A DNA stretch of 64,000 nucleotides. Origin: Paracoccaceae bacterium (lineage in GTDB: Bacteria > Pseudomonadota > Alphaproteobacteria > Rhodobacterales > Rhodobacteraceae). Positions 1-64,000 of this stretch are shown here, in pieces. Where the stretch lies: positions 7,059 through 71,058 of the forward strand of contig JAIXSA010000018.1 in the NCBI GenBank assembly GCA_027484915.1. The letters are read 5' to 3'. The notes under the pieces were generated by a model, which made no database searches, was not told the origin of the DNA, and was given only the letters and a program-made list of their open reading frames with translations. The position numbers were made by a program, and so were the translations under genes. The first letter of the stretch is position 1. Every line of letters begins with the position of its first letter.

Positions 1-168
1 CCTTGCGACGGCGGTCTTTCCATAGTCCCAAAGGCGGTCGGGGGTGCGGTGGGCAGAAACGATCTTCGCCTCGTAAAGGATGCCGAGGTCGTCCAGGATC
101 TCGGCGGCGGCTTTCATGGTGGGCCAGTCGCTTTGCGACCCCATGATGATTCCGACGGATACGGCCAT
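1..168 (-). CDS. purE: N5-carboxyaminoimidazole ribonucleotide mutase, 5' part (runs off window start)
   Basis: Manual translation from ATG at 168: [46 protein letters not shown]; IIMGSxSD and SAHRTP are PurE motifs. Confidence 0.95.
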
Positions 169-240
169 GAGCGCCCCCTTGGTTTCAGGCGCGATTACCT
201 TGGCTGGCCGAAAGGGGCAAGTCTTTGGCGCAAAGGGGCG

Positions 241-459
241 TCAGGCGATGATATCGGGGATCAGCATATCCTCGATCTTCACGATCTGGTCCTTCAGCGA
301 CAGCTTCTGCTTCTTCAACCGGCGGAGGGTCAGCGCATCGGGACGGCCGTTGGTTTCCAGGGCATGAATGGCCTCGTCCAGATCGCGGTGTTCGCGACGG
401 AGGACTTCCAGACGGATGCCCAGCATCTCTTCATGGCTGAGTTCGGTGGGGGCGTTCAT
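241..459 (-). CDS. DUF465/YdcH family small coiled-coil protein
   Basis: 72 aa, EHRDLDEAI...RLKKQKLSLKDQI pattern. Confidence 0.88.
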   Translation of the reverse strand: MNAPTELSHEEMLGIRLEVLRREHRDLDEAIHALETNGRPDALTLRRLKKQKLSLKDQIVKIEDMLIPDIIA

Positions 460-574
460 GGCTGTGACGAATCGGTTCCTGCCTTTCGCACAGGATATAG
501 GAAGCCTTCGCGAAGCGTGAAGGTTTCTGCGCGAATTCGCGTCGGAATGACCGGATTTCGCGGGGCGGCGGGGG

Positions 575-603
575 CTTGCGAGGTTCTCTCGGCGGCCCCA
601 TAT
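575..603 (+). promoter_or_regulatory. RpoH (sigma32)-type heat-shock promoter of the Hsp20 operon
   Basis: CTTG (575-578)-N17-CCCCATAT (596-603) upstream of a small heat-shock protein gene. Confidence 0.65.
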
Positions 604-670
604 TCATGCGATGCGGTGCCTGAGACAGGGCCGCGAAGACCGAACCGTCGCTTATGCCAAGGACTGTCCG

Positions 671-1108
671 ATGACGAAACTGAGCTTTGGGGCCCACCCG
701 TATCTTCTGGGGTTCGAGCAGCTGGAACGGCTGGTGGAACGCACCGCGAAATCGGGGGCCGAGGGCTATCCTCCGTTCAACATCGAGGCGGTGGCCGACA
801 ACGCCTACCGGATCACCCTGGCCGTCGCGGGCTTCCGCGAGGAAGACCTGTCGATCACCGTGGAGGACCGGCAGCTTGTGGTGCGCGGCCGCCAGGCCGA
901 CGATGTGGGCGAGCGGGTGTTCCTGCACCGCGGGATCGCCAGCCGCGCATTCCAGCGCAGTTTCGTCCTGGCCGACGGGGTCGAGGTTGCGGGGGCCACG
1001 ATGGAGAACGGGCTTCTCCACGTCGACCTGCGCCGCCACGTCCCGGAAACCGTGGTGCAGACGATCCGGATCGGTCGCAAGGATGCCAGCCAGAAAGGGG
1101 GCAAATGA
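671..1108 (+). CDS. Hsp20/IbpA family small heat shock protein
   Basis: YPPFNIE, LAVAGF, FLHRGIA, F.LADGVEV..A.MENGLL motifs; start taken at ATG 671. Confidence 0.92.
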   Translation: MTKLSFGAHPYLLGFEQLERLVERTAKSGAEGYPPFNIEAVADNAYRITLAVAGFREEDLSITVEDRQLVVRGRQADDVGERVFLHRGIASRAFQRSFVLADGVEVAGATMENGLLHVDLRRHVPETVVQTIRIGRKDASQKGGK

Positions 1109-1335
1109 TGAATACGCCATTCAACGGATTGCCGCAGGGCGCGGACCGCATCGTCTATGTCCGCGAGATCGCGGTCACAGACCTGCCGGACGAGGTGCGC
1201 GAGCAGATGGACGGGCTGGACGTGATCTGGTCGGTCCACGGGGCGGACGGGCGTCAGCTGGCGCTGGTCGCGGACCGCAAGCTTGCGTTCCACCTGGCGC
1301 GCGAGCATGACTTCACGCCCGTAAGCGTGCACTGA
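1105..1335 (+). CDS. DUF1150 family protein
   Basis: C-terminal 76 aa of ORF 49..1335: RIVYVREI...HGADGRQLALV.DR..AF..AREHD..PVSVH; ATGA overlap with Hsp20 stop. Confidence 0.88.
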   Translation: MMNTPFNGLPQGADRIVYVREIAVTDLPDEVREQMDGLDVIWSVHGADGRQLALVADRKLAFHLAREHDFTPVSVH

Positions 1336-1443
1336 CGGCGGGCTTCGTCAGCACGGATAGGCTGGCAATTCCCAAGTAGAACTGGCCTTTGGTGACGGAA
1401 CGGCTACGCTGAGGCGTACATGTCGTTGGTGTCATCGGAGGTC

Positions 1444-1920
1444 ATGTTGAAAACCACTACCGGATATTCGGGGCTGCAGATCGGCCTGCACTGGCTGATC
1501 GCGATCCTCATCGTCACCGCCTGGTTCACCGGCGAAGGCGCGGGCGAAGCGATGGAAACCATCGAGGAGGGCGGCGTCGCGGGCTTTGTGCCGCATGTGG
1601 CCATCGGCCTTGCGATTCTGGCCTTCGTCGTGCTGCGGGTGCTGGTGCGCCTGGGTCGCGGTGCCCCGGCCGCGCCCGGCGCGCCGGGTAGCCTGTCGGT
1701 GACGGCGGCGGATTGGGGCCACCGGCTGCTCTACCTGATGATGATCGCCGTGCCGATCGGGGGCCTCAGCACATTCTTCCAGCTGGCCGATGTTGGCGAG
1801 ATCCACGGGCTGGCGGCCAATGCGCTGATGATCGTCATACTGGGCCACGCGCTGATGGCGCTGTATCACCAGTACGTCCTGAAGGATGGACTTCTGCGCC
1901 GCATGATGAAGGCGGGATAA
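1444..1920 (+). CDS. Cytochrome b561/HupC-like di-heme membrane protein
   Basis: YSGLQIGLHW, four hydrophobic segments with heme His residues, C-terminal ALYHQY.LKDGLLRRM. Confidence 0.85.
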   Translation: MLKTTTGYSGLQIGLHWLIAILIVTAWFTGEGAGEAMETIEEGGVAGFVPHVAIGLAILAFVVLRVLVRLGRGAPAAPGAPGSLSVTAADWGHRLLYLMMIAVPIGGLSTFFQLADVGEIHGLAANALMIVILGHALMALYHQYVLKDGLLRRMMKAG

Positions 1921-1927
1921 TGCAAAC

Positions 1928-1955
1928 GGCCGCACCCCTGGGCGCGGCCTTTTTT
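1928..1955 (+). terminator. Intrinsic terminator
   Basis: GGCCGC...GCGGCC stem followed by a T6 run, between convergent genes. Confidence 0.7.
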
Positions 1956-1972
1956 CGTTTTTGTCCCGGCGA

Positions 1973-3679
1973 TCAGGCCTTGATCAGGCCCATCTGTTCC
2001 AGCTTCAGCAGGACCTGGTGGGCGCAGTGGTCGACGTCCACGTTTTCGGTGTCGACGACCAGCTCGGCATGGGTCGGAGCCTCGTAGGGGTCGGAGATCC
2101 CGGTGAACTCCTTGATCTTGCCTTCGCGCGCCAGCTTGTAGAGACCCTTGCGGTCGCGGCGTTCGCATTCCTCGATGCTGGTCGCGACGTGGACTTCGAC
2201 GAATGCGCCGAAGGCTTCGACCATCTCGCGCACGGCGCGGCGGGTCGCGGTGTAGGGTGCGATGGGCGCGCAGATCGCGATGCCGCCGTTCTTGGTGATC
2301 TCGCTGGCCACATAGCCGATCCGCTTGATGTTCAGGTCGCGGTGTTCCTTCGAGAACCCCAGTTCCGAGGACAGGTGCTTGCGGACCACGTCACCGTCCA
2401 GCAGCGTGACGGGACGCCCGCCCATCTCCATCAGCTTGACCATCAGCGCGTTGGCGATGGTGGATTTGCCGCTGCCGGACAGGCCGGTGAAGAAGACGGT
2501 GAAGCCCTGTCTCGACCGCGCGGGGCTGGTCTTGCGCAACTCGTTGACCACCTCGGGGAAGGAGAACCACTCCGGGATGTCCAGCCCTTCGCGGAGGCGG
2601 CGGCGCAGTTCGGTGCCGGAAATGTCGAGGACGGTAGAGCCTTCGGGGATCTCGTTCGCGGGGTAGTACTGGGCCTTTTCCTGCACGTAGACCATGTGCT
2701 TGAAGTCGACCATTTCGATGCCGATTTCCTTGGCGTGCTGGGCGAAAAGCTCCTGCGCGGCGTAGGGGTCGTAGAAGTCCTTGCCGGCGCTGTTCTTGCC
2801 CGGACCGGCGTGGTCGCGTCCGACGATCATGTGGGTGCAGCCGTGGTTCTTGCGGATGATGCCGTGCCAGACAGCCTCACGCGGGCCGGCCATGCGCATG
2901 GCGAGGTTGAGGAGGCTGAGGGCTGTGGTCTGGGCCGGATACTTGTCCAGCACAGCCTCATAGCAGCGGACGCGGGTGAAGTGGTCGACGTCGCCGGGTT
3001 TGGTCATGCCGACGACGGGATGGATCAGCAGGTTCGCCTCGGCCTCACGCGCGGCGCGGAAGGTCAGTTCCTGGTGCGCGCGGTGGAGCGGGTTGCGGGT
3101 CTGGAAGGCCACGACCTTGCGCCAGCCGAGCTTGCGGAAGAGGGCGCGGAGTTCGTTCGGCGTGTCGCGGCGGGCCTTGAAGTCATAGTGCACCGGCTGC
3201 TGGATGCCGGTGATCGGGCCGCCGAGGTAGGCCTTGCCGGCGGTGTTGTGCAGGTAGTTCACGGACGGATGGGCAAGGTCGTCGGCGCCGAAGACCTTTT
3301 CAGCCTCGACCGCCTTGTTCGGGACCCACTTGTCGGAGATCGACAGGATGGCGAGGATCACGCCTTCCTGGTCGCGGAGTGCTATGTCCTGGCCGGGTTC
3401 GACCTTGTCGGCGAAAGCTTCCGAGACGTCCAGCGTGATCGGGATCGGGAAGAGCGTGCCGTCGGCGGTGCGCATGTTGACGACGACGCCGTCGTAATCG
3501 GCCTGGCCCATGAACCCTTTCAGCGGCGCGAAGCCGCCGTTCATCAGAAGTTCAAGGTCACAGATCTGGCGCGGCGTGAGGTCCCAGGACGGCAATTGCC
3601 CGGCCTCGACCTTCAGCTTCTGGGCCGAGTCGTAGGAGACATAAAGCTCGGAGATCGGGGCGTGGTTTTGCAGGTACAT
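1973..3679 (-). CDS. sat: Bifunctional sulfate adenylyltransferase/adenylylsulfate kinase
   Basis: FQTRNPLHRAH, VGRDHAG, then APS kinase FFTGLSGSGKST, LLDGD, DPYE; start taken at 3679. Confidence 0.96.
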   Translation of the reverse strand: MYLQNHAPISELYVSYDSAQKLKVEAGQLPSWDLTPRQICDLELLMNGGFAPLKGFMGQADYDGVVVNMRTADGTLFPIPITLDVSEAFADKVEPGQDIALRDQEGVILAILSISDKWVPNKAVEAEKVFGADDLAHPSVNYLHNTAGKAYLGGPITGIQQPVHYDFKARRDTPNELRALFRKLGWRKVVAFQTRNPLHRAHQELTFRAAREAEANLLIHPVVGMTKPGDVDHFTRVRCYEAVLDKYPAQTTALSLLNLAMRMAGPREAVWHGIIRKNHGCTHMIVGRDHAGPGKNSAGKDFYDPYAAQELFAQHAKEIGIEMVDFKHMVYVQEKAQYYPANEIPEGSTVLDISGTELRRRLREGLDIPEWFSFPEVVNELRKTSPARSRQGFTVFFTGLSGSGKSTIANALMVKLMEMGGRPVTLLDGDVVRKHLSSELGFSKEHRDLNIKRIGYVASEITKNGGIAICAPIAPYTATRRAVREMVEAFGAFVEVHVATSIEECERRDRKGLYKLAREGKIKEFTGISDPYEAPTHAELVVDTENVDVDHCAHQVLLKLEQMGLIKA

Positions 3680-3914
3680 CGGACAACCTTTCAGCACGGA
3701 CGGGGCCGCATTTGCCGGGTCCGTAGCCCGACAGACGGGCGGAATTCAAGCGAAGGCAGGGCTTTCCGGCCAGAAAAGGCGGAAATGCCACCTGTTTTCG
3801 CGTGTCAGGACTGCTGTTCCGCAAGTGCACAAGCCGCTGGATGGATTTCCCGGTCAGTCCCGGATACGCCGATGATCGTGGAACATGGTTCCGGGCGTCG
3901 GGGTGAGGTCGGGC

Positions 3915-4286
3915 TTAGTCGCGCAGGACTCTAGCCAGGACAAGCCCCGCAAGCGGGAGGGCGATGCTGGCCGAGACGATGCCGCTGATCCCATCGGTCC
4001 AGTCGTGATCCGGCCCGACGGAGCGCCCGATTGCGTAAAGCACGAAGGCCAGCCACCAGAAGATGACATAGGTCCAGACCCGGTCGATCCGGTCGTAGCG
4101 GACCATCAGCCAGATGCCGACGAAGGCGATGGCCGCGCCAAGTTTCGCGACGGCCTGTCCGACGACGAAGGCCAGCCGGTCCTCGTCCAATGGTTTGCCG
4201 GTGACCAAGGCAACGGCCCCCTGCGCAATAAACGCGGAAAGCAGGAGGGCCAGGTAGACCAGCAGGAGGGACAGGGCGATCTGCAT
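3915..4286 (-). CDS. Hypothetical 4-TM membrane protein
   Basis: 123 aa with four hydrophobic segments; collinear downstream of rppH. Confidence 0.65.
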   Translation of the reverse strand: MQIALSLLLVYLALLLSAFIAQGAVALVTGKPLDEDRLAFVVGQAVAKLGAAIAFVGIWLMVRYDRIDRVWTYVIFWWLAFVLYAIGRSVGPDHDWTDGISGIVSASIALPLAGLVLARVLRD

Positions 4287-4358
4287 GACAGGACCGTGCT
4301 TGCAGGAAATGGAGTCAACGAGGAACCGGTCGAATTCTGCGCCGAATCCGGATTCCGC

Positions 4359-4847
4359 TCAAGCCAGATAGGCGCGGAAGCTGCGGATGACTTCTTCGTA
4401 CACCGTGCGTTTGAAGGGGACGATCCCGGCGACCATCTCGTCCGCCAGGATCCAGCGCCAGGTCGAGAATTCCGGGTGGTCCGTGGCGATCCGGATGTCG
4501 CTGTCCTTGCCCTTGAAGCGGAACAGGAACCATTTCTGCCGCTGGCCCCGGAACTTGCCGCCCCAGACCTTGCCCAGAAGCTCGGGCGGCAGGTCGTAGG
4601 TCACCCAGCCATGCGTCTTCCCGACGAATTCCACCATGTCGCGGGTGACGCCGGTTTCCTCCCACAGCTCGCGATAGGCGGCCTCGCGCGGTTTTTCGCC
4701 CTCGTCGATCCCGCCCTGCGGCATCTGCCAGGCGGGAGGAGCTCCAGGGGGGCTGTCGATGCGCTGGCCGGCGAAGACCATGCCGCGGGCGTCGATGAGG
4801 ACGACGCCCACGCAGGGCCGGTAAGGCAGGCTTTCGGCGTCGACCAT
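4359..4847 (-). CDS. rppH: RNA pyrophosphohydrolase (Nudix)
   Basis: [20 protein letters not shown]...[11 protein letters not shown] Nudix box, GQRQKWF, VPFKR.VY. Confidence 0.95.
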
Positions 4848-4851
4848 CGGG

Positions 4852-6201
4852 TCAGGGTTCTTCCTGGGCGATGGCGGTCAGGCCCTTGATGATGTCCACG
4901 GCATAGGCGAGCTGGTAATCCTCGTCCCGCAGCTTGGCCGATTCCTCGGCGCGCTGCTGCTCTTCCTGGTAGAGCCGCTTTTCTTCCTCGGTCATCGAGT
5001 CGTTGGTGATCGCACCCCGCAGGTCCGCTTCCGACCGTTCCTTGCGCGCGGCGGATTTCTCATCCTGGGCGGCAACCTCCTCGGCAGGCGGCGGGGCGGG
5101 CTGCTGGACGACGATGTCGGGCGAGATCCCCAGTGCCTGGATCGAGCGGCCCGAGGGCGTGTAGTAGCGCGCGGTGGTCAGGCGCATGGCCCCATCGCCG
5201 CGCAGCGGGATCAGGGTCTGGACCGAGCCCTTGCCGAAGCTTTTGGTGCCGACGACGATGGCCCGGCGATGGTCCTGCAACGCGCCTGCGACGATCTCGG
5301 ACGCCGAGGCGGAGCCGCCGTTGATCAGAAGGACGATGGGCTTGCCTTCGATCAGGTCGCCCGGCTTGGCGTTGTACCGTTCGCCGCTTTGCGGGTCGCG
5401 CCCCCGGGTGGAAACGATTTCGCCCTTGTCGAGGAAGCTGTCCGAGACGGTGATCGCTTCGTTCAGAAGGCCGCCGGGGTTGTTGCGCAGGTCGATGACC
5501 ACGCCGTCAAGGTTTGCCATCCCGCCCAGTTCTTCCAGGCCCTTCTTCAACTCTTCGTTGACGCCGCTGGTTGTCTGGTCGTTGAAGGTGGTGATCCGCA
5601 GCACGATGGTCTTGCCGACGACCCGGCCGCGCACGGCGGTCAGCTTGATCGTGTCCCGGATGATCGAGACGTCGAAGGGTTCGGGTGTTCCTTCGCGGAC
5701 GATGGTGATGATGATTTCCGACCCGACCGGGCCGCGCATCTTTTCGACCGCGTCGTCAAGGAGAAGGCCTGAGACCGGCTCGCCGTCGACATGGGTGATG
5801 AAGTCGCCCGCCAGGATCCCGGCCTTGTCGGCGGGGGTGTCGTCCATCGGGGCGATGACCTTGATGAAGCCTTCCTCTTGCGTGACCTCGATCCCGAGAC
5901 CGCCGAATTCGCCGCGGGTCTGGACCTGCATGTCCTCGAAGTCCTTGGCGGAGAGGTAGGACGAATGGGGGTCAAGCGAGGTCAGCATCCCGTTGATCGC
6001 AGCGGTGACCAGCTTGTCGGTCGGGACCTCTTCCACGTACTGCGCGCGCACCCGTTCAAAGATGTCGCCGAAAAGGTCGAGCTGGTCGTAGACCGAACTG
6101 TCCTGCACCGCTTCCTGCGCGACGAGGGGTCCGGCGATCTGCGTGGTCGCGATGACTCCGGCCACGGTTCCCACCAGCGCGGCGATCACATGTCTCTTCA
6201 T
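4852..6201 (-). CDS. ctpA: Carboxy-terminal processing protease, S41A with PDZ domain
   Basis: [46 protein letters not shown]. Confidence 0.95.
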
Positions 6202-6206
6202 CCTCG

Positions 6207-7322
6207 TCAGTCTCCTGTGCGGGCCAGTCCGTTGAACCACGGGATCGGGTCCACGGGGACGGCCCCCTGTCTGAGTTCCATATAAAGCGTTTCCGTGTCG
6301 CGCCCGCCAGAGCCATCTGGCGACCCGACCCTGAATTCCGCCGCAGGACCGGTTGGCCCGCCCATCAGGCCCAGGGGTGCATCTGCGGCGACAACCTCTC
6401 CCACTTCGCCATACAAGGTTTCCATCCCGGCAAGAACCAGGAGATAGCCGTCGCCGGGCTCGAGGATCATCACATTTCCGTAGTCGAGAAGCGGGCCGCG
6501 GTATCGGATGGTGGCGGGCCAGGGCGCGGTGACCAGGGCAAGGGGCTGAGTCGCGAGTGTGACGCCGGGACGGCGAACCCCGGCGGCATCGGCCTCATCC
6601 GGGCTGAGCAGGATCGTGCCCAGCACTGGCAGGGGCAGGCGGCCCTTCTCGGCGGCGAAGGTGGTGCCGCTTTCGGCGTCGGGCGACAGGCCTGCGGCGA
6701 AGGCATCCAGCGTGTCGGCGCTGTCAAGGAGGCCCTTGAGGACCTCGGGGTCATCCAGGAAGCGTTTCGGCAGGTCGGTGCGGTCCGAGATCGCCTTGGA
6801 GAGGTCCGTGCGGGCGGCTTGTGCGGTGGCAAGGCCGGTTTTCAGCACTTCTCCGGCCGAAAGCTGCAGGGCGCGGAGGTCGGCGAGTTCCTGAAGCTCG
6901 GCCTTCAGGGCGGCGGTCTCGGACTGCAGAGCGGGGGTCACGTCGGCGAGGATCATGCCGGACCGCGCGCTGCCGACGGCGCCTTCGGGGTGGAGAAGGA
7001 GGAGCGGGCCGGGGTTCGCCTCCATCGTCGCAAGCACGCCCAGTAGGCGGCCGATCCTGTCCCGCTTGGCGTCGAAGGCCTTTGTCAGCGCAGACTCGCG
7101 CAGTGCGGCTTCGCGCAGCGCACCGCGCAGGGCGGCAAGGCCGGATTCGTAGGCGCGGATGGTCTGGCTGAGAGCCGAGACGCGATCCCGCGCCTCGGTC
7201 GCGGCGTCGAGGGCGGCGACCGCCTCCTGCAGCTCGGCTGACGCCTTGGCCGCCTGCTCGGCCACGGTCTCGGCGCGCAGGGGCAGGGCCAGCAGGCACA
7301 GGAAAGCGGCGGTGCGGATCAT
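6207..7322 (-). CDS. envC: Murein hydrolase activator EnvC (coiled coil plus degenerate M23)
   Basis: Signal peptide, coiled coil, GPLLDYGNVMIL, LYMELR...PVDP; lies between gpmI and ctpA. Confidence 0.88.
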   Translation of the reverse strand: MIRTAAFLCLLALPLRAETVAEQAAKASAELQEAVAALDAATEARDRVSALSQTIRAYESGLAALRGALREAALRESALTKAFDAKRDRIGRLLGVLATMEANPGPLLLLHPEGAVGSARSGMILADVTPALQSETAALKAELQELADLRALQLSAGEVLKTGLATAQAARTDLSKAISDRTDLPKRFLDDPEVLKGLLDSADTLDAFAAGLSPDAESGTTFAAEKGRLPLPVLGTILLSPDEADAAGVRRPGVTLATQPLALVTAPWPATIRYRGPLLDYGNVMILEPGDGYLLVLAGMETLYGEVGEVVAADAPLGLMGGPTGPAAEFRVGSPDGSGGRDTETLYMELRQGAVPVDPIPWFNGLARTGD

Positions 7323-8836
7323 GCGATCAGGGTCTGGCCGGTCATTTCGGTGGGCTGGGGCAGGCCCATGAGCTGCAGAAGCGTGGGGGCAAGGTCGGCA
7401 AGCCTGCCGCTGCGCAGGGTGGCACCGGGGGGGCCGCCGACGAGGATCACCGGGACCGGGTTTGTGGTATGCGCGGTGTGCGGGCCGCCGGTGACGGGGT
7501 CGACCATCACCTCGCAGTTGCCGTGGTCGGCGGTGACGATCATCGCGCCGCCCTTCGCGGTAAGCGCCGCCAGCGCCCGGGTCAGGCCGCGGTCCACCGC
7601 CTCGCAGGCCTTGATCGCTGCGGGAAGGCTGCCGGTGTGGCCGACCATGTCGGGGTTGGCGTAATTGACGACGATGAGGTCATAGCCTTTCTCGATGGCG
7701 GCCACGAAATGGTCGGACACCTGATCCGCGCTCATTTCCGGCTGCAGGTCATAGGTCGCGACCTTGGGCGAGGACGGCATGGCGCGGTCTTCGCCGGGAT
7801 AGGGCTGTTCGCGCCCGCCGTTGAGGAAGAAGGTGACGTGGGGGTATTTCTCGGTCTCGGCCAGTCGGAACTGGGTCAGGCCGTGGCTGGCCACCCATTC
7901 CCCCAGCGTGTTGACAAGGACGCGCTTGGGGAAGGCGGTGCCCATGTAGGCGTTGTGGAGGTCGGAGTATTCGACCATTCCCAGCAAGGACGACCATTGC
8001 GGTCGGGTACCGGCGTCGAAGGCGGCGAACGTGGGGTCGCCGATGGCCGCCAGGATCTCGCGCGCGCGGTCGGCGCGGAAGTTCAGGCAGAAGACGCCGT
8101 CACCATCGCGGGCGCCGTGATAGCCGTCGATGACGGTGGGGGCGAGGAATTCGTCGGTCTCGCCCTTGCCATAGCTGTTCGACACGGCGGTCAGCGGGTC
8201 CGGCGCGGTCTCGCCCCGGGCGTGGACTATCGCGTCATAGGCGCGACTGACCCGCTCCCACCGGTTGTCGCGGTCCATCGCCCAGTAGCGGCCGATGACG
8301 GTGGCGATGCTGGCGCCGTAGGGCAGATGCTTGACCAGAGCCTCGACGAAGCCTTGGGCCGAAGAGGGGGCCACGTCGCGCCCGTCGGTCACGGCGTGCA
8401 GGGCCACGGGCACGCCAAGCGCGGTGATGGCGCGGCAGGCGGCGAGGACGTGGTTCACATGCCCGTGCACGCCCCCGTCCGAGACGACGCCCATCAGATG
8501 CGCGGTGCCGCCCCTGGCCTTCACCTTGGCGGCAAAGTCCAGGATCGCGGGGTTCTTCGCAAAGCTGCCGTCCTCGACCGCCAGATCGATCGCCCCAAGG
8601 TCCATCGCCACCACCCGGCCCGCGCCGATGTTGGTGTGCCCGACCTCGGAGTTCCCCATTTGCCCGGTCGGCAGGCCCACGTCGGGGCCAAAGGTGGTCA
8701 GCGTGGCGTGCGGGCAGGTGGCCCAGAGGTGGTTGAAGGTCGGCACGTGGGCCTGCGCGGGCGCTGAGGTGTCGGGGTTCGGGCCGATGCCCCAGCCGTC
8801 GAGGATGCACAGGACGACGGGTTTCGGGGCGGGCAT
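7319..8836 (-). CDS. gpmI: 2,3-bisphosphoglycerate-independent phosphoglycerate mutase
   Basis: VLCILDGWG, GNSEVGH, GRYWAMDRD, AETEKYPHVTFF, NYANPDMVGHTG, TADHGN. Confidence 0.97.
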   Translation of the reverse strand: MPAPKPVVLCILDGWGIGPNPDTSAPAQAHVPTFNHLWATCPHATLTTFGPDVGLPTGQMGNSEVGHTNIGAGRVVAMDLGAIDLAVEDGSFAKNPAILDFAAKVKARGGTAHLMGVVSDGGVHGHVNHVLAACRAITALGVPVALHAVTDGRDVAPSSAQGFVEALVKHLPYGASIATVIGRYWAMDRDNRWERVSRAYDAIVHARGETAPDPLTAVSNSYGKGETDEFLAPTVIDGYHGARDGDGVFCLNFRADRAREILAAIGDPTFAAFDAGTRPQWSSLLGMVEYSDLHNAYMGTAFPKRVLVNTLGEWVASHGLTQFRLAETEKYPHVTFFLNGGREQPYPGEDRAMPSSPKVATYDLQPEMSADQVSDHFVAAIEKGYDLIVVNYANPDMVGHTGSLPAAIKACEAVDRGLTRALAALTAKGGAMIVTADHGNCEVMVDPVTGGPHTAHTTNPVPVILVGGPPGATLRSGRLADLAPTLLQLMGLPQPTEMTGQTLIA

Positions 8837-8894
8837 TGGCGGTCTCCTTCTGTATTGGAAGGCTTTTACGCCCCGCCCGGTGGCAGAGCAACCG

Positions 8895-9791
8895 TCACGC
8901 CTGCCGCAAGGCCGCCTTCTCGCGCACCCGCTGGCGCCAGAGGGTGAAGACCCCCGCCGCCACCACGATCCCCGCGCCGACGGCGACGTTCACCCGCAGG
9001 CTTTCGCCGAAGACGACAAGGCCGATGCCACTGGCCCAGACCAGTTGCAAATAGGCGAAGGGCTGGATCGCCGAGGCCTCGGCCACCGCGAAGGCCCGGA
9101 TCAGAAGCCAGTGCCCCAGGGCGGCGCTGCAGCACAGGGTCGCCATCCAGGCCCAGTCGCCGGGGCTCATCGGCTCCCAATGGGCAAGGCCGAAGGGGGT
9201 CATCGCGACCGCGCCGACCACACCGGTCCAGAAGAAGCTGACGGTGGTGCTGTCCTTGCGCGCCACGAAGCGGGTCAAAAGCCCGTAAAGCGCGAACATC
9301 GCGGCGGCGAGCAACGGGACCAGCGCCCAGGGCGAGAAGACCCCGCCCCCCGGCTGCAGGATGATCAGGATGCCAAGGAAGCCGACCAGAATGGCCGTCC
9401 AGCGTCGCCAGCCGACCTTTTCGCCCAGGATCGGCCCGGAGAGGGCGGCAATCAGCAGGGGATAGCTGGCAAAGACGGCGTGCGCCTCGATCAGGCCCAG
9501 TTTCACGAAGCCGACCATCATGACCGCGATTTCGGCCACCAGGATCACCCCGCGCGCGAGCTGGTGCCAAGGATAGGCCGACCGGGCCGCCGCGCGAAGG
9601 CCGCCGTTGGACCGCGCCGCCAGCAGCATCACGAACAGCGCAAAGAACCAGAACCGAATCATCACGACCATCGTGACGTTGTAGGTCGACCCCAGGTGTC
9701 GCGAGATGCCGTCCTGCGCAGCGAAGACCAGCGTCGTCGCGATCATCAGCCAGATGCCGAGCTTTGTGTTCTGCACCGCCTGATGGGTCAT
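8895..9791 (-). CDS. DMT/EamA family transporter
   Basis: 10-TM pattern, LGEKVGWRRW, AEASAIQPFAYLQLVW; start 9791 inside ORF 8895..10751. Confidence 0.9.
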   Translation of the reverse strand: MTHQAVQNTKLGIWLMIATTLVFAAQDGISRHLGSTYNVTMVVMIRFWFFALFVMLLAARSNGGLRAAARSAYPWHQLARGVILVAEIAVMMVGFVKLGLIEAHAVFASYPLLIAALSGPILGEKVGWRRWTAILVGFLGILIILQPGGGVFSPWALVPLLAAAMFALYGLLTRFVARKDSTTVSFFWTGVVGAVAMTPFGLAHWEPMSPGDWAWMATLCCSAALGHWLLIRAFAVAEASAIQPFAYLQLVWASGIGLVVFGESLRVNVAVGAGIVVAAGVFTLWRQRVREKAALRQA

Positions 9792-10657
9792 GCCGATTTC
9801 CGCTCCAATGACAGGGCGTAGAGGCCGGCGGCGACGACGATCACGCTGCCCAGGGCGACGGGCAGTTCCAGCACCTCGCCATAGACGGCCATGCCGATGA
9901 CGGTGACGAAAACGAGCTGCAGGTAGGCATAGGGCTGAACCCGCGCCGCCTCGACCTGTTCGTAGCATTTCAGAAGCAGCCAGTGCGACAGGATCGACAG
10001 CGCGCAGTAGACGGCCAGAAATCCTGCGTCCTGCGGCAGCATCGGGGTCAAGTGCGGCAGGCCGATCCCGGTCATCAGCCCTGCGCCGATCACGCCGGGC
10101 CAGAAGAAGGCAGGGAAGGTCGCCTCGGTCCGGGTGGTCAGGCGGGTGAGGACCGAATAGAGCGCGAACATGAAGGCCGATGCCAGGGGCAGGATCGCCG
10201 CCCAGGAGAAGACGCCCATTCCGGGGCGCAGGATGACCAGGACGCCGACCAGCCCCGCGCCGACGGCGGCCCAGCGCTGCCAGATGATCCGCTCGCCCAG
10301 GATCGGGCCGGAGAGGGCAACGATCAGCAGCGGGCAGACCGAAAAGACGGCCAGCGAGTTGATCAGGCCGATCTGGGTGTATCCCCAGACGATCAGGCAG
10401 ATCTCCGCGACCAGCAGGCAGGATCGCACCAGATGCGTCGGCAGGCGGGTCGAGCGGATGGCAGGGCCGAACCCCTCGGGCCGGCGCAAGGCAAGGAAGA
10501 TCACGAAGCCTGCGAAGACCCAGTAGCGGATCATGATGATCATCTGGGTCGAGTAGGCCCCGGCCAGATGCTTGGCGAAGGCGTCCTGAGCCGCGAAGGT
10601 GGCGACGGCGGCCACCATCAGCCAGATGCCCAGGGTTGGATTGCGCGACGAGGTCAT
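9788..10657 (-). CDS. DMT/EamA family transporter (tandem paralogue)
   Basis: LGIWLMV, GPILGERI.WQRW, QPYAYLQLVF; 4-nt overlap with the downstream paralogue. Confidence 0.9.
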   Translation of the reverse strand: MTSSRNPTLGIWLMVAAVATFAAQDAFAKHLAGAYSTQMIIMIRYWVFAGFVIFLALRRPEGFGPAIRSTRLPTHLVRSCLLVAEICLIVWGYTQIGLINSLAVFSVCPLLIVALSGPILGERIIWQRWAAVGAGLVGVLVILRPGMGVFSWAAILPLASAFMFALYSVLTRLTTRTEATFPAFFWPGVIGAGLMTGIGLPHLTPMLPQDAGFLAVYCALSILSHWLLLKCYEQVEAARVQPYAYLQLVFVTVIGMAVYGEVLELPVALGSVIVVAAGLYALSLERKSA

Positions 10658-10801
10658 GACGCGGGCTGGCTATCACCCCATCCGCGCAGGCGAAAGGGGC
10701 GGTTTCGCCCATCGGCCCTGCGAAATTGCGGGGCTTCGGCCTTAATCGCAAAGGCCCCGATCAGCGCCGGCCGGCCGCCTTCGGTGTAGGTTATGACTCG
10801 G

Positions 10802-11767
10802 TCAATCGCCTTCTTGAATAAGCAGGCGGCGGTTGTCCGGGTTCGCCTGTCCGTGGCTGACGATCCAAACCTCCAGCGGGGCGGCACGGAACGCCTGGAT
10901 GGCATCTGCCATTGCTTCGGTGATCCAGTCGGGGGGATTGCCGAAGGCGCCGCCGCCAAGCCGCGTGAGGAAGACGCGGCGCGCGTCCAGCGCAAGGGCA
11001 GCGGCAAGGGTGGCGCGATAGGCTGCGCCAAGAACAAGCCTTGCGAATGGTTCCCATTCGACTTTCGGCGCGGGCGAATAGGCGATGGGCAGGGCCGAGG
11101 CGTAGACCTGGTGCACAAGGTGCCCCGCGCCCGGCAAGGTGACCTCGGTCGCCTCCTGCACCCCGACCCGCAAGAGACTTGCAAGCCCAGACCTGTCAGC
11201 AGCGGCAATCCGGGCCGAGACGAGCGACAGGCCACCCGGCCGGGGCAGGGCATAGCCGTTTCGCATCTCCCACAGATCGCCGCTTGCATTGCCAAGGGCG
11301 CGGCCAAGATCGGCCAGCATGTCCAGTTGCCGATCAGCGGTCTGGCCGATGCCGCCGTCCAGCGGCACGAAGTAGTTGCGGAAGATCGTGCCCGCAACGC
11401 AGGCCATCGCGCAGGCCGGTCCCTGGGTCCGGTCGGTCGCATAGCAAGCGATTCCGTCGTCCGGAGTTATATCTGGTCCGATCATCTCCAGCAGATTGAA
11501 CTGGGACGCGACCTGGAACACGGCGTTGGCGTTGCGGGGGTCTGCGTGCAGCCGCTGCACATCCGCCACCACTTCGCCGACGCTGATCCGCGCGGGTCCC
11601 TTTGGAGGCGGGGGCAGGTCGACCAGCGCTGGCGTCAGCAGGCGCCCGGCGGTCATCCGTCTGCCCGTGCCAAGGAACACCAGTCCGGTCCCGTCCACCC
11701 GGATGCCTGCGCGCACGGTCTGGGGGTCGTCGCTTTGCAGACCTGTCAGCGCCGTGAACCAGTTCAT
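10802..11767 (-). CDS. Uncharacterised 321-aa protein with macrodomain/PARG-like motifs
   Basis: Start MNWFTALTG at 11767; motifs FQVASQFNLLEM, DRTQGPACA, FLTRLGGGAFGN. Coding status is well supported; the fold assignment is inference. Confidence 0.75.
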   Translation of the reverse strand: MNWFTALTGLQSDDPQTVRAGIRVDGTGLVFLGTGRRMTAGRLLTPALVDLPPPPKGPARISVGEVVADVQRLHADPRNANAVFQVASQFNLLEMIGPDITPDDGIACYATDRTQGPACAMACVAGTIFRNYFVPLDGGIGQTADRQLDMLADLGRALGNASGDLWEMRNGYALPRPGGLSLVSARIAAADRSGLASLLRVGVQEATEVTLPGAGHLVHQVYASALPIAYSPAPKVEWEPFARLVLGAAYRATLAAALALDARRVFLTRLGGGAFGNPPDWITEAMADAIQAFRAAPLEVWIVSHGQANPDNRRLLIQEGD

Positions 11768-11805
11768 TGCGTCCGGCCCAGCCTTCACGTGCCCCCTGCC
11801 CCGCG

Positions 11806-12387
11806 CTACCGGATCGTGAACGCCACCTCGTTCCGCCGCTTCCAGGGCAGCGTCAATGGCGCATCGTAGAAATAGTAGTGCGGTCCGGCGAGGATTTCGT
11901 AGCCCTGACTTTCCGCCCAGGCGCGCAAGGTTTCTGCGCGGTCGCTTAGTCCAGCGCTGCCCGGCAGGCCCGAGAACCGTTCGACCAGTTGCCGCGAGGG
12001 GCCGACGGGAACAAAGCGGATGCGGTCGTCGCGCGGGGCGGGGAGGGTCTCGGTCGTATAGCGGGCCGGCATCATGAAGCTGACGGTCCAGAAATCCTTC
12101 TCGGCGGTCTGCGCCACGGGCACGGTCATGGCGATCTTCTCGCCCGTCGCGTTGCCCCCGAAGATGTAGCCCGCCAGCATCCGGAACCCGGCCTGGATAG
12201 CGCCCTGCCGGCCGCCGACAACCTTCACCTCGGCCAGAAGATGCGGGCCGTAGCTGCGAATCTCGCGCGCACCTTCGGACCATTCGACGCTGTAGGGCGG
12301 CATCTCATAGCCCTTGTGCGTGTCTTCGGCCCCTGCTGTCCCCGCCATCGCTACCCCCAAGACCGCTGCCAGTATCATCTTGCGCAT
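11806..12387 (-). CDS. SOUL family heme-binding protein, secreted
   Basis: Signal peptide MRKMILAAVLG; YEMPPY, GFRMLAGYIFGGN...KIAMTVPV, WKRRNEV. Confidence 0.9.
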   Translation of the reverse strand: MRKMILAAVLGVAMAGTAGAEDTHKGYEMPPYSVEWSEGAREIRSYGPHLLAEVKVVGGRQGAIQAGFRMLAGYIFGGNATGEKIAMTVPVAQTAEKDFWTVSFMMPARYTTETLPAPRDDRIRFVPVGPSRQLVERFSGLPGSAGLSDRAETLRAWAESQGYEILAGPHYYFYDAPLTLPWKRRNEVAFTIR

Positions 12388-12614
12388 CGGAACACCCCTG
12401 CTTTCAAGAGGAGCTAGCTTGCCGGACCGGGATTTCGAGCGTATATCGCCCCCATGTCCGGGTTCATCTACTTCAACATCACCGATCATGCGCGGCTTCC
12501 AGCCCGCTTCTTCGGCATGACCCGCTCGATTCTCGCCCGCGCCTGACTTTCGTCTGTCTGCGCCCGCGCACCCCTTCGCCTGCCCCAAGCCATCCCGAAC
12601 GATAGGTGAGAGCC

Positions 12615-14033
12615 ATGACCGCTCCGCGTACCCTCTATGACAAGATCTGGGACGACCACGTCGTCCATCAGGCCGAGGATGGCACCTGCCTCCTCTACAT
12701 CGACCGGCACCTCGTGCACGAAGTGACCTCGCCCCAGGCGTTCGAGGGCCTGCGGATGACCGGCCGCAAGGTGCGCGCGCCGGAAAAGACCATCGCCGTG
12801 CCGGACCACAACGTGCCGACGACGCTTGACCGCGCCAATGCTGCGACGATGACCGAGGACAGCCGGATTCAGGTCGCGGCTCTCGACAAGAACGCCAAGG
12901 ACTTCGGGATCAACTACTACCCGGTCTCGGACGTCCGTCAGTGCATCGTCCACATCGTCGGGCCGGAACAGGGCTGGACCCTGCCGGGGATGACGGTTGT
13001 GTGCGGTGACTCGCATACCGCCACGCATGGCGCGTTCGGCGCGCTGGCCCACGGGATCGGCACGTCCGAAGTGGAGCATGTGCTGGCCACTCAGACGCTG
13101 ATCCAGCGCAAGGGCAAGAACATGAAGGTCGAGATCACCGGGTCCCTCCGCCCCGGCGTCACGGCCAAGGACATCACCCTGTCTGTGATCGGCGCCACCG
13201 GCACTGCCGGCGGCACGGGATATGTCATCGAATACTGCGGCCAGGCGATCCGCGAGCTGTCCATGGAAGGCCGGATGACGGTCTGCAACATGGCCATCGA
13301 AGGCGGCGCCCGTGCGGGCCTGATCGCCCCGGACGAGAAGACCTTCGCCTACTGCATGGGCCGCCCCCACGCGCCGAAAGGTGCGAAGTGGGAGGCCGCT
13401 CTGGCCTACTGGAAGACGCTTTACACCGATGAAGGCGCGCATTTCGACAAGGTCGTGACGATCCGCGGCGAGGATATCGCCCCCGTTGTCACCTGGGGCA
13501 CCAGCCCCGAGGACGTTCTGCCGATCACCGGCACCGTCCCTGCACCGGAAAGTTTCACTGGCGGCAAGGTCGACGCGGCGAAGCGGTCGCTGGACTATAT
13601 GGGCCTCCAGCCCGGCCAGAAGCTGACCGACATCGCCATCGATACGGTCTTCATCGGGTCCTGCACCAACGGCCGGATCGAGGACCTCCGCGCGGCAGCC
13701 GCGATCCTGAAGGGCAAGAAGATCAAGGTCAAACGCGCGATGGTCGTCCCCGGCTCGGGCCTCGTCCGGGCGCAGGCCGAAGAAGAGGGTCTGGCCCAGA
13801 TCTTCCTCGACGCGGGGTTCGAGTGGCGGCTTGCGGGTTGCTCCATGTGCCTTGCGATGAACCCCGACCAGCTTGCCCCCGGCGAACGCTGCGCGGCGAC
13901 GAGCAACCGCAACTTCGAGGGCCGTCAGGGCCGGGGCGGCCGCACGCACCTGATGTCGCCCGCGATGGCGGCGGCGGCGGCGATCACCGGGCACCTCACG
14001 GACGTCCGCGAGCTGATGGGCGAGACCGTCTGA
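12615..14033 (+). CDS. leuC: 3-isopropylmalate dehydratase large subunit
   Basis: [52 protein letters not shown]; RQCIVH replaces the usual RQGIVH. Confidence 0.97.
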
Positions 14034-15358
14034 TGCAACAGGCGGCGTCCCCGGATGCCGCCAACAGCGGGGCCGCGCACCGGCCCCGCGTTCTGGTCAT
14101 TGCCGAGGCCGCGAACCCCGAATGGGTCAGCGTCCCCCTGATCGGCTGGTCGCTGGCCGAGGCGCTGCGGGGCGTGGCCGATGTTCATCTCGTGACCCAA
14201 ATCCGCAACCGCGACGCCATCCTGCGCAAGGGCTGGGGCGAGGGCACCGACTTCACCGCCATCGACACCGAGGCGATCGCCGCCCCTGCCTGGAAGCTCT
14301 CCCAAATCCTGCGGATGGGCGAAAGCCGGGGCTGGACCATCGTGCAGGCGGTGAACAGCCTGACCTACCCCTGGTTCGAGCGGAAAGTCTGGCAGCGGTT
14401 CGGCCCCGCGATCCAGCGCGGCGACTATGACATCGTCCACCGAATCACGCCGCTCTCGCCTGCCGCCACCGGCTCGTTGGCCGCAAAGTGCCGCAAGGCG
14501 GGGGTGCCCTTCGTCCTGGGTCCGCTGAACGGCGGCGTGCCCTGGCCCAAGGGGTTCGAGGCGGAACAGAAGCAGGAGGGCGAGTGGCTGTCGCGCTTCC
14601 GGGGGCTCCTGAAGGTCTTCCCCGGCCGGGCGAAGATGCTGCAGGCCTGCACCGCGATCCTCTACGCCTCGAAATTCACCCGCCGGGACATTCCCGAAGC
14701 TCTGCTGGACCGGGCGATCTATTTGCCGGAAAACGCCATCGACCCCGCCCGCTTTTTCCGTGAGGCCGCGCCCGAGCCCGGCCTCCTGAAGGCCTGCTTC
14801 ATCGGTCGCTTTGTCCCCCTGAAGGGCCTTGGCATGCTGATCGACGCCGCCCGCCCGCTGGTCGAGGCAGGCAGGCTGGAGCTGCATCTCGTCGGCGACG
14901 GCCCCCTGACGCCCGCGCTTAAGGAGCAGGCCAAGGGGCTGGTGGGCATCCATTTCCACGGCTGGCTGAAGCACGAACAGGTCCAGGATGTGGCCGCCGC
15001 GTGCCATGTGCTGGCCTTCCCGTCGATCCGCGAATTCGGGGGTGGCGCGGTCCTGGAAGGCATGGCGCTGGGCCTTGCCCCCTTGGTCGTCGACTACGGC
15101 GGCCCGGCGGACCTTGTGACGCCCGAGGTGGGGATCAAGGTGCCCCTCACAGACCGCGCGGGGACGACTGCTGCGCTGCGCGCTGCGCTTCAGACGCTGG
15201 CCGCTGACCCGGCCGCGACGGCGCGCATGGGGCAGGCCGCCCGCAAGCTCGTGACCGAGCTTTTCACTTGGCCCCGTCGGGCCGAGCAGATCGCCACCAT
15301 CTACGACTGGGTCCTGGGCCGTCGCCCGACCCGCCCCGAACCCATCCCGCATAGCTGA
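14033..15358 (+). CDS. Glycosyltransferase family 4 (GT-B)
   Basis: [48 protein letters not shown]; TGATG overlap with leuC stop. Confidence 0.9.
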
Positions 15359-15375
15359 CAGCAAGGCACAGACTC

Positions 15376-15981
15376 ATGGAAAAATTCACCACTCTCACCG
15401 GCGTTGCGGCCCCGATGCCGCTGGTCAACATCGATACCGACATGATCATCCCCAAGCAGTTCCTGAAGACGATCCAGCGGTCGGGGCTGGGGAAGAACCT
15501 CTTCGACGAGATGCGGTACACGCAGGCAGGCGAGGAGATCGCGGAGTTCGTCCTGAACCAGCCGGCTTACCGCCATGCGCAGATCCTGGTCGCCGGCGAC
15601 AACTTCGGCTGCGGGTCGTCGCGCGAACACGCGCCTTGGGCGCTGCTGGACTTCGGGATCCGCTGCGTGATCTCGACCTCGTTCGCGGACATTTTCTTCA
15701 ACAACTGCTTCAAGAACGGCATCCTGCCCGTGGTCCTGCCGCAAGAGGCCGTCGATCACCTGATGGACGACGCCCGCAAGGGTGCCAACGCCCGGATCAC
15801 GGTGGACCTGGAAAGCCAGACCGTCACCGCTTCGGACGGCAAGACGTTCAAGTTCGAGGTCGACGCGTTCAAGAAGCACTGCCTGATGAACGGGTTGGAC
15901 GACATCGGCCTGACGCTGGAGAAGGCCTCGGCCATCGACAGCTATGAGGCGAAGAACGCCACGCTGCGCCCCTGGGCGTAA
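15376..15981 (+). CDS. leuD: 3-isopropylmalate dehydratase small subunit
   Basis: [42 protein letters not shown]. Confidence 0.97.
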
Positions 15982-16064
15982 GTCACATCTGCAGATTGGC
16001 GGACGGCCCGGTCGGATCGGCCGGGCCTTGGTCATTGCGGCACCGGGCTGTTGAGGAGTAGCCT

Positions 16065-17387
16065 GTGGCCATGCTCGTCCCCCTGAAGAACCCGACCTTC
16101 CGGCGCCTTTTTGCAGCGCAGGCGGTAGCACTGACCGGCACCGGGCTGGCCACAGTGGCACTGGGGCTTCTGGCCTATGATCTGGCGGGAGAAGACGCAG
16201 GCGCGGTCCTGGGAACGGCACTGGCGATCAAGATGGTCGCCTATGTGACGCTGGCACCGCTGGCGGCTGTCCTGGCCGCCCGACTGCCCCGCCGGGCCTT
16301 CCTGGTGGCGCTGGACCTGGTGCGGGCCGTCGTCGTGCTGGTCCTGCCGTTCGTGGATCAGGTCTGGCAGATCTACGTCCTGATCTTTCTTCTGCAGGCC
16401 GCTTCGGCGGGGTTCACGCCCGCTTTCCAGGCCACCATCCCCGAGGTCCTGCCGGACGAAACCGAGTATACTCAGGCCCTGTCGCTGATGCGGCTGGCCG
16501 AGGATCTGGAGCAGATCGCCTCGCCGCTGATTGCGGCGGCGCTGCTGGTCTTCGTCTCTTTCCCCGTGCTGTTCGCGGGAACCGTGGTGGGCTTCGTGCT
16601 GTCGGCGGCGCTGGTGGCCGGGTCACGCCTTCCCGTGCGGCGCGTGGCAGAGGACGAGCCCTTTCTCGCCGCTGCGACGCGGGGTTTGCGGATTTACGCC
16701 GCGACCCCAAGGCTGCGCGGGTTGCTGGCGCTGGAGGCCGCAGTCGCGGCGGCGGGCGCCATGGTCTATGTCAACACCGTGGTCCTGGTCGAGACGCGCC
16801 TTGCCCTTGGCGCGCCGCAGGTGGCATTGGCCTTCGCTGCCTTTGGCGGCGGGTCGATCCTGGCGGCGCTTCTTCTACCCCGGCTGCTGCACCGGGCGGC
16901 CGACCGGCCGATCATGCTGGCGGGTGCCGCGGTGATGGTCCTGTCGGTCGCCGCCGTTCCATTGGCCGGTGGTCTTGCTGCCCTCCTTTGTCTGTGGGCG
17001 CTGGCGGGTTTCGGCTTTTCCCTTACGCAGACACCGATCGGGCGCATCCTGAACCGGTCGGCCAGCGACACGGACCGCCCCGCGCTTTTCGCTGCGCAGT
17101 TCGCGCTGAGTCATGCGTGCTGGCTGGTGACCTATCCCCTGGCGGGCTGGATTGGGGCTATAGCCGGGCTGTCCACCGTCGCGCTGGGCCTTGCCGCGAT
17201 TGGGGCGGTGGCGCTTGGTGTCACACTTTTCCTGTGGCCCGCGCGCGATCCGGAGGAGCTGGACCACGACCACCCGGACCTTGCCCTCGGGCATCCGCAT
17301 CTTGCAGAGCATGGCCTTGAAGGAACCCACCGGCACCGTTTCGTGGTCGACCGGCTGCATCCCCGCTGGCCCAGCCCGGCGCGCTAG
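16065..17387 (+). CDS. MFS transporter with His-rich C-terminal tail (NreB-like metal exporter candidate)
   Basis: 12-TM MFS pattern, QFALSHACW, tail HDHPDL..GHPHL.EH...HRHRFVVDRLHPRWP; GTG start with GAGGAG RBS. Confidence 0.8.
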   Translation: MAMLVPLKNPTFRRLFAAQAVALTGTGLATVALGLLAYDLAGEDAGAVLGTALAIKMVAYVTLAPLAAVLAARLPRRAFLVALDLVRAVVVLVLPFVDQVWQIYVLIFLLQAASAGFTPAFQATIPEVLPDETEYTQALSLMRLAEDLEQIASPLIAAALLVFVSFPVLFAGTVVGFVLSAALVAGSRLPVRRVAEDEPFLAAATRGLRIYAATPRLRGLLALEAAVAAAGAMVYVNTVVLVETRLALGAPQVALAFAAFGGGSILAALLLPRLLHRAADRPIMLAGAAVMVLSVAAVPLAGGLAALLCLWALAGFGFSLTQTPIGRILNRSASDTDRPALFAAQFALSHACWLVTYPLAGWIGAIAGLSTVALGLAAIGAVALGVTLFLWPARDPEELDHDHPDLALGHPHLAEHGLEGTHRHRFVVDRLHPRWPSPAR

Positions 17388-18955
17388 GCGTCCCGCTCCA
17401 GCATCGCCTGCAGGGTCGACAGGTGGTCGGCCTCGACCGCAGGTTTGTCGTCGCGGATGCGGTTGATCCGGGGGAAGCGCATCGCGACGCCGGATTTGTG
17501 GCGGGTGGATCGGTTCAGCCCCTCGAACGCCACTTCCACGACCTTGGTGCGCGCGACGGAACGGACAGAGCCGAAGCGTTCCACCGTGTTGCTGCGTACG
17601 AAGCGGTCAAGGTCCTTCAGCTCGGCATCGGTGAAGCCGAAGTAGGCCTTGCCGACGGGGACGAGGTCGTCGCCGTTCCAGACGCCGAAGGTGAAGTCGG
17701 AGTAATAGCCCGACCGCTTGCCGTGGCCGCGCTGGGCGTACATCAGCACGGCGTCGATCAGGTGGGGGTCGCGCTTCCACTTGAACCACGGTCCCTTCAT
17801 CCGGCCCGCCAGATAGGGGCTGTCGCGGCGCTTGATCATCACGCCTTCGATGACCGTTGCAGGCGGGTTCAGGCGCAGGGCTGCAAGCTCGTCCCAGGTC
17901 TGGAAGTCCAGTTCCGGCGACAGGTCTATCCGGTGACCCAGCGGTGCCACCGCCTGCGCCAGCACTGCGCGGCGGGCGTCGTAGGGTTGGTCGCGAAGGT
18001 CCTGGCCGTTCCAGATCAGGACGTCGTAAAGCCGAAGGCCCGCCGGGTGGCTGCGCAGCATTGCGGGCGTCACCGTCTTGCGGTTCAGCCGCTGCTGGAG
18101 GTCGCCGAAGCTGGCGATCTCGTCCCCGCGGCGGACCAGAAGCTCGCCGTCGAGGGTGCCGTCGAAGTCCATCAGGTCGACGATGTCGGGGAAGGCGGTG
18201 CTGATGTCCTCTCCCGTTCTGGAATAGAGCCGCCGCGTGCCGCCGTCGCTGACGGCCTGGATGCGGATGCCGTCCCACTTCCATTCGGCGGCATAGGCGG
18301 AGGGGTCCAGCGCGGATAGCTGCTCCAAGTCGGTCGCGGTGGACAACATGACGGGGCGGAACGGCGCGCGGGCGGCGGCTTCGGGGCGGGGGGCGCTGCC
18401 AGCGGCCCAGGCGAAGAGGTCAAGGTAAGGAGGGGTGAGGGCGTGCCAGATCTCTTCAACCTCGGTCACCGGCAGATTGGCCCAGGTGGCAAAGGCGGTG
18501 CGGGCAAGGCGGGCCGAGACGCCCACCCGCAGCGCGCCGGTGGCGAGCTTGAGGTAGGCATAGCGTTCAGAGGGGCCAAGGCTGTCCAGCCGCGAGATGA
18601 TGAGGGCGGGCAGCCGGGTCTTGGGCGTGGTGGAAAGTTCTTCGACGACCTCGGACAGGGGTGGGTCCGACCGCGTGCCCTCGGGCCAGATCAGCGCGAT
18701 GGTTTCAGCAAGATCGCCGACGAAGTCATAGCTTGCGGCGAAAAGCTGAGCGTCCACTCGTGTTTCCGCCAGCCCACGCAACAGGCTTGGCGTGACCTGC
18801 CGCAGCTTCAGGTCGCCGGTGATCGCGGCCAGCATAAGTCCGCGCTGGGGGTCGAGGGTGTCGCTAAAGGCTTGGGCCAGAAGCCTTTCCTTCCCCAGCC
18901 TTTGCGGCGTGAAGGCCAAGCGTTCCAGAAGCGTGGCGAAGGCGGCAAGGCTCAT
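17384..18955 (-). CDS. ATP-dependent DNA ligase (ligase-associated DNA damage response type)
   Basis: AEWKWDGIR (KxDG), LDGELL, EGVMIKR, WFKWKRDP, RFPRI. Confidence 0.93.
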   Translation of the reverse strand: MSLAAFATLLERLAFTPQRLGKERLLAQAFSDTLDPQRGLMLAAITGDLKLRQVTPSLLRGLAETRVDAQLFAASYDFVGDLAETIALIWPEGTRSDPPLSEVVEELSTTPKTRLPALIISRLDSLGPSERYAYLKLATGALRVGVSARLARTAFATWANLPVTEVEEIWHALTPPYLDLFAWAAGSAPRPEAAARAPFRPVMLSTATDLEQLSALDPSAYAAEWKWDGIRIQAVSDGGTRRLYSRTGEDISTAFPDIVDLMDFDGTLDGELLVRRGDEIASFGDLQQRLNRKTVTPAMLRSHPAGLRLYDVLIWNGQDLRDQPYDARRAVLAQAVAPLGHRIDLSPELDFQTWDELAALRLNPPATVIEGVMIKRRDSPYLAGRMKGPWFKWKRDPHLIDAVLMYAQRGHGKRSGYYSDFTFGVWNGDDLVPVGKAYFGFTDAELKDLDRFVRSNTVERFGSVRSVARTKVVEVAFEGLNRSTRHKSGVAMRFPRINRIRDDKPAVEADHLSTLQAMLERDA

Positions 18956-19950
18956 TCCGCTTCGTCCTCGTAGCCGACGAGGTGCAGGGGGCGGGCCTTG
19001 CGCTGGTTCAACTCGCACCAGCGCATCAGGGCGTCCTCGCGGCCGTGGGTGATCCAGACTTCTGCAGGGTTCAGTTCGGTGATCGTGTCGGTCAGGTGCG
19101 GCCAGTCGACGTGGTCCGAGATGATCAGTGGCAGTTCGACGCCACGCTGCCGGGCGCGGGCGCGGACCTGCATCCAGCCAGAGGCGAAGGAGATCACGGG
19201 GTCGGGGAAGCGTTGCGCCCAAGTGGCGGCGAAGGCCGAGGGGGGCGCGATGACGATGGCCCCGGCAAAGTCGGCCTTCGTCCCCCCGGTGGCGGGGCGC
19301 AGGTCGCCGAGGTCGATGCCCCCCGCGATGTGGTAGTCGCAGAGCCGCTGCAGCGCGCCGTGGATGTAGATCGGCGCGTCCCAGCCTGCCTGCCGCAAGG
19401 CTCCGATCAGCCGTTGCGCCTTGCCCAAGGCATAGGCTCCGATCAGGTGCGACCGTTCCGGGAAGGCCGCGACCGACGCGAGGAGGCGGGCGATCTCGAC
19501 CTCGGGCGGGGGGTGGCGGAAGACGGGGAGGGCAAAGGTTGCCTCGGTCACGAAGATGTCGCAGGGCACCGGCTCGAACGACGCGCAGGTGGGCGACGGG
19601 ACGCGGGCGTAGTCGCCCGAGACCACGATGCGGCAGCCCCGGCCTTCCACCGCGATCTGGGCCGAGCCAAGGACATGGCCCGCGGGGTGGAAGCTGACCG
19701 TCGCCTCGCCCAGCGTGACGGGGCCGTCATAGGCTTGGCGCGACGTACAGAACTCCTCGCCGTAGCGAATCGCCATGATGTCCAGCGTCTGGCGTGTCGC
19801 CAGCACGGCGCCGTGCCCCGGGCGGGCGTGGTCCGAATGACCGTGGGTGATCAGCGCACGCGGCACCGGGCGCAGCGGGTCGATGAAGAAATCCCCCGCC
19901 GGGCAGTAAAGCCCCTCGGGACGGGGAAGGAGAAGCGGCTCGCGGGCCAT
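18952..19950 (-). CDS. Ligase-associated DNA damage response exonuclease (beta-CASP/MBL)
   Basis: ALITHGHSDH, PAGHVLGSAQI, VTEATF, ISDHVDW; 4-nt overlap with the ligase gene. Confidence 0.92.
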   Translation of the reverse strand: MAREPLLLPRPEGLYCPAGDFFIDPLRPVPRALITHGHSDHARPGHGAVLATRQTLDIMAIRYGEEFCTSRQAYDGPVTLGEATVSFHPAGHVLGSAQIAVEGRGCRIVVSGDYARVPSPTCASFEPVPCDIFVTEATFALPVFRHPPPEVEIARLLASVAAFPERSHLIGAYALGKAQRLIGALRQAGWDAPIYIHGALQRLCDYHIAGGIDLGDLRPATGGTKADFAGAIVIAPPSAFAATWAQRFPDPVISFASGWMQVRARARQRGVELPLIISDHVDWPHLTDTITELNPAEVWITHGREDALMRWCELNQRKARPLHLVGYEDEAE

Positions 19951-19990
19951 GCATGCGTCCTGACTGGGTGTCCCGGTGATATGTGGCGTC

Positions 19991-20015
19991 AACGCATTTG
20001 TCCAAGTCGGGATCC
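19991..20015 (-). promoter_or_regulatory. EcfG-type promoter (one mismatch) for the exonuclease-ligase operon
   Basis: Minus strand GGATC-N16-CGTT(GA). Confidence 0.5.
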
Positions 20016-20021
20016 GACCGG

Positions 20022-20046
20022 GGAACAATGGTGGCACAGCCGCGTT
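20022..20046 (+). promoter_or_regulatory. EcfG-type promoter
   Basis: GGAAC-N16-CGTT upstream of the 54-aa ORF at 20098. Confidence 0.75.
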
Positions 20047-20097
20047 GCAGGGTCATGGGTCCGGATGCCGGGCCGCAAACCGCAACGGAGAGCTGCA

Positions 20098-20262
20098 ATG
20101 GACGAACTTACCCTTGGTGCAGTCGTGTTCCTGATCCTGCTGGCCATCTCTCTGGTCGGCCTGTTCTGGTCCTCGCGCCAGGCCGACCGGCTGGATGGCG
20201 AGCGTCGCCAGCGCAGGACACTGGTGCGCGAGGATGGCACGGTGGTTGGAGCCCCGCTTTAG
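20098..20262 (+). CDS. Small single-TM protein (54 aa)
   Basis: MDELTLGAVVFLILLAISLVGLFWSSRQADR...; GGAGAG RBS and EcfG-type promoter. Confidence 0.65.
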   Translation: MDELTLGAVVFLILLAISLVGLFWSSRQADRLDGERRQRRTLVREDGTVVGAPL

Positions 20263-20424
20263 GCATCCAGCAACCCCAGCCGGAACCGTGGCGTTCCTGC
20301 CCGGCCCAACCGGCAAAGCGGCTGGTAACCGGGAGGAGGCTCTGGTTCCGGGTCGCCATGGTCGAAGGCGACCCTGCGGGGCGTCGGTGGCGGGTTGGTC
20401 TTGAACGGCCTTCATCTTGGGCAA

Positions 20425-21381
20425 TCAATCAAGGCGGGGAAGGACGCTGGTGCCAAAGGCGTCGATGAAGGCCTCTTGGTTCCGGCCGATGCAGTGAAGG
20501 TGGACTGTGGCTCCAAGTGCGGCCAGTGACGCGATGTCGGCGGTGTGGCGGCCAAGGTCTTCGGAGATCGGGATCCGGTCGGCCAGCGCTGCCTCGGAAG
20601 CGGCGTCCGAGGCGCTGTCAAAGTCGGCCGGTCGGCGCAGGTCCCACATCGCCTCGCCACCCAGGATTCCGTGGCGCCACTGGTGCATCGCCTCGGCCAT
20701 CGCGGTCGCCCGGTCGGGTGCCCAGGACAGCGCGTGCTGGATGTGGACCGGCTTGCCCTCGCCACCATTCTCGCGGAAGGCGCGCAGGACGGGGAGGACG
20801 GTCTCGACCTTCCCGCCGACAGTCAGAAGGCCGTCGGCCCAGGTGGCGACCTCGGCGGCGGTTTCCTTGCTGACGGCGGCGGCGTAAAGCGGCATCCGCT
20901 GCTTGGGACGCGAATAGAGCCGGGCGCTGATGACGGTAACCCGACCGCGGTGGGTGACTTCATCTCCGTCGAAGAGAGCCCGGATGATCGCGGCGCATTC
21001 GGCAAGACGCGCGTTGCGTTCGGCCTTCTCGGGCCAGGGCAAGCCTGTGATCGCCTCGTTGATCGCCTCGCCGCTGCCAAGGGCCAGCCAGAAGCGGCCC
21101 GGGAACATCTCGGCCAGTGTCGCGGCGGCCTGGGCAAGGACGGCGGGATGCATGCGATACCCCGCCGAGGCGATAGAGCCGAAGGGCAGGTCACAGGCGT
21201 GCATCGCGGCCCCGAGCCAGGCCCAGGAAAACCCGGACTGACCTTGCCGCACGCTCCACGGATGGAAATGGTCCGAGCATTTGATCGCCGTGAATCCGGC
21301 CTTTTGCGCACTGCGGCACAAGGACAAGAGACGGGACGGGGCGAACTGTTCGTGCGAGGCGTGAAAGCCGATCTGCGCCAC
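20425..21381 (-). CDS. LLM-class flavin-dependent oxidoreductase (TIGR03885-like)
   Basis: IGFHASHEQF, SDHFHPWS..QGQSGF.WAWLGAA, LGSGEAINE. Confidence 0.88.
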   Translation of the reverse strand: MAQIGFHASHEQFAPSRLLSLCRSAQKAGFTAIKCSDHFHPWSVRQGQSGFSWAWLGAAMHACDLPFGSIASAGYRMHPAVLAQAAATLAEMFPGRFWLALGSGEAINEAITGLPWPEKAERNARLAECAAIIRALFDGDEVTHRGRVTVISARLYSRPKQRMPLYAAAVSKETAAEVATWADGLLTVGGKVETVLPVLRAFRENGGEGKPVHIQHALSWAPDRATAMAEAMHQWRHGILGGEAMWDLRRPADFDSASDAASEAALADRIPISEDLGRHTADIASLAALGATVHLHCIGRNQEAFIDAFGTSVLPRLD

Positions 21382-21429
21382 GATCAGCGATGTCCTGTGA
21401 ACCGGGAAAGAGGCGAAGGCATGCCGCGA

Positions 21430-21654
21430 TCAGGCCCGGCGCCGGGATATGTCGGGCGTGTCGTTGTTCGCCGCGCGGTCGGGCGGGGTGGCAAAAGTTG
21501 ACTTGCCGATGTCCTGATCCGCGTCGTAGAAAAGCTCGGCCTCGGCTTGCTGCCAGTGGCGGTTGGCGCAGCCATCCGGGCAACCATCGGCCTGCCACAG
21601 GCTGTAGGCGCGTTCGCGGATGCGGTCTTCGGGGACGCTGGGTGTTCTCATCAT
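21430..21654 (-). CDS. DUF2934 domain protein
   Basis: EDRIRERAYSLWQADGCPDG.ANRHWQQAEAEL. Confidence 0.88.
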   Translation of the reverse strand: MMRTPSVPEDRIRERAYSLWQADGCPDGCANRHWQQAEAELFYDADQDIGKSTFATPPDRAANNDTPDISRRRA

Positions 21655-21691
21655 TTCCTCCGTCAGGCGGGAGTGGATCGTCGGATGGGAC

Positions 21692-21716
21692 AACCGTGAG
21701 CACCGCAAAATGTTCC
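21692..21716 (-). promoter_or_regulatory. EcfG-type promoter
   Basis: Minus strand GGAAC-N16-GGTT upstream of DUF2934. Confidence 0.72.
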
Positions 21717-21818
21717 TGTGGGGAACCCCGGCGGCACAAGGGCTGCCGTGGCAGGTTGGCATAGACGGCGCCGGGGTCGGCGGCTATCACTCGTCCGGCC
21801 CGCAACGGAGGATGACAG

Positions 21819-22976
21819 ATGCAACTTGCCGCCAGTGACGTGCTGCCCATTGATGCACCCAAGGCGATCCTTGTCGGTCGCGTCTGGTCCGAAGCGGCGG
21901 GTGGTCCCTGCCCCGTGCTGGTGCGCGAGGGGCGGCTTCTGGACCTGTCGTCGCTTTGCGCCACGGTATCGGGCCTGATGGAGGTCGACGGCCTGGCGGA
22001 CTGGCTGGCCCAGGCCACGGGGTTGCCGGACCTTGGGTCGGTCGACGATGCGCTTGCGGGGCGCGGCCTGACGCTTCTGGCGCCGATCGATCTGCAGGCG
22101 GTCAAGGCTGCGGGCGTCACCTTTGCCGACAGCATGGTGGAACGGGTGATCGAAGAGCAGGCCAAGGGCGACAGCGGCCGCGCCGAGGCGATCCGGGCCA
22201 AGTTGGCCCCGGTGATCGGCGACAGCCTGCGGGGCGTCCCTGCCGGGTCGGAAAAGGCGCGCGAGGTGAAGCGCGTCCTGCAGGACCTTGGCCTCTGGTC
22301 GCAGTACCTGGAGGTGGGCATCGGTCCGGACGCCGAGATCTTCACCAAGGCGCAGCCGATGGCCTCGGTCGGGTGTGGGGCGGATGTGGGCATCCACCCG
22401 ATCTCGGAATGGAACAACCCGGAACCCGAGGTGGTCCTTGTGGTCCGTTCGGACGGCACGATCCTGGGTGCAACGCTGGGCAATGCCGTCAACCTGCGCG
22501 ACGTCGAGGGGCGGTCGGCGCTGCTTCTGGGCAAGGCCAAGGACAACAATGCCTCTTGCGCCGTGGGCCCGTTCCTGCGGCTGTTCCACGGTGATTTCAC
22601 GATGACGGTGCTGGAGGCGGTGAAAGTCTCGCTGCGGGTCACGGGCGGGGACGGGTTCGAGATGACGGGCGAAAGTGCAATGGCCGCGATCAGCCGCAAG
22701 CCTGCGGACCTGGCGCGGCAGCTGCTGAACCGCAACCACCAGTACCCCGATGGCGCGGTCCTGTTCCTGGGGACGATGTTCGCCCCGGTGAAGGATCGGC
22801 GCGGGGCGGGGCAAGGCTTCACGCACGAGGTGGGCGACGTGGTCGAGATCGCAAGCCCGCTGTTGGGCCGTCTGGTCAACCGGGTGATGCGCACCGATCA
22901 CTGCCCCGAGTGGACCTTCGGCACTCGCGCGCTGATGCGGAACCTGGCGGCACGGGGCCTGGCTGACCGGGTATAA
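21819..22976 (+). CDS. Fumarylacetoacetate hydrolase family protein (2-keto-3-deoxy sugar acid dehydratase-like)
   Basis: VKAAGVTF, GIGPDAEIFTK, WNNPEPEV, GN(A)VNLRDVEGRSAL, KAKDNNAS, LFLGTMFAP. Confidence 0.9.
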   Translation: MQLAASDVLPIDAPKAILVGRVWSEAAGGPCPVLVREGRLLDLSSLCATVSGLMEVDGLADWLAQATGLPDLGSVDDALAGRGLTLLAPIDLQAVKAAGVTFADSMVERVIEEQAKGDSGRAEAIRAKLAPVIGDSLRGVPAGSEKAREVKRVLQDLGLWSQYLEVGIGPDAEIFTKAQPMASVGCGADVGIHPISEWNNPEPEVVLVVRSDGTILGATLGNAVNLRDVEGRSALLLGKAKDNNASCAVGPFLRLFHGDFTMTVLEAVKVSLRVTGGDGFEMTGESAMAAISRKPADLARQLLNRNHQYPDGAVLFLGTMFAPVKDRRGAGQGFTHEVGDVVEIASPLLGRLVNRVMRTDHCPEWTFGTRALMRNLAARGLADRV

Positions 22977-22977
22977 G

Positions 22978-23002
22978 GGAACTACCCATGTGACTGCGGG
23001 TT
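22978..23002 (+). promoter_or_regulatory. EcfG-type promoter
   Basis: GGAAC-N16-GGTT upstream of ORF 23037. Confidence 0.7.
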
Positions 23003-23036
23003 TACCCTGGCTGCAACAGCCTCAGGGAGAAAGCCG

Positions 23037-23243
23037 ATGTCCGCCCCGCACACCAACCTGGAAACCCAGAAACGCCGGCATCGCGGACCCCTGATCGGCA
23101 TGGCGCTGGTGGCGATCTTCGGCGTTGCACTGATCGTCTACTGGCAATTCGAGGAAGCCGCCGAAGGCAACTCTCCCACGTCGGACACCGTCCAGCCCGA
23201 GACAGGCACCGAACCCGCCTCCGCCCCTGTGGCCGGGGACTAG
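23037..23243 (+). CDS. Small single-TM protein (68 aa)
   Basis: MSAPHTNLETQKRRHRGPLIGMALV..., acidic/Pro tail; GGAGA RBS, promoter, downstream hairpin. Confidence 0.75.
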   Translation: MSAPHTNLETQKRRHRGPLIGMALVAIFGVALIVYWQFEEAAEGNSPTSDTVQPETGTEPASAPVAGD

Positions 23244-23250
23244 ACGCGGC

Positions 23251-23276
23251 GAAGCCCGGCCGCTGGGCCGGGCTTC
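23251..23276. terminator. Hairpin between convergent small genes
   Basis: GAAGCCCGGCC-GCTG-GGCCGGGCTTC, 11-bp stem. Confidence 0.6.
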
Positions 23277-23386
23277 CCGTCACGAAGGGCGAAGCATCGC
23301 AAGTCGGGGGACATCATGCCGTGGCCCTGCGTGCACGGACGTGCAGTCCGCAGGGCGCGGCCCAACAGGGCCACACCCTTTGGCCA

Positions 23387-23572
23387 TCAGCGCTGCTGAC
23401 CCTTCGACTGGTTGTTCTGATGCTGCTGGCCGCTGCCGGACTGGCCGCCCTGCTGGGTCTTGTTCTGGCCGTCCTTGGTGTCGGTCTGACCGCCCTGCTG
23501 GCCACCCTTCTGGCCCTGCTGGTCCTGTTGACCCTGCTGGCCCTTCTGCTGGTTCTTCTGGTCGTTCGCCAT
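23387..23572 (-). CDS. 61-aa Gln/Gly/Asn-rich hydrophilin-like protein
   Basis: MANDQKNQQKGQQGQQDQQGQKGGQQGGQ...; AGGAG RBS and own EcfG-type promoter. Confidence 0.75.
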   Translation of the reverse strand: MANDQKNQQKGQQGQQDQQGQKGGQQGGQTDTKDGQNKTQQGGQSGSGQQHQNNQSKGQQR

Positions 23573-23624
23573 CTGACATCTCCTGTTGCCGTGGGACCGC
23601 CCAACATGGCGGCTGCAGGGGATC

Positions 23625-23649
23625 AACCGGTGGCGGGACGAATTGTTCC
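23625..23649 (-). promoter_or_regulatory. EcfG-type promoter
   Basis: Minus strand GGAAC-N16-GGTT(GA). Confidence 0.75.
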
Positions 23650-23656
23650 GGCATCA

Positions 23657-23682
23657 GGAACCGCAGCGCTGCCCTGTCGGTT
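23657..23682 (+). promoter_or_regulatory. EcfG-type promoter of ku
   Basis: GGAAC-N17-GGTT(GA), back-to-back with the previous promoter. Confidence 0.75.
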
Positions 23683-23708
23683 GACCGTGGCAGAAAAGGA
23701 GGACCGCC

Positions 23709-24518
23709 TTGCCCCCGCGCACGTTCTGGAAGGGTTACCTGAAGCTGTCGCTCGTCACCTGCCCGGTCGCCCTGATGCCTGCCGTGACCGAAGGCGGGCG
23801 GCTGCGGTTCCATACGCTGAACCGCGCGACCGGCAATCGTGTGCAGCGCCAGTATGTCGATGCCGAGACCGGGAAGCCGGTCAAGGACGAGGATCAGGCG
23901 CGCGGCTATCCGCGGGGCGAGAATGACCACGTGATTCTGGAGGACGAGGAGCTGGACGAGGTCGCGCTGGACAGCACGCGGACCATCGACATCCAGGAGT
24001 TCGTGCCGTCGGACAAGATCGGCTGGATCTGGTTCGACCGCCCGCATTTCCTGGTGCCCGACGACACCGTGGCGGAAGAGGCGTTCTCGGTCATCCGGGA
24101 TGCGATGCGGTCCACTGGATCGGTGGGGATCGCCCGACTTGTGATGTACCGCCGCGAGAGGGCGGTGATGCTGATGCCGAAGGGAAAGGGGATCGTGCTG
24201 TGGACCCTGCGCTATGGTGACGAGGTGCGCGACGATGCGGACTACTTCGGTGACCTGCGCGGGGTGAAGCCGGACGGTGAGGCGCTGAAACTGGTCAGCC
24301 GGTTGATCGAGACCCGGATGACCGACTGGGACCCGAAGATGGTCGAAGACCCGGTGCAGGACCGCCTGCTGGAGTTGATCGAATCGAAGAAGACGGGCCG
24401 CAAACCCGCGCGGACGTCCAGGTCCGACGAACCGCGCGACAGCGGCAAGGTGGTCAGCATCATCGACGCGCTGAAGCGCAGCATTGCCTCCGAGAAGCCC
24501 GCCGCACGGAAGCGCTAG
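23709..24518 (+). CDS. ku: Non-homologous end-joining protein Ku (paralogue 1)
   Basis: FWKGYLKLSLVTCPV, FHTLNRATGNR, RRERAVML...GIVLWTLRYGDEVR; TTG start with GGAGG RBS. Confidence 0.95.
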   Translation: MPPRTFWKGYLKLSLVTCPVALMPAVTEGGRLRFHTLNRATGNRVQRQYVDAETGKPVKDEDQARGYPRGENDHVILEDEELDEVALDSTRTIDIQEFVPSDKIGWIWFDRPHFLVPDDTVAEEAFSVIRDAMRSTGSVGIARLVMYRRERAVMLMPKGKGIVLWTLRYGDEVRDDADYFGDLRGVKPDGEALKLVSRLIETRMTDWDPKMVEDPVQDRLLELIESKKTGRKPARTSRSDEPRDSGKVVSIIDALKRSIASEKPAARKR

Positions 24519-26962
24519 GGTCTTAGCGGACGGGCGGCCTCCGCAAACCCGGCCCAGGGGTCGGCGCGCAGGTTTGACAGCCGGGCGGGCATCGTCAGGA
24601 CGGTGAAGTCGCCTGGTGCAACGCCGGCCTTCAGCTCTTCCCACGTGACCGGAGCAGAGACATGTGCGCCGGGCCGAGCGCGGGTCGAGAAGGCCGCGAC
24701 GGCCGTCGCGCCGCGCTGGTTGCGCAAGTAGTCGACCAGGATCTTTCCCTGCCGCTTGGACTTGGTGATGGTGGACACGTAACGCGACGGGTCGTCCGAC
24801 GCCATCTCACGCGCGAAGTCGCGGCAGAAAGTCTTGACCGCGGGCCACTCTGCCTTGGGCATCAGGGGGGCCACCACGTGCAGCCCCTTCCCACCCGAGG
24901 TCTTGACGAAAGCCGCCAGCCCCTTGGCCTCTAACCGGACGCGTACATCCTGCGCGGCCTGGACCAGGTCGGCCCAGTCCACCCCGTCGCCGGGGTCAAG
25001 GTCGATGACGATCCGGTCGGGCTTTTCCCAGTCCTTCAGCGTGCTGCCCCAAGGGTGGATTTCCAGCGCCGCCGACTGCGCCAGCGCGATCAGCCCGTCG
25101 AGGTCGGCAATGGCAAGCGAGGGTTCGTCCTTCGGTTCTGCCGGGTCCTGGACCCGCAGGATCGCCGCGTTCATCCCCTTCCATTCGTGCTTCTGGAAGA
25201 ACTGCTGCCTCCCGCCCACCCCGTCCGGCAGGCGCAACAGGGCCAGCGGGCGGCCGACGATGTGGGGCGCGATCCAGGGCCAGACTTCGGTGTAGTAATC
25301 CGCAAGGCCCGCCTTGGTGACCCCGACGTCGGGCCAATAGACCCTCTCCGGGTGGCTCAGCTTGACCCTGCGGACCGGCGTGGGCGCAGGGTCAGGAAGC
25401 GGCGTCGGCAGGCCCTCGCCCGTCACTTCGCGCGGGTCCTTGTCCTCGCGCAGGCCCTTGAAGGATGCGTGGCGCAGGTTGCCGTCGCCCGTCCAGGCGC
25501 GGAAGTCGACCTCGGCCACCAGTTCGGGCCGCACGAAGCGCACACCGCGCGCCTCGGCCCGGGGAAGGGGCGGCTGGAAGGGCTGGGTGTCCGTCTCAAG
25601 GGCGGCCAGCTGTTCGTAAAGCTGCTCGGCCAGAGTGGCGGAGAACCCGGTTCCGACCCGCCCCACGGACTTGAGCGTGTCGCCGTCATATACCCCCAGC
25701 ACCAACGACCCGATGGCGCGGGCGGACACGGTCGAGGGCAGGTACCCCGCCACCACGAACTCTTGCCGGGCCGAACACTTGGACTTGACCCAGGCCTTGC
25801 CGCGACCGGGCAGATAGGGGCTGTCGCGCAGTTTCGAGATGATGCCCTCCAGCCCCAGTCGGCAGGCGTGGCGCAACACCAGCTCGCCCTTGTCTGACAG
25901 ATGCTCGCTGATCCGCAATGGACCTGAGGCGGGGGCAACCAGCCCCGCCAGCAGCCGTTTGCGGTCGACCAGCGGCAGGCCGGTCAGGTTGCGGCCATCC
26001 AGGTGCAGAAGGTCGAAGGCGTAGTAGACCATCCGGTCCGTCCGCCCCCCGGCGAGGTCAGCCTGCAGCGCCGAGAAGTCCGAGGACCGGCCCGCCGCTT
26101 CCACCACCACCTCGCCGTCCAGCACCGCCTGCCGCACCGGCAGTGCCGCCAGCGCACCGGCGATGGCCCCGCCGAAGCGGTCTGTCCAGTCGCGGCCCGA
26201 CCGGGTGAAAAGGCGAACCTTGCCGTCTGCGACCTGCGCCTGGATTCGGTAGCCGTCGAACTTGATCTCGTGCAGCCAGCGGTCGTCGCCGGGGGTGGAC
26301 TTGACGAGGGAGGCCAGCATGGGCGGGATGAAATCCGGCATTGTGGCGGTCGGCTCCTTGGCAGCCGCCTTCCGGGCCCTTGGCTTGCGGGCAGGCCTCC
26401 CGCCCACCTCGTCAATCGTCCGCCCTGATTTCACCGACTCCGGTCGTTCCTCCAGGATGTCCGGGGCGGTCTCGTCCCGCGCGCTGGAATCCTCGCCCTT
26501 GATCAGAAGCCAGTTCTCACGCTTCTCCCTGGGCTTGCCACGCATCCGGATCAGGTGCCAGCAGCCCGTCAGCTTTTCACCCTTCAGCTCGAACTCCAGA
26601 TGGCCCTTGGCATAGCCTTTGGCCGCGTCGAACACGGGGCGCCATGTCCCCCGGTCCCAGACGATCACCGTCCCCGCGCCATACTGGCCTTCGGGGATCG
26701 CGCCCTCGAAATCGCCATAGTCCATCGGGTGGTCCTCGACATGGACCGACAGGCGCTTTTCGCCGGGCACGAGGCTTGGTCCGCGCGTCACGGCCCAGCT
26801 TTTCAGCACCCCGTCCATCTCCAGCCGCAGGTCATAGTGCAGGCGGGTGGCGGCGTGCTTCTGGATGACGAAGACGGGTTCACCTTTTGACGCCTTCTTC
26901 CGCCCCTTCGGTTCGGGCGTGGCCTGGAAGTCGCGCATCGACTGGTAGGTTTCCAGAGCCAT
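24515..26962 (-). CDS. ligD: DNA ligase D (phosphoesterase-ligase-polymerase)
   Basis: PE domain FVIQKHAATRLHYDLRLE, ligase HEIKFDGYR and EGIISK, polymerase KTSGGKGLHV and DYLRN. Confidence 0.96.
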   Translation of the reverse strand: MALETYQSMRDFQATPEPKGRKKASKGEPVFVIQKHAATRLHYDLRLEMDGVLKSWAVTRGPSLVPGEKRLSVHVEDHPMDYGDFEGAIPEGQYGAGTVIVWDRGTWRPVFDAAKGYAKGHLEFELKGEKLTGCWHLIRMRGKPREKRENWLLIKGEDSSARDETAPDILEERPESVKSGRTIDEVGGRPARKPRARKAAAKEPTATMPDFIPPMLASLVKSTPGDDRWLHEIKFDGYRIQAQVADGKVRLFTRSGRDWTDRFGGAIAGALAALPVRQAVLDGEVVVEAAGRSSDFSALQADLAGGRTDRMVYYAFDLLHLDGRNLTGLPLVDRKRLLAGLVAPASGPLRISEHLSDKGELVLRHACRLGLEGIISKLRDSPYLPGRGKAWVKSKCSARQEFVVAGYLPSTVSARAIGSLVLGVYDGDTLKSVGRVGTGFSATLAEQLYEQLAALETDTQPFQPPLPRAEARGVRFVRPELVAEVDFRAWTGDGNLRHASFKGLREDKDPREVTGEGLPTPLPDPAPTPVRRVKLSHPERVYWPDVGVTKAGLADYYTEVWPWIAPHIVGRPLALLRLPDGVGGRQQFFQKHEWKGMNAAILRVQDPAEPKDEPSLAIADLDGLIALAQSAALEIHPWGSTLKDWEKPDRIVIDLDPGDGVDWADLVQAAQDVRVRLEAKGLAAFVKTSGGKGLHVVAPLMPKAEWPAVKTFCRDFAREMASDDPSRYVSTITKSKRQGKILVDYLRNQRGATAVAAFSTRARPGAHVSAPVTWEELKAGVAPGDFTVLTMPARLSNLRADPWAGFAEAARPLRP

Positions 26963-26963
26963 C

Positions 26964-27800
26964 TCAGCCCGCCTTCCGCCGCGGGGTCTTGTCCTTGGTC
27001 GTCTTTCCGGGGGCTGTCCGCCCCTTCGCCGCCTTGGCGCTTTCGCGCAGCGCGGCCATCAGGTCCACCACCTTTGCCTGCGGGGCCTCTTTCCGGTGTG
27101 GCGGCGGGCGGCCGTCAAGCTTGGCCTTCACCAGATCGGCCAGCGCAGCCTCGTAGCGGTCGTCGAAGGCCGAAGGATCGAAGGTGCCCAGCTTGGTCTT
27201 GATGATGTGCTCGGCCAGCTCCAGCATCTCGCCCTCGATCTTCAGGTCGGGGATGTCGGCGAAGGCGCGGTCTGCCGAGCGGACTTCGTAGTCGAAGTTC
27301 AGCGTGTTGGCGATCAGTCCCGCCCCATGCGGCCGGATCATCACCGTGCGCAGGCGGCGGAACAGGACCGTCCGGGCCAGGGCAGCGACACCCTCGCGGG
27401 CCATCCCGTCGCGCAGCAGCGCATAGGCCTCGACCGAGGCGGCGTCGGACGGCCCAAGATAGTAGGGCCGGTCAAAGTAAAGCGTGTCGATGTCGCTGCA
27501 GGGGATGAACGCCTCGATGGGCAGCGTCTTGTCGGACGCGGGGATGGCCGCGACGATCTCGTCTTGCTCCAGAAGGACATAGTCGCCGGTATCCGCCTCG
27601 TAGCCCATGACCTCGGCGTCCTTTTCCACCGGCTTGCCGGTCACGGAATCGACAAGCTCGTTCTTCAAGCGGTGGCCGGTGCGGCGGTTGACCATGTGCA
27701 GGGCGACCCGGTCCGAGGTTGTGGCCGCCGTGTAAAGCGCCACTCCGATGCTGATCTCGCCCAGCCGGAGCCGGCCCTTCCAGTTCGCCCGCGGTGCCAT
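26964..27800 (-). CDS. ku: Non-homologous end-joining protein Ku (paralogue 2)
   Basis: MAPRANWKG, VALYTAA, YFDRPYYL, LFRRLRTVMIR..G.GLIANTLNFDYEVR. Confidence 0.95.
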   Translation of the reverse strand: MAPRANWKGRLRLGEISIGVALYTAATTSDRVALHMVNRRTGHRLKNELVDSVTGKPVEKDAEVMGYEADTGDYVLLEQDEIVAAIPASDKTLPIEAFIPCSDIDTLYFDRPYYLGPSDAASVEAYALLRDGMAREGVAALARTVLFRRLRTVMIRPHGAGLIANTLNFDYEVRSADRAFADIPDLKIEGEMLELAEHIIKTKLGTFDPSAFDDRYEAALADLVKAKLDGRPPPHRKEAPQAKVVDLMAALRESAKAAKGRTAPGKTTKDKTPRRKAG

Positions 27801-27845
27801 GCCGTGCCCCTTCGCAACTGTCGGCCGCAGTCCGGCCTTGGCTTG

Positions 27846-27871
27846 AACAGCGCCCGGCGGTGGATGGTTCC
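27846..27871 (-). promoter_or_regulatory. EcfG-type promoter of the ku-ligD operon
   Basis: Minus strand GGAAC-N17-TGTT. Confidence 0.72.
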
Positions 27872-27932
27872 ACGGGGTCGCGGCGGTTTCGGCTGGAAGC
27901 TGCCTGCCTTGGAAGCGTGAACCACGGCGGCC

Positions 27933-27957
27933 GGAACCGCCCCTTGGCGCGGGAATT
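27933..27957 (+). promoter_or_regulatory. Possible EcfG-type autoregulatory promoter of the sigma gene
   Basis: GGAAC-N16-AATT (deviant -10). Confidence 0.4.
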
Positions 27958-27984
27958 AACCCGCGGGTGCAGGAGAAAGAACGA

Positions 27985-28458
27985 ATGTCCGACGACGTGC
28001 TGAGCCACATCCCCGCACTGCGGCTGTTCGCGAGGTCCTTGACCGGGCGCTACGGCGATGCGGATGATCTGGTGCAGGATACCCTGGTGCGCGCCATCGC
28101 CAGCGCACAGTCCTACACTCCGGGAACCAACATGCGCGCCTGGCTGTTCACGATCATGCGCAACCGCTTCTACAACGACCGGGTCAAGCTGGCCCGCGAA
28201 CGCCCCGGCGCCGAGGACTGCATTTCGTCCGTGCCGACGAGCCCGGAAACCCAATACTGGCATGTTCGGGGGCGCGAGATCGAGGCCGCGCTGATGGGCC
28301 TGCCGCAGGCCTACCGCGAGGCGGTGATGCTCGTCCTTGTCACGGGCGAAAGCTACCAGTCGGCCGCCGAAATCCTTGGCTGCGACATCGGCACGATCAA
28401 GAGCCGGATCAACCGTGGCCGCAAGCTTCTGCAGACAGCGCTGGGCGAAGAGGTCTGA
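27985..28458 (+). CDS. ECF sigma factor, EcfG/SigT (ECF15-like) general stress type
   Basis: LRLFARSLTG..DADDLVQDT, PGTNMRAWLFTIMRN, LP..YREA, SY..AAEI.GC.IGTIKSRINR. Confidence 0.88.
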   Translation: MSDDVLSHIPALRLFARSLTGRYGDADDLVQDTLVRAIASAQSYTPGTNMRAWLFTIMRNRFYNDRVKLARERPGAEDCISSVPTSPETQYWHVRGREIEAALMGLPQAYREAVMLVLVTGESYQSAAEILGCDIGTIKSRINRGRKLLQTALGEEV

Positions 28459-28466
28459 CTGCCGGG

Positions 28467-28491
28467 GGAACTTTAGTCCTGCCGGGCGGTT
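28467..28491 (+). promoter_or_regulatory. EcfG-type promoter of yciF
   Basis: GGAAC-N16-GGTT(GA). Confidence 0.75.
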
Positions 28492-28533
28492 GATGGTCGG
28501 GACCACGACACACCACAATGCTAGGAGAGCGAC

Positions 28534-29031
28534 ATGAAGACGAAGACGATGGAAGACCTGTTTCACGAGACTCTTAAGGACATCTACTATGCCGAACGGA
28601 AGATCCTGCGCGCCTTGCCGAAGATGGCGCGCGGTGCGAAATCGCCCGACCTGAAGGCGGCCTTCCAGAAGCACAAGGACGAGACCGAGATGCAGGTCGA
28701 ACGCCTGCAGCAAGTCTTCGAGCTGATCGGCAAGCCCGCCCGCGGCAAGACCTGCCCGGCCATCGACGGGATCATCGAGGAAGGCGAAGAGGCGCTGCAG
28801 GCCTTTGCCGACAGCCCGGCGCTGGACGCCAGCCTGATCGCGGCGGCCCAGGCGGTCGAGCATTACGAGATGGCCCGCTACGGCACACTGCGCCGCTGGG
28901 CGGAAGTCATGGGCATGACCGATGCCGCCAAGCTGCTGGACGAGACGCTGCAGGAAGAGGGCATGACCGACGAGTCGCTGACCCAGCTTGCCGACGGTTC
29001 GATCAACCAGGCGGCCCTGGAAGCTGCCTGA
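28534..29031 (+). CDS. yciF: Ferritin-like DUF892/YciF stress protein
   Basis: LKDIYYAERKI, H..ET..QVERL, C.AIDGII.E, AQAVEHYEMARYGTL. Confidence 0.92.
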   Translation: MKTKTMEDLFHETLKDIYYAERKILRALPKMARGAKSPDLKAAFQKHKDETEMQVERLQQVFELIGKPARGKTCPAIDGIIEEGEEALQAFADSPALDASLIAAAQAVEHYEMARYGTLRRWAEVMGMTDAAKLLDETLQEEGMTDESLTQLADGSINQAALEAA

Positions 29032-29081
29032 CCGACTGTCTTTGCCCGGCTTCGTCTACTCCCCTTTGCAGGGCAAAGCAG

Positions 29082-29110
29082 GCGGCCCCGCACCCGGATC
29101 GCGGGGCCGC
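29082..29110 (+). terminator. Hairpin after yciF
   Basis: GCGGCCCCGC-N9-GCGGGGCCGC, 10-bp stem. Confidence 0.55.
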
Positions 29111-29133
29111 TCCTTCCATCAAAGGCGCGCGCC

Positions 29134-29340
29134 ATGTCAAACACCTCGGACCTCGATCCCGAACCTGCAAACGAAAAGCTGCGGCACCCAGAGCCGAACG
29201 TGATCGACCAGCGGCAGCAACAGATCGATCCGGCCGGACGGCACCGGCAGGACCCGGACGCGCGGCCCGACGAAAACCGCAAGCAGCCCGGTGGAAGCAT
29301 CCACGACGGGAAGCGGACCCATGAGGACAGCCAATCATGA
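29134..29340 (+). CDS. Hypothetical hydrophilic 68-aa protein
   Basis: ATGA overlap with the SDR start; charged, disordered composition. Confidence 0.5.
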   Translation: MSNTSDLDPEPANEKLRHPEPNVIDQRQQQIDPAGRHRQDPDARPDENRKQPGGSIHDGKRTHEDSQS

Positions 29341-30194
29341 GCGACTACCCCAAGCCCCCCTTCCCAGAGCAGACGCAAGAGGCTCCCGGCAGCTTCGTGC
29401 CAATGCAGCCGCGTCCCGACCACGGTGAGACGACATGGGTTGGCGCGGGGCGGCTTCAGGGCCGCGTGGCCCTGATCACGGGGGCGGACAGCGGCATCGG
29501 GCGGGCGGTGGCCATCGCCTTCGCGCGGGAGGGGGCGGATATCGCGCTGTGCTATCTGAACGAGACCGAGGACGCGAAGGACACCGCCAGGCTGATCGCG
29601 GCCGAGGGGCAAAGCTGCGTCCGCATCCCCGCAGACTTGGGCGACCCTGAGGAATGCCGCCGGGTGGTCCGCAAGGTCGTCGAGGAGTGGGGCCGGATCG
29701 ACGTCCTCGTCAACAACGCGGCGCATCAGGCCGTGTTCGAGACGTTCGAGGATATCCCGGCCGCCGAGTGGGACCGGACTTTCGCGGTCAACATCGACGC
29801 GATCTTCCACCTGTGTCAGGCGGCGGTGCCGCACATGGGGGCGGGAAGTTCGATCATCAACACGACCTCGATCAACGCGGACAAGCCGAACCCGACCTTG
29901 CTGGCCTATGCGACCACCAAGGGGGCGATCCAGAACTTTACCGTGGGGCTGGCGCAGCTCTTGGCCGAGCGAGGGATCCGCGTAAACTGCGTCGCCCCGG
30001 GGCCGGTCTGGACGCCGCTGATCCCCTCCAGCATGTCCGGCGAGAAGGTCGCCAAATTCGGCCAGGACAGCCCGATGAAGCGGCCGGCGCAGCCGGTGGA
30101 GCTGGCATCGGCCTACGTGATGCTGGCCGAGCCGATGTCGAGCTACATCTCGGGCGCGACCATCGCGGTGACTGGTGGGCAGCCGATGATGTGA
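29337..30194 (+). CDS. SDR oxidoreductase, YghA/YhdF general-stress type
   Basis: PDHGETTW.G.GRL.GRVALITGADSGIG, YATTKGAI, NCVAPGPVWTPL, RPAQPVELA. Confidence 0.92.
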   Translation: MSDYPKPPFPEQTQEAPGSFVPMQPRPDHGETTWVGAGRLQGRVALITGADSGIGRAVAIAFAREGADIALCYLNETEDAKDTARLIAAEGQSCVRIPADLGDPEECRRVVRKVVEEWGRIDVLVNNAAHQAVFETFEDIPAAEWDRTFAVNIDAIFHLCQAAVPHMGAGSSIINTTSINADKPNPTLLAYATTKGAIQNFTVGLAQLLAERGIRVNCVAPGPVWTPLIPSSMSGEKVAKFGQDSPMKRPAQPVELASAYVMLAEPMSSYISGATIAVTGGQPMM

Positions 30195-30297
30195 TCTGTC
30201 CACCGTGGGCAGTTTTGAAAATCAAGCGATCACAATGGCTTAACTTTTGGCGTTTACCGAATCTCAATCCTTTGGAAGCCAGCCGGAGTGAGGAAGC

Positions 30298-30322
30298 GGA
30301 ACAATCGGATGCCTTGGCTGTT
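30298..30322 (+). promoter_or_regulatory. EcfG-type promoter
   Basis: GGAAC-N16-TGTT(GA). Confidence 0.7.
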
Positions 30323-30361
30323 GACGCCGGTGAAAGACTTTTTGGCTGAAAGGATACACCG

Positions 30362-30715
30362 ATGACCGATATTCCACCCCCTCGGAACCCGCCGCCCCAT
30401 ATTGAGGGTAGGCCCTTGCCCCCGACCACACGCACATCGCGCACCAGCATGTGGCTGGTTTTCCTTGTTCTGGGTGCTGTGATCCTGGCCGCCATCGCCT
30501 TCAGCGTCGACCGGTCCAGCAGCGTGGTCGATACGGCCCCGGCCGCACCGGAAGCCACGGAAACCCCCGACGCGACTGCGACGGTCCCGGCCGAACCGGC
30601 CCCTGCCACGGGCGGCGACGCCACGACAGGAGAGACCACCGGCGGGACGACGGACGGGATCTCGGGTGGCACGACTGGCGACACCACGGGCACGGGCACG
30701 ACAACCTCGCCCTGA
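30362..30715 (+). CDS. Single-TM protein with Thr/Gly/Ala/Pro-rich tail
   Basis: One hydrophobic helix (MWLVFLVLGAVILAAIAF) then a low-complexity tail; AAGGA RBS. Confidence 0.7.
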   Translation: MTDIPPPRNPPPHIEGRPLPPTTRTSRTSMWLVFLVLGAVILAAIAFSVDRSSSVVDTAPAAPEATETPDATATVPAEPAPATGGDATTGETTGGTTDGISGGTTGDTTGTGTTTSP

Positions 30716-30802
30716 CGTCACCGGCAGACCTTGGAAAGGCCGCGCCGGTCGGACGCGGCCTTGTTCATGACCGGAAGCGGAGCCGCAATCAGCGGAACGC
30801 CT

Positions 30803-31075
30803 TTAGTCGCTGGCGATGCGGACGAGCTTCTTCAGGACCTGAAATTCGTCGGCGCGGGCGAGTTCAAGCTCGATCCCCTCGCCCGGAACGGCGCCGGGGT
30901 CCTCTTGTCCGTCCTGATAGATGGCGCGTTCGTCCAGCCAGTCCAGCATCTCGTCGCGGCGGGGCTGGGGCAGGTTGCGCATCAGTTCGACCAGCAGGCG
31001 GCGGTGTGTGAGAAGGCGGCCCTCCAGCGGGAGGGAGAACGGCGGGACGGGTTTGCGAGGCTTGTAGTCCGACAT
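30803..31075 (-). CDS. Hypothetical 90-aa protein
   Basis: LEGRLLTHRRLL...WL.ER..YQDGQEDPGAVP...ELARADEF; GGAG RBS and EcfG-type promoter. Confidence 0.72.
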   Translation of the reverse strand: MSDYKPRKPVPPFSLPLEGRLLTHRRLLVELMRNLPQPRRDEMLDWLDERAIYQDGQEDPGAVPGEGIELELARADEFQVLKKLVRIASD

Positions 31076-31096
31076 TTGATGGATACTCCACCAGAC

Positions 31097-31123
31097 GGAA
31101 CGCGCCTTGCGGGAAAAGGTTCC
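31097..31123. promoter_or_regulatory. Bidirectional overlapping EcfG-type promoter
   Basis: GGAAC-N17-GTTCC: plus strand GGAAC-N16-GGTT towards mpg, minus strand GGAAC-N16-CGTT towards the 90-aa gene. Confidence 0.7.
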
Positions 31124-31194
31124 CGACCGGGGAAGAATTTCTTCAACGGGGCCGCAGGCTGGCGCAGGGCCGGTCGCTGACGCAGTGTGGGTAC

Positions 31195-31740
31195 ATGCCG
31201 ATCCGCTTTGATCAGGACATTGTCGATCTGGCCCGCAGCTTGCCGGGTGCCCGACTTATGGTGCGCGGCGTCGGCGGCACCGTGGTCGAGACCGAGGCCT
31301 ATGGCCGGGACGATCCGGCGTCGCACAGTTACCGCGGGCCGACGGCGCGCAATGCGGCGATGTTCGGAGAGCCGGGCACGGTCTACGTCTACTTGTCCTA
31401 CGGCTGCCATCTGTGCCTGAACGTCGTCGGTCGACCGGGCGAGGCGGTGCTGATCCGGGCCCTGCTGCCAGAGGTCGGGATCGCAGAGATGATCGCCCGG
31501 CGCGGGACGGCGCGCGACATCGCCACGGGTCCGGGCAGGTTGGGTCAGGCTTTGGGTATTGCGCTGTCCGACAGTGGAAAACGCTTTGACGGCGGCGCCT
31601 TCCTGCTGGAGCCCGGACCGCAGGCGGATCTCCTGGTCGGGCCGCGCATCGGGATCACCAAGGCCGCGGACCGGCCCTGGCGCTTTGGCCTCGCCGGCGC
31701 GTCTGCGCTGAGCCGGCCCTTTCCGCGCCCGCCGGAGTAG
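31195..31740 (+). CDS. mpg: DNA-3-methyladenine glycosylase (AAG/MPG family)
   Basis: VETEAY...DPASHS, MFGEPG.VYVY.SYG.H.CLNVV, VLIRAL, GPGRL.QALGI, GPRIGITKA. Confidence 0.93.
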   Translation: MPIRFDQDIVDLARSLPGARLMVRGVGGTVVETEAYGRDDPASHSYRGPTARNAAMFGEPGTVYVYLSYGCHLCLNVVGRPGEAVLIRALLPEVGIAEMIARRGTARDIATGPGRLGQALGIALSDSGKRFDGGAFLLEPGPQADLLVGPRIGITKAADRPWRFGLAGASALSRPFPRPPE

Positions 31741-31749
31741 GACCGAGGG

Positions 31750-31824
31750 TCAGCGCAGTCCGAAGAAGGACAGGATCGCCACGACGACGACGATCAGGCC
31801 GACGAGGTAGATGATGTTGTTCAT
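31750..31824 (-). CDS. 24-aa single-TM microprotein (below the ORF-track cutoff)
   Basis: Manual translation MNNIIYLVGLIVVVVAILSFFGLR*; AAAGG RBS-like site and EcfG-type promoter. Confidence 0.75.
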   Translation of the reverse strand: MNNIIYLVGLIVVVVAILSFFGLR

Positions 31825-31857
31825 GGCGGTGCCTTTCACGGGTTCTGTTGCCGGACC

Positions 31858-31883
31858 AACGGGCGGAGGGGCGCTTCAGTTCC
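31858..31883 (-). promoter_or_regulatory. EcfG-type promoter of the 24-aa microprotein
   Basis: Minus strand GGAAC-N17-CGTT. Confidence 0.75.
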
Positions 31884-31902
31884 CTTTGGGCCCTTGGGCG
31901 CG

Positions 31903-31927
31903 GGAACAAATCGGGCGCATCGGGATT
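31903..31927 (+). promoter_or_regulatory. EcfG-type promoter (deviant -10)
   Basis: GGAAC-N16-GATT(GA). Confidence 0.5.
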
Positions 31928-31951
31928 GAGGCCCGCGAAGGAGACGCCCCC

Positions 31952-32122
31952 ATGCCCAACGAACCCGGCCCAGCCGCCGAAAAGCGGACCCCGCCCCGCG
32001 ACCGTCGCAATGCCCAGGGCGACCACGAAGGCTCTCCCCACCGGGCGGAGGAGTTTGTTCAGGCGAACCCGGCGCGTCAGGTGCCCGATTCCGTGTGCCC
32101 CGAACCCAAGACCAAGGCGTGA
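31952..32122 (+). CDS. Hypothetical 56-aa hydrophilic protein
   Basis: AAGGAGA RBS before ATG 31952; 3 nt upstream of DUF3008. Confidence 0.5.
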   Translation: MPNEPGPAAEKRTPPRDRRNAQGDHEGSPHRAEEFVQANPARQVPDSVCPEPKTKA

Positions 32123-32125
32123 TCC

Positions 32126-32311
32126 ATGCCCGCGAAATCGAAAGCGCAGTAGAAGGCGGCAGGCGCGGCTTTGGCGGCCAAGCGCGGCGAGGTGGACCAG
32201 GGTGAGCTTTACGGTGCGTCGAAGGACATGGCGAAATCCATGACCGAGAACGAGCTGGAAGAGCTTGCAACCACCCGGCGCAAGGGACTGCCCGAGAAGA
32301 AGAAGGACTAG
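32126..32311 (+). pseudogene. DUF3008 family protein with in-frame TAG at codon 9
   Basis: MPAKSKAQ*KAAGAALAAKRGE...GASKDM..SM.E.ELEELA.T.RKGLPE; the family has QQ here (CAG>TAG at 32150). Confidence 0.82.
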
Positions 32312-32537
32312 CTGTCGGGGGGTGTCAGGTTCATTGCCGCGACGCTCATTCCGAGGGTGCCGAACAACAGCGCCGCCTGCGCGAAGAAAAGCGCGTGAGG
32401 CCCGTCTCGTTGCCGCTGGTCGACAGTAGCCTTTGCAGTTGCCCGATGTCAGCCCACAGGATCGCAAGCCCGACGGCACGGCCAAGCACGGCCCCGTTGG
32501 CAAACTGCGACAGCATGAAACGGATCAGGCGTGGCAT
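32308..32537 (-). pseudogene. Small membrane protein gene with 1-nt frameshift
   Basis: MPRLIRFMLSQFANGAVLG..VGLAILWADIG.L..LLSTSG..., then FFAQAALLFGTLGMSVAAMNLTPPDS* in a shifted frame; break near 32387-32395. Confidence 0.65.
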
Positions 32538-32583
32538 CGTACCCTCCTTCCCGCGCAAAACCGTGGGGGGCGACATTGTTCCG

Positions 32584-32608
32584 GGAACAACGCGCGGCCG
32601 GACCGGTT
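32584..32608 (+). promoter_or_regulatory. EcfG-type promoter
   Basis: GGAAC-N16-GGTT upstream of the PRC-barrel gene. Confidence 0.72.
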
Positions 32609-32658
32609 CAGACGGGGCAGGCCGGAGACCGCTTCGGCCATCTGTAAGGAGACCCAAG

Positions 32659-32955
32659 ATGGACCACGCCACGCATACGCGGCTAACGCCCGCCGAGCTG
32701 ACCGAATCGAACCTGGTCGGGGCCACGATCTATGGCGCCGATGACGAAAAGGTCGGCACGATCTCGCACCTGCATCACGACGGCTCCACCGCTCAGGCGG
32801 TGGTCGATGTCGGGAGCTTCCTGGGCATCGGCGCCAAGCCCGTGCTGGTTAGCCTGGGCGAGCTGAACATGATGCGCGACCATACCGGCTCGATCCACGG
32901 GATGACCTCGTGGACCAAGGAGCAGCTGAAGAACTTCCCCGAACACCGGCACTGA
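32659..32955 (+). CDS. PRC-barrel domain protein
   Basis: L.GATIYGADDEKVGTI, VVDVGSFLGIGAKPV, WTKEQLK..PEH; AAGGAG RBS. Confidence 0.9.
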   Translation: MDHATHTRLTPAELTESNLVGATIYGADDEKVGTISHLHHDGSTAQAVVDVGSFLGIGAKPVLVSLGELNMMRDHTGSIHGMTSWTKEQLKNFPEHRH

Positions 32956-33011
32956 CCGATGTAAAGAAGCTGGAAGTCCCGGGTCGTCGGCCCGAGACTT
33001 TTGCTGTTTCG

Positions 33012-33036
33012 GGAACCGGTTGCCCCGCCGCGCGTT
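33012..33036 (+). promoter_or_regulatory. EcfG-type promoter
   Basis: GGAAC-N16-CGTT. Confidence 0.75.
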
Positions 33037-33081
33037 TTCCGTGGCCTGTTGTCACGACCGCGGCACGAAAGGGAGACTGCC

Positions 33082-33270
33082 ATGCCAAACCTGCACTTCG
33101 GCCGCCCCGAGAGCCCCGATCTGCCCCCTGCCGAACCCGATCTGCCCGTTCCGGGAGATCCGGTTCAGCCGGATGTCTATCCGGATCCCATGCCCGACCC
33201 CCAGCCGATCCCGCCCCAGGACCCGCAGCAGACCCCGCCGGGCGAGATCACGCCCCCGATACATGGGTGA
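33082..33270 (+). CDS. 62-aa Pro/Asp/Gln-rich protein
   Basis: MPNLHFGRPESPDLPPAEPDLPVPGDP...; GGGAGA RBS and perfect promoter. Confidence 0.6.
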   Translation: MPNLHFGRPESPDLPPAEPDLPVPGDPVQPDVYPDPMPDPQPIPPQDPQQTPPGEITPPIHG

Positions 33271-33294
33271 CGGCGACCGTGATGCGATGTCGTG

Positions 33295-33465
33295 TCAGTC
33301 CTTGGCGGCGGTCTTGCGCGCGCCCGTCAGGGTGCGGTCCAGTTCCTGGGCAAGCTGGATGATGACATCGGGCACGGGTTCGGCCTTCGCATCCTCAAAC
33401 AGCCGGGCGGCCGCCGCGGACAGCGTCTTGTCCTTCTTGGACTCGGGTCCTGAATCCTGCGGCAT
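33295..33465 (-). CDS. nepR: NepR-like anti-sigma factor (56 aa)
   Basis: RLFEDAKAEPVPDVIIQLAQEL matches the NepR core (LY..v..EPVPDRF..LL..L); CAGGAA RBS. Confidence 0.65.
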   Translation of the reverse strand: MPQDSGPESKKDKTLSAAAARLFEDAKAEPVPDVIIQLAQELDRTLTGARKTAAKD

Positions 33466-33816
33466 TTCCTGTCTCCGACTGTCCCTGGTGCAGTGTATCG
33501 CAGGGCGGCGGCCAACACGACGACCAAATTTGGTCATTTCCGTGAAAGCGCGGCCCCAGAAGTTGTGTCCTGCCAACCTGCGCATTAAAGGTAGGGCGGT
33601 GCGGGAGTGCTTCCAGAGCGGAATCGCGTGGCGGCGGAAATGCGGCGGCCAGGGCGTGGTGACGGCGAAATCTGCAGGGCACTGGCCAATCGGCTGAGTT
33701 TCCGCAACACTTGTGCTGCGTATTCACCAGTACATTGACCGTTCGCGATGGGCACGTCTGCCCAAGGCCCTTGGGCCGACAGCAGGCATGTCGCTACCCA
33801 TTCAAGGAGACGGACC

Positions 33817-34392
33817 ATGCGACACAATCTGAATGGCAAGCGTGTGCTGGTCGTCGAGGACAACTACCTGCTGGCCCTGGACCTGGTGGACGAGCTTGAG
33901 GCGGCGAATGCCGTGGTGGTGGGGCCCTGCAACACGCTGAGCGATGCAAGCCTGCAAGTGGCGCACAGCGATCTGGCGGTGCTGGACGTGAACCTGAGCG
34001 GCGAGACGACGTTTCCGCTGGCTGACCGTCTGCAGGCGCTGGACGTGCCCTATGTCTTCTTCACGGGCTATGAAAAGGACGTGTTGCCGGTGCGCTTTGC
34101 CGGGGTCGACTGCATCACCAAGCCGCAGTCGCCCGCCATTGTCGTCGAGCTTTTGGACCTGCGCTCGCGCGAGGTGGGCAGCGACAGCATCCTGGAGCTA
34201 ATCCCGATTTTGCGCGCGCGTGCCCGTGGTTTTCTGGGTGATCCGCAGGCGGCGGACCGGCTTGTCGAACTTGCGCTGCAATGCGCGATCGACGATCCGG
34301 GGCCGATGCCCTCGGGCGCGCGGGTGGCCCCCTGGCTGATCCGTCTGATGGACGAGATCATGGCAGCGGGTCCAGGACACCTGCTGAACTAG
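33817..34392 (+). CDS. Response regulator: FATGUY-type receiver fused to C-terminal ECF sigma2-like domain
   Basis: VLVVEDN, AVLDVNL (D57), FFTGY, TKP; residues 123-178 align ungapped to region 2 of the 27985 sigma factor (20/56 identities, counted by hand). Confidence 0.85.
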   Translation: MRHNLNGKRVLVVEDNYLLALDLVDELEAANAVVVGPCNTLSDASLQVAHSDLAVLDVNLSGETTFPLADRLQALDVPYVFFTGYEKDVLPVRFAGVDCITKPQSPAIVVELLDLRSREVGSDSILELIPILRARARGFLGDPQAADRLVELALQCAIDDPGPMPSGARVAPWLIRLMDEIMAAGPGHLLN

Positions 34393-34404
34393 CCGGGGTT
34401 TCGG

Positions 34405-34431
34405 GGAACAAAGCCCCCGGCCGCCGGTTCC
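34405..34431. promoter_or_regulatory. Bidirectional overlapping EcfG-type promoter
   Basis: GGAAC-N17-GTTCC: plus strand GGAAC-N16-GGTT, minus strand GGAAC-N16-TGTT. Confidence 0.68.
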
Positions 34432-34515
34432 TTTCCCACTGACGACATCTGGCCACGCGCGGGCCGCCCCACAGCGGTCTGCCGGCCTTTGCGCATTGAG
34501 AGAAAGGACGACCCA

Positions 34516-35115
34516 ATGAAACATCTATTTCTTGCCGTGCCCGCTGTGGCGCTGTTCGCCGCCGGGGCCTTTGCCCAGACCGATACCACCACTGGGGCGA
34601 CCACCGGCACCGACGCCGGTGCTACCGTGGATGCCACCGTTGACACCACGACGGGCGCCACCACCGGCACCAGCGCGGATGGGTCCGTGACCTTTGGGAC
34701 CAACTGGCCCTTGTCGGTCGGCACCACCTTCTTCATGGACGCCGACAGCGGCACGCTGCGCACCTCGGACGAGATCGGCAGCGGATGGCAGTCCCTGAGC
34801 CAGGAAGACCGCGACATGATCAAGGCGGACTGCCTGACCTTCATGGCGGCGCATGGTGATGCAGCGCCCACGACGGGGGCCGATGCTTCGACCGGGACCT
34901 CGACCGACACGACGGCCGGGGCGTCGACTGACGCTGGCGCTGCGACCGACACGGCGACCACCGGGACTGCGACGGATACCACGGCCGATGCCGCGACCAG
35001 CACCGATACGGCGACCGGAACCGGCACCGCATCGACCGAGGGAACCATCGCGACGGCCGTGGGTTATGACATGACCGAGATGAAGGCTATCTGCGAAGCA
35101 GTTCAGGGCCTCTGA
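34516..35115 (+). CDS. Secreted Thr/Ala/Asp/Gly-rich protein
   Basis: Signal peptide MKHLFLAVPAVALFAAGAFA; two T-rich tracts flank a folded core with two Cys; GAAAGGA RBS. Confidence 0.8.
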   Translation: MKHLFLAVPAVALFAAGAFAQTDTTTGATTGTDAGATVDATVDTTTGATTGTSADGSVTFGTNWPLSVGTTFFMDADSGTLRTSDEIGSGWQSLSQEDRDMIKADCLTFMAAHGDAAPTTGADASTGTSTDTTAGASTDAGAATDTATTGTATDTTADAATSTDTATGTGTASTEGTIATAVGYDMTEMKAICEAVQGL

Positions 35116-35197
35116 TCACGGTCCCTTTGCCGCCGGCAGACCTCAGCCGGCGGCCCTGACGAACCGGCGGGCGGACGTCCCTCCCTTCCTGCCGGCG

Positions 35198-35241
35198 CCG
35201 GTGGTTGCAAGCGCGATGCTTGTGGCCACCGGTTTCTTTTT
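35198..35241 (+). terminator. Intrinsic terminator
   Basis: CCGGTGGTTGCAAGC-GCGAT-GCTTGTGGCCACCGG then TTTCTTTTT. Confidence 0.75.
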
Positions 35242-35309
35242 GCCCCCAGGACAGGCGCGGAAGCAGGCCGAGCGGCCTGGAATGGAGGCGCAGCCAGCCG
35301 CGCAATTCT

Positions 35310-35335
35310 GGAACATTCGGGCGTGCGCGCCGGTT
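35310..35335 (+). promoter_or_regulatory. EcfG-type promoter
   Basis: GGAAC-N17-GGTT(GA). Confidence 0.75.
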
Positions 35336-35406
35336 GATCCTTTGTCCGTGAAGGACAGCCCGGCCACGACGGGCGTGTTCCGAAGGCGCAGCAACTGGAG
35401 AGAACA

Positions 35407-36000
35407 ATGGCACAGAAATACGCAGACGACGACTATGATCGCGGCGGTCAGGGTGGGCGCAGCCGCTCGTCCGCAGGCCGCGGTGGCTATGACGACGACA
35501 TGGAGCGCGGCTATGGCGGCCGTCGTGGCGGGTCCTCGTCCTCGCGCGGGTCGTCCGCATCCTCCCGCGATGAGGATGAGGATTACGGCAGCTACGGCGG
35601 TTCGCGCAGCGACTGGTCCGAAAGCAGCGGCCGGGGCTATGGGTCGCAAGGACGCGGCGGTCAGGGCTATGGCAGCGAAGGCGGCTATGGCCAGGGCTAC
35701 GGCCAAGGCGGTTATGGCCAGGGCGGCTACGGCCAGGGTGGCTCGCAGGGGACGGGCGGTCAGGCCGGATCGGGCCACGACCCGCACTACCACACCTGGC
35801 GCGAGCGCCAGATGCAGGCCCACGACGAGGACTACAAGGCCTTCAACGAAGAGCGCCAGAAGAAGTTCGAATCCGAGTTCGAGGAATGGCGCAAGAACCG
35901 CAAGTCGGGCTCGGGTTCGGGCGCGCAAGGCGGGTCGGGGTCCAGCATGAGCGGCAGCTCGGGCTCGGAAAGCGGCGGATCGTCCTCCAAGAAGAACTGA
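35407..36000 (+). CDS. Gly/Ser/Tyr-rich low-complexity stress protein with a short helical domain
   Basis: GQGGY repeats plus HDPHYHTWRERQ...DEDY...ERQKKFESEFEEWRK; GGAGAG RBS. Confidence 0.8.
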   Translation: MAQKYADDDYDRGGQGGRSRSSAGRGGYDDDMERGYGGRRGGSSSSRGSSASSRDEDEDYGSYGGSRSDWSESSGRGYGSQGRGGQGYGSEGGYGQGYGQGGYGQGGYGQGGSQGTGGQAGSGHDPHYHTWRERQMQAHDEDYKAFNEERQKKFESEFEEWRKNRKSGSGSGAQGGSGSSMSGSSGSESGGSSSKKN

Positions 36001-36018
36001 CGCAAACGACCGCGTCGC

Positions 36019-36052
36019 GCACCGGCTGGCCCCCCAGCCGGTGCTTTTCTTT
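36019..36052 (+). terminator. Intrinsic terminator
   Basis: GCACCGGCTGG/CCAGCCGGTGC stem followed by TTTTCTTT. Confidence 0.75.
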
Positions 36053-36075
36053 GGCCCGGTTCGCATGGACCGGGC

Positions 36076-36100
36076 GGAACATTCGCCACCCTCTCCGGTT
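36076..36100 (+). promoter_or_regulatory. EcfG-type promoter
   Basis: GGAAC-N16-GGTT. Confidence 0.75.
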
Positions 36101-36153
36101 CAATGGGAAGCGGGTGGCGACAGCCGCCGCACCATCAGCAACGGAGAGCATCG

Positions 36154-36978
36154 ATGGACAGGAACTCGAATGACCGCGAGCGTGACGAGTATGGCCGTTT
36201 CAGCAGTGATGATGACCGGGGTGGCAGCTCGTCGCGTGGCGGCGGCCGGTCTTCCTGGCGCTATGACGACGACGACCGCCGCAGCTCGGCCAGCGACCGT
36301 GGCAGCGAGGACCGCGAACGGGACCGTTATGGCCGGTTCACAAGCGACGATGATGACCGGGGCGGACGCTCGTCCTCGGGGCGTTCGTCGGGTGGCCGCA
36401 GCAGCGCCAGCGATGACCGCGAACGCGACCGCAACGGCCGGTTCATGAGCGACGATGACGACCGCCGTTCCTCGTCTGGCCGTGGCCGGTCCTCGTCGCG
36501 CGATGACGACGATGACCGTCGCAGCGGCAGCGGGCGTGGCGGTAGTGACGACCGCGAACGGGATCGTTTCGGTCGGTTCATGAGCGATGATGATGACCGC
36601 CGTTCCTCGTCTGGCCGTGGCCGGTCCTCGTCGCGCGATGATGACGACGACCGCGAGCGGGATCGTTTCGGCCGGTTCATGAGCGATGACGACGACCGCC
36701 GGTCGGGTCGGTCTTCCGGTGGCGGCGACGGTCGCGGCTGGTTCGGCGATTCGCGGGGCCATGCCGAGGCGGCGCGCCGGGGCTGGGAAAACCGCGACGA
36801 CGATGATCGTGGCGGGCGGTCGTCCGGTGGGCGGTCCTCCTCCCGTGACGATGACGACGACCGTCGCGGCGGTTCACGCGCATCTTCGCGCGGGGGCGAT
36901 GACCGCAGCCAGGGTGGCTGGTTCGGGGATTCCGAAGGCCATGCCGAAGCCGCGCGCCGCGGTTGGCGCAACCGCTAA
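36154..36978 (+). CDS. Arg/Asp/Ser-rich repeat hydrophilin
   Basis: Five RERDxxGRFxSDDD units and two [17 protein letters not shown] units; GGAGAG RBS. Confidence 0.8.
36439..36653 (+). repeat. Intragenic direct repeat, 80 nt x2 at a 135-nt period
   Basis: 36439-36518 vs 36574-36653 differ at 4 positions, all GAC/GAT synonymous; a partial further copy lies at 36661-36700. Confidence 0.85.
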
Positions 36979-37054
36979 GCGCAACAAGGGGCTGGCCCCG
37001 GCAATTCACGCTGCCGGGGCCAGTCGCCATTTACGCCCGCAATCCCAGGAGCCC

Positions 37055-39157
37055 ATGATGAAGTCGTCCGAAACGCAGTTGCAGAACAGCACCGACGGCG
37101 GTCCCGCCGAAGTCCATCAGACCGTCGAAACCGGTGCCGAGGCGCTGACTACCTCGCAGGGGGTGACGATCTCGGACAACCAGAACAGCCTGACGGCCGG
37201 CGTGCGGGGTCCGACGCTGCTGGAGGACTTTGTCCTGCGTGACAAGATCTTCCACTTCGACCACGAGCGCATCCCGGAGCGCGTGGTCCATGCGCGGGGG
37301 TTCGGGGCGCATGGCACCTTCGAATGCACCCGCGACCTGTCGGACATCACTCGAGCGGCACCGTTCCAAGAGGTGGGCAAGCTGACCGAGACCTTCGTGC
37401 GCTTCTCGACCGTGGCGGGGAACAAGGGGTCCTTCGACCTTGCGCGCGACGTGCGCGGCTTTGCGGTGAAGTTCTACACCGATGAAGGGAACTGGGATCT
37501 GGTCGGCAACAACATCCCGGTGTTCTTCATCCAGGACGCGATGAAGTTCCCCGACCTTGTCCATGCCGTGAAGGACGAGCCGGACCGCGGCTTTCCCCAG
37601 GCGCAATCGGCGCATGACAATTTCTGGGACTATATCTCGCTGACGCCGGAATCGATGCATATGGTGATGTGGCAGATGTCCGACCGCACGATCCCCCGGT
37701 CTTTCCGCACGATGGAGGGCTTCGGGGTCCACACCTTCCGGCTGATCAACGCCGAGGGCGCGTCGACCTTCGTCAAGTTCCACTGGAAGCCGCGGCAGGG
37801 TCTGCAGTCGGTCCTGTGGGACGAGGCAGTGAAGATCAACGGCGCGGACCCCGACCACCACCGCCGCGACCTGTGGGAGGCGCTGACCACGGGTGACCAT
37901 CCGCAATGGGACCTGTGCCTGCAGATGTTCGACCAGGACTTCGCCGACAGCTTCGACTTCGACATCCTGGACCCGACGAAGATCATCCCCGAAGAGCTGA
38001 TCCCGCCGGAACCGGTGGGCACGCTGACGCTGGACCGCGCCGTGGACAACTTCTTCGAGTTCACCGAGCAGGTCGCCTTCTGCACCCAGCACGTGATTCC
38101 GGGCATCGATTTCACCGAGGACCCGCTATTGCAGGGGCGGAACTTTTCCTACCTCGACACGCAGCTCAAGCGGCTGGGCAGTCCGAACTTCAGCCAGCTT
38201 GAGGTCAACCGCCCACGCGGCTGTCCGATGCACAACTTCCAGCAGGACGGGCAGATGCGGAAGGGCAACCGCCGGGGCCGGGTGAACTATGAGCCGAACG
38301 GGTTCGAGGAAGGCCCGCGCGAAGACCCGCTGAAGGGCTATGTCAGCTATGCCGCTCCGGTTGAGGGGGCCAAGGTCCGGATCCGTGCGGAGAGTTTCGC
38401 CGATCACTACAGCCAGGCCCGGCAGTTCTACATCAGCCAGACCGCGGTGGAGCAGGAGCATATCCGCTCGGCGCTGGCTTTCGAGCTGGGCCGGTGCGAG
38501 CAGGCACGGGTCCGGCGTGCCATCGTCGGCCATCTGCGCAACATCGATGAGGATCTGGCACAGGGTTTGGCAGATGGCTTGGGGATGCCCGAACTGCCGC
38601 CCCCCGCAACGGCGGCCCGGCCGACTCGGCAGGACCTGCCAGCCTCGGACGCGCTAAGCATCCTGAAGAATGGCCCCGAAACCTTTGCCGGTCGGGTGCT
38701 GGGCGTGCTGATCGCCGACGGCTTTGACGGCACGCTTCTGGACCGGCTGACCGGCGCGGTGACCGAGGCGGGGGGCAAGGTAAAGCTGATCGCCCCGCGC
38801 ATCTATGGCGCGCGGGACGACCGGGGCGACTTGTGCGAGGCACAGTTTTCGGTCGCGGGCGGGCCGTCGGTCCTGTTCGATGCGGTGGCGGTGCTGATCG
38901 GCCCTGAAGGCGAGGCAGCGCTGGCCGCGATGCCCCAGGCGCAGACCTTCCTGCGCGACGCCTTTGCGCATGGAAAGTTCATCGGCCATGCGATGGCTGA
39001 GAAGCTGTTCGAGGCGGCGGGGCTGCAGGGCAAAGCCGACGACGGCTGCTTCGACCTGGGCCTGGTAGATGATGGCGAGACGGTCGACGCTTTCGTCAGC
39101 CGCTGCGCCAGGCTGCGGCACTGGTCGCGGGACGGATTGGCAAAGGCCGCTCCATAG
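37055..39157 (+). CDS. katE: Large-subunit catalase HPII with C-terminal DJ-1-like domain
   Basis: [48 protein letters not shown]. Confidence 0.96.
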
Positions 39158-39182
39158 GCCTGAAGCCTCGCCAGGATGAACC

Positions 39183-39208
39183 AAGGGGCCCGCGGGACGG
39201 GCCCCTTT
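39183..39208 (+). terminator. Intrinsic terminator after katE
   Basis: AAGGGGCCCG-N5-CGGGCCCCTTT. Confidence 0.7.
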
Positions 39209-39263
39209 GCTTTGGGCCTGTGGTGCAGATATGGCACATCCCGCGCGCGGTTCGCCCCTGGCT

Positions 39264-39288
39264 GGAACACCGCCCCGTCCCACAGGTT
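39264..39288 (+). promoter_or_regulatory. EcfG-type promoter
   Basis: GGAAC-N16-GGTT. Confidence 0.7.
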
Positions 39289-39356
39289 GGGTCCATGTGA
39301 CGGCACAGGCGGTGCAGGCCCCGACAGGTCGCCGTCGTTCAGACAGAGGAACCACG

Positions 39357-40184
39357 ATGACGAAATCCCTTGCCCTTGCCGGGGCGAGCTGGCTGGCGCT
39401 TTGCGCGGCCACCGCCACGGCCCAAACCACCATCACCGGCGTCGACGACATCGACGACCGCATCACCGATATCGAAGAGGTCGCCACTGACGAGATCGAA
39501 CGATCTGAGGACCCGCTACGCTATGGCAATCCCGACGACCGCCAGGGCTTTTCCGGATCGGCCTCGCTGGCCTATTCCGGCAAGACCGGGAACAACGAGT
39601 CGCAGGAGCTTAGCCTTAGCACCCGGCTGCGCTATGCCGCCGGACCCTGGGTCCAGACCCTGGGTGTCGCGCTGGACTATGCCGAGGACGACGTGGAGCG
39701 CACCAAGGAAGACGCGCTGATCGTTCATGACGCGAACTACTACTTCAACGACCGGTTCTACGCCTTCATCCTTGGTCGGGCCGAGATCGACGGGCTGGCC
39801 GACACGGCCGACGAGATCGAGACCGACGCCTTCGTCGGCTTCGGGCCGGGCTACCGGATCATCAACCAAGAGGACATGACCTGGCGCGTGCAGGCCGGTC
39901 TTGGCGTCAGCTACCTGCGCGACGGGGTGGGGGACAGCGACACCTCGGAAGGGGTGATCGCCAGCTCGCGGTTCTTCTACCGCTTCTCGCCGGACGTGTT
40001 CATGACCAACGACACCGACGTCCTGCAGGCGAACGACGCGCTGCGGGTCAACAACGACTTTGGTGTCAGCTTCCAGATGACCGACGTGCTGTCGACGCGG
40101 TTGAGCTATCTCACCGACTACAACGAAGCCCGCGCGATCCGGACCGACAACCGGGTCAGCCTGGCCATCGTCTACGGCTTCTGA
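39357..40184 (+). CDS. DUF481 (YdiY-like) outer-membrane beta-barrel protein
   Basis: Signal peptide, GKTGNN, GFGPGYR, WRVQAG.G, C-terminal VYGF. Confidence 0.85.
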   Translation: MTKSLALAGASWLALCAATATAQTTITGVDDIDDRITDIEEVATDEIERSEDPLRYGNPDDRQGFSGSASLAYSGKTGNNESQELSLSTRLRYAAGPWVQTLGVALDYAEDDVERTKEDALIVHDANYYFNDRFYAFILGRAEIDGLADTADEIETDAFVGFGPGYRIINQEDMTWRVQAGLGVSYLRDGVGDSDTSEGVIASSRFFYRFSPDVFMTNDTDVLQANDALRVNNDFGVSFQMTDVLSTRLSYLTDYNEARAIRTDNRVSLAIVYGF

Positions 40185-40218
40185 CCCCGATGGGGGGCGG
40201 CGCTGGTCGCCCCCTTCC

Positions 40219-41898
40219 TCAGGTCGCGGGTGGGGCGATCACCGCAGCGGCCGGGGCGGCCAGGCGGCAGATCAGGCCGAGCGGATGATGGGTGATCTCG
40301 ACCGTGCCGCCAGTCTGCGCCGACAGGGCGTGCCTGATGACCTTGGAGCCGAATCCGGTGCGGTCCGGTTTCGTCACTGGCGGCCCGCCCCGTTCGGTCC
40401 ACAGCAGGGTAAAGACCTCACCCTTCTCGCCGGGCTCCAGGCCCCATTCGATCAGAATGGTCCCGCTCTCGGTGCTGAGCGCGCCGTATTTCACCGCGTT
40501 GGTGGAAAGCTCGTGGATAGACATGCCGATGGCAGTGGCGACATTGCCCTTGACCACAAGGTCCGGCCCCTTCGTCTCGACCCGCCCCTTGTCTTCGCCG
40601 ATGAAGGTTGCGACGCCGTTGGCGATCAGTTCGCGTAGGGGGGTGCTTGTCCACCCTGACTGCTTGAGCAGCCGGTTCGCCTCGCTGATGGCGTTCAGCC
40701 GGTCCGAGAAGACCCGCAAAGCCGCGTCGTTTCCGCCGTTGGCAAAGGTCTGCCGGGCGACGGCCTGGATCGTCGCCAGCAGGTTCTTTTCGCGGTGCTC
40801 CAGCTCATCCCGCATCAGGTCGCGCGCCTCGTCCGCCTTCTGGCGCGCCTCGCGGTTTGTCAGGACTTCGGTCAGGAAGGCATCAAGCGCCGCCCCGGCA
40901 TCGCCGATCTCGCCATTCTCCTCGCTCATCCCGGTGCGGGCCGTGGTCTTGCCGTTGCGCCAGGCGGTGATCGTGTCGATCAGGACCCCGACCGGACGCG
41001 CGATGAAGACGCGGGCGGTGTAGAAGGCCAGGAGCGACGCCAGCGCGGTGCCCAGCAGCGCGAGGCCCAGGCCCTGCAGCGCGACGGTGCGCATCGTCTC
41101 AAGCCCGGCGGAAATCGAGTAGCCGGCGCTGATGTAAAGCCCCGAGGCATTTGCGGCGGGCGGAAAATACCCCAGGATCCGACGGGTTCCGTCCTGGCTG
41201 AGCACCTCCATCGAGCCTGGGCGCGCCTCTTCAAGGTAGGACATGAATTCAGGCCGGATACTGGTTCCGACGAAGGTTTGCGGATCGGGAACCCGTGCCA
41301 GGATGATTCCGCCGCGGTCGACGATGGTCAGCGAATTCCCAGGCGCAAGCGAGCGGCGCTGCAGACGCTGCTCCATCCATTTCAGGTCCAGGTGGGCCAC
41401 CGCTGTACCCGGCGTCCCATTGCCATCCTCGCCAATTTGCAAGACCAGCGGCAGGCGCGGGGCGCCGTTGGCGGTTCGGTGGAACGTGCCTGGCAGTGGC
41501 TTGCCCGAAGTCGCCTGTGCGATCAGCTCGGCCGGGGCCAGGTCCAGGCTGGCCGGAGGAACCGAACTGCAGCGGATGCTGCCGTCCGGGTTCAGGATGT
41601 AAAGCTGGGCGATGAAGTCAACCGCCTTGACCGCATCGGCCAGCAGACCAGAGCAGGCGCTGTCCCCCGTGCGCACGACCGGGGCCGCAGCCAGGGTGCG
41701 CAGGACGCTTTCCAGGCCTGCGAAGGTCTGCTCGACTTCGAGCGAGACCAGTTCTGCGGTCCGCAGGGCATCGCTGTGCAGGTCGGCGGTCCGGTCGCGC
41801 TGAATGGTGATGATGTTGGAGATGGCGATTGCCACCGCGGGCAGGAGGGCCACGGCCGTTACCGCGAACAGGCGTGAAGACAGCGACTTAAGCCGCAC
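40219..41898 (-). CDS. Membrane HWE-family sensor histidine kinase with Cache-like periplasmic domain
   Basis: Two TM helices; ELEHREKNLL (HRxxN), HELSTNAVKYGALS, WTERGGP, GFGS; GTG start at 41898 after GGGAGG. Confidence 0.9.
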   Translation of the reverse strand: MRLKSLSSRLFAVTAVALLPAVAIAISNIITIQRDRTADLHSDALRTAELVSLEVEQTFAGLESVLRTLAAAPVVRTGDSACSGLLADAVKAVDFIAQLYILNPDGSIRCSSVPPASLDLAPAELIAQATSGKPLPGTFHRTANGAPRLPLVLQIGEDGNGTPGTAVAHLDLKWMEQRLQRRSLAPGNSLTIVDRGGIILARVPDPQTFVGTSIRPEFMSYLEEARPGSMEVLSQDGTRRILGYFPPAANASGLYISAGYSISAGLETMRTVALQGLGLALLGTALASLLAFYTARVFIARPVGVLIDTITAWRNGKTTARTGMSEENGEIGDAGAALDAFLTEVLTNREARQKADEARDLMRDELEHREKNLLATIQAVARQTFANGGNDAALRVFSDRLNAISEANRLLKQSGWTSTPLRELIANGVATFIGEDKGRVETKGPDLVVKGNVATAIGMSIHELSTNAVKYGALSTESGTILIEWGLEPGEKGEVFTLLWTERGGPPVTKPDRTGFGSKVIRHALSAQTGGTVEITHHPLGLICRLAAPAAAVIAPPAT

Positions 41899-42182
41899 CC
41901 GACGCCCTCCCCCTTTCGGATATTCCCGTCGGCATCTTCGCAAGTTTCTTGGACCGCACAAGCTAAACTTGGCCATGTGTGGCTTCAATTCGGACAACTG
42001 CCGATTGATCATGAAAGTGCCGTAGCGGCAGCGCGTTTCAAGATTGATGCAAACTTGTGCACTCCGCCCACTTTGGCGTCAGATGCGCGGCTTTGCCCGG
42101 TCCGGCAGGCGGGTGATGCCGGATCGTGAAAGACCCGGACGCGTCAAACCCGTAGCTCTGGGGCAAGCCACGGAAGCCGCGC

Positions 42183-42995
42183 ATGACTGCCAATCCCGCC
42201 ATCCGCCCCGAACGCAGCCACGGCGCTGCCCGCCTGTCCTTTCACCGGACCGGGGCCTGGACGCGTCTGGTGGGGCTGCACCAGTCGGGCTCGGCCAAGG
42301 CCTTCGTGCATCCGACCTCCCGTGGACCCGAGGTTGTATTCCTGAACACCTCGGGCGGGATGACCGGGGGCGACAGACTTGCCTTCGCGCTGACGCTGGA
42401 TGCCGGTTGCCGGGTGACGGCCACCACCCAGACCGCCGAGCGCGCCTACCGCAGCGCCGACGGCGTTGCCAGGGTCACCATCGACCACGAGGTCGGAAAA
42501 GGCGCCCATCTGGACTGGCTGCCGCAGGAGACGATCTTGTTCGACCACTCGGCGCTGGACCGCGCCACGACGATCCATCTTGGCCGCGACGCCTCGTGCC
42601 TGATGGTCGAGGCCGTGGTCCTGGGCCGCGCCGCGATGGGCGAGACGATCCGCGCGCTGGACCTGACCGACCGCCGCCGGGTCCTGCGTGAGGGTGTGCC
42701 GGTCCTGCACGAACCGCTGCGCCTGACGGATGCGGCGCTGACTGCCGGGACGGGCGTGCTGCAGGGTGCGCGGGCCTTTGCTTCGCTGGCCTTCGTCGGA
42801 CAGGGGGCCGAGGCGGCGTTGGGCGCAGTCCGCCGCGCCCTAGACGAGCCGGGGGTGCAGGCGGGCGCTTCGGGCTTTGACGGCAAGTTGACGGTGCGGC
42901 TGATGGCGGCGGATGGCTGGCCGCTGCGGCGGCAGATCCTGCGGGTGCTGGAGGTGCTGCGCGACGGCCCCCTTCCCCGCGTCTGGCAGATGTGA
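42183..42995 (+). CDS. ureD: Urease accessory protein UreD
   Basis: LHQSGSAK, FLNTSGGMTGGD, TTQTAERAYRS, LPRVW. Confidence 0.93.
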   Translation: MTANPAIRPERSHGAARLSFHRTGAWTRLVGLHQSGSAKAFVHPTSRGPEVVFLNTSGGMTGGDRLAFALTLDAGCRVTATTQTAERAYRSADGVARVTIDHEVGKGAHLDWLPQETILFDHSALDRATTIHLGRDASCLMVEAVVLGRAAMGETIRALDLTDRRRVLREGVPVLHEPLRLTDAALTAGTGVLQGARAFASLAFVGQGAEAALGAVRRALDEPGVQAGASGFDGKLTVRLMAADGWPLRRQILRVLEVLRDGPLPRVWQM

Positions 42996-43004
42996 GGGAA
43001 CAAG

Positions 43005-43307
43005 ATGAACCTGACCCCCCGTGAGCGGGAAAAGCTTCTGATCAGCGTGGCGGCCATGGTCGCCCGGGGGCGACTGGCGCGCGGCGTCAAGCTGAACCAC
43101 CCCGAGGCGGTGGCGCTGATCACCGATTTCGTCGTGGAGGGCGCCCGCGATGGCCGCTCGGTCGCCGATCTGATGGAGGCCGGCGCGCATGTCATCCGGG
43201 CCGATCAGTGCATGGAAGGCATCCCCGAGATGATCCATTCCGTCCAGGTCGAGGCGACCTTTCCGGACGGCACGAAGCTTGTCACCGTCCACCATCCGAT
43301 CCGCTGA
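43005..43307 (+). CDS. ureA: Urease gamma subunit
   Basis: [36 protein letters not shown]. Confidence 0.97.
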
Positions 43308-43313
43308 GGTCCC

Positions 43314-43487
43314 ATGAAAAAGCTTTTCACCGCGCTGTCCCTTGCCCCATCCGTTGCCTTGGCCCATCCCGGCGACCACCACTCCACCGGCCTGCTGCAT
43401 CTGCTGACCGAGGCCGACCACCTTGCGATGATCGCGGCTGCGGTGGCCGTGCTGGGGTATCTGATCTACCGCCGGGTGCGCTCATGA
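43314..43487 (+). CDS. 57-aa HupE/UreJ N-terminus-like membrane microprotein
   Basis: Manual translation [57 protein letters not shown]; ATGA overlap with ureB. Confidence 0.7.
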
Positions 43488-43792
43488 TCCCCGGCGAAAT
43501 CCTTGCCGCCGAGGGCGAGATCGAGTTGAACGCGGGTCAGCCCGTCACCGTGCTGATGGTGGCCAACACCGGCGACCGACCGGTCCAGGTCGGCAGCCAT
43601 TACCACTTTGCCGAGACGAACAGCGCATTGTCCTTCGACCGTGACAAGGCGCGCGGCCAGCGGCTGGATATCGCGGCGGGAACGGCGGTTCGGTTCGAGC
43701 CCGGCCAAAGCCGCGAAGTGCGGCTGGTCCCCTTTGGCGGCGCGCGGGTGGTGTACGGCTTCAACCAGAAGGTGATGGGCCCGCTCGGATGA
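43484..43792 (+). CDS. ureB: Urease beta subunit
   Basis: [36 protein letters not shown]. Confidence 0.97.
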
Positions 43793-43855
43793 CGCTTGAC
43801 GCAAGGGCAGTAGCGATAGGACGCTGGACGTTCCAACCAACAGGGAGAACGACCC

Positions 43856-44671
43856 ATGTGTGACGCCTGCCTGATCGAAAACATCAAGTCTTCCATGCTG
43901 TCCCGGCGCGCCCTTTTCACCGGGGCCGCCGCGACCACGGCTGCCGTGATCGCCACCGGCCTGACCACTGCGAAACCTGCGCTGGCGCAAGCTGCGGGGA
44001 AAGTGATCGACCTGACCCACGCCTATGACGGCAGCTTTCCCACGTTCGACGGCAATCCCGGCATCCTGTACGAACCTGCGGTGAAGTTTGCCGACTCGGG
44101 CTATCAGCTCTGGAAGCTGACGATCTACGAACACACCGGCACCCACATCGACGCACCCTTGCACTTCAGCGAGAACGGCACCTCGGTCGCCGACCTGCCG
44201 CCCGAGAAACTGGTCTGTCCGCTTTGCGTGCTGGACCTGACGGCAAAGGCCAAGGATGACCCCAATGTGATGGTCGAGCCTGCGGATATCGAAGCCTGGG
44301 TTTCGGCCAACGGCGCGATTCCGGCGGGCGCTTGCGTCGCCATGAACTCTGGCTGGGCGGCCAAGGTCGGCGATCCGCTTTACCGCAACACGCCGGATGG
44401 CAAGTTCGCCTTCCCCGGCTTTTCCAAAGCCGCGACAGACATGCTGGCCGGGATGGACGTCGCCTGCATCGGGGTGGACACGCTGTCGCTTGACCCCGGC
44501 AACTCGGCCGATTTCGCGGTGCATTTCAGCTGGCTTCCGGGCGGGCGCTTCGGGATCGAGAACATGGCGAACCTTGACCAGTTGCCCGCCACGGGTGCCA
44601 CGGTCTTCATCGGCGCGCCGAAGCACAAGACCGGCACCGGCGGCCCAGCCCGCGTCATGGCGGTGGTGTGA
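43856..44671 (+). CDS. Cyclase/kynurenine formamidase-like metal amidohydrolase with Tat-like signal
   Basis: SRRALF...ALAQA signal; HTGTHIDAPLH (HxGTHxDxPxH), IGVDTLSLD, IENMANL. Confidence 0.88.
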   Translation: MCDACLIENIKSSMLSRRALFTGAAATTAAVIATGLTTAKPALAQAAGKVIDLTHAYDGSFPTFDGNPGILYEPAVKFADSGYQLWKLTIYEHTGTHIDAPLHFSENGTSVADLPPEKLVCPLCVLDLTAKAKDDPNVMVEPADIEAWVSANGAIPAGACVAMNSGWAAKVGDPLYRNTPDGKFAFPGFSKAATDMLAGMDVACIGVDTLSLDPGNSADFAVHFSWLPGGRFGIENMANLDQLPATGATVFIGAPKHKTGTGGPARVMAVV

Positions 44672-45066
44672 TGGCTGTTGTCCCCCTCTTGCGGGACGAG
44701 GAGGCGGGGGCAGATGCCCTCGCCGTCTTCGACGACATCCGGGCGAAGCGGCAGACGGATTATGTGAACAACTTCTGGCGGGCCCTCGCGCATGATCCCG
44801 CCACGCTGAAGGCGACGTGGGACAGGGTGCAGGCCGTCATGGCCCCCGGCGCGCTGGATCCCTTGGTGAAAGAGCTGATCTATGTCGCCGTCTCGACCGC
44901 AAATGGCTGCGACTATTGCGTCCATTCCCACACCGCAGGGGCAAGGGCAAAGGGGATGACGCCCCAGATGCATGGCGAGCTTGTGGCGGTGATCGCACTG
45001 GCCAGCCAGACCAATGCGCTGGCGACGGCGCTGTCGGTTCCGGTGGACGAAAGGTTCCTGGCATGA
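44671..45066 (+). CDS. Carboxymuconolactone decarboxylase/AhpD family protein
   Basis: KELIYVAVS..NGCDYCVHSH (CxxC); TGATG overlap with the cyclase gene. Confidence 0.88.
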   Translation: MAVVPLLRDEEAGADALAVFDDIRAKRQTDYVNNFWRALAHDPATLKATWDRVQAVMAPGALDPLVKELIYVAVSTANGCDYCVHSHTAGARAKGMTPQMHGELVAVIALASQTNALATALSVPVDERFLA

Positions 45067-45206
45067 CCTGTCCTGCGCCCCTTGCTCCAGTCCCGCATGG
45101 ACACCAAGACGTGACCGGCGGGCGCGGCATCTCTGCCAGCATCCGGCGTTACCTCTTTGCCCGCCCCTCGTCCGCCAGCACGGCGGCGGTCGGCAGTTGG
45201 CATTAG
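45063..45206 (+). CDS. Possible 47-aa ORF
   Basis: ATGA overlap with the CMD stop; its TAG overlaps the next RBS (TAGGAG); no recognisable motif. Confidence 0.25.
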   Translation: MTCPAPLAPVPHGHQDVTGGRGISASIRRYLFARPSSASTAAVGSWH

Positions 45207-45215
45207 GAGAACCCC

Positions 45216-45530
45216 ATGTACCCGATGATGACCCCGGCCCAAATGATCAGCCTGTCGCTGAAGACCGGCATGATGCTGATGGAAGCGCAGATGGTGATCG
45301 GCATGCGGCTGATGGGCATGGCGGGCTTCTGGCGCGTTCTGCCCAGCGAGAACACCCGCATGTCGTCCGAGAAGGTTTCAGCCATCAGCCAGTCGGCGGT
45401 CGCCGCCTCGACCGCGATGCTGGCGGGAAGGTCGCCCGTGAAGATCGCCGAGGCCGCCCTGAAGCCGGTCGCCCGCACCACCAAATCCAACGTCAAGCGC
45501 CTGGCCCGCCGCGGGCCGGGAAAGCCCTGA
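45216..45530 (+). CDS. Conserved Rhodobacteraceae Met/Ala-rich hypothetical protein
   Basis: EAQMVIGMRL.GMAG.W....EN.RM..EK...; N(V)KRL; AGGAG RBS. Confidence 0.75.
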   Translation: MYPMMTPAQMISLSLKTGMMLMEAQMVIGMRLMGMAGFWRVLPSENTRMSSEKVSAISQSAVAASTAMLAGRSPVKIAEAALKPVARTTKSNVKRLARRGPGKP

Positions 45531-45539
45531 GAGGTCCCC

Positions 45540-47246
45540 ATGCCCGCCCTGATCAGCCGCCAGACCTACGCCAGCATGTATGGCCCCACCACCGGCGACC
45601 GGTTGCGACTGGGCGATACCGAGCTGATCGTCGAGGTGGAACGGGACCTCACAACCTACGGCGAGGAGGTGAAGTTCGGCGGCGGCAAGGTGATCCGCGA
45701 CGGGATGGGGCAGTCCCAGGTTCCACGCTCACGCGGCGCGATGGATACGGTGATCACCAACGCGCTGATCATCGACCATACCGGCATCTACAAGGCCGAC
45801 GTGGGCCTGCGCGACGGGCGGATCGCGGCCATCGGCAAGGCGGGGAACCCGGATACGCAACCGGGGGTGACGATCATCATTGGACCGGGGACCGAGATCA
45901 TCGCAGGCGAGGGGCGCATCCTGACGGCTGGCGGCATGGACGCGCATATCCATTTCATCTGCCCCCAGCAGGTGGAGGACGCGCTTCATTCCGGCATCAC
46001 CACGATGCTCGGCGGCGGGACCGGCCCCGCGCATGGTACCCTCGCCACCACCTGCACCCCCGGCCCCTGGCATCTGGGCCGGATGATCCAGGCGGCGGAC
46101 AGCCTTACGATGAACCTGGCGTTTGCCGGGAAGGGCAATGCCTCGCTGCCCGAGGGGATCGTGGAACAGGTCCGGGGCGGCGCGGCGGCGCTGAAGCTGC
46201 ATGAGGATTGGGGGACCACTCCGGGAGCCATCGACTGCTGCCTGGGCGTCGCCGACGAGATGGATGTGCAGGTGATGATCCACACCGACACGCTGAATGA
46301 ATCGGGCTTCGTCGAGAATACGCTGGCCGCCTTCAAGGGCCGCACGATCCATGCCTTCCACACCGAAGGCGCGGGCGGGGGTCATGCGCCGGACATCATG
46401 AAGGTGGTGGGCTGGCAGAACGTGCTGCCCTCCTCCACCAACCCGACGATGCCCTACACGGTAAACACCGTCGAAGAGCATCTCGACATGCTGATGGTCT
46501 GCCACCACCTCGACAAGCGCATCCCCGAGGACGTCGCTTTCGCCGAAAGCCGCATCCGGCGCGAGACGATCGCGGCCGAGGACGTGCTGCATGACATGGG
46601 TGCGTTCTCGGTCATCTCATCGGACAGCCAGGCGATGGGTCGGGTCGGCGAGGTGATTACCCGCACCTGGCAGACCGCGCACAAGATGAAGGTCCAGCGC
46701 GGGCGGCTGGCCGAGGAGCAGGGCCAGAACGACAACCTGCGCGTCCGCCGCTACATTGCCAAGTACACGATCAACCCGGCCATCGTGCACGGGATCAGCC
46801 AGCACATCGGCAGCGTCGAGGTCGGCAAGCGCGCCGACCTTGTCCTGTGGAACCCCGCCTTCTTCGGGGCCAAGCCCGAGATGGTGCTGATCGGCGGCAT
46901 GATCACCGTCGCGCAGATGGGGGACCCGAACGGCTCCATCCCCGTGCAGCCGATGTACTCCCGGCCGATGTTCGGGGCGCTGGGGCGGGCGGTGGAGCGC
47001 TCGGCGGTGGTGTTTGTCAGCAAGGCCGCGCAGGAGGATGACCTGCGGGGCCGCCTCGGCATCGCCAAGGACACGCTGGCCGTCGAGAACACCCGGAACA
47101 TCGCCAAGCGCGACATGATCCACAACAGCGCGACGCCAAAGGTCGAGATCCACCCGGAGACCTACGAAGTGCGCGCCGATGGCGAGGTCATCACCTGCGC
47201 ACCTGCCAAAGAGCTGCCCCTCGCGCAGCGCTATTTCCTGTTCTGA
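45540..47246 (+). CDS. ureC: Urease alpha subunit
   Basis: [52 protein letters not shown]. Confidence 0.98.
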
Positions 47247-47249
47247 CCC

Positions 47250-47768
47250 ATGACCAAGCTTCTGACATCAGCCCCCGCCTTGGCCCATGACCGCGTCGTG
47301 ATGGACTACGACCAGCGCCTGATGCGGCGGAAGCTCCTGACCAGCCAAGGCGGGCGGGAGTTCCTTGTGGACCTGCCCTCGGTCACCAACCTGGACGACT
47401 ACTGGGGCTTTGCGGTCGATGGCTTCAACATCGAGATCGTCCCGGCGCCCGAGGCCGTGCTGGTCATCACCGGCGACCTCACCCGCCTTGCCTGGCACAT
47501 CGGCAATCGACACACGCCCTGCCAGATCCACCCCGACCGACTGGTCATCCGCGAGGATCACGTGCTGGAACGGATGCTGCAGGGCCTTGGCGCGACGATC
47601 CGGCGCGAAAGCCTGCCGTTCAAGCCGGAAGGCGGCGCTTACGGGCATGGCCGCACGATGGGCCATTCGCATGGCGACGACCACACCCATGACGAGGCCG
47701 CCCTGTTCGGCTGGCACCACCACGGCGACGGGCAGATGCATTTCCACGCCCCGAAGGGTGCCAAGTGA
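47250..47768 (+). CDS. ureE: Urease accessory protein UreE with His-rich tail
   Basis: AWHIGNRHTP, DHVL..ML..LG, F.PEGGAYGHGRTMGHSH. Confidence 0.93.
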   Translation: MTKLLTSAPALAHDRVVMDYDQRLMRRKLLTSQGGREFLVDLPSVTNLDDYWGFAVDGFNIEIVPAPEAVLVITGDLTRLAWHIGNRHTPCQIHPDRLVIREDHVLERMLQGLGATIRRESLPFKPEGGAYGHGRTMGHSHGDDHTHDEAALFGWHHHGDGQMHFHAPKGAK

Positions 47769-48397
47769 CCGCGCTTCTGACCCTTTTGCAGTGGCTGTCC
47801 CCGGCTTTCCCGACCGGGGCCTTCGCCTATAGCCACGGGCTGGAACGGGTGATCGCCAAAGGCGACGTCACCGACGCCGCGAGCTTCGAGGAATGGCTGA
47901 GGAACATCCTCCACCAGGGTGCGGGCTGGCAGGATGCCGTCCTGCTGACTCACGCACTTGCTGCGGACGCCGATCATGACGCGCTTGATGCGCTGGCCCG
48001 CGCGCTGGCCCCCTCGGCCGAGCGTCTGCAGGAAAGTGCGGAACAAGGGGCGGCATTGGCGCGCATGGTTTCCGGTCTTACCGGACGACCCCTGAGTCCC
48101 CGGATGTTGCCCATCGCACTTGGCGAAGCTGCCGCACCGCTGGCTTTGCAGCCGGGACAGGTCGCGCAACTTTACCTTCAGAACTTCGCCGGGAATCTCT
48201 GCACCATTGCCACGCGTCACGTCCCGCTTGGCCAGACCGAGGGCCAGGCGGTCCTTACAAGGCTGTTGCCCGACATCGGCCTTTTGGGCACCTGGGCGGC
48301 GGTTGCTTCACTCGAAGACCTTGGCAGCTGCGCGCTGGCTGCCGACCTTGCCGCATTCCAGCACGAAACCCAGGATGTAAGGATCTTCCGCACATGA
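47765..48397 (+). CDS. ureF: Urease accessory protein UreF
   Basis: [37 protein letters not shown]. Confidence 0.94.
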
Positions 48398-49020
48398 CCC
48401 ACGGCCCCCTTCGCGTCGGCATCGGAGGTCCCGTCGGCGCCGGCAAGACCACCCTCACGGAAAAGCTCGCCCGCGCGCTTGGCCCCCGGCTGTCGATGGC
48501 GGTCATCACCAACGACATCTACACGCGTGAGGATGCCGAGGCGCTGACCCGGGCCCAGGTCCTGCCTGCCGCCCGCATCCGGGGGGTTGAGACCGGGGGC
48601 TGCCCGCACACCGCGATCCGCGAAGATGCATCCATCAACCTTGCCGCCGTGGCTGATCTGAACAGGACCTTCCCCGACCTTGACCTGATCCTGATCGAAA
48701 GCGGGGGCGACAATCTGGCCGCCACGTTCAGCCCAGAGCTTGCCGACCTGACGATCTACGTCATCGACACCGCCGCAGGGCAGGACATCCCAAGGAAGCG
48801 TGGTCCGGGCGTGACGAAGTCCGACCTTCTGGTCGTCAACAAGACCGACCTCGCCCCGCACGTCGGCGTCGATCCCGTGCTGCTGGAGGCTGACACCGCC
48901 CGCGCGCGGGGCACCCGGCCCTATGTGATGGCGCAGCTTCGCCACGGCAAAGGGGTGGACGAGGTGGTCGATTTCATCGTCAAGCACGGTGGGCTACAGC
49001 TGAAAACTGACGCTGCGTAA
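48394..49020 (+). CDS. ureG: Urease accessory GTPase UreG
   Basis: [34 protein letters not shown]. Confidence 0.97.
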
Positions 49021-49038
49021 GCCGCGACTCACGGCACC

Positions 49039-49081
49039 GGCAGCGGGCGGAAAGGGGCATCCTTTCCGCCCGCTGCCTTTT
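49039..49081 (+). terminator. Intrinsic terminator after ureG
   Basis: 17-bp perfect stem GGCAGCGGGCGGAAAGG/CCTTTCCGCCCGCTGCC then TTTT. Confidence 0.8.
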
Positions 49082-49326
49082 CCGCAGGCGCGTCGCCCGC
49101 GTTGCAGGCGCAGTGTCCTGCACAGACCGCCCGTTTTCTGCGCTGCAGCATAGCTGGTCGCACAAATTGTAGCCATCGGCGCAGGTGGCCTTCCCGACAG
49201 CCCTTGCCACACTGGCCGCAGGTTCCCCGCCCGGCTTTCCTGATGCCAGCCAAGGCCACCGGCCCAAGGCCAGAAGACCAAACCACGCCCAGCCCGACCG
49301 GGCCAAAGAAACAGGGGATAGAGATC

Positions 49327-50619
49327 ATGAAACTTACCAGACGTACGCTTCTGTCCAGCGCCGCTGCTGCCGCTGCGATGACCCTTCCGCGCTTTGCCTT
49401 CGCTCAGGCCGAGACCATCAAGGTCGGCGTGCTGCACTCGCTGTCGGGCACGATGGCGATTTCCGAGACGACCTTGAAAGACACCATGCTGATGCTGATC
49501 GAACAGCAGAACGCCAAGGGCGGTCTTCTGGGCAAGCAGCTGGAAGCCGTGGTCGTGGACCCGGCGTCGGACTGGCCGCTCTTTGCCGAAAAAGCGCTGT
49601 AGCTTCTCACCCTGTCGAAGGTCGACGTGATGTTCGGCTGCTGGACCTCGGTGTCGCGCAAGTCCGTGCTGCCGGTGATCGAAGAACTGAACGGCCTTCT
49701 CTTCTACCCCGTCCAGTATGAGGGCGAGGAATCGTCGAAGAACGTCTTCTACACCGGTGCCGCGCCGAACCAGCAGGCGATCCCGGCGGTGGACTATTAC
49801 CTGAACGAACTTGGCGTGCAGAAGTTCGCGCTTCTGGGCACCGACTATGTCTACCCGCGCACCACGAACAACATCCTGGAAGCCTATCTGATCTCCAAAG
49901 GCATTCCGAAGGAAGACATCTTCGTCAACTATACCCCCTTCGGCCACTCGGACTGGTCGAAGATCGTCGGCGACGTCGTGGCGCTGGGCGCGGACGGCAA
50001 GAAGGTCGGCGTCATCTCGACCATCAACGGCGATGCGAACATCGGCTTCTACAAGGAACTGGCCGCAGCCGGCGTCACCGCCGACACCCTGCCCGTCGTC
50101 GCCTTCTCGGTCGGTGAAGAGGAACTCTCGGGCCTCGACACCACCAACCTCGCCGGTCACCTGGCCGCCTGGAACTACTTCATGTCGGCCGACACCCCGG
50201 AAAACGCCGCTTTCATCGCCGCCTGGAAGGCCTTCATCAAGGATGACAAGCGCGTCACCAACGACCCGATGGAAGCACACTACATCGGCTTCAACATGTG
50301 GGTGAACGCGGTCACCGCCGCAGGCACCACCGAGGTCGACGCCGTCCGCACAGCGATGTGGGGGCAGGAGTTCCCGAACCTTACCGGCGGCACGGCGGTG
50401 ATGGGCACCAACCACCACCTGACGAAGCCCGTCCTGATCGGCGAAATCCGCGCTGACGGCCAGTTCGATATCATCAGCCAGACCGAACCGGTCCCCGGAG
50501 ACGCCTGGACCGACTACCTGCCGGAATCGGCGGTGCTGGAAGCCGATTGGAAGGACCTCCAGTGCGGGATGTACAACAAGGAAACCAAGACCTGCGTGCA
50601 GCTGACCTCGAACTACTAA
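49327..50619 (+). pseudogene. urtA: Urea ABC transporter substrate-binding protein with in-frame TAG at 49600
   Basis: ORFs 49102..49602 and 49627..50619 are in one frame: [17 protein letters not shown]...AEKAL*LLTLSKVDVMFGCWTSVSRKSV...YPVQYEG. Confidence 0.88.
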
Positions 50620-50640
50620 GCTGACCTGACAGATCGGGCA

Positions 50641-50700
50641 CCTCTCCTCCCCCTTCGTGGGGAGGGGAAGGGGGGTGGGGGCTACCCCGCCCCCGCCCAC
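50641..50700. repeat. REP/CIR-like C-rich/G-rich palindromic element
   Basis: CCTCCCC-CTTCGT-GGGGAGG followed by GGAAGGGGGGTGGGGG, the form of alphaproteobacterial intergenic palindromes; only a degenerate second copy is seen at about 52690-52740. Confidence 0.5.
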
Positions 50701-50733
50701 CCGCCCGCTTTCCTCCAATCACCGGACGCCCCA

Positions 50734-52668
50734 ATGCGCCTGACCGCCCTTCTGCTTGCGGCCTTCTGCCTGCTGCCCTGGCCCGCCCTCGCCCAAGAGG
50801 CCGCCCGGATCGTCGAAGAAAACCGTGCCCAGATCGAGAAACCGTCGCGCCAGACCATCGGCCCGGTGATCGCCGAGCTGGCCGCCAGCGGTGACGCTAT
50901 GGCCGACGACATCCTGTCAGCCTGGGCCGAAAAGCGGCTGGTGATCCGCAAGTCCGACAGCGCGATGTTCGTCGCCGCGCCGGACGGCGACGGCTTTGCC
51001 CTGACCGCGCTGGACGGCACGCCCGCCGGGACGGCCGCAAAGGGCGACCTGACCGAGTTGAAACCCAACGCCGGCGTCCGGGGCCTGATCGCGACGGCGC
51101 TGGTGCAATTCACCCTCTCGGACCCCGACCCCGCCAAACGGCAGGCCGCCCTGACCTCCATCGCGCAAGACCCGACCGCCGAGGCGCTGGAGCCTCTGCG
51201 TGCCGCCATCGCGACCGAGGAAGACCCGGCCCTGCAGGCGCAGAAGGTACGGCTGGAACGCCTGCTGACCCTGCGCTTCGATCCGTCGTCCGAGGCACGC
51301 GTTGCCGCCATCGACAGCTTCGGTGCCGATCTTGGCCTGGACCTTCGCGCTGCGCTGAACCCGCTGGTCGCCACCACTCGCGTCGCCTCGGCCACCCCGC
51401 CCGACGGCAACCTCGCGCGGGAGCTGCGCCTGGGCGCCGATATCCCCGAGGATGAGGCCTATGCCCTTCTTGTCGCCGCAAATCTCGCCCCCGCCCGCCT
51501 GACGCTGGAAGAACAGCGCGCCGCTTTGCTGGCAAACCTCAAGGACGGCATGGTCGGCGGCGTTCCCTTGGCCGAGCTGAACACCCAGGCCGCCCGCGAC
51601 CGCGCCTATACTGCATTGGAGGCCAGCGGGGCCGTCCCCGTCGCCGCCACCGACGACGAAGCCACGGCCGCCCTTGCTGCCGCCAAGTTCTATGAGGTTT
51701 ACGCCGAACCCGACCCCGCCGTCACCGATGCAGCCCAGGCCGCGCTGGGCCGGATCGGCACCAAGGTCGGCGTCATGCAGACCGCCGACCTTGGCCTCGA
51801 CGCCCTCTCTCTCGCCTCGATCTACTTCCTGGCCGCCATCGGTCTGGCCATCACCTTCGGCGTGATGGGCGTGATCAACATGGCGCATGGCGAGTTCATC
51901 ACCATTGGCGCCTACACCGGGTACGTCGTGCAACTCTTCGTGCCCGACTACACGCTGTCGATCCTGATCGCCCTGCCACTGGCCTTCGCCGTGACCTTCG
52001 CCGGCGGCGTGGCGATGGAGCGGCTGGTGATCCGACACCTCTACAAGCGCCCGCTGGAGACGCTGCTTGCCACCTTCGGCATCTCCATCGCGCTGCAGCA
52101 GATCCTGAAAAACGTTTTCGGCACACAGGCCCGCCCCCTCACCTCTCCCGCCTGGCTGGATGGCGCGCTGGTTATCAATGACGTCGTGTCGATCAGCTAC
52201 ATCCGCATCGCGATCTTCGTCCTGGCGCTGGTGTTCCTGGCCTTCTTCCTCTGGCTGATGAAGCGCACCCGGCTTGGGCTGGAGGTCCGCGCCGTGACGC
52301 AGAACCCGGCGATGGCGGCGAGCATGGGGATCAACCCCGACCGCATCAACATGCTGACATTCGGCCTTGGCTCCGGCATCGCGGGCATCGCAGGGGTCGC
52401 CATCGGACTTTTCGCCAAGGTCACCTCCGAGCTTGGGACCGACTACATCGTGCAAAGCTTCATGACCGTGGTGGTGGGCGGCGTCGGCAGCATCTGGGGC
52501 ACCCTTGCGGGCGCCACGATGATCGGCGGGCTGCAAAAGGTGATCGAGTTCTTCAACCCCTCGAACACGCTGGCCGCGCAGACCTACATGATCCTCTTCA
52601 TCATCCTTTTCATCCAGTTCCGGTCCCGCGGCATCATTGCCCTGCGCGGCCGCGCGGCGGGGGATTGA
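50734..52668 (+). CDS. urtB: Urea ABC transporter permease UrtB with large periplasmic N-terminal domain
   Basis: GLAITFGVMGVINMAHGEF, RPLETLLATFG, GVGSIWGT, C-terminal GIIALRGRAAGD. Confidence 0.93.
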   Translation: MRLTALLLAAFCLLPWPALAQEAARIVEENRAQIEKPSRQTIGPVIAELAASGDAMADDILSAWAEKRLVIRKSDSAMFVAAPDGDGFALTALDGTPAGTAAKGDLTELKPNAGVRGLIATALVQFTLSDPDPAKRQAALTSIAQDPTAEALEPLRAAIATEEDPALQAQKVRLERLLTLRFDPSSEARVAAIDSFGADLGLDLRAALNPLVATTRVASATPPDGNLARELRLGADIPEDEAYALLVAANLAPARLTLEEQRAALLANLKDGMVGGVPLAELNTQAARDRAYTALEASGAVPVAATDDEATAALAAAKFYEVYAEPDPAVTDAAQAALGRIGTKVGVMQTADLGLDALSLASIYFLAAIGLAITFGVMGVINMAHGEFITIGAYTGYVVQLFVPDYTLSILIALPLAFAVTFAGGVAMERLVIRHLYKRPLETLLATFGISIALQQILKNVFGTQARPLTSPAWLDGALVINDVVSISYIRIAIFVLALVFLAFFLWLMKRTRLGLEVRAVTQNPAMAASMGINPDRINMLTFGLGSGIAGIAGVAIGLFAKVTSELGTDYIVQSFMTVVVGGVGSIWGTLAGATMIGGLQKVIEFFNPSNTLAAQTYMILFIILFIQFRSRGIIALRGRAAGD

Positions 52669-52774
52669 CCATGACCCGCATCCTCCTGGTCACCCTCCCC
52701 CTCATCCCATCCCTCTCCCCAACTGGCGAGAGGGAGGCACCTGGGGCCGCTGCAGCACTCAAGCGGGGGACCGC

Positions 52775-53992
52775 ATGACCTTTCTCCAACCTCGCCACCG
52801 CTCGGCCGTCATCTTCATCGCCTGCCTTGCAGTGTTCACCATCGCCGTGACTATCGCCGCACACTTCGGCCTCGTCTCCACCTCCTTCGTGAAGACGCTG
52901 GGCAAGACGCTCTGCCTCTGCCTTGCCGCTTTGGCGATGGACCTGATCTGGGGCTACGCGGGCATCCTGTCCCTTGGCCACATGGCCTTCTTCGCGCTGG
53001 GCGGCTACATGATCGGCATGTGGCTGATGTACGCCCGGACCGCGGAGATCGTGGTCGCCTCGCTTCTGAACGGTGGCCTGCCCGCGACGCCGGAGGAGAT
53101 CAGTCAGGGCATCGCCACCCAGATCTTCGGCGTCGTGGGGGCCTCTGATCTGCCCGCGATCTGGGTCTTTGCCCATAGCCTGCCCGCGCAACTGGCGCTG
53201 GTGATCCTTGTTCCCGGCCTCTTGGCATTGGTCTTCGGCTGGCTCGCCTTCCGCAGCCGCGTCACCGGGGTCTACCTGTCGATCCTGACGCAGGCGATGA
53301 CACTGGCGCTTGCGCTCTACCTCTTCCAGAACGACAGCGGATTGCGCGGCAACAACGGGCTTTCCGGCCTGCAGAACCTGCCCGGCGTCACCGCCAGCCA
53401 GGACGCCGTGAGCCTGTGGTTCTTCTGGGCCTCTGCCGCGGCCTTGGCTGTGGCCTACCTCGCCCTCCATGCCATCGTCTCGGGCAAGTTCGGCAGCGTC
53501 ATCCGCGCCATCCGCGACGACGAGGCGCGGGTGCGCTTCCTCGGCTACTCTGTCGAGGGCTACAAGCTTTTCGTCTTCACCCTTACCGCCGTCATCTGCG
53601 CATTGGCTGGCGCGCTTTACTACCCGCAGGCCGGGATCATCAACCCGGCGGAACTGGCCCCCATCGCGTCGATCTACCTTGCCGTCTGGGTCGCCATCGG
53701 TGGACGTGGCCGGCTTTATGGTGCGGTCATCGGGGCCGCCCTCGTCTCGCTTCTGTCCAGCTGGTTCACCGGGGGCCGCGTCCCGTCGATCCCGCTTGGC
53801 TTCGGCACGATCAACTGGGTCGACTGGTGGCTTGTCCTTCTTGGCCTGACCTTCGTCTGCGTCACCCTTTTTGCGCCCAAGGGCCTTGGCGGCCTTGTCG
53901 ACCGCTTCGCCGGGGTCCACGCCCCCGACCGCAAGGGCGCGCCGCTGGGGCCGGATCAGGGATCGCTGCAAGAACAGGAGGCGAAGGAATGA
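52775..53992 (+). CDS. urtC: Urea ABC transporter permease UrtC
   Basis: MDLIWGYAGILSLGH, GVYLSILTQA, AIRDDEARVRFLGY, VAIGGRGRLYG. Confidence 0.93.
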   Translation: MTFLQPRHRSAVIFIACLAVFTIAVTIAAHFGLVSTSFVKTLGKTLCLCLAALAMDLIWGYAGILSLGHMAFFALGGYMIGMWLMYARTAEIVVASLLNGGLPATPEEISQGIATQIFGVVGASDLPAIWVFAHSLPAQLALVILVPGLLALVFGWLAFRSRVTGVYLSILTQAMTLALALYLFQNDSGLRGNNGLSGLQNLPGVTASQDAVSLWFFWASAAALAVAYLALHAIVSGKFGSVIRAIRDDEARVRFLGYSVEGYKLFVFTLTAVICALAGALYYPQAGIINPAELAPIASIYLAVWVAIGGRGRLYGAVIGAALVSLLSSWFTGGRVPSIPLGFGTINWVDWWLVLLGLTFVCVTLFAPKGLGGLVDRFAGVHAPDRKGAPLGPDQGSLQEQEAKE

Positions 53993-54732
53993 GCGCGCTT
54001 CTGGAAGTGTCTGGCGTCACCGTCAGCTTCGACGGCTTCCGCGCCATCAACAACCTCACCTTCTCGATCGGAACGGCCGAGCTTCGCGCCATCATAGGGC
54101 CGAACGGGGCGGGGAAAAGCACCTTCATGGACATCGTGACCGGCAAGACCCGGCCCGACTCCGGTTCCGTCACCTTCGGCGACCGCTCGGTCTCGCTGCT
54201 GAAACTGTCCGAGGCGAAGATCGCCCGCGCCGGGATCGGCCGCAAGTTCCAGCGCCCCACGGTGTTCGAGGACCAGACGGTCCACGAAAACCTGACCCTT
54301 GCCCTGAAGGCCGCGCGCAGCCCCTGGGCCGTCCTCGCCTGGCGCAAGTCGGCACAGGATGAAGACCGCATCCAGGCGCTGGCCGGACAGGTCGGCCTCG
54401 GCGACAGCCTGGAGCGGAAGGCCGGCATCCTCAGCCACGGCCAGAAGCAGTGGCTGGAGATCGCGATGCTTCTGGCGCAGGAGCCGAAGCTCCTCCTCGT
54501 CGACGAACCGGCGGCGGGTATGACGCTGGCCGAACGCGAGAAGACCACCGAACTGCTGGTCGACATCGCGAAGACCCGCGCCGTGGTGGTGGTGGAGCAC
54601 GACATGGACTTCGTCCGCCGCCTGAACTGCAAGGTCACCGTGCTGCACGAAGGCGCGGTGCTGGCCGAAGGAAGCCTGGATCACGTGACGAAGAACCAGG
54701 CGGTGATCGATGTCTATCTGGGGCGCGGATGA
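53989..54732 (+). CDS. urtD: Urea ABC transporter ATP-binding protein UrtD
   Basis: GPNGAGKST, GRKFQRPTVF, LSHGQKQWLEI, LVDEP, DVYLGR. Confidence 0.94.
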   Translation: MSALLEVSGVTVSFDGFRAINNLTFSIGTAELRAIIGPNGAGKSTFMDIVTGKTRPDSGSVTFGDRSVSLLKLSEAKIARAGIGRKFQRPTVFEDQTVHENLTLALKAARSPWAVLAWRKSAQDEDRIQALAGQVGLGDSLERKAGILSHGQKQWLEIAMLLAQEPKLLLVDEPAAGMTLAEREKTTELLVDIAKTRAVVVVEHDMDFVRRLNCKVTVLHEGAVLAEGSLDHVTKNQAVIDVYLGRG

Positions 54733-55427
54733 TGCTGACAACCCAAGGCCTGACCCTGCACTACGGCGGTAGCCAGATCCTGCACGGCATCGACTTCCAG
54801 GCGAAGGCCGGAGAGGTCACCTGCATCATGGGGACCAACGGCGTGGGCAAGACCAGCTTCCTCAAGGCGCTGGCCGGAACACACCCCCGCTCCGGTGGCA
54901 CCGTAACGCTGGACGGCGAAACCCTGGGTACCCTCAAGGCGCACGACATGGCGCGGCGCGGCCTGGCCGTCGTGCCGCAGGGCCGGATGATATTCCCGCT
55001 TCTCACCGTGCGCGAAAACCTTGAGACCGGCTTTGCCCTTCTGCCGAAGTCCGAGCACAAGGTTCCCGACGCGATCTATGACCTCTTCCCGGTGCTGAAG
55101 GACATGACCAGCCGCAGGGGTGGCGATCTGTCCGGCGGGCAGCAGCAGCAACTTGCCATCGCCCGGGCGATGATCATGAAGCCGAAGGTCCTGCTGCTTG
55201 ACGAACCGACCGAGGGCATCCAGCCCAACATCATCCAGCAGATCGGCCGGGTGATCAGCTACCTGAAGGACCAGAAGACGATGGCCATCGTCCTGGTCGA
55301 GCAGTACTTCGACTTCGCCTATGGCCTGGCCGACCAGTTCTACGTCCTGCGGCGCGGTGCCGTCTCGGCCTGCGGTCCGAAGGCGGGTTTCGACCAGGCG
55401 GCACTGCGGGCCGAGGTCTCGGTCTAG
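54729..55427 (+). CDS. urtE: Urea ABC transporter ATP-binding protein UrtE
   Basis: GTNGVGKT, VPQGRMIFP, LSGGQQQQLAIARA, LDEPTEGIQPNII. Confidence 0.94.
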   Translation: MMLTTQGLTLHYGGSQILHGIDFQAKAGEVTCIMGTNGVGKTSFLKALAGTHPRSGGTVTLDGETLGTLKAHDMARRGLAVVPQGRMIFPLLTVRENLETGFALLPKSEHKVPDAIYDLFPVLKDMTSRRGGDLSGGQQQQLAIARAMIMKPKVLLLDEPTEGIQPNIIQQIGRVISYLKDQKTMAIVLVEQYFDFAYGLADQFYVLRRGAVSACGPKAGFDQAALRAEVSV

Positions 55428-56077
55428 GCCACGGCCAGACCCGCCTCGGTCAGGATCACATCCAGCGGAATGTCGTGCGGCTGAGGGAAGATCGTCGCCA
55501 GCCGGGCCGAGAACAAACCGATCCCGATGGTGAAGGGTCGGGGGTCCAGCGCCGCCAGCGTCCGGTCGAAGTAGCCCCCGCCATAGCCAAGCCGATAGCC
55601 GTCGTTAGTCCACGCGACCACCGGGGCCAAAGCGATCTCCGGCACCACCGTTTCAGCCTCGGGCGGCGGGACCGGGATGTTCCAGTCGCCGCGCACCATC
55701 CGCATCCCCGGAGTCCAGCGTCGAAAGACCAGCGGCGCGGCCTTCACCTCAACCACCGGCAGCGCCACCAGCGCCCCTTCCTGGTGCAGGGATTCCAGCG
55801 CATGACGGAGGTTTGGCTCACCTTTGATCGGCCAATAGCCCGAGATCACGCGGCCCTTCATCTCGCCGAACCGGTGGCGAAGCATCGCCTGCAGCCCGGC
55901 CCCAATGGTCTGCCCGGCCTCCTGCCGCGCCGCCACGCTGGTCGCGTCGCGTTCGGCCCGCAGCCTTTGCCGCTCGGCCTTCCGCCAGCGCGCGACGTCC
56001 TGCGCCTGCTCCCAGTCGGTGTCCGACGGATCGAACCCCTCGGCCAGGCAGGGCGGCGAGGTGCAACGCTCGCTCAC
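55424..56077 (-). CDS. 5-formyltetrahydrofolate cyclo-ligase family protein
   Basis: GYWPIKGEP, ALPVV, RLGYGGGYFDRTL, PHDIPLDVILTE. Confidence 0.9.
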   Translation of the reverse strand: MSERCTSPPCLAEGFDPSDTDWEQAQDVARWRKAERQRLRAERDATSVAARQEAGQTIGAGLQAMLRHRFGEMKGRVISGYWPIKGEPNLRHALESLHQEGALVALPVVEVKAAPLVFRRWTPGMRMVRGDWNIPVPPPEAETVVPEIALAPVVAWTNDGYRLGYGGGYFDRTLAALDPRPFTIGIGLFSARLATIFPQPHDIPLDVILTEAGLAVA

Positions 56078-57066
56078 CGTAGGCGGTCCAGGCAGGCCTC
56101 TGCCTCTTCGACCATGCGCCGCAACCGCTCGGCTGCGGGGACCACGTCGTGGATCAGCCCCGCACCCTGGCCTGCATAGAGCGCCATCTCCTCCAGCGAT
56201 CCCGTGGTGTGGCGCATGGGAGAGTCGGTGGAATAGCGCAAGAGGGGCTGGCCCGCATCCTCGGCGATCACCTCGCGCGGCAGGGTTGCGGGGTCGTGGC
56301 CCATCAGCCGATCCCCCTGCGCTGCCGTCACGCTGTTCGCGATGACTCGGACCGCCGCCCCCTTTGGCCAGTTCAGCACGAAGACATCTGTGAGGACAGT
56401 GTCCCCGCCCTCGGCTTCCACCACCCGCCGCTTGTGGTAGTCGTGTGCCCAGGCCTCATCCGTCGCCAGGAAGACGGTGCCGCACTGCACGCCCTGCGCC
56501 CCCAGCGCAAGCGCCGCAGCCAGCGCGCGGCCCGAACCGATGCCGCCCGATAGGACAACCGGGACCTGCGCCCGCTCCAGAACCGCCTCGGCAAGCGCGA
56601 AGCTGCCCATCCTGCCGTGCACGTGGCCCCCGGCCTCGATCCCTTGTGTGATGATCACGTCCGCGCCCGCCGCCTCGGCCTGGCGCGCCGCCGCCACGGT
56701 GCCGACCTGATGCAGCACAAGGCACCCTTCGCGCTTCATCCGCCCGATCACCTCGGGCAATGGGTCCCAGAAGAAGGTGAAATGCCGCACCCCAAGGTCA
56801 AGGCAGCGGCCGAGCTGGCGGTCCAGCAATGAGGGGTCAGTGGCCGAAGGGATCACGTTCACCGCAAAGGGCCGATCCGTGGCCGCACGCAGGGCCGCAA
56901 TCTCGGCCTCGATCAGCTCGGGGCTTTCACGGACCATCCCCAGCATCGGATACCCGCCCGCCTTGGCCACGGCTGCCGCAAGCTCGGACCGGGCGACCCC
57001 GCCCATCCCCGCCAGCAGGACCGGAACCTCGCAGCCCAGAAGATCGCACAACGGCGTCCGCAGCAT
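56074..57066 (-). CDS. Nitronate monooxygenase (2-nitropropane dioxygenase) family
   Basis: LAGMGG, QGIEAGGH, SGGIGSGR..AAALALGAQGVQCGTVF, YAGQG. Confidence 0.9.
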   Translation of the reverse strand: MLRTPLCDLLGCEVPVLLAGMGGVARSELAAAVAKAGGYPMLGMVRESPELIEAEIAALRAATDRPFAVNVIPSATDPSLLDRQLGRCLDLGVRHFTFFWDPLPEVIGRMKREGCLVLHQVGTVAAARQAEAAGADVIITQGIEAGGHVHGRMGSFALAEAVLERAQVPVVLSGGIGSGRALAAALALGAQGVQCGTVFLATDEAWAHDYHKRRVVEAEGGDTVLTDVFVLNWPKGAAVRVIANSVTAAQGDRLMGHDPATLPREVIAEDAGQPLLRYSTDSPMRHTTGSLEEMALYAGQGAGLIHDVVPAAERLRRMVEEAEACLDRLR

Positions 57067-57192
57067 TCGCCTCTCCCCGTTGCGGGGCAACGCCCGGCCA
57101 GCCGATCAGGTTCCCATGCCGAAGCGTTCCAAAGCTGGTTTTTTCGTGCCGCCCGCGCTACCCCTTGGGGACCGGCTGGTCGGGAGGGGACA

Positions 57193-57744
57193 ATGAGTGA
57201 TCGTCTGGCACGGGCCCTGGCCCTGATCGACGCGGCCAACGCGGCCGATCCCAAGGGCGAAGCGCTGGTGTACGGCCAGCGGATGACCGAGGAACTGGCG
57301 CGACTCTTCCCCGACGCGTCCGAGGTGTTGCAGGTCGCCGCCCGTGGCCAGCACGTCGAACGCTGGCTTTTGCCGCGGTCGGACTACCCCGAGGGCAAGG
57401 CCGGCTACCTCGACTGGCGGCGCGAGCAGGGCCGCCGCCATGCCGCGCGCGTGGCCGGGATCATGGCCGAGGCAGGGTTTTCCGCGGCCGACTGCGACCG
57501 GGTTGGCATCCTTCTGCGCAAGGAAGGCATCAAGCGCGACGCCGAGGTGCAGGCGCTGGAGGATGTGATCTGCTTCGTCTTCGTCCGCTGGTACTTCGCG
57601 CCCTTCGCGGCGGAACGGGACGCCGCCTCAACCCTCGACATCGTGCGCAAGACCGCCCGGAAGATGTCCGCACCGGGACGCCAGCGGCTTTTGCAGGAAT
57701 TCGCACTGCCCGAACCGCTTGCCGAAGCGTTCCGGACCGCGTGA
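57193..57744 (+). CDS. DUF4202 domain protein
   Basis: IDAANAADP, YGQRMT, AARGQHVERW..PRSDYPEGKAGYL.WR, QALEDV.C.VF. Confidence 0.88.
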   Translation: MSDRLARALALIDAANAADPKGEALVYGQRMTEELARLFPDASEVLQVAARGQHVERWLLPRSDYPEGKAGYLDWRREQGRRHAARVAGIMAEAGFSAADCDRVGILLRKEGIKRDAEVQALEDVICFVFVRWYFAPFAAERDAASTLDIVRKTARKMSAPGRQRLLQEFALPEPLAEAFRTA

Positions 57745-58008
57745 TTCCCCGCGCTTGGAGGCGCATCGCAGGCCGTTGGCGAGGCGCCAGACCAAGGCTG
57801 AAGAGACAGCCAATGGCGCGACCTGTCTGGCGTCCATCCGGTAACCCCGTGCAGCGACCGGGTAGGTTCGTGGTCAACGGTTCGTAAATGTCCGAAGCCA
57901 AGCCCCTGATTTTCCTGGCCCCTACCGTTGCGCCGCGCGCGGCGGTGCCGGCCTTGCCCGCCCGTCGCCCCCGCGCTAGGCTCCGCCCGACTTCATCCGG
58001 AGACTGCC

Positions 58009-58470
58009 ATGCACCCGATCGAGAAACGCCTTGCCGACCTCGGCGTCACCCTGCCCGACGCCCCCGCCCCTGCGGCGAATTACGTGCCCTTCGTCCAGGT
58101 GGGGAACCTGGTCCATATCTCGGGCCAGATCAGCCAGAACGAGCAGGGCCTGATCAAGGGCCGCCTGGGTGAGGACCTCAGCTTCGAACAGGGTGCCGAG
58201 GCCGCGAAACGCTGCGCGATCTCTCTCCTCGCCCAACTGAAGAAGGCCACGGGCGGCGACTGGGACCGGCTGGACCGCGCGGTCAAGCTGGTGGGCTTCG
58301 TGAACTCCACCCCCGATTTCATCGACCAGCCCAAGGTGATCAACGGCGCGTCGGACTTTCTGGTCGCGGTCCTTGGCGACGCCGGCCGCCATGCCCGCTC
58401 GGCCGTCTCCGCCGCCTCGCTGCCCTTGGGGGTCGCCGTCGAGGTCGAGGCGATCTTCGCGCTGAAATGA
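58009..58470 (+). CDS. RidA/YjgF family protein
   Basis: PAPAANYVP, ISGQI, NGASD, GRHARSAVS..SLP..VAVEVEAIF. Confidence 0.92.
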   Translation: MHPIEKRLADLGVTLPDAPAPAANYVPFVQVGNLVHISGQISQNEQGLIKGRLGEDLSFEQGAEAAKRCAISLLAQLKKATGGDWDRLDRAVKLVGFVNSTPDFIDQPKVINGASDFLVAVLGDAGRHARSAVSAASLPLGVAVEVEAIFALK

Positions 58471-59240
58471 CGCCCGTCCCGTTGCCGGAAAGCTTCCGCA
58501 AGCTTCCCATCGCCCACCGCGCCCTGCATGACCGCGCGCAAGGCCGGATCGAGAACTCCCCCGCCGCGATCCGCGCGGCGGTCGAGGCCGGGTATGCCAT
58601 CGAGATCGACCTGCAACTGTCGAAGGACGGCGTCCCGATGGTCTTCCACGATGAGGATCTTGACCGCTTGACCCATGAAACCGGCCCCCTCAACGCCCGC
58701 ACCGCTGCCGAGCTTGGCCGGATCACCCTGAAGGACTCGACCGACAGGATCCCGACCCTGGCCGAAGTCCTGTCGCTTATCGCCGGAAGGGTCCCGCTCC
58801 TCATCGAGATCAAGGACCAGACGATGGTCATGGGTCCAACGGATGGCAGGCTTGAGGCGGCGACGGCGGAAGCCCTGAAGGACTATCCCGGTGACGTAGC
58901 GCTGATGTCCTTCAACCCGCACTCCATCGCCCATATGGCCGGCCTTGCCCCGCATCTGCCGCGCGGGATCACCACTTCGGCCTACGATCCCGAGGACTGG
59001 GCACCGCTTCCCAAGGAAGTTTGCGACCGGCTCCGCCCGATTCCGGACTACGACGCGACCGGGTCCAGCTTCATCAGCCACGAAGGCCGCGACCTTGCTC
59101 GCCCCCGGGTGGCCGAGCTGAAGGCGCAAGGTGCCGCGATCCTGTGCTGGACGATCCGCTCTGCCGCCGACGAGGCGTTGGCGCGGAAGGTTGCCGACAA
59201 TGTGACCTTCGAGGGCTATCCGGCCGCGCTTCCGGCTTGA
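58467..59240 (+). CDS. Glycerophosphodiester phosphodiesterase family
   Basis: IAHRALH, ENS, IEIDLQLSKDG.PMVFHD, LLIEIK. Confidence 0.9.
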   Translation: MTPVPLPESFRKLPIAHRALHDRAQGRIENSPAAIRAAVEAGYAIEIDLQLSKDGVPMVFHDEDLDRLTHETGPLNARTAAELGRITLKDSTDRIPTLAEVLSLIAGRVPLLIEIKDQTMVMGPTDGRLEAATAEALKDYPGDVALMSFNPHSIAHMAGLAPHLPRGITTSAYDPEDWAPLPKEVCDRLRPIPDYDATGSSFISHEGRDLARPRVAELKAQGAAILCWTIRSAADEALARKVADNVTFEGYPAALPA

Positions 59241-59289
59241 CCTTCGTGAAGGGCCCGCCACCTTCCTTCCCGACCGCGAAGGGGCGCAC

Positions 59290-60447
59290 ATGGCCGACCT
59301 GACCCTTATGGACAGCCTGTCCGACATCGCCGCCGCCGAATGGGACGCGGTGGCAGCGCCTGAACAGACGGATGGCCGCCCCATCGACCCCTTCACCACG
59401 CACCGCTTCCTTGCCGCACTGGAGGAGTCCCGGTCGACGGGGGCGGGCAGCGGATGGCAGCCGCGCCCGCTGGTGCTGCGCGACGCCGGAAAGGTGCTGG
59501 CCGCCACCCCGCTTTACGTGAAGTCCCACAGTCAGGGCGAATACATTTTCGACCACGGCTGGGCCGACGCGCTGGAACGCGCGGGGGGCCGGTATTACCC
59601 CAAGCTTCAGATCGCGGTGCCGTTCACTCCGGCCACCGGGCGGCGGTTCCTTGGGCCGGATGCATATCGCGAACCCCTGTGGCAAGGGGCCATCGCGGTC
59701 ACGGCGCAGAACCGGCTGTCCAGCCTGCACGCCACCTTCTGCACCCCCGAGGAGGCCGAGGCTCTGGCCGGGGTCGAGGGCACGCTTCACCGGATCACCC
59801 AGCAGTTCCACTGGGAGAACCGGGGCTACGCGACCTTTGCCGATTTCCTGAACGACCTTTCCAGCCGCAAGCGCAAGATGATCCGCAAGGAACGCGAGAC
59901 GGCGCAGGGCAGGGGCCTGACCATCCGCGCGCTGACCGGGGACGAGATCGAGCCGCAGCACTGGGATGCCTTCTGGGCATTCTACCAGGACACCGGCAGC
60001 CGCAAATGGGGCACGCCCTACCTGACCCGCAAGGCCTTCACCCGCTTTCACGAGACGATGCGCAACGACATGCTGCTGGTCCTCGCCTTCAACGGCGACC
60101 GGCCCGTCGCGGGCGCGTTGAACTTCATCGGACGCGACACGCTGTATGGTCGCTACTGGGGCTGCACCGAAGACCACCCCTGTCTGCATTTCGAATTGTG
60201 CTACTATCAGGCCATCGACTGGGCCATCGCCAATGGCCTCAGCCGCGTGGAGGCCGGCGCGCAGGGCGAACACAAGCTGGCGCGCGGCTATCTGCCAGTC
60301 GAGGTCCATTCGATCCACTGGATTGCGGAACCTTCGTTCCGCACGGCCGTTGACCGCTACCTGCAGGCCGAACGTCGCGCCGTGGGCGAAGAGATCGAGG
60401 TGCTGACCTCCTACGGCCCCTTCCGCAAGCACGAGGGGCAGGAGTAG
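59290..60447 (+). CDS. GNAT/FemAB-like protein (DUF482)
   Basis: KSHSQGEYIFDHGWA, YYPKLQIAVPFTPATG, LYGRYWG, LHFELCYYQAI, EAGAQGEHKLARGY. Confidence 0.92.
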   Translation: MADLTLMDSLSDIAAAEWDAVAAPEQTDGRPIDPFTTHRFLAALEESRSTGAGSGWQPRPLVLRDAGKVLAATPLYVKSHSQGEYIFDHGWADALERAGGRYYPKLQIAVPFTPATGRRFLGPDAYREPLWQGAIAVTAQNRLSSLHATFCTPEEAEALAGVEGTLHRITQQFHWENRGYATFADFLNDLSSRKRKMIRKERETAQGRGLTIRALTGDEIEPQHWDAFWAFYQDTGSRKWGTPYLTRKAFTRFHETMRNDMLLVLAFNGDRPVAGALNFIGRDTLYGRYWGCTEDHPCLHFELCYYQAIDWAIANGLSRVEAGAQGEHKLARGYLPVEVHSIHWIAEPSFRTAVDRYLQAERRAVGEEIEVLTSYGPFRKHEGQE

Positions 60448-60471
60448 GCTGCAGGCAACAAAGGATGCCCT

Positions 60472-61083
60472 ATGCTGACCTTCTACACCAATCCGCAGTC
60501 GCGCGGCCGCATCGCCCGCTGGATGCTTGAGGAAACCGGCCAGCCCTATGACACGGTGGTGCTGGACTATCATGCCAGCATGAAGGCACCGGAGTACCTG
60601 GCGGTGAACCCGATGGGCAAGGTCCCGACACTGGTCCACGACGGCAAGGTCATCACCGAGAACGCGGCGATCTGCACCTATCTGGCAATGACCTTCCCCG
60701 AAGCGGGCCTGATGGCCGAAGACAAGGCCGCCTTCTTCCGATGGATGTTCTTTGCGGCGGGTCCGCTCGAGCAGGCCGTGGTCAACACCTCGTTCGGCTG
60801 GGTGCCGAGGGACCGGAATGACAAGCGGCGCGTGGGGTATGGCGACCTGTCGGATGTGCTGGGCGCACTGACCGGCCATTTTCAGGCGCAGGATTACGTC
60901 GCCGACGGGCGCTTCACGGCGGCGGATGTCTACGTGGGCAGCCAGATCGGCTGGGGGCTGCAGTTCGGCACGATTCCCGCGAATGATGTGCTGGCGGCCT
61001 ATTGGGCGCGGCTGAAGGATCGCCCGGCGCTGGCTCAGGCGAATGCCAAGGACAACGCCTTGATTGCAAAGGACACGCCATGA
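60472..61083 (+). CDS. Glutathione S-transferase family
   Basis: PQSRG...WMLEE, NPMGKVP, ENAAI..YL, FTAADVY. Confidence 0.92.
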
Positions 61084-61445
61084 CACCTCTGTTGCCGGAA
61101 GCCGACCGCCGGACTGCGCTTCCGCCCCTGGCCGAAACCGGCTGGGCCGCGGTGCCGGACCGCGATGCGATCCGCAAGGTGTGGAAGTTCCGCTCTTTCT
61201 CGGAAGCCTGGGGCTTCATGACCCGTGCCGCGCTGGTGGCCGAAAAGCTGAACCATCACCCGGAATGGAGGAACGTCTACAACATCGTGGACGTGACGCT
61301 GACCACGCATGACTGCCACGGGATCAGCCAACTGGACATCGACCTCGCCACCCGGATGGACAAGCTGGCCCCCGACGCCCAGGTCGACCGCAACCACGGC
61401 GAGCCGATCAGCTGCCTGTGCGAGCTGCGCGCGCGAAAGGCCTAA
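61080..61445 (+). CDS. phhB: Pterin-4-alpha-carbinolamine dehydratase
   Basis: [30 protein letters not shown]; ATGA overlap with the GST gene. Confidence 0.9.
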
Positions 61446-61530
61446 GGCCGTCCGGTCGGACAAAAGCCGCCTTTGGACCGTTGGTGAAGATCACCTCTCG
61501 CGGTGCTGGGCGTCAGACACCCACGGCGGC

Positions 61531-62157
61531 CTAAAGTACTCCGGCCATCCGCGCCCCGGTCAGAAGGTCGGGGGCAAGGTGATGCGCCCAGCGACCCTGA
61601 CTGGGGACGACATCGGGCACCTGCACGACGACACAGCCCGCACGATGCGCAGCCTCGGCGCCGGTCTCACTGTCTTCGAACACCAGGCAGCGCGCGGGCG
61701 ACACGCCGAAGAGCGAGGCCGCAAGCAGGTAAGGTTCGGGGTCGGGCTTCGGGGTACGGACGTCGTCCAGGGTGACGACATGGGTGAAGGCCCCGGCGAT
61801 CCCGGCGATGCCCAGTTTGCGATGCGCCCCGACCCGACCGGTCGAGGTGACCACGGCCAGCGGTGCGGTCAGCGCGGGGAGGAGGTCCAGCGTGCCCGGC
61901 TTCAAGGCAAGGCCGTTGTCCACCCCGTCATTGAACCCCTTGCGCCAATGCAGGTTGACCGCGTCGAGGTCGATCCCCGGCAGTGCGGCGCGGATCATCT
62001 GCGCGGCAGTGGGTTCGTCCTTGCCGACCAGGCCATGCATGAAGATCTCGTCCACCTCATGCCCATGCGCGGCGAAGGCCGCCAGGCCGGTCACCAGAGC
62101 GATGCTTTCGGTGTCGATCAGCGTTCCGTCGAGGTCGAAGAGAATGGCGTCGTACAT
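61531..62157 (-). CDS. HAD family phosphatase
   Basis: ILFDLDGTLIDTE, VVTS, KPDPEPYL, FEDSETG. Confidence 0.9.
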   Translation of the reverse strand: MYDAILFDLDGTLIDTESIALVTGLAAFAAHGHEVDEIFMHGLVGKDEPTAAQMIRAALPGIDLDAVNLHWRKGFNDGVDNGLALKPGTLDLLPALTAPLAVVTSTGRVGAHRKLGIAGIAGAFTHVVTLDDVRTPKPDPEPYLLAASLFGVSPARCLVFEDSETGAEAAHRAGCVVVQVPDVVPSQGRWAHHLAPDLLTGARMAGVL

Positions 62158-62185
62158 CAGGGCCTCCGGGCGGAGGCATAGCCGA

Positions 62186-64000
62186 TCACAGATGCAGCCG
62201 GTAGTGGGTAAAGCCCTCGGCATCCCGGCTGATGATCTGGGGCCGGTAGACGGCGATGTCCGACAGGTGGGCGGCCGCCCCGTCGCCCGCGGCGATACGG
62301 ACGGTGGTGCCGGGCATCGGCAGGAAGTGCCAGTTGCGCTGCGGGACGGCCCCCACACGGCGCTGGGCCTGGACATGTGAGGCGATGATCGACTGCACCC
62401 GCGCCCCATCGGTGAAGGCGACCTGCAGGTCGGACAGCGGGTCCTGCAGCCTTGCCCGCCCGGCCCGATGGCTGTTCGTCACCAGAAGGAACTCCTCCTG
62501 CGGGTCGACGGCCCGTCCCCCGAAGCGCAGTCCGGTGATCCGCCGCGCATCGGGCCGGACCAGGCGGCCTTGGCCGTCGAACCGGGCTGGCTGAGACAGG
62601 TCGATGGCGTAGGACAGCTGCGGGATCGCCTCGAACAGGAACGAGGGCATGCTTTCGTCATGCAGCGGCGCATCCACCGATCCGGGGATGACCTGGCGGA
62701 AGATGGTTGCCGCGCGTTCCAGCCAATTGGCGACCTCTGCTCCGGTCAGAAGCAGCGTGATGATCGTGTTCGGATAGGGATACAGGTCCGAGACGTTGCG
62801 CATCCGCACCGGACCTGCCGGGATCTCGGTGAAGCTGCCGGGTCCGCCCCGCCCGCCGGCGCGGAACGGGGTGGCCGAGGACAGAAGTGGCAGCCCGCTC
62901 CAGGCGGTATCGGACAGGGCCTGGCGGACGTGTTCGGCCTTGGCCTCGGCGATAAGCGCCAGCGCCGCCGATGGGGCCGTGGTGGCAAAATGGGTGTGCA
63001 GCGGGACTGTCGCCTCGCCAAGCTGGCGGCGCGACCAGGCCAGTGCCGCGCGGTGGTCCGGGGCCAGCGCCCGGTGCAGTGCCGCCGTCGGAGTACGCAG
63101 GTTGCGCTGGCCGATCCGTGCGTGCGAGCCGACGACCTGCCAGCGACGCGCGCCCGCGCTCGACCGCTGGAGCTGCAGGTCGATGATCCCCAGATGGTTT
63201 GCGGAATGACCGGGCATCACTGCCGGCTTGCCCGCCAGAAGGCCCCGGACAGGATCGACGGCCGGGGAACTGGGGAAGCTCGGTCCGGGGAAGATCTGAT
63301 GGCTGTGGCCGGCAATCACGGCGTCGATTTCTGGCATGGCAGCCAACGCGGTCGCAGCGTTCTCGCTGCCTTCCTCGGGGTCCAGCGCGCCGATCCCGGA
63401 ATGGGCCAGGGCCACGATGATGTCCGCACCTTGCGCCCGCAGCCGTGGCAACCAGGCCCGCGCGGCAGCCAGGATGTCGCGTGTCTTGACCCGCCCGCCC
63501 AAGGCCTCACGGTCCCATTCGGCGATCTGCGGCGGTGCAAATCCGATCACGCCGATCCGCAAGACATGGGCGTTGCCCGCGTCATCGAAAATCTGGCGGC
63601 GCAGGATCGCAAAGGGCGGCACCAGCGTCTCGTCCCGCGCCGGACTTGTGCCCAGCCGGGTGGCGATGTTGGCCGAGACGATGGGAAAGCGGGCCTCGGC
63701 CAGCACCTCGCACAGGAAGCCCAGGCCATAATCGAATTCGTGGTTTCCCAGCGTCGCGGCATCATAGCCAAGCGTATTGAACGCCGTGATCACCGGATGC
63801 GCCCGACGACGGCGGGCCGTGGCTGCAAAATCCGCCAAGGGGCTGCCTTGCAGGAAATCGCCGTTGTCGAACAGCAGGCAATTGCGCGCCTCGCCCCGCG
63901 CTTCGGCGATCTGCTGCGATATGGCACCCAGGCCGAGGTCGGCATTCGGGCGGTTCGCGCAGTAATCATACGGCATCAGGCTGGCATGCAGGTCGCTGGT
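62186..64000 (-). CDS. cpdB: 2',3'-cyclic-nucleotide 2'-phosphodiesterase/3'-nucleotidase, 5'-truncated by window end
   Basis: TSDLH at the window edge, DNGDFLQG, GNHEFDYG, AHSG, GHSHQIFP, DLYPYPNT, TNSHRA. Confidence 0.88.
   Translation of the reverse strand, partial: TSDLHASLMPYDYCANRPNADLGLGAISQQIAEARGEARNCLLFDNGDFLQGSPLADFAATARRRRAHPVITAFNTLGYDAATLGNHEFDYGLGFLCEVLAEARFPIVSANIATRLGTSPARDETLVPPFAILRRQIFDDAGNAHVLRIGVIGFAPPQIAEWDREALGGRVKTRDILAAARAWLPRLRAQGADIIVALAHSGIGALDPEEGSENAATALAAMPEIDAVIAGHSHQIFPGPSFPSSPAVDPVRGLLAGKPAVMPGHSANHLGIIDLQLQRSSAGARRWQVVGSHARIGQRNLRTPTAALHRALAPDHRAALAWSRRQLGEATVPLHTHFATTAPSAALALIAEAKAEHVRQALSDTAWSGLPLLSSATPFRAGGRGGPGSFTEIPAGPVRMRNVSDLYPYPNTIITLLLTGAEVANWLERAATIFRQVIPGSVDAPLHDESMPSFLFEAIPQLSYAIDLSQPARFDGQGRLVRPDARRITGLRFGGRAVDPQEEFLLVTNSHRAGRARLQDPLSDLQVAFTDGARVQSIIASHVQAQRRVGAVPQRNWHFLPMPGTTVRIAAGDGAAAHLSDIAVYRPQIISRDAEGFTHYRLHL

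Follow-up and report, generated by a model that had tools for sequence, protein, structure and literature searches.

An EcfG-type sigma factor, candidate regulators and about nineteen predicted promoters in one 24-kb stretch of a Tabrizicola-like bacterium

Described general stress response systems and the stress gene cluster

PhyR-NepR-sigma(EcfG) systems have been described in Methylobacterium, Caulobacter, Sphingomonas and Sinorhizobium. They comprise an ECF sigma factor with an EcfG-like sigma-2 domain, promoters of the GGAAC-N16-CGTT type including that of the sigma factor itself, the small protein NepR, an HWE-family kinase and a receiver protein with a sigma-like decoy domain, whose gene is divergent from nepR. 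A canonical phyR-nepR-ecfG locus is present in Rhodobacter sphaeroides, which belongs to the same family as the bacterium studied here (PMC5830050). [quoted passage not shown] Another regulator with a role in the GSR is SdrG, whose partners are HWE/HisKA_2 kinases (PMC5898713).

In a freshwater Tabrizicola-like bacterium, a sigma factor of this type, its regulators and about nineteen predicted promoters are located in one 24-kb stretch. It lies within the window, the whole 64,000-nucleotide stretch of DNA analysed here, and is probably a chromosomal GSR cluster, in which an EcfG-type sigma factor and its regulators are encoded among the promoters that they control. The 19 predicted promoters would drive around 25 genes, and one of them precedes the sigma gene. 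An initial annotation had listed a set of stress-related families between positions 17384 and 41898, and all of them were recovered there by codon-usage gene calling combined with Pfam and NCBIfam scans. The regulator set consists of the ECF sigma factor, a 191-aa protein with a receiver and a sigma-2 domain (REC-sigma2), a dCache-HWE kinase and a 56-aa NepR-like protein. The DNA repair set comprises an ATP-dependent ligase with an exonuclease, two Ku proteins, a three-domain LigD and methylpurine-DNA glycosylase (MPG); a KatE-type catalase, DUF892/YciF, an SDR and an LLM oxidoreductase form an oxidative stress and enzyme set, and DUF2934, DUF3008, PRC-barrel and DUF481 proteins are also encoded. 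The more than ten small or low-complexity proteins announced in the same annotation amount to at least 13 proteins of up to 100 aa and three longer low-complexity proteins. The predicted targets cover NHEJ repair (Ku, Ku-LigD), base excision by MPG, catalase, DUF892, the oxidoreductases, DUF2934, DUF3008, PRC and DUF481, together with a dozen small membrane or highly hydrophilic low-complexity proteins.

Predicted EcfG-type promoters and the genes they face

The pattern GGAAC-N16/17-GTT occurs 18 times in the window, 16 of these in the island, compared to 2.63 +/- 1.70 matches expected from 100 dinucleotide-preserving shuffles, none of which reached 18. A matrix scan and footprinting yielded 19 predicted intergenic sites in correct orientation between 20022 and 39288, all of which face the adjoining gene at 21 to 126 nt from its start, as does every intergenic island match with a matrix score of at least 15. 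Intergenic DNA makes up around 14% of the island, and the matches concentrate there; sigma-70-like sites occur only at chance level across the same 20 kb. The predicted promoter form is GGAAC, a spacer of 16 to 17 nt and [C/G]GTT or a weaker ATT. The motif recurs at orthologous genes in the related loci L004, L086, L087, L006 and L090-L092, and its density in L090-L092 is 6.8-11.7 per 10 kb versus a background median of 0.7. The physical clustering of regulators and regulon proposed in the initial annotation is thus borne out by the 19 sites and further backed by the same motifs before orthologous genes in related clusters.

At the left end (+ and - denote the strand), an ATP-dependent DNA ligase of the "cisplatin damage response" type (17384-18955, -; TIGR04120, 779.6 bits, cutoff 400; Pfam ligase domains) forms one operon with a ligase-associated DNA damage response exonuclease of the MBL fold (18952-19950, -; TIGR04122, 473.6 bits, cutoff 325). 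A 385-aa protein with a weak FAA-hydrolase-like C-terminus (21819-22976, +; PF01557, 22.9 bits, below the cutoff of 23.9) shares 88% identity with its counterpart in L004. The matrix scan found no EcfG-type motif upstream of the ligase-exonuclease, FAA-like, nepR-like, REC-sigma2 and kinase genes. Since no such promoter was found for them, the ligase-exonuclease and FAA-like genes may be neighbours rather than regulon members. The first predicted promoter (20022-20046, +; GGAAC-N16-CGTT, score 19.6, 51 nt to the start) precedes a 54-aa protein with one hydrophobic helix (20098-20262, +; gene calling, 85% identity in L004), and the motif is also present in L004. The next one (21692-21716, -; matrix score 23.6, 40 nt) faces an operon encoding a 73-aa DUF2934 protein (21430-21651, -; PF11154, 55.7 bits) and, downstream, an FMN-dependent LLM-class oxidoreductase (20425-21381, -; TIGR03885, 444 bits, cutoff 398.7). 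A 68-aa protein with one hydrophobic helix (23037-23243, +), which has homologues in L087, L090 and L091, is preceded by a promoter at 22978-23002 (+; score 21.3, 34 nt), and a 61-aa hydrophilic protein (23387-23572, -; Q 38%, G 21%, GRAVY -2.44) by one at 23625-23649 (-; score 28.5, 52 nt).

The first Ku copy, Ku1 (23709-24518, +; PF02735, 154.5 bits), has a promoter with a spacer that is one nucleotide longer (23657-23682, +; score 15.9, 26 nt). The second copy, Ku2 (26964-27800, -; PF02735, 138.5 bits), is the first gene of an operon with LigD (24515-26962, -), in which Pfam recognizes phosphoesterase, ligase and primase-polymerase domains. The Ku2-LigD promoter (27846-27871, -; -10 TGTT, score 18.8, 45 nt) retains GGAACC in five of six aligned loci, the exception being L004, which lacks Ku. 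The sigma gene is preceded by the variant GGAAC-N16-AATT (27933-27957, +; 27 nt), of which GGAACCGC and the -10 block (A/G)ATT(A/G)ACCC, with its two variable positions, are kept in all six aligned loci; this conserved variant predicts autoregulation. Downstream lie a ferritin-like DUF892/YciF protein (28534-29031, +; PF05974, 208.9 bits) with its promoter (28467-28491, +; score 20.5, 42 nt; motif in L004), and a pair of genes overlapping by 4 nt (29134-30194, +), which encode a 68-aa hydrophilic protein (29134-29340) and an SDR oxidoreductase (29337-30194) and are kept as a pair in L087, L092 and L006. A promoter with the -10 box TGTT (30298-30322, +; score 22.8) serves an 88-aa membrane protein found by gene calling (30449-30715, +), whose composition is that of an N-terminal helix followed by a T/A/G-rich tail.

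At 31097-31123, a palindromic bidirectional pair, GGAAC-N17-GTTCC, covers both strands and faces MPG (31195-31740, +; PF02245, 176.8 bits) and a conserved 90-aa protein of no assigned function (30803-31075, -; 51-80% identity in six related loci); the minus-strand site scores 18.5, and the plus-strand MPG site, a training site, is under the 12-bit listing threshold. A variant with the -10 box GATT (31903-31927, +; score 15.4, 24 nt; motif in L086) precedes a gene pair (31952-32311, +) for a 56-aa P-rich protein (31952-32122) and DUF3008 (32126-32311). The DUF3008 gene is interrupted in frame by a TAG at 32150-32152, and intact proteins of 60-61 aa are encoded in L086, L087, L090, L091 and L092. 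Back-to-back divergent promoters (32559-32582, -, and 32584-32608, +; scores 22.4 and 23.4) face a 63-aa basic protein (32346-32537, -; called in L001, 45% identity in L087) and a 98-aa PRC-barrel protein (32659-32955, +; PF05239, 29.3 bits), respectively. An acidic, Pro-rich (35% P) protein of 62 aa (33082-33270, +; 76-87% identity in L086, L087 and L092) follows a GGAAC-N16-CGTT site (33012-33036, +; score 15.9, 45 nt).

The right part starts with a promoter (34405-34429, +; score 20.7; motifs in L086 and L087) for a 199-aa protein with a signal-peptide-like N-terminus and T/A/G/D-rich repeats (34516-35115, +), followed by a terminator-like hairpin at 35197-35233. Another promoter (35310-35335, +; score 27.3) precedes a 197-aa G/S/Y-rich hydrophilic protein (35407-36000, +; G 26%, GRAVY -1.63), again with a terminator-like hairpin behind it (36019-36044). 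The promoter at 36076-36100 (+; score 23.8) lies 53 nt before the start, at 36154, of a 274-aa R/D/S/G repeat protein (36154-36978, +; GRAVY -2.15), whose C-terminal end consists of two motifs (17 protein letters, not shown), and probably serves KatE as well by read-through. KatE is a large-subunit HPII-type catalase of 700 aa (37055-39157, +; Catalase, 584 bits, with Catalase-rel and Catalase_C) with 85-86% identity in L086 and L090. A start at 36686 was rejected in favour of 37055, as the longer reading frame overlaps the real repeat gene in another frame. The DUF481 outer-membrane-type protein (39357-40184, +; PF04338, 119.6 bits) has its promoter at 39264-39288 (+; score 15.8), 68 nt before 39357.

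The regulators and their possible interplay

The EcfG-type ECF sigma factor (27985-28458, +; 157 aa) matches PhyR_sigma2 with 57.1 bits (cutoff 27) as well as Sigma70_r2 and r4_2, and shares around 43% identity with its counterparts in L041 and L023, whose genes directly follow a canonical nepR. A divergent NepR-like anti-sigma candidate of 56 aa (33295-33465, -; core ...RLFEDAKAEPVPDVIIQLAQELD) aligns with canonical NepR in profile-profile comparison (hhalign, 93.6%, E 2e-7), and tblastn places a match at the nepR position of L041. The window protein gives no Pfam NepR hit, and its relatives score 12.9-21.8 bits versus a cutoff of 25.7; the assignment therefore rests on the profile-profile match. 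A perfect 14-bp palindrome, GACCAAATTTGGTC (33522-33535), is located 57 nt before the nepR-like start, and L092 has a block near-identical to this region; the palindrome is a candidate operator. The sensor histidine kinase (40219-41898, -; HWE_HK, 70.9 bits, cutoff 22.8; dCache_1) combines a periplasmic dCache domain with an HWE core in a PhyK-like layout. It aligns end to end with the NCBIfam PhyK model at a score of 50.7 versus a cutoff of 750, and has a 56% identical homologue in the L087 cluster.

REC-sigma2 (33817-34392, +; 191 aa) carries a FAT-GUY-type receiver (D57, K102, PYVFFTGY) and an EcfG-like sigma-2 domain with three helices in the order opposite to PhyR, and lacks sigma-4. With the family profile, the top matches of the receiver are the FAT GUY regulators Sma0114 (PDB 2LPM, E 1e-21) and SdrG (PDB 5IEB, E 6e-21), followed by PhyR receivers. 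Residues 122-182 align to EcfG residues 2-62 (95.9%, E 5e-9), and the sigma-2 domain is most similar to that of the cluster's own EcfG, with the basic residues of regions 2.3/2.4 replaced. The acidic pocket, D57 and K102 are kept across 79 homologues, and the gene is divergently arranged with the nepR-like gene, as it is in seven related loci. Clustering at 50% identity divides the relatives into well over 100 groups; some relatives are encoded on plasmids of Ensifer, Paracoccus and Mesorhizobium, where the stress neighbourhood is similar. In Ensifer, the gene is preceded by a small gene carrying a NepR-like motif and stands under an EcfG-type promoter. In a structure model, the orientation between the two domains is not fixed (pTM 0.58), and matches to the receiver prevailed in the fold search. 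A literature search found no paper describing such a protein, which is apparently a reversed, shortened and so far undescribed relative of PhyR. Sigma-4 forms part of the NepR interface in the PhyR-NepR structures. As REC-sigma2 lacks this domain, its binding to NepR may be weak or different.

In the unstressed cell, the sigma factor would be held by the NepR-like protein. The dCache-HWE kinase would phosphorylate Asp57 of REC-sigma2, whose EcfG-like sigma-2 domain would then act as a decoy for NepR, a partner switch as in PhyR. The freed sigma factor would amplify its own synthesis and fire the local promoters, and the cell could thereby be prepared for desiccation-type damage, namely double-strand breaks, oxidation and water loss. 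The cluster may or may not be self-contained, since a canonical PhyR could be encoded elsewhere in the genome; related clusters are not always self-contained, as those of L086, L087 and L006 have no sigma gene within 10 kb.

It is highly improbable that the motif matches are non-functional, that the genes merely adjoin and that local sequence composition accounts for the GGAAC...GTT pattern. The sequence was found in no RNA run, and a few matrix matches also lie in coding sequence (28123, 35041, 39733 and 53214); however, the shuffles never reach the observed count, the sites concentrate in the small intergenic fraction of the island on the right strand and at the right distance, and conservation of the motif at orthologous positions contrasts with the divergence of the intergenic DNA around it. 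A possible but less likely alternative is that the regulon is real and that a protein other than REC-sigma2 acts as the switch. The sigma factor would then be freed by a canonical PhyR from elsewhere in the genome, with REC-sigma2 in an accessory role. It could serve as a phosphate sink or relay in the manner of SdrG or MrrA, but with an extra domain, it could act as a brake competing for NepR or the RNA polymerase core, or it could be one half of a two-part sigma factor. Such a role would suit the missing sigma-4, the canonical locus in R. sphaeroides, the presence of homologues in Ensifer and Mesorhizobium, both of which possess PhyR, and the proximity of the receiver to FAT GUY regulators of a single domain, which modulate the GSR. 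Furthermore, the nepR-like gene of L004 has lost 11 core codons and the stop codon, while REC-sigma2 is still intact. However, the divergent layout mirrors phyR/nepR in all seven loci, and the similarity of the sigma-2 domain to the local EcfG argues for a switch, as does the fast evolution of REC-sigma2 and the NepR-like protein, in most comparisons the fastest-evolving conserved cluster proteins, which is expected for interacting partners. As to half a sigma factor, the sigma-2 domain of REC-sigma2 has lost the basic residues that serve sigma factors at the -10 element, and a decoy fits better.

Genomic context and comparison with known systems

The initial annotation had also proposed a portable module, i.e. 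a horizontally acquired island moving as a unit between genomes, which is unlikely. In Tabrizicola thermarum (L096), blastn and tblastn against the window revealed that leuD is joined directly to the genes of 58009-64000; a 41.9-kb segment (15983-57871) is missing at this locus, and 24.5 kb was rejected as the extent of the variable segment. In Fuscovulum ytuae and Neotabrizicola shimadae, leuD is followed by other genes, related clusters differ in their flanks (AsnC/LysR in L086, cox genes in L087 and L090), and REC-sigma2 neighbourhoods rich in EcfG motifs occur on Ensifer, Paracoccus and Mesorhizobium plasmids, one of them beside traA/mobC. These points would suit a mobile unit. However, L004 holds a reduced cluster at the same leuD-ureD site, with a divergence about equal to that of the flanks (82-93% identity for well-conserved cluster proteins, 77-97% for flank proteins), and the 41.9-kb segment absent from T. 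thermarum extends beyond stress functions, as it contains, besides the stress cluster, urease and urea-transporter genes, the MFS gene, 5-FTHF cyclo-ligase/NMO and DUF4202. At the DNA level, no PLSDB plasmid holds more than the Ku-LigD part. The earlier observation that integrase, tRNA and flanking repeats are missing stood up: no integrase or transposase family was detected in any gene scanned, and tRNA and repeat searches found neither a tRNA nor a direct or inverted repeat at the flanks. GC, GC3 and tetranucleotide usage, proposed as a further check, are indistinguishable from those of the flanks. The gap in T. thermarum, the varying flanks and the plasmid neighbourhoods place the cluster in the flexible genome; its mobility as a unit is unproven. 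The GSR cluster is probably an old, plastic trait of Tabrizicola-like Paracoccaceae, which would have been kept together in a flexible part of the chromosome, with no sign of self-mobility, while modules were gained, lost and inverted.

Like classical genomic islands, the locus is a variable segment with adaptive functions that is absent in a close relative; it differs from them in lacking integrase, tRNA, flanking repeats and compositional deviation, and the variable segment exceeds the stress cluster and takes in the urease genes. Among receiver proteins, the REC-sigma2 family motif P-[YF]-V-F-[FY]-[TS]-G-Y resembles PFxFATGY of the FAT GUY regulators, but REC-sigma2 has an extra 70-aa EcfG-like sigma-2 domain compared to these receiver-only proteins. 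The cluster shares with the PhyR-NepR-sigma(EcfG) systems the EcfG-like sigma factor, the promoter type with predicted autoregulation, a small NepR-like protein, a nearby HWE-family kinase and a divergently encoded receiver protein with a decoy domain. However, this decoy protein is receiver-first, possesses only sigma-2 and has 191 aa instead of around 265 in PhyR, the NepR-like protein is under the Pfam threshold, its gene is located outside the ecfG operon, 4.8 kb away on the opposite strand, and around twenty target promoters share the locus with the regulators. With described EcfG/RpoE2 regulons, the cluster has in common an identical -35 box, a flexible -10 box and the targets ku-ligD, catalases and small "general stress" proteins. 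Whereas the regulon of S. granuli TFA is reported as 79 separate transcription units, at least 19 units and the regulators are packed here into 19.3 kb, and this packing of promoters with regulators is conserved across a clade.

Gene content of the stress cluster

The region between the MFS gene (16071-17387) and ureD (42183-42995) contains 31 genes. At around 66% GC throughout the window, mechanical ORF lists are noisy; genes were predicted with a codon-usage caller trained on the long ORFs of the window, which gave 73 genes, refined to 78 with seven small genes. Small genes at 29134-29340, 31952-32122, 32346-32537 and 33082-33270 were added from gene calls on identical metagenome contigs. 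All families that the initial annotation had placed at 17384-41898 were recovered with Pfam and NCBIfam models, and three of its details were corrected, namely the start of KatE, the TAG codon of the DUF3008 gene and the assignment of a NepR.

The cluster encodes a Ku protein, a Ku-LigD operon and MPG (all Pfam), a DNA ligase (TIGR04120) paired with a ligase-associated exonuclease (TIGR04122), and an LLM oxidoreductase (TIGR03885) downstream of DUF2934. Further genes code for an ECF sigma factor, DUF892/YciF, an SDR, DUF3008, a PRC barrel protein, a large-subunit catalase, DUF481 and a dCache-HWE kinase. Two Ku proteins and a LigD with LigD_N, ligase and Prim-Pol domains make up a bacterial non-homologous end joining system. 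Judged by family membership, these outputs would fit desiccation-type damage: the presumed roles are end joining by the two Ku proteins and LigD, base excision by MPG, peroxide removal by KatE and iron or oxidant handling by DUF892, complemented by redox enzymes, envelope proteins and many small hydrophilic proteins.

Proteins of at most 100 aa account for 13 of the 31 island genes versus 7 of the 47 genes outside the island. The low-complexity products include a 61-aa protein with 38% Q and 21% G (GRAVY -2.44), a G/S/Y-rich protein of 197 aa, a 274-aa protein with R/D/S/G repeats (36154-36978, GRAVY -2.15), a 62-aa protein with 35% P and a secreted T/A/G/D-rich protein. The R/D/S/G repeat gene carries tandem repeats of 99-135 nt, and the C-terminus of its product consists of two copies of one motif, which recalls small 'stress-induced' proteins and was matched by no Pfam or NCBIfam model. 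The small hydrophilic proteins may act as protectants, and those encoded behind predicted EcfG-type promoters are candidate bacterial desiccation protectants.

Two gene models required closer attention. A start of katE at 36686, which would yield the long ORF 36686-39157, was rejected in favor of position 37055. The DUF3008 gene (32126-32311) contains an in-frame TAG at codon 9 (32150-32152; MPAKSKAQ*KAAG...), while the DUF3008 genes of relatives are intact and encode 60-61 aa. Contigs from two runs span the TAG site, and no variant is found there among the differences listed; a real nonsense mutation, or a case of reinitiation at TTG 32171, therefore seems likelier than an assembly error. Metagenome contigs aligned to the region gave continuous coverage, around 52x in one run; reported contig 'joints' were judged spurious, their shorter side being only 20-30 nt long.

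Predicted EcfG-type promoters

[quoted passage not shown] The strict pattern GGAAC-N15-18-CGTT occurs six times in the window compared with 1.9 expected matches; used alone, it underestimates the enrichment, since GGTT prevails among the local -10 boxes. When any base was allowed before GTT, 18 matches were obtained against 2.63 +/- 1.70 expected, a number reached by none of 100 shuffles, and 16 of the 18 fall inside the island. A weight matrix was then derived from 17 sites (local consensus GGAAC-a-n-t ... c-c-G-G-T-T), and rescanning of the window added a site with a GATT -10 box in front of the 56-aa/DUF3008 gene pair. Nineteen predicted sites lie between 20022 and 39288, all of them in intergenic DNA, which makes up around 14% of the island, on the same strand as the adjoining gene and 21-126 nt before its start. 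Sigma-70-like sites occur at chance level in the same 20 kb (2 versus 1.5 expected).

Targets of the GGAAC-N16-CGTT type are predicted to include the sigma factor gene itself. Alignment of its upstream region from six related loci revealed that each of them contains GGAACCGC-N-(A/G)ATT(A/G)ACCC, where two positions of the -10 block vary; the window copy of this predicted promoter is located at 27933-27957, 27 nt before the start codon. Based on the conserved motif, the sigma factor is predicted to be autoregulated via a weak -10 box. Some of the predicted promoters are arranged in an unusual way: MPG and a conserved 90-aa gene share a predicted palindromic promoter pair, GGAAC-N17-GTTCC (31097-31123), each strand of which faces a gene, and back-to-back predicted promoters serve a 63-aa gene and the PRC gene (32559-32608). 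A GGAAC-N17-GTTCC palindrome that can be read as an EcfG-type motif on both strands is also present at 34405-34431, and one resembling that at 31097-31123 is found in the related locus L087 (8217-8243). No EcfG-type motif was found before the ligase-exonuclease pair, the FAA-hydrolase-like gene, the nepR-like gene, the REC-sigma2 gene and the kinase gene.

Outside the island, the window holds only two good candidates. One (57089-57114, minus strand) lies 22 nt before an operon for a nitronate monooxygenase and a 5-formyltetrahydrofolate cyclo-ligase, which is a possible regulon member outside the cluster. The other, GGAAC-N16-CGTT at 60327-60351 on the plus strand (score 21.1), is located within the 3' end of a FemAB-like gene, 120 nt before a GST gene (60472-61083) that has no counterpart between the same neighbors in Tabrizicola thermarum. 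Orthologous genes in the related loci L004, L086, L087 and L006 are also preceded by EcfG-type motifs, and the motif density reaches 6.8-11.7 per 10 kb in L090-L092 versus a median of 0.7 in 67 unrelated alphaproteobacterial loci. With around 20 predicted EcfG promoters and the regulators within 20 kb, the cluster is small enough to serve as an experimental model for the strength of promoters, variation of the -10 box, palindromic promoters that read in both directions and the evolution of regulons.

Regulators encoded in the cluster

The sigma factor has the architecture of the EcfG type (ECF15), comprising Sigma70_r2, Sigma70_r4_2 and PhyR_sigma2 (57.1 bits, cutoff 27), and its full-length identity with the sigma factors of L041 and L023 is around 43%; in both of these loci, the sigma gene lies directly downstream of a canonical nepR. 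These two loci and L035 are canonical nepR-ecfG loci that were also returned by the profile search of genome contigs with the REC-sigma2 alignment, and they were used as controls. Canonical ecfG genes form an operon directly behind nepR; in the window, however, the sigma gene (27985-28458, plus strand) is not part of an operon behind the nepR-like gene (33295-33465, minus strand) and has its own conserved predicted promoter.

The 56-aa product of the nepR-like gene had no match to Pfam (NepR, PF18557, gathering score 25.7) and no sequence match in the PDB. The Pfam NepR scores of its relatives stay below that cutoff, the best being 21.8 bits and the others 12.9-13.1, compared with 53.3 for a canonical NepR control. 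Yet a tblastn search with the protein hits L041 at the position of its nepR, hhalign pairs four cluster proteins with three canonical NepR proteins at 93.6% probability (E 2e-7, 27 columns), and the core helix motif of NepR (..F/L.E....EP.P..l..L...L) is shared with the proteins encoded upstream of ecfG. In view of these sub-cutoff scores and of the profile and tblastn matches, it is best described as a putative, divergent NepR-like protein and not as a certified member of the NepR family. Two independent assemblies, L004 (9470-9700) and L005 (1723-1953), agree in showing the nepR-like gene without its stop codon and with a 33-nt in-frame deletion of 11 core codons, which takes away the initial half of the core. 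REC-sigma2 of the L004-type relative is only 62% identical, compared with 82-93% for neighboring proteins. The start of the nepR-like gene is preceded, at a distance of 57 nt, by a perfect 14-bp palindrome, GACCAAATTTGGTC (33522-33535), which recurs with a single change in L092, the closest relative, and may serve as operator for a dimeric regulator of nepR. In an alignment of the nepR/REC-sigma2 intergenic regions of six loci, no conserved EcfG-type motif was detected and the palindrome was shared only with this closest relative.

REC-sigma2 (191 aa; 33817-34392, plus strand) consists of a receiver (residues 8-115) and a sigma-2-like domain (residues 122-182) and lacks sigma-4. E14/D15, D57 and K102 of the receiver are invariant or nearly so in 79 homologs; the closest receivers are those of the FAT GUY regulators Sma0114 and SdrG, followed by PhyR receivers. 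Residues 122-182 align with residues 2-62 of the island sigma factor (95.9%, E 5e-9), and this domain also matches the sigma-2 of 5UXX, 1H3L and 2O7G. The DNA-contact region MRNRFYNDR of the sigma factor is replaced by MDEIMAAG in REC-sigma2, which would fit a decoy that no longer contacts DNA. In an AF2 model (pLDDT 80, pTM 0.58), three helices come after a domain with the receiver fold. Foldseek results with this model were dominated by the receiver, and the top whole-chain matches, Rv1626 ANTAR and PorX at an rmsd of around 8-9 A, were not used; the sigma-2 assignment is based on sequence profiles and not on the fold search.

Grouped at 90% identity, the top matches of the REC-sigma2 family include around 100 full-length clusters; grouping at 50% gives 163 representatives with E <= 1e-30, mostly full length. 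The profile search of genome contigs relied on a peptide pattern taken from the receiver alone, and most of its matches were single-domain regulators; L006 (T. soli) was the sole clear full-length relative, and L026 matched residues 2-164. The kinase combines a periplasmic dCache domain with an HWE core (HWE_HK 70.9 bits, above the cutoff); it aligns over its full length with the PhyK equivalog model, scoring 50.7 bits against a cutoff of 750.

Relatives, chromosomal setting and comparison with PhyR systems

Two related loci, L092 and L093, have the same genes in the same order, with REC-sigma2 proteins 76-77% identical to that of the window; in L090 and L091, the Ku/sigma/DUF892 block is inverted. 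L086 (Tabrizicola sp.), L087 and L006 possess a core block of MPG, DUF3008, PRC, nepR-like, REC-sigma2 and low-complexity genes with KatE or the kinase; there is no sigma gene within 10 kb, and the flanks differ. L004, a 489-kb contig, carries a 10-kb version at the same leuD...ureD site, without Ku-LigD, SDR, DUF3008, low-complexity genes, KatE, DUF481 and kinase. Protein divergence is about the same in this cluster (EcfG 92%, DUF892 90% and ligase 90% identity) and in its flanks (LeuD 93%, UreD 77%, UreC 97%).

In T. thermarum, the left (1973-15982) and right (57872-64000) flanks of the window are collinear and adjoin each other, so that the window-specific segment is 15983-57871 (41.9 kb). 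Besides the stress cluster, it holds a complete urease operon, a urea ABC transporter, the 5-FTHF cyclo-ligase/nitronate monooxygenase genes and DUF4202; it lies between leuD and a YjgF-family gene, and at this junction T. thermarum has an unrelated sequence 170 nt long. Still other genes follow leuD in Fuscovulum ytuae and Neotabrizicola shimadae. Within the urea genes, the urtA-like gene for a urea-binding protein (Peripla_BP_5) is split into 49378-49602 (74 aa) and 49630-50619 (329 aa), covering profile positions 1-60 and 72-362; its L004 homolog is a single 430-aa gene, and the split copy is likely a pseudogene or a frameshift. An Rfam 5_ureB_sRNA match (101 bits; 45693-45980, minus strand), antisense within the urease alpha-subunit gene, may reflect coding-sequence conservation and not a real antisense RNA.

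LeuC is 93-95% identical to that of Tabrizicola, Fuscovulum and Rhodobacter species, and the window sequence occurs in aquatic and freshwater metagenomes, while no RNA run containing it was found. The initial annotation had described a portable, self-contained stress island in which regulator and regulon are clustered. The clustered predicted promoters argue for co-regulation, but portability is not borne out: GC is 0.64-0.69 throughout the window, GC3 is 0.841 versus 0.853, and the tetranucleotide distance of the island stays within the flank range except for the low-complexity genes at 32.5-40 kb, so that usage is native and does not indicate foreign origin. No integrase or transposase family was detected in any gene scanned, and neither tRNAs nor flanking repeats were found, long-range repeats being at chance level apart from the coding tandem repeats inside low-complexity genes. 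A search of plasmid DNA returned Ku-LigD modules only and not the cluster. Presence at the conserved chromosomal site is patchy, with absence between leuD and yjgF in T. thermarum and a reduced form in L004. Nothing indicates a self-mobile element; the cluster has been held together as a unit while modules were gained, lost and inverted, and it sits in a variable chromosomal region. It is also a defined block that can be deleted or transplanted to assess sufficiency in desiccation and double-strand-break tolerance.

The in silico results establish which gene families are present, how the predicted promoters are arrayed, how far families and array are conserved and which domains make up the regulators; from them, a switch can be proposed that resembles PhyR partner switching. 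The dCache-HWE kinase would phosphorylate REC-sigma2, the sigma-2 domain of which would then capture the NepR-like anti-sigma factor; the freed sigma factor would boost its own synthesis and transcribe the local units. The main rival explanation is that a canonical PhyR encoded elsewhere is the true switch and that REC-sigma2 only modulates it, and R. sphaeroides indeed has a canonical locus. The surroundings of REC-sigma2 genes repeatedly point to the general stress response. HWE kinases adjoin them in L087 and Actibacterium, and an EcfG-type motif precedes them in L086, Actibacterium and Ensifer. On plasmids of Ensifer, Paracoccus and Mesorhizobium, they are found among ECF sigma and stress genes (DUF2934, PRC, CsbD, ferritin-like, catalase), in neighborhoods with 3.6-4.8 EcfG-type motifs per 10 kb. 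In L098 (plasmid pAK1 of Paracoccus sp. AK26; 7983-9833) and L100 (a plasmid of Ensifer adhaerens; 7684-8615), REC-sigma2 homologs lie beside an ECF sigma gene and genes for small proteins; in Ensifer, the small gene is preceded by a GGAAC-N16-CGTT motif and abuts REC-sigma2. The small proteins show the NepR-like motifs ..QPIPPRLKELADRL.. and ..DDIPDRLLILANRL..; given weak profile matches, their resemblance to NepR is suggestive only. With well over 100 sequence clusters, the family is recurrently linked to NepR-like genes, ECF sigma genes, HWE kinases and EcfG-type motifs.

It is tempting to go further, although with more doubt than confidence, and to regard REC-sigma2 as a minimal domain-swapped PhyR analog, phosphorylated by an HWE kinase and capturing a dedicated divergent NepR through a single EcfG-like sigma-2 domain. 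Together with an EcfG paralog and clustered targets, it would form a second self-sufficient GSR module exchanged among Alphaproteobacteria, located on the chromosome of Tabrizicola-like bacteria but on plasmids in Ensifer, Paracoccus and Mesorhizobium. Among the survival systems of Alphaproteobacteria, the GSR is a central one, and to our knowledge PhyR, its switch, is treated as architecturally invariant. If REC-sigma2 proteins are anti-anti-sigma factors with half a sigma mimic, the minimal requirement for partner switching would be redefined.

PhyR has N-terminal sigma-2 and sigma-4 domains and a C-terminal receiver, whereas in REC-sigma2 the receiver comes first and sigma-4 is missing. On account of this reversed order and the lack of sigma-4, REC-sigma2 is not a member of the PhyR family; it scores 43.8 bits against the NCBIfam PhyR model (cutoff 240), and literature searches returned no description of its architecture. 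Like PhyR, it has a receiver with the phospho-acceptor Asp and a sigma-derived domain without DNA-contact residues, and its gene, like phyR, is divergent from the nepR-like gene in the window and in L086, L087 and L090-L093; judged by these features, it could work like PhyR. Taken together, the system is the known EcfG general stress system in a new form, marked by the conserved packing of the regulators with around 20 predicted target promoters and by the apparently undescribed REC-sigma2 family.

Follow-up and report, generated by a model that had tools for sequence, protein, structure and literature searches.

In the PhyR-NepR-sigma(EcfG) response, exemplified by the ECF15 factors EcfG of S. 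melonis, SigT of Caulobacter, RpoE2 of Sinorhizobium and EcfG1 of R. etli, promoters have the form GGAAC-N16/17-(C/G)GTT and lie less than about 100 nt from the start. The same holds for a gene cluster (the island) in the 64-kb stretch of DNA analysed here (the window), which shares with this response an EcfG-like sigma factor, a NepR-like small protein, an HWE kinase and divergent promoter pairs, as well as Ku, LigD, catalase, PRC-barrel, DUF892 and small hypothetical proteins as targets. Known EcfG sites are scattered over the chromosome, whereas the island holds about 21 promoters in about 20 kb. While canonical loci are autoregulated phyR/nepR-ecfG units, the island sigma gene is apart from nepR, and no canonical PhyR is encoded in the 64-kb window; unlike in PhyR-NepR-EcfG loci, the nepR-like gene has the gene of a receiver/sigma-2 protein of reversed domain order as its neighbour, and GTT is most often preceded by G, not C.

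Non-canonical EcfG paralogues (Caulobacter SigU, EcfG2 of R. etli and S. granuli, and those of Methylobacterium) resemble the island in that a lone sigma gene has its own EcfG-type promoter, and EcfG of S. granuli also in its flexible -10 boxes, GGTT, TGTT and CATT being functional (PMC7083833). Unlike these paralogues, the island sigma factor is embedded in the apparent majority of its regulon and linked to NepR-like and receiver genes. Actinobacterial SigH/SigE/SigR, the next-best structural relatives of the island sigma factor, have the near-identical consensus GGAA(C/T)-N16-18-GTT, but belong to another phylum and govern a thiol/oxidative regulon with a ZAS-type anti-sigma factor, which the island lacks. 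Since GGAAC...GTT is common to these groups, the motif alone does not prove the EcfG class. Taking all evidence together, we consider it likely that a chromosomal general-stress cluster of a freshwater Tabrizicola (Rhodobacterales) spans about 17.4 to 42 kb, with about 21 conserved EcfG-type promoters along a 22-kb stretch.

Promoter motifs and transcript ends

In the window, GGAAC-N16/17-BGTT occurred 23 times as a strict match, far more often than the 2.17 times expected by chance; the richest of 100 dinucleotide shuffles contained 8. Within 20.0-39.3 kb lay 21 of the 23 matches. The original prediction had noticed none outside the island; two strict matches are located there (57114- and 60327+), a number that equals the chance rate. 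A position weight matrix (PWM) built from 17 sites and applied at a threshold of at least 15 bits gave 18 matches, 16 of them in the island, versus 0.55 in shuffles. When spacers of 10 to 25 nt were scanned between 19.9 and 39.4 kb, N16 was represented by 15 matches and N17 by 6, and every other length by 0-2, showing that only the 16- and 17-nt spacers are enriched.

The motif scan recovered all 18 strict sites originally predicted, each on its strand, and the three variants were present as well (Table 1). The earlier list was incomplete, missing the strict matches 20272-, 28123+ (within the sigma gene) and 35041+, which have low scores and are intragenic or without a downstream gene, and the promoter-like 32582-. 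As proposed, sites are close to gene starts on the matching strand: their orientation is always that of the downstream gene, the last T of the -10 box precedes the start codon by 23-86 nt at 21 sites (17 strict and 4 variants), and a Shine-Dalgarno sequence is found ahead of each start codon faced by a promoter site.

Table 1. Promoter elements and regulatory genes of the island (RNA, metatranscriptome contig).
Position	Strand	Element or gene	Downstream target gene(s)	Remarks
19991-20015	-	GGATC-N16-CGTT (variant)	ligase-associated DNA damage response exonuclease 18952-19950 (TIGR04122), ATP-dependent DNA ligase 17384-18958 (TIGR04120)	both above cut-off; element including spacer kept whole in L001-L003
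20022-20046	+	GGAAC-N16-CGTT	54-aa membrane ORF 20098-20262	ORF 65-87% identical in L001-L003
21692-21716	-	GGAAC-N16-GGTT	DUF2934 21430-21654, TIGR03885 LLM oxidoreductase 20425-21381	
22978-23002	+	GGAAC-N16-GGTT	68-aa ORF 23037-23243	ORF 86% identical in relatives
23625-23649	-	GGAAC-N16-GGTT	61-aa Gln/Gly-rich ORF 23387-23572	top PWM score; RNA ends 23601 and 23586, 24-39 nt past -10 box
23657-23682	+	GGAAC-N17-GGTT	Ku 23709-24518	
27846-27871	-	GGAAC-N17-TGTT	second Ku 26964-27800, LigD 24515-26962	
27933-27957	+	GGAAC-N16-AATT (variant)	sigma gene	CATT in relatives; -35 box and ATTAACC kept in four genomes
27985-28458	+	EcfG-like ECF sigma factor, 157 aa from ATG 27985		Pfam, PDB
28467-28491	+	GGAAC-N16-GGTT	DUF892 28534-29031, possibly YghA-like SDR 29337-30194	RNA end 28509, 18 nt past -10 box
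30298-30322	+	GGAAC-N16-TGTT	117-aa ORF 30362-30715	TGTT kept in 4/4 genomes
31097-31123	+ and -	GGAAC-N15-GGTTCC (palindromic, bidirectional)	+, methylpurine DNA glycosylase 31195-31740; -, 90-aa ORF 30803-31075	RNA end ~31127, 6-8 nt past + strand -10 box
31858-31883	-	GGAAC-N17-CGTT	24-aa hydrophobic ORF 31751-31825	ORF under RNA ending ~31839
31903-31927	+	GGAAC-N16-GATT (variant)	56-aa ORF 31953-32123, DUF3008 32127-32311	nonsense codon in DUF3008 gene in the window's genome
32559-32582	-	GGAAC-N15-GGTT (N17 in L001-L003)	small membrane ORF, start 32535	absent from original prediction; ORF frameshifted in the window's genome
32584-32608	+	GGAAC-N16-GGTT	PRC-barrel protein 32659-32955	RNA begins at 32630
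33012-33036	+	GGAAC-N16-CGTT	62-aa Pro-rich ORF 33082-33270	RNA end ~33066-33069
33295-33465	-	NepR-like ORF, 56 aa, AEPVPDxIIxLAxELD		conservation, profile search
33817-34392	+	191-aa receiver + sigma-2-like protein		Pfam Response_reg, PhyR_sigma2
34405-34431	+	GGAAC-N16-GGTT(CC)	secreted 199-aa repeat protein 34516-35115	RNA end 34450; 34431- reading is a palindromic by-product, kept in only 2/4 genomes
35310-35335	+	GGAAC-N17-GGTT	197-aa hydrophilic Gly/Ser/Asp/Arg-rich protein 35407-36000	
36076-36100	+	GGAAC-N16-GGTT	274-aa repeat hydrophilin 36154-36978, probably catalase HPII 37055-39157	
39264-39288	+	GGAAC-N16-GGTT	DUF481 outer-membrane-like protein 39357-40184	
40219-42012	-	dCache-HWE histidine kinase		Pfam HWE_HK, dCache_1

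The island is syntenic in three other Tabrizicola genomes at a DNA identity of 74-87%. Across the four genomes, invariant columns make up 96% of the -35 box and 95% of GTT, compared to 33% of the spacer and 34-42% of the flanks; conservation is confined to the two boxes, and the sequence between them varies. The stretch available from L001-L003 does not include the 39264+ promoter, which therefore has no footprint. Moreover, among assembled metatranscriptome contigs (X23, X31) of a related population, 90-96% identical to the window, seven have true ends 6-33 nt past the -10 boxes at 23625, 28491, 31121, 31858, 32608, 33036 and 34429, and none of these seven spans a promoter. Such ends just past the -10 boxes support the EcfG-type promoter reading. 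The suggestion that the tiny ORFs are real genes is strengthened as well, as they are conserved in relatives and three of them lie under RNA contigs.

These data also bear on the possibility that the motif is no promoter at all but a palindromic GGAAC...GTTCC factor-binding site, a dispersed repeat or an artefact of base composition. The elements 31097/31123 and 34405/34431 are indeed palindromic and carry the motif on both strands. Most sites, however, are non-palindromic, with the -10 GTT mostly followed by G or C and then A rather than by CC, and the constant match to gene orientation, the sharp spacing, conservation of the boxes alone, the RNA contigs beginning just downstream and the excess over shuffles (23 versus 2.2) largely refute this explanation already, to which we attach next to no likelihood.

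Target genes and the base preceding GTT

Ku, LigD, catalase HPII, DUF892 and PRC-barrel proteins are typical general-stress genes, and the Sphingomonas melonis EcfG table lists Ku, PRC-barrel and catalase, with GGTT and AATT boxes (PMC6599016). This overlap of the target set with experimental EcfG regulons backs the EcfG-type promoter reading. The original claim that the promoters define the regulon holds only within the 64-kb window. The promoter type is ordinary, being of the known alphaproteobacterial EcfG kind; it is its density that is unusual.

The base before GTT was G in 44 and C in 9 cases in Tabrizicola, and C in 104 and G in 49 cases in Caulobacterales-like loci. The bias towards G is a real lineage-level trend, but a soft one because orthologous sites differ at this base. 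Nor is it new, as the published EcfG consensus already reads (C/G)GTT (PMC11580852), and both EcfG1 and EcfG2 of Sphingopyxis granuli transcribed from GGTT, TGTT and CATT boxes in vitro (PMC7083833). The shifted -10 preference put forward earlier is correct only in part.

The island sigma factor and its candidate regulators

Pfam matches of the island sigma factor were PhyR_sigma2, ranked top, Sigma70_r2 and r4_2. Its best PDB match was the sigma factor of 5UXX (E 1.9e-32), which we take to be the Bartonella quintana EcfG-NepR complex, followed by M. tuberculosis SigH and SigE (1e-19 to 1e-23). The latter two use a consensus similar to GGAA(C/T)-N17-GTT, and this second-best match would fit a motif of another ECF group (SigH/SigR/SigE, GGAA(C/T)-N17-GTT), with the island as a thiol/oxidative regulon under a zinc-binding anti-sigma factor. 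We regard this as highly improbable: 5UXX leads by about 30 bits, PhyR_sigma2 is the top Pfam match, no ZAS-type anti-sigma gene adjoins the sigma gene and a NepR-like ORF is present instead, an HWE kinase is encoded in the island, the host is an alphaproteobacterium, and the targets match EcfG regulons.

The NepR-like ORF is conserved in L001-L004. A Pfam search with it gave no match, and its family profile ranked NepR (3T0Y_B) first in the PDB at an E value of 0.27; in many further loci, a local HMM detected NepR-like ORFs beside the sigma homologue. On the basis of its short motif, we consider it a putative anti-sigma factor. The 191-aa protein combines an N-terminal FATGUY-type receiver, resembling SdrG and Sma0114, with a degenerate C-terminal EcfG sigma-2-like domain, whose residues 122-188 aligned by hhalign to residues 2-68 of the island sigma factor (probability 96%, E 1.7e-9). 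It shares both domain types with PhyR, in which the sigma-like part is N-terminal and the receiver C-terminal, but it has the reversed order, lacks the sigma-4-like half, is about 80 residues shorter and reached only 43.8 bits against NCBIfam PhyR (cut-off 240). Its family, annotated merely as 'response regulator' or 'hypothetical', is linked in genomes to NepR-like genes, which its gene adjoins in three different arrangements, to EcfG-like sigma genes and to HWE kinases. Judging from these sequence features, the protein may be a permuted mini-PhyR, i.e. a candidate anti-anti-sigma factor. The nepR-like and receiver genes are 5 kb away from the sigma gene, and no EcfG promoter was recognisable ahead of them. 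The dCache-HWE kinase, with a weak NCBIfam PhyK match, is a candidate sensor for the module.

Alternatively, these EcfG-type promoters could depend chiefly on a canonical EcfG whose gene lies with nepR and phyR at another place in the genome; the sigma factor of the island would then be a secondary SigU/EcfG2-type paralogue that only amplifies or tunes the response. In favour of this, nepR does not adjoin the sigma gene, the gene is preceded by a weak promoter variant with AATT or CATT, and its product shares only 43-47% identity with sigma factors from canonical nepR-ecfG contexts (L047, L072). Its closest non-Rhodobacterales relatives among the matches listed are from Phenylobacterium and share a SigU-like layout, in which the promoter immediately precedes the sigma gene and nepR does not intervene. 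Furthermore, non-canonical EcfG copies are common (PMC3892343), and Rhodobacter sphaeroides carries a canonical phyR-nepR-ecfG locus (PMC5830050). Against it, the NepR-like gene, receiver protein and HWE kinase within the island suggest a self-contained module, and in other genera, too, the sigma homologue accompanies a cluster of such promoters (14 sites in L007, 11 in L013, 10 in L014). A weak counterargument is that the best 80 sigma relatives listed include no second EcfG-like match from the four Tabrizicola assemblies. On balance, we hold a canonical factor elsewhere to be possible but rather doubtful.

Origin and proposed mode of action of the cluster

Large plasmids of Paracoccus, Ensifer and Mesorhizobium (including locus L018) carry homologues of the genes for the sigma factor and the receiver/sigma-2 protein, and gene content near the sigma homologue is reshuffled among genera, as would be expected of a recently acquired mobile island with its own sigma factor and regulon. 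Such an origin appears improbable, as the GC content of the island equals that of its flanks (66-69%), the window contains no tRNA, and the genes examined between 16 and 43 kb included no integrase or transposase. In addition, synteny across four species-level Tabrizicola genomes implies that the cluster is old in the genus.

The reading as a chromosomal general-stress cluster with EcfG-type promoters is supported by several independent lines: spacer specificity, orientation, footprints, the sigma factor, the NepR-like ORF, the HWE kinase, the stress targets and the RNA contig ends. The cluster would comprise about 21 short transcription units, each with a -35 GGAAC, a 16-17 nt spacer and a -10 nGTT (G > C > T). 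We infer that these promoters depend on RNA polymerase with an EcfG-family sigma factor, the likeliest candidate being that encoded at 27985-28458, whose weaker upstream copy of the promoter would provide positive self-feedback. The sigma factor is probably kept inactive by the NepR-like 56-aa protein until a phosphorylated receiver protein, signalled by HWE-type kinases such as that at 40219-42012, sequesters NepR and releases it. The output would be co-induction of NHEJ (two Ku and LigD), the ligase-exonuclease pair, methylpurine DNA glycosylase and catalase HPII, along with DUF892, SDR and PRC-barrel proteins, hydrophilins and many tiny membrane or secreted proteins.

Density, spacing and orientation of the motif

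GGAAC-N16/17-[CGT]GTT matched 23 times in the 64-kb window, compared to a mean of 2.17 and a maximum of 8 in dinucleotide shuffles, and 21 of these strict matches lay within the island (20.0-39.3 kb) as against two outside. All 18 strict coordinates of the original prediction, which had proposed about 20 EcfG-type promoters, were among the 23 matches, and its three variants 20015- (GGATC-N16-CGTT), 27933+ (GGAAC-N16-AATT) and 31903+ (GGAAC-N16-GATT) were confirmed. When spacers of 10 to 25 nt were scanned, enrichment in the island was limited to 16 and 17 nt (N16, 15 matches; N17, six; each other length, 0-2), and outside the island N16 and N17 gave two matches and one. A weight matrix built on the 17 strict gene-facing sites found 18 matches at a cut-off of at least 15 bits, 16 of them in the island, compared to 0.55 in shuffled sequence. 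For each of the 21 gene-facing sites, 17 strict and four variant, the start codon lay 23-86 nt beyond the final T of the -10 box, on the strand of the site.

The predicted list was incomplete, having left out a probable promoter at 32582- and three strict island matches (20272-, 28123+ and 35041+). These three are low-scoring, have no downstream gene, and were rejected as promoters for being intragenic or lacking a gene to serve; the 28123+ match lies within the sigma gene, where the DNA codes for a conserved GTNMRAWLF stretch. An Rfam scan of 17-43 kb gave zero matches, thus no known sRNA stands behind the orphan sites. Two further candidates were set aside: 34431-, a palindromic by-product whose -35 box is kept in two of four genomes, and 21733+ (GGCAC-N16-GGTT, before an FAA-hydrolase-like gene), whose -35 box is unconserved in relatives. 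Hairpins in the 5'-UTRs were likewise dismissed as a feature, their folding energies being no better than those of shuffles (z mostly -1 to +1). That genes outside the island lack the motif has to be qualified, as two strict matches exist there (57114- and 60327+), the number expected by chance. The first is followed 22 nt downstream by a gene resembling FabK or nitronate monooxygenase; the second, 120 nt ahead of a GST-like gene, falls within the preceding ORF.

Three divergent promoter pairs have their -35 boxes only 1-7 nt apart. A GGAAC-N15-GGTTCC palindrome supports a promoter reading in both directions and has a gene on each side; a second palindromic element also reads as the motif on both strands (Table).

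Coordinates of the features discussed (positions in the window unless a locus is named)
Feature	Position	Strand	Remark
Sigma gene	27985-28458	+	EcfG-like
NepR-like ORF	33295-33465	-	56 aa
Receiver/sigma-2 gene	33817-34392	+	191 aa
HWE kinase gene	40219-42012	-	island end
Hydrophilin-like gene, first	35407-36000	+
Hydrophilin-like gene, second	36154-36978	+	catalase HPII, true start 37055
DUF3008 gene	32127-32311	+	TAG codon at 32151-32153
Small membrane-protein gene	32346-32582	-	deletion near 32388
Palindrome GACCAAATTTGGTC	33522-33535		14 bp
Repeat of secreted 199-aa protein	34599-34660		60 nt skipped in RNA contig
Segment missing from window	20372-20437		L001 797-2477; L002 181-2245; L003 718-2396
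Divergent promoter pair	20011-20026
Divergent promoter pair	23645-23661
Divergent promoter pair	32578-32588
Palindromic promoter	31097-31123
Second palindromic element	34405-34431
Match outside island	57089-57114	-	FabK-like gene 56074-57066
Match outside island	60327-60351	+
RNA contig end	23601	-	-10 box ends 23625
RNA contig end	28509		-10 box ends 28491
RNA contig end	~31127		-10 box ends 31121
RNA contig end	~31839	-	-10 box ends 31858
RNA contig end	32630		-10 box ends 32608
RNA contig end	~33066		-10 box ends 33036
RNA contig end	34450		-10 box ends 34429
Receiver/sigma-2 relative	L015 9073-9648
Receiver/sigma-2 relative	L085 6992-7570
Receiver/sigma-2 relative	L083 8001-8585
Receiver/sigma-2 relative	L084 8001-8561

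Conservation, the -10 box and transcripts

Four Tabrizicola MAGs (Paracoccaceae, Rhodobacterales) encode sigma factors with 88-98% identity to that of the island. Three of these genomes (L001-L003) carry the island in the same gene order at a DNA identity of only 74-87%, so that footprinting was well served. Across an alignment of 19 promoter regions from four genomes, invariant columns made up 96% of GGAAC and 95% of GTT, compared to 33% of the spacer, 34% of the 25 nt upstream and 42% of the 25 nt downstream. Three variant promoters kept the variant form itself in the relatives. Altogether, the interpretation of the motif as a promoter is well supported.

The -10 preference had been described as shifted from CGTT to GGTT. 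The prevalence of GGTT stands, as the base preceding GTT is G in 11, C in four and T in two of the 17 strict gene-facing sites, and the bias towards G is a lineage trend: N16/17 motifs gave G44, C9, T7 and A4 at Tabrizicola loci, G37, T26 and C16 at Paracoccus and other loci, and C104, G49 and T9 at Caulobacterales-like loci, counts that come from phylogenetically non-independent sites and for which control spacers were flat. A new specificity is not borne out. Orthologous sites differ in this base (20022: C, C, C, G; 21716: G, A, A, G; 31883: C, C, A, G), and since it is not fixed, the constrained core is GTT. In Sphingomonas melonis the motif has been given as GGAAC-N17-20-GTT, including GGTT, AATT and CATT sites (PMC6599016), and elsewhere the consensus is quoted as GGAAC-N16-17-C/GGTT (PMC11580852). 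Sphingopyxis granuli has 14 different -10 boxes, and each of its two EcfG paralogues transcribed promoters of the GGTT, TGTT and CATT types in vitro (PMC7083833). As this published variation covers the G bias, the remark is descriptive, and the 'shift' is a soft frequency bias inside known variation.

A search of read sets for the locus returned DNA metagenomes only and no RNA run of the present organism. The RNA data are therefore assembled contigs of a related population from two freshwater metatranscriptomes, 90-96% identical to the island genes. Seven of them had true upstream ends 6-33 nt past a -10 box, positions that in assembled contigs of a relative do not amount to base-resolution 5'-ends, and none spanned a promoter. 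Since these are contigs and not reads, and derive from a relative, we took them as supportive and not as a map of transcription starts. The proposal that the tiny ORFs are real genes was upheld: they are conserved at the protein level in the relatives, and the 24-aa, 61-aa and 62-aa ORFs were found on transcripts of the related population.

GC content is 66-69% across the sequence, in flanks and island alike, and because of this high GC, genes were called by third-position GC, Shine-Dalgarno sequence and homology. The units behind the promoters include DNA repair functions, namely a ligase-associated exonuclease with an ATP-dependent ligase, a Ku gene, a second Ku with LigD, and a methylpurine DNA glycosylase. 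Others encode the sigma factor, DUF2934 together with an LLM oxidoreductase, DUF892 (a YghA-like SDR perhaps belonging to the same unit), a PRC-barrel protein, a secreted 199-aa protein, DUF481, and two hydrophilin-like proteins; catalase HPII probably shares a transcript with the second of these. The remaining units are small: a 54-aa membrane ORF, a 68-aa ORF, a 61-aa Gln/Gly-rich ORF, ORFs of 117 and 90 aa, a 24-aa hydrophobic ORF, a 56-aa ORF with DUF3008, a small membrane ORF served by the promoter at 32582-, and a 62-aa Pro-rich ORF.

Several of these genes showed individual peculiarities. Both hydrophilin-like proteins are strongly charged, rich in Gly, Ser, Asp and Arg and without a Pfam match, and in the second the unit ERDR(F/Y)GRF(M/T)SDDDDR is repeated in tandem five to six times; they are probably desiccation-type hydrophilins. 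Codon 9 of the DUF3008 gene is TAG, where the genomes of four relatives read CAG or CAA, and the nonsense base is the same in four independent metagenome assemblies. The neighbouring small membrane-protein gene looks to be decaying in the present genome, as a 1-nt deletion shifts its frame and its promoter has a spacer of 15 nt here versus 17 nt in relatives, both changes being seen in independent assemblies. An RNA contig of the related population skips 60 nt in the Thr/Gly/Ala repeat of the secreted 199-aa protein, which indicates that the repeat number varies between populations. L001-L003 have an extra segment of about 1.6-2 kb, missing from the window, that separates the 54-aa ORF from the LLM oxidoreductase gene.

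Family placement and the receiver/sigma-2 protein

In Pfam the island sigma factor matched PhyR_sigma2 at the top, followed by Sigma70_r2 and r4_2, and every NCBIfam equivalog model scored under its cut-off. The best PDB match was the sigma factor of 5UXX (E 1.9e-32, 115 bits), the Bartonella quintana EcfG-NepR complex, compared to 86 bits for mycobacterial SigH/SigE. The island factor shows 43-47% identity to sigma factors encoded directly behind nepR in Mycoplana (L047) and Yoonia (L072), the latter locus having a canonical phyR in divergent orientation. The sigma gene lies between Ku and DUF892. The weak motif copy that precedes it, a conserved GGAAC-N16-(A/C)ATT 27 nt upstream of the ATG, is its putative promoter and a candidate site for autoregulation, and AATT and CATT -10 boxes are known from S. 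melonis (PMC6599016) and S. granuli (PMC7083833).

The NepR-like ORF, conserved within the genus, shows the core pattern of NepR (...RLFEDAKAEPVPDVIIQLAQELD) and lies 4.8 kb from the sigma gene, compared to the position directly upstream that is canonical for nepR. As a single sequence it matched nothing in Pfam, NCBIfam or PDB; a profile of five Tabrizicola copies ranked Caulobacter NepR (3T0Y_B) first of 177,635 PDB sequences, weakly (E 0.27). By a local HMM, about 35 of the loci examined have a NepR-like small ORF next to their sigma homologue. The kinase combines HWE_HK with a dCache sensor. Ku, PRC-barrel and catalase genes are members of the experimentally defined S. melonis regulon (PMC6599016). 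Sigma factor, NepR-like ORF, HWE kinase, alphaproteobacterial host and target genes together place the system in the EcfG family, and it is a further instance of the known EcfG general-stress type. The canonical three-gene module is not present in the 64-kb window, because no gene for a canonical PhyR lies there; a search for a Tabrizicola PhyR with Yoonia PhyR as query returned the Yoonia PhyR itself as its sole match.

The NepR-like gene has a divergently oriented neighbour that encodes a 191-aa protein. Its N-terminus is a FATGUY-type receiver closest to SdrG and Sma0114, and its C-terminal ~70 residues matched Pfam PhyR_sigma2 at 24.6 bits, slightly below the cut-off; hhalign paired this part with residues 2-68 of the island sigma factor (probability 96%, E 1.7e-9). 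In the AlphaFold model (pLDDT 84) the receiver is followed by a helical C-terminal domain, and Foldseek on this model returned receiver matches only, none for the C-terminal helices. PhyR has a full sigma-like domain (sigma-2 and sigma-4) followed by the receiver, whereas here the receiver comes first and is followed by sigma-2 only. With the domain order reversed, the sigma-4 half absent and a score of 43.8 bits against a cut-off of 240 in the NCBIfam PhyR model NF006623, confined to the receiver part, a canonical PhyR was rejected.

Relatives of this protein keep a tight size range of 186-200 aa, with the phospho-acceptor Asp57 and AADRLVE invariant. They occur in Paracoccaceae and Rhizobiales, commonly on large plasmids (Paracoccus, Ensifer, Mesorhizobium), and bear only the database names 'response regulator' or 'hypothetical'; no description of a receiver-then-sigma-2 architecture was found in the literature searched. 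The gene lies within 10 kb of a sigma homologue in 10 of the 80 sigma loci listed, and a NepR-like gene adjoins it in three gene orders, the divergent one being that of Tabrizicola. In Rhodobacter sp. (L015) the order is receiver/sigma-2, NepR-like gene on the opposite strand, sigma gene, and each of the three has a GGAAC-N16/17-GTT promoter of its own. A plasmid of Paracoccus liaowanqingii carries the receiver/sigma-2 and NepR-like genes in tandem after genes for an HWE kinase and for a single-domain receiver, and in Actibacterium and Halovulum the receiver/sigma-2 gene has its own EcfG-type promoter and is divergent from a CheB-CheR-PAS-HWE kinase gene. In the island itself, neither the NepR-like nor the receiver/sigma-2 gene has a recognisable EcfG promoter. 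A perfect palindrome between the two, kept in three of four Tabrizicola genomes, may be an operator for some regulator.

The most economical reading is that the 191-aa protein would be a permuted, half-size analogue of PhyR. It is possible, short of probable, that the island is a self-contained stress cassette under a non-canonical partner switch, in which this permuted mini-PhyR would act in place of PhyR or beside it, as a phospho-controlled decoy capturing the NepR-like anti-sigma factor. If the protein acts as such a decoy, sigma-factor mimicry would have evolved or been remodelled more than once.

A probable regulon cluster and its significance

The crowding of these genes could also be that of a mobile genomic island. 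A tRNA scan of the window found none, the genes examined between 16 and 43 kb included no integrase, and the cluster is common to four species-level Tabrizicola genomes, where it is syntenic. Together with the unchanged GC content, this argues for a regulon cluster and against a recent mobile island. Near the sigma homologues of Pannonibacter (L007), a Chelativorans MAG (L013) and Carideicomes (L014), motif matches per 20 kb numbered 14, 11 and 10, compared to about 0.7 by chance, and several families known from the island (DUF892, SDR, DUF3008, PRC) are present in shuffled order. Given these dense sites, clustering of targets round this sigma subfamily seems to recur and may be general.

What distinguishes the cluster is its promoter density and a regulon readable from sequence alone, which is notable. 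It represents a nearly complete, sequence-readable predicted general-stress regulon of an uncultured freshwater lineage of the Rhodobacterales, an order in which the EcfG pathway has hardly been studied and for which only a minor role has been reported in Rhodobacter sphaeroides. With about one promoter per kb, footprints from four genomes and many tiny ORFs, it offers a compact test bed for the grammar of ECF promoters (N-GTT box, bidirectional palindromic promoters and back-to-back -35 boxes), for small stress proteins and for stress control of non-homologous end joining.

What the first reader, a model, noticed from the sequence alone, without database searches (positions are those of the whole stretch)
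33295..34392. Domain-inverted, sigma4-less PhyR analogue divergent from nepR: candidate non-canonical general stress switch
Seen: 33817..34392 encodes a 191-aa protein. Its N-terminus is a receiver (VLVVEDN, LDVNL with D57, FFTGY, KP). Residues 123-178 (DSILELIPILRARARGFLGDPQAADRLVELALQCAIDDPGPMPSGARVAPWLIRLM) align without gaps to region 2 of this window's own ECF sigma factor, 20 of 56 identical by hand count. It is transcribed divergently from a NepR-like gene. Known: in the alphaproteobacterial GSR, PhyR is an N-terminal sigma-like (sigma2+sigma4) domain plus a C-terminal receiver, usually divergent from nepR, and mimics EcfG to sequester NepR. FATGUY-motif receivers (SdrG, MrrA) are normally single-domain phosphorelay hubs. 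Inference: this protein occupies PhyR's genomic position but has the reverse domain order, a FATGUY-type receiver and no sigma4. It could be an independently assembled anti-anti-sigma or a hub/mimic hybrid with a different NepR-capture mechanism. No canonical phyR is present in the window.
Basis: partly seen in the sequence, partly recalled or inferred. Interest (0 to 1): 0.85.

Follow-up and report, generated by a model that had tools for sequence, protein, structure and literature searches.

The report
Receiver fused to sigma-2 mimic
This gene encodes an uncharacterised response regulator whose receiver domain is followed by a copy of only the first half of a stress sigma factor. It recurs across Alphaproteobacteria beside a small NepR-type anti-sigma gene, an EcfG-type sigma factor and HWE kinases, so it is probably a second, independently built way of switching on a general stress response.

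Summary
Bases 33817..34392 (+) encode a 191-aa protein with a FATGUY-type receiver (residues 8-118, D57 invariant) and a three-helix C-terminal domain (residues 123-183).

- **C-terminal domain.** It is a sigma-2 domain by Pfam PhyR_sigma2, by a profile search of the PDB (best hit the Bartonella EcfG sigma solved with NepR) and by AlphaFold plus Foldseek. There is no room for sigma-4.
- **Divergent gene.** The 56-aa ORF at 33295..33465 (-) belongs to a short, unannotated NepR-like subfamily. A profile of it places all four NepR sequences in the PDB among its top six hits.
- **Family.** The protein is not a one-off. About 170 clusters at 50% identity match at E<=1e-30, in Rhodobacterales, Hyphomicrobiales and Rhodospirillales, all named "response regulator" or "hypothetical".
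- **Synteny.** In 18 loci (+-10 kb), a NepR-like ORF is present in 13 (directly adjacent in 9), an EcfG-like sigma in 10 and an HWE kinase in 9. The loci usually sit in stress islands and are often on plasmids.

Best reading (confidence 0.55, inferred and untested): a phosphorylation-controlled sigma-2 mimic that captures the NepR-like anti-sigma and frees a non-canonical EcfG. It works like PhyR but is not a PhyR-family member, and it is probably an accessory to canonical PhyR rather than a replacement. I found no paper describing it.

The parts
33817..34392 (+). REC-sigma2 gene (191 aa): a response regulator with an N-terminal FATGUY receiver and a C-terminal sigma-2-like domain
   Evidence: ORF with an AAGGAG ribosome-binding site. 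Pfam Response_reg plus PhyR_sigma2. Full-length homologues.
33838..34170 (+). Receiver domain, residues 8-118. Phospho-acceptor D57, acidic pocket E14/D15, K102, motif VPYVFFTGY.
   Evidence: PDB sequence search is best to 2lpm (Sma0114) and 5ieb (SdrG). Invariant residues in A1. AF2 pLDDT 85-91 over this part.
34183..34365 (+). Sigma-2-like three-helix domain, residues 123-183 (regions 2.1-2.3). It carries the invariant motif P-x-L-R-x-x-A-R ... A-D-R-L-V-E-x-x-L-x-x-A ... W-L.
   Evidence: PF22029 at E 2.7e-5. Profile A6 versus PDB is best to 5uxx_A EcfG at E 4.4e-4. Foldseek top hits are 3t0y PhyR-SL, 9cb6, 1h3l and SigH sigma-2, with TM about 0.7. Helices 1-2 are the most conserved part of the protein, at 58% mean pairwise identity.
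33295..33465 (-). NepR-like small protein (56 aa): helix 1, an E-P-V-P linker, then helix 2. Candidate anti-sigma factor.
   Evidence: Profile A5 versus PDB: NepR chains 5uxx_B and 4qic_B at E about 2e-4, 2lfw_B at 0.11 and 3t0y_B at 0.48. Relatives give sub-threshold Pfam NepR hits. UniRef names two Martelella members 'Anti-sigma factor NepR domain-containing'. It is the only such ORF in the window.
27985..28458 (+). EcfG-type ECF sigma factor (157 aa), with no nepR directly upstream. The presumed final target of the switch.
   Evidence: Pfam Sigma70_r2, PhyR_sigma2 and Sigma70_r4_2. Best PDB hit is 5uxx_A, the Bartonella EcfG, at E 1.9e-32. It is 63.5% identical to the sigma factor of the Paracoccus marcusii plasmid module.
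40219..42012 (-). Sensor kinase with dCache and HWE_HK domains. Candidate phosphodonor.
   Evidence: Pfam HWE_HK at E 1.7e-19 and dCache_1. An orthologue lies in the same relative position in Tabrizicola locus L008.
33516..33541 (-). Relaxed EcfG-type promoter candidate for the NepR-like gene (GGAAA-N17-CGTG). It overlaps the palindrome GACCAAATTTGGTC at 33522..33535.
   Evidence: Locus L008 has GGAAA-N17-CGTT at the same place. This is tentative: no strict GGAAC...GTT motif lies in the intergenic region.

Best explanation
The 191-aa protein is a phosphorylation-controlled sigma-factor mimic built differently from PhyR. A FATGUY-type receiver, fed by HWE-family kinases, gates a C-terminal domain that copies regions 2.1-2.3 of an EcfG-type sigma factor.

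Proposed mechanism:
1. Without stress, the small NepR-like protein (33295..33465) holds the EcfG-type sigma factor (27985..28458) inactive.
2. Phosphorylation of D57 exposes or reshapes the sigma-2 mimic.
3. The mimic binds the NepR-like protein and releases the sigma factor.
4. The sigma factor then transcribes the surrounding GGAAC-N16/17-GTT stress island.

Shown here: the domain architecture, the sigma-2 fold and homology, the NepR-family nature of the neighbouring ORF, the EcfG type of the sigma factor, the recurrent linkage of these genes, and the promoter-motif enrichment.

Inferred: that the C-domain binds NepR, that binding depends on phosphorylation, which kinase feeds the receiver, and that the module is an accessory one alongside a canonical PhyR system elsewhere in the genome.
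For: 1. **Sigma-2 identity of the C-domain.** PF22029. The PDB profile's best hit is the EcfG sigma factor crystallised with NepR (5uxx_A). Foldseek's top hits are PhyR-SL/NepR (3t0y), RT-PhyR, SigR and SigH sigma-2. The [LI]P-x-LR-x-x-A helix-1 motif is shared with EcfG and PhyR but not with SigR (alignments).
2. **Selection on the C-domain.** Helices 1-2 of the C-domain are the most conserved part of the protein: 58% mean pairwise identity, against 46% for the receiver.
3. **Region 2.2 change.** The two residues that are near-universal in real ECF sigma factors (D-L-V-Q) are replaced by an invariant D-R-L-V-E. PhyR of Sphingomonas has D-K-Y-V-R at the same place. This fits a decoy that keeps the fold but not core-RNAP binding.
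4. **The neighbour is NepR-like**.
5. **Linkage across 18 loci from more than 10 genera.** A NepR-like ORF is present in 13 (directly adjacent in 9), an EcfG-like sigma in 10 and an HWE kinase in 9. In Paracoccus AK26, Shinella, Ketogulonicigenium, Ensifer and Martelella, the REC-sigma2, sigma and NepR-like genes lie within about 5 kb of one another; the HWE kinase does too in Ketogulonicigenium, Ensifer and Martelella (about 4.5 kb further off in Shinella; none found in AK26).
6. **Regulation.** GGAAC-N15-18-GTT occurs 28 times in the window against 5.1 expected. It also lies upstream of module genes in 13 of 38 upstream windows in other loci, against roughly 0.5 expected.
7. **The receiver looks functional.** D57, E14, D15 and K102 are conserved.
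Against: - No binding, phosphotransfer or genetic data exist.
- From my own knowledge of the published PhyR-SL/NepR and EcfG/NepR structures, NepR contacts both sigma-2 and sigma-4. A sigma-2-only mimic would therefore offer about half the interface.
- Five of 18 loci (L003, L010, L021, L022 and, in effect, L001) have no intact NepR-like ORF nearby.
- In this window the three regulator genes lack a strict EcfG-type promoter.
- The sequence-level matches are individually modest: Pfam is below its gathering score, and PDB profile E-values are about 1e-4.
- The AF2 interdomain arrangement is uncertain (pTM 0.58).
Confidence: 0.55

Rival explanations
1. NepR binder with different logic. The sigma-2 mimic does bind the NepR-like protein, but as a constitutive buffer released on phosphorylation. 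Alternatively, it acts as a co-anti-sigma that joins a ternary complex (NepR bridging the sigma factor's sigma-4 and the mimic), so the protein damps rather than activates the response.
For: The linkage and fold evidence is the same as for the main explanation. With sigma-2 only, NepR's second helix would stay free for another partner. Negative single-domain regulators such as LovR are a precedent, from my own knowledge of the field rather than a source read here; PMC5964349 supports only the hub role of the FATGUY receivers MrrA and SdrG.
Against: Nothing in the sequence distinguishes the sign of the effect. The PhyR precedent favours activation.
Confidence: 0.15
2. Phosphorelay hub or phosphate sink. 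The protein works like the single-domain FATGUY regulators SdrG, MrrA and Sma0114, shuttling or draining phosphoryl groups among HWE/HisKA2 kinases. The C-terminal helices only tune stability or kinase docking, without binding NepR.
For: The receiver is closest to Sma0114 and SdrG. It often lies next to CheB-CheR-PAS-HWE kinases, sometimes together with a separate single-domain receiver. Orphan copies without NepR or sigma nearby exist.
Against: The C-domain is as conserved as the receiver or more so, with an invariant sigma-2 motif. It is specifically an EcfG-type sigma-2. The NepR-like ORF is directly adjacent in 9 of 18 loci.
Confidence: 0.15
3. Competitor for RNA polymerase or partner of the sigma factor. 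The free sigma-2 domain binds the beta-prime clamp helices, or the sigma-4 domain of the EcfG-type sigma factor, and modulates holoenzyme formation under receiver control.
For: Region 2.1-2.2 of sigma factors is the main core-binding determinant (established knowledge). The fold is retained. From my own knowledge, two-subunit sigma factors such as SigO-RsoA show that sigma-2 fragments can act in trans.
Against: The D-L-V-Q signature of region 2.2 is replaced by an invariant D-R-L-V-E. The co-located sigma factor has its own complete sigma-2 and sigma-4. This reading does not explain the linkage to the NepR-like ORF.
Confidence: 0.08
4. Decaying fusion with no specific output: a receiver that happened to pick up a sigma-factor fragment.
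For: Each domain scores below Pfam's gathering threshold.
Against: About 170 clusters at 50% identity match the family profile at E<=1e-30, and most of the top 150 match it end to end at a length of about 190 aa. The sampled members have invariant catalytic and C-domain residues across three alphaproteobacterial orders.
Confidence: 0.03

Closest known systems
PhyR (anti-anti-sigma response regulator of the alphaproteobacterial general stress response; NCBIfam NF006623)
   Same: It combines a receiver with a domain that mimics an EcfG sigma factor. It is linked to nepR-type and ecfG-type genes and to HWE/HisKA2 kinases. Region 2.2 of the mimic has lost the D-L-V-Q signature. The likely logic is sigma-factor mimicry in a partner switch.
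   Different: The domain order is reversed (receiver first). Only sigma-2 is present, with no sigma-4. The receiver is FATGUY-type rather than PhyR-type. The NF006623 score is 43.8 against a cut-off of 240. The mimic is closer to a real EcfG sigma-2 than to the PhyR sigma-like domain.
FATGUY single-domain response regulators (SdrG, MrrA, Mext_0407, Sma0114)
   Same: They are the receiver's best sequence and structure matches. The motif is of the PFxFATGY type (VPYVFFTGY). They are also associated with HWE kinases and the stress response (PMC5964349).
   Different: Those proteins are single-domain phosphorelay hubs. This one carries a conserved 70-aa sigma-2 output domain.
NepR anti-sigma factor (Pfam PF18557), for the divergent 56-aa gene
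   Same: It has the helix-linker-helix core with the E-x-[VI]-P linker. A profile of the family hits all four NepR sequences in the PDB.
   Different: It forms a distinct, short, unannotated subfamily of 71 clusters, nearly all named 'hypothetical'. The window's copy has no Pfam NepR hit. It is not in an operon with the sigma factor.
Non-canonical (secondary) EcfG sigma factors, for example R. etli EcfG2 and S. meliloti RpoE5-type copies
   Same: The window's sigma factor is EcfG-type, stands without an upstream nepR, and sits in a stress island. Its relatives are plasmid-borne.
   Different: For R. etli ecfG2, no response regulator or anti-sigma factor was found nearby, and its regulation was called unexplained (PMC3892343). 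Here a dedicated NepR-like and REC-sigma2 pair accompanies the sigma factor.

Membership tests
PhyR family (NF006623) | N-terminal sigma-like domain (sigma-2 plus sigma-4) followed by a C-terminal receiver | tested here: not met
   The receiver is N-terminal, the sigma-2-like domain is C-terminal and there is no sigma-4. NF006623 scores 43.8 bits against a cut-off of 240, and matches the receiver part only.
PhyR family (NF006623) | A domain with the sigma-2 fold that mimics EcfG | tested here: met
   PF22029 at E 2.7e-5 (sub-threshold). PDB profile hit to 5uxx_A. Foldseek top hits 3t0y, 9cb6 and 1h3l.
PhyR family (NF006623) | Phosphorylation-dependent binding of NepR | not testable with these tools
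   Needs two-hybrid, pull-down or multimer modelling. Only the gene linkage is available.
PhyR family (NF006623) | Genomic linkage to nepR and ecfG | tested here: met
   A NepR-like ORF in 13 of 18 loci and an EcfG-like sigma in 10 of 18, within +-10 kb. In the window, the NepR-like gene is divergent and adjacent, and the sigma factor lies 5.3 kb upstream.
FATGUY response regulators (SdrG/MrrA/Sma0114) | Receiver with a PFxFATGY-type motif in place of the usual Y-T coupling residues | tested here: met
   VPYVFFTGY at residues 77-85. Best PDB hits are 2lpm and 5ieb. The motif definition is taken from PMC5964349.
FATGUY response regulators (SdrG/MrrA/Sma0114) | Single-domain architecture | tested here: not met
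   A conserved 70-aa C-terminal sigma-2-like domain is present.
NepR (PF18557), for 33295..33465 | Scores above Pfam's gathering threshold | tested here: not met
   The window protein has no hit. Relatives score 13-20.5 bits against a gathering score of 25.7.
NepR (PF18557), for 33295..33465 | Homology of the helix1-linker-helix2 core to experimentally defined NepR proteins | tested here: met
   Profile A5 versus PDB: 5uxx_B at 1.8e-4, 4qic_B at 2.6e-4, 2lfw_B at 0.11 and 3t0y_B at 0.48. All four are in the top six of 177,635 sequences. The core layout is taken from PMC4551977.
NepR (PF18557), for 33295..33465 | Binds and inhibits an EcfG sigma factor | not testable with these tools
EcfG / ECF15 sigma factors, for 27985..28458 | Sequence closest to known EcfG, with the cognate GGAAC-N16/17-(C/G)GTT promoters nearby | tested here: met
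   5uxx_A at E 1.9e-32, far ahead of other ECF sigma factors. The motif occurs 28 times against 5.1 expected.
EcfG / ECF15 sigma factors, for 27985..28458 | Canonical nepR-ecfG operon divergent from phyR | tested here: not met
   There is no small ORF upstream of the sigma factor. The only NepR-like ORF in the window is at 33295..33465. This makes it a 'non-canonical' copy in the sense of PMC3892343.

The most novel reading that the evidence does not exclude
Sigma-factor mimicry evolved twice. Besides PhyR, Alphaproteobacteria carry a second family of anti-anti-sigma factors, assembled independently from a FATGUY hub receiver and the sigma-2 half of an EcfG sigma factor. Together with its own short NepR, a non-canonical EcfG and CheB/CheR-PAS-HWE or Cache-HWE kinases, it forms a self-contained general-stress module. 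That module is often plasmid-borne and so potentially transferable. It captures NepR through a half-sized, sigma-2-only interface.
Probability: 0.4. Interest if true: 0.78.

Novelty: new variant of a known kind. Interest (0 to 1): 0.66.

Why it matters
The PhyR-NepR-EcfG partner switch is the textbook general stress regulator of Alphaproteobacteria. About half of sequenced genomes carry extra 'non-canonical' EcfG copies whose control has been called unexplained (PMC3892343).

A conserved REC-sigma2 protein linked to its own NepR-like gene offers a concrete, testable regulator for such copies. It would show that sigma mimicry can work with sigma-2 alone, which bears on how NepR recognises its partners. 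It would also tie the promiscuous FATGUY hub receivers directly to an output domain.

Many copies lie on plasmids inside stress-gene islands (catalase, Ku/LigD, DUF892, trehalose genes). The module may therefore be a way of transferring regulated stress tolerance between strains. Cultivable carriers exist (Paracoccus, Ketogulonicigenium, Shinella, Martelella, Ensifer), so the tests are straightforward.

Tried and rejected
- **Whole-protein Foldseek** was dominated by receiver domains and said nothing about the C-domain. I re-modelled the C-domain alone.
- **The NepR-like protein on its own** gave nothing in Pfam, NCBIfam or the PDB. A profile of close relatives only (A4) also missed NepR. Only the broader profile A5, built from small ORFs next to REC-sigma2 genes in other genera, reached NepR.
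- **The genome-contig scan.** With the single protein it returned one locus only, a Tabrizicola MAG at 77% identity.
- **Megablast of 10 kb against plasmids** found only fragments of housekeeping or stress genes.
- **Promoters in the nepR/REC-sigma2 intergenic region.** There is no strict EcfG-type promoter and no sigma-70 consensus. Apart from one block, the region is not conserved beyond the closest relative.
- **Transcription.** No RNA runs hold the locus, so transcription starts could not be checked.
- **Literature searches** for this architecture found nothing.
- **Rejected idea: a circularly permuted PhyR.** The receiver is not PhyR-like and the sigma-2 is closer to true EcfG.
- **Rejected idea: the longer 214-aa ORF starting at 33748.** It has no ribosome-binding site, and homologues are about 190 aa.
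Full report
**What is there.**
Bases 33817..34392 (+) hold an ORF of 191 codons. It is preceded by AAGGAG 8 nt upstream of the ATG. The longer reading from 33748 has no ribosome-binding site, and homologues are about 190 aa, so 33817 is the start.

Divergently, 351 bp away, 33295..33465 (-) encodes a 56-aa protein preceded by GGAGA. The window comes from an aquatic or freshwater metagenome. The closest genome locus is a Tabrizicola MAG (Paracoccaceae) at 77% protein identity.

**Receiver domain.**
- Pfam Response_reg matches residues 10-110, at 26.5 bits, just under the gathering score.
- Among solved structures the best sequence matches are Sma0114 (2lpm, E 5e-14) and SdrG (5ieb, E 1.2e-12). 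PhyR receivers follow only at about 2e-5.
- The motif VPYVFFTGY is of the FATGUY type described for SdrG, MrrA and Sma0114 (PMC5964349).
- In an alignment of 25 family members the phospho-acceptor D57 and E14 are invariant, and D15 and K102 nearly invariant. The receiver looks competent for phosphorylation.

**C-terminal domain.**
- Pfam PhyR_sigma2 (PF22029) matches residues 126-178 over essentially the whole model, at E 2.7e-5 and 24.6 bits against a gathering score of 27.
- phmmer against all six-frame ORFs of the window finds that sigma factor as the only non-self hit, at E 5.7e-4. The reverse searches in other loci give E 1e-4 to 6e-8. Plain BLASTP of the pair is not significant.
- A profile of 21 C-domains searched against the PDB ranks 5uxx_A first (E 4.4e-4). 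This is the Bartonella quintana EcfG-type sigma factor solved with NepR. Next come the SigR and SigC sigma-2 domains, and only then the PhyR sigma-like domains 2lfw_A (0.42) and 9cb6 (1.1).
- An AlphaFold2 model of the C-domain alone (pLDDT 79) is a three-helix bundle. Its top Foldseek hits in the PDB are all sigma-2 domains: the PhyR sigma-like domain bound to NepR (3t0y, TM 0.70), RT-PhyR (9cb6, 9by5), SigR sigma-2 (1h3l), M. tuberculosis SigH sigma-2 (TM up to 0.76) and the EcfG/NepR complex (5uxx). Foldseek E-values are weak (0.2-3), as expected for 60 residues.
- The protein stops 13 residues after this domain, so sigma-4 is absent.

Helices 1-2 of the domain are the best-conserved stretch of the whole protein, at 58% mean pairwise identity against 46% for the receiver. 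The invariant motif is P-x-L-R-x-x-A-R ... A-D-R-L-V-E-x-x-L-x-x-A ... W-L.

The helix-1 motif [LI]P-x-LR-x-x-A is shared with EcfG and PhyR but not with SigR (alignments). The region 2.2 signature D-L-V-Q of real ECF sigma factors is replaced by an invariant D-R-L-V-E, and Sphingomonas PhyR has D-K-Y-V-R there. I read this, as an inference, as a decoy that keeps the fold but not the core-polymerase contact.

**The divergent small gene.**
Alone it hits nothing. It has only 11 close relatives, all unnamed. A profile of those misses NepR.

However, small ORFs with the same pattern (helix, E-x-[VI]-P linker, helix ending L-A-x-x-L) lie next to REC-sigma2 genes in Mesorhizobium, Shinella, Martelella, Ketogulonicigenium and several Paracoccus plasmids.
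- A profile of 13 of them (A5) hits NepR of Bartonella (5uxx_B at E 1.8e-4; 4qic_B at 2.6e-4), Sphingomonas (2lfw_B at 0.11) and Caulobacter (3t0y_B at 0.48). These are all four NepR sequences in the PDB, and they fall within the top six of 177,635.
- The alignment covers the alpha1-linker-alpha2 core defined in PMC4551977.
- Several members give sub-threshold Pfam NepR hits, up to 20.5 bits.
- UniRef labels two Martelella members 'Anti-sigma factor NepR domain-containing'.
- The subfamily has 71 clusters, almost all 'hypothetical', and no canonical annotated NepR is among them.

So the ORF is a NepR relative of a distinct short subfamily. It is the only one in the 64 kb.

**Surroundings in the window.**
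- The sigma factor at 27985..28458 is EcfG-type. Its best PDB hit is 5uxx_A at E 1.9e-32, far ahead of other ECF sigma factors, and it matches Pfam Sigma70_r2, PhyR_sigma2 and Sigma70_r4_2. It has no nepR upstream, so it is a 'non-canonical' copy in the sense of Jans et al. (PMC3892343).
- A dCache-HWE histidine kinase lies at 40219..42012 (-).
- No other receiver domain is detectable in the window, so there is no phyR here.
- The EcfG promoter pattern GGAAC-N15-18-GTT occurs 28 times against 5.1 expected, and none of 100 shuffles reach that count. The sites cluster between 17.5 and 39.3 kb. Judged from the site coordinates against the called genes, most sit just upstream of typical stress genes: Ku, DUF892, a PRC-barrel gene, a DNA glycosylase and several small proteins. 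LigD, an SDR and catalase lie in the same island.
- The three regulator genes themselves lack a strict motif. The NepR-like gene has GGAAA-N17-CGTG (GGAAA-N17-CGTT in the Tabrizicola relative), and the sigma factor has GGAAC followed by a non-canonical -10 region.

**The family and its company.**
- The word-indexed search returned about 100 clusters of full-length homologues.
- The exhaustive profile search found 171 clusters at 50% identity with E<=1e-30. Most of the top 150 match end to end, at 183-270 aa.
- Named members come from Tabrizicola, Halovulum, Actibacterium, Pseudooceanicola, Wenxinia, Paracoccus and Ketogulonicigenium (Rhodobacterales); from Aquibium, Mesorhizobium, Ensifer, Shinella, Rhizobium and Martelella (Hyphomicrobiales); and from Fodinicurvata (Rhodospirillales). 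They are always called 'response regulator', 'CheY-like' or 'hypothetical'.

I examined 18 loci at +-10 kb, scanning them with HMMs.

| Feature within +-10 kb | Loci (of 18) |
|---|---|
| NepR-like ORF | 13 (the next ORF in 9) |
| EcfG-like sigma factor | 10 |
| HWE kinase | 9 |

- The HWE kinase is a large CheB-CheR-PAS-HWE protein in Actibacterium, Halovulum, Ketogulonicigenium, Martelella and P. liaowanqingii, sometimes with an extra single-domain receiver.
- In the HMM scan there is a clear gap between NepR-like hits inside these modules (E<=0.003) and noise (E>=0.4).
- In Paracoccus AK26, Shinella, Ketogulonicigenium, Ensifer and Martelella, the REC-sigma2, sigma and NepR-like genes sit within about 5 kb of one another.
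- In P. marcusii and P. sp. Arc7-R13 the sigma factor is 63.5% identical to the window's. It pairs divergently with a NepR-like gene, and REC-sigma2 lies 5.4 kb downstream in a catalase/DUF892/trehalose island.
- Strict GGAAC...GTT motifs lie within 350 bp upstream of module genes in 13 of 38 windows, against roughly 0.5 expected from the window's shuffle rate. This is a rough comparison.
- Orphan copies also exist, for example in a conserved chromosomal context next to TamB/Omp85 in Aquibium and a relative, and next to DUF2934.

**How it most likely works.**
The simplest model consistent with all of this is a PhyR-like partner switch with different hardware. HWE kinases phosphorylate D57. The sigma-2 mimic, attached directly after helix alpha5 of the receiver, becomes available. 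It then binds the NepR-like anti-sigma, and the EcfG-type sigma factor is freed to transcribe the island.

Steps shown: the architecture, the fold, the family assignments, the linkage and the motif enrichment. Steps inferred: the binding, its dependence on phosphorylation, the kinase, and the sign of the effect.

The main structural objection rests on my own knowledge of the published complexes: NepR contacts both sigma-2 and sigma-4 in PhyR and EcfG. A sigma-2-only mimic must therefore either bind more weakly, use the receiver as a second surface, or form a ternary complex. I give the main model 0.55.

Rivals are an inverse or ternary logic (0.15), a pure phosphorelay hub (0.15), a competitor for polymerase or sigma-4 (0.08) and a functionless remnant (0.03).

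**Relation to what is known.**
- It works like PhyR but fails the PhyR membership test on domain order, on sigma-4 and on the NCBIfam score (43.8 against 240).
- Its receiver belongs with the FATGUY regulators, but it is not single-domain.
- Because the receiver is SdrG-like and the mimic is nearer to true EcfG than to PhyR, the fusion looks independent of PhyR.
- R. sphaeroides has a canonical phyR-nepR-ecfG locus (PMC5830050). From general knowledge, Ensifer and Mesorhizobium do too, so the family is probably an accessory system.
- Literature searches for this architecture, for PF22029 and for related terms found nothing. Jans et al. state that the widespread non-canonical EcfG copies remain unexplained and that R. 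etli ecfG2 has no regulator nearby.

**Verdict.**
It is a new variant of a known kind of switch. Interest 0.66.

Noticed in passing
window 17500-39300: A stress-gene island: two Ku genes plus LigD, a second ATP-dependent ligase, DUF892, an SDR, a PRC-barrel gene, a Pur_DNA_glyco glycosylase, a large catalase and many small ORFs. GGAAC-N15-18-GTT occurs 28 times against 5.1 expected and is almost all concentrated here; by the site coordinates most copies sit just upstream of these genes.
   Followed up: partly
window 33522-33535: A perfect palindrome, GACCAAATTTGGTC, lies about 60 bp upstream of the NepR-like start. It is conserved in the Tabrizicola relative L008 and overlaps the relaxed GGAAA-N17-CGTG/T motif. 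It looks like an operator for an unknown regulator.
   Followed up: partly
window 34405-34431: Just after the REC-sigma2 stop codon, GGAAC...GGTTCC reads as an EcfG-type promoter on both strands and is also an inverted repeat. On the + strand it would drive the secreted 199-aa protein at 34516..35115.
   Followed up: no
window 27933-27959: The EcfG-type sigma gene has GGAAC 48 bp upstream of its ATG, but AATTAA where CGTT or GGTT would be expected. This may be a different -10 preference for this non-canonical sigma factor, as reported for R. etli EcfG2.
   Followed up: no
window 35407-36000 and 36103-36978: Two low-complexity proteins. One is rich in GGYGQG repeats. The other has five or six repeats of RERD-R-[FY]-GRF-[MT][17 protein letters not shown] and two GWFGDS[11 protein letters not shown] motifs. 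Both follow GGAAC...GGTT motifs, and Pfam hit neither.
   Followed up: no
L012 1200-1621 and L015 9103-9524 (Paracoccus plasmids): A FATGUY single-domain receiver next to the NepR-like and sigma pair is split into 41-aa and 103-aa ORFs by the same frameshift in two Paracoccus species. It is either a conserved pseudogene or programmed frameshifting.
   Followed up: no
P0272 (301 aa, metagenome); P0243 and P0258: P0272 is a complete ECF sigma factor (it keeps D-D-L-V-Q-E-T-L and sigma-4) fused to a C-terminal FATGUY receiver. This is a third arrangement of the same parts. P0243 and P0258 are tandem FATGUY receivers.
   Followed up: partly
L010, L011, L017, L019, L020: Large CheB-CheR-PAS-HWE_HK proteins (about 1035-1165 aa), annotated 'CheR family methyltransferase', lie directly next to REC-sigma2 genes in five genera. 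In L010 and L020 an extra single-domain receiver is present as well.
   Followed up: partly
L001 9365-9910 (-): In this 63%-identical relative the REC-sigma2 and sigma genes are intact. The NepR-like ORF is degenerate: helix 1 is lost, only 'EPMPD...LDRTL' remains, and no gene is called there.
   Followed up: partly
L014 7406-7657, L016 (three copies), L018 10772-10993, L022 9535-9912: DUF2934 small proteins are repeatedly adjacent to, or divergent from, REC-sigma2 genes in loci where no NepR-like gene occupies that position.
   Followed up: no
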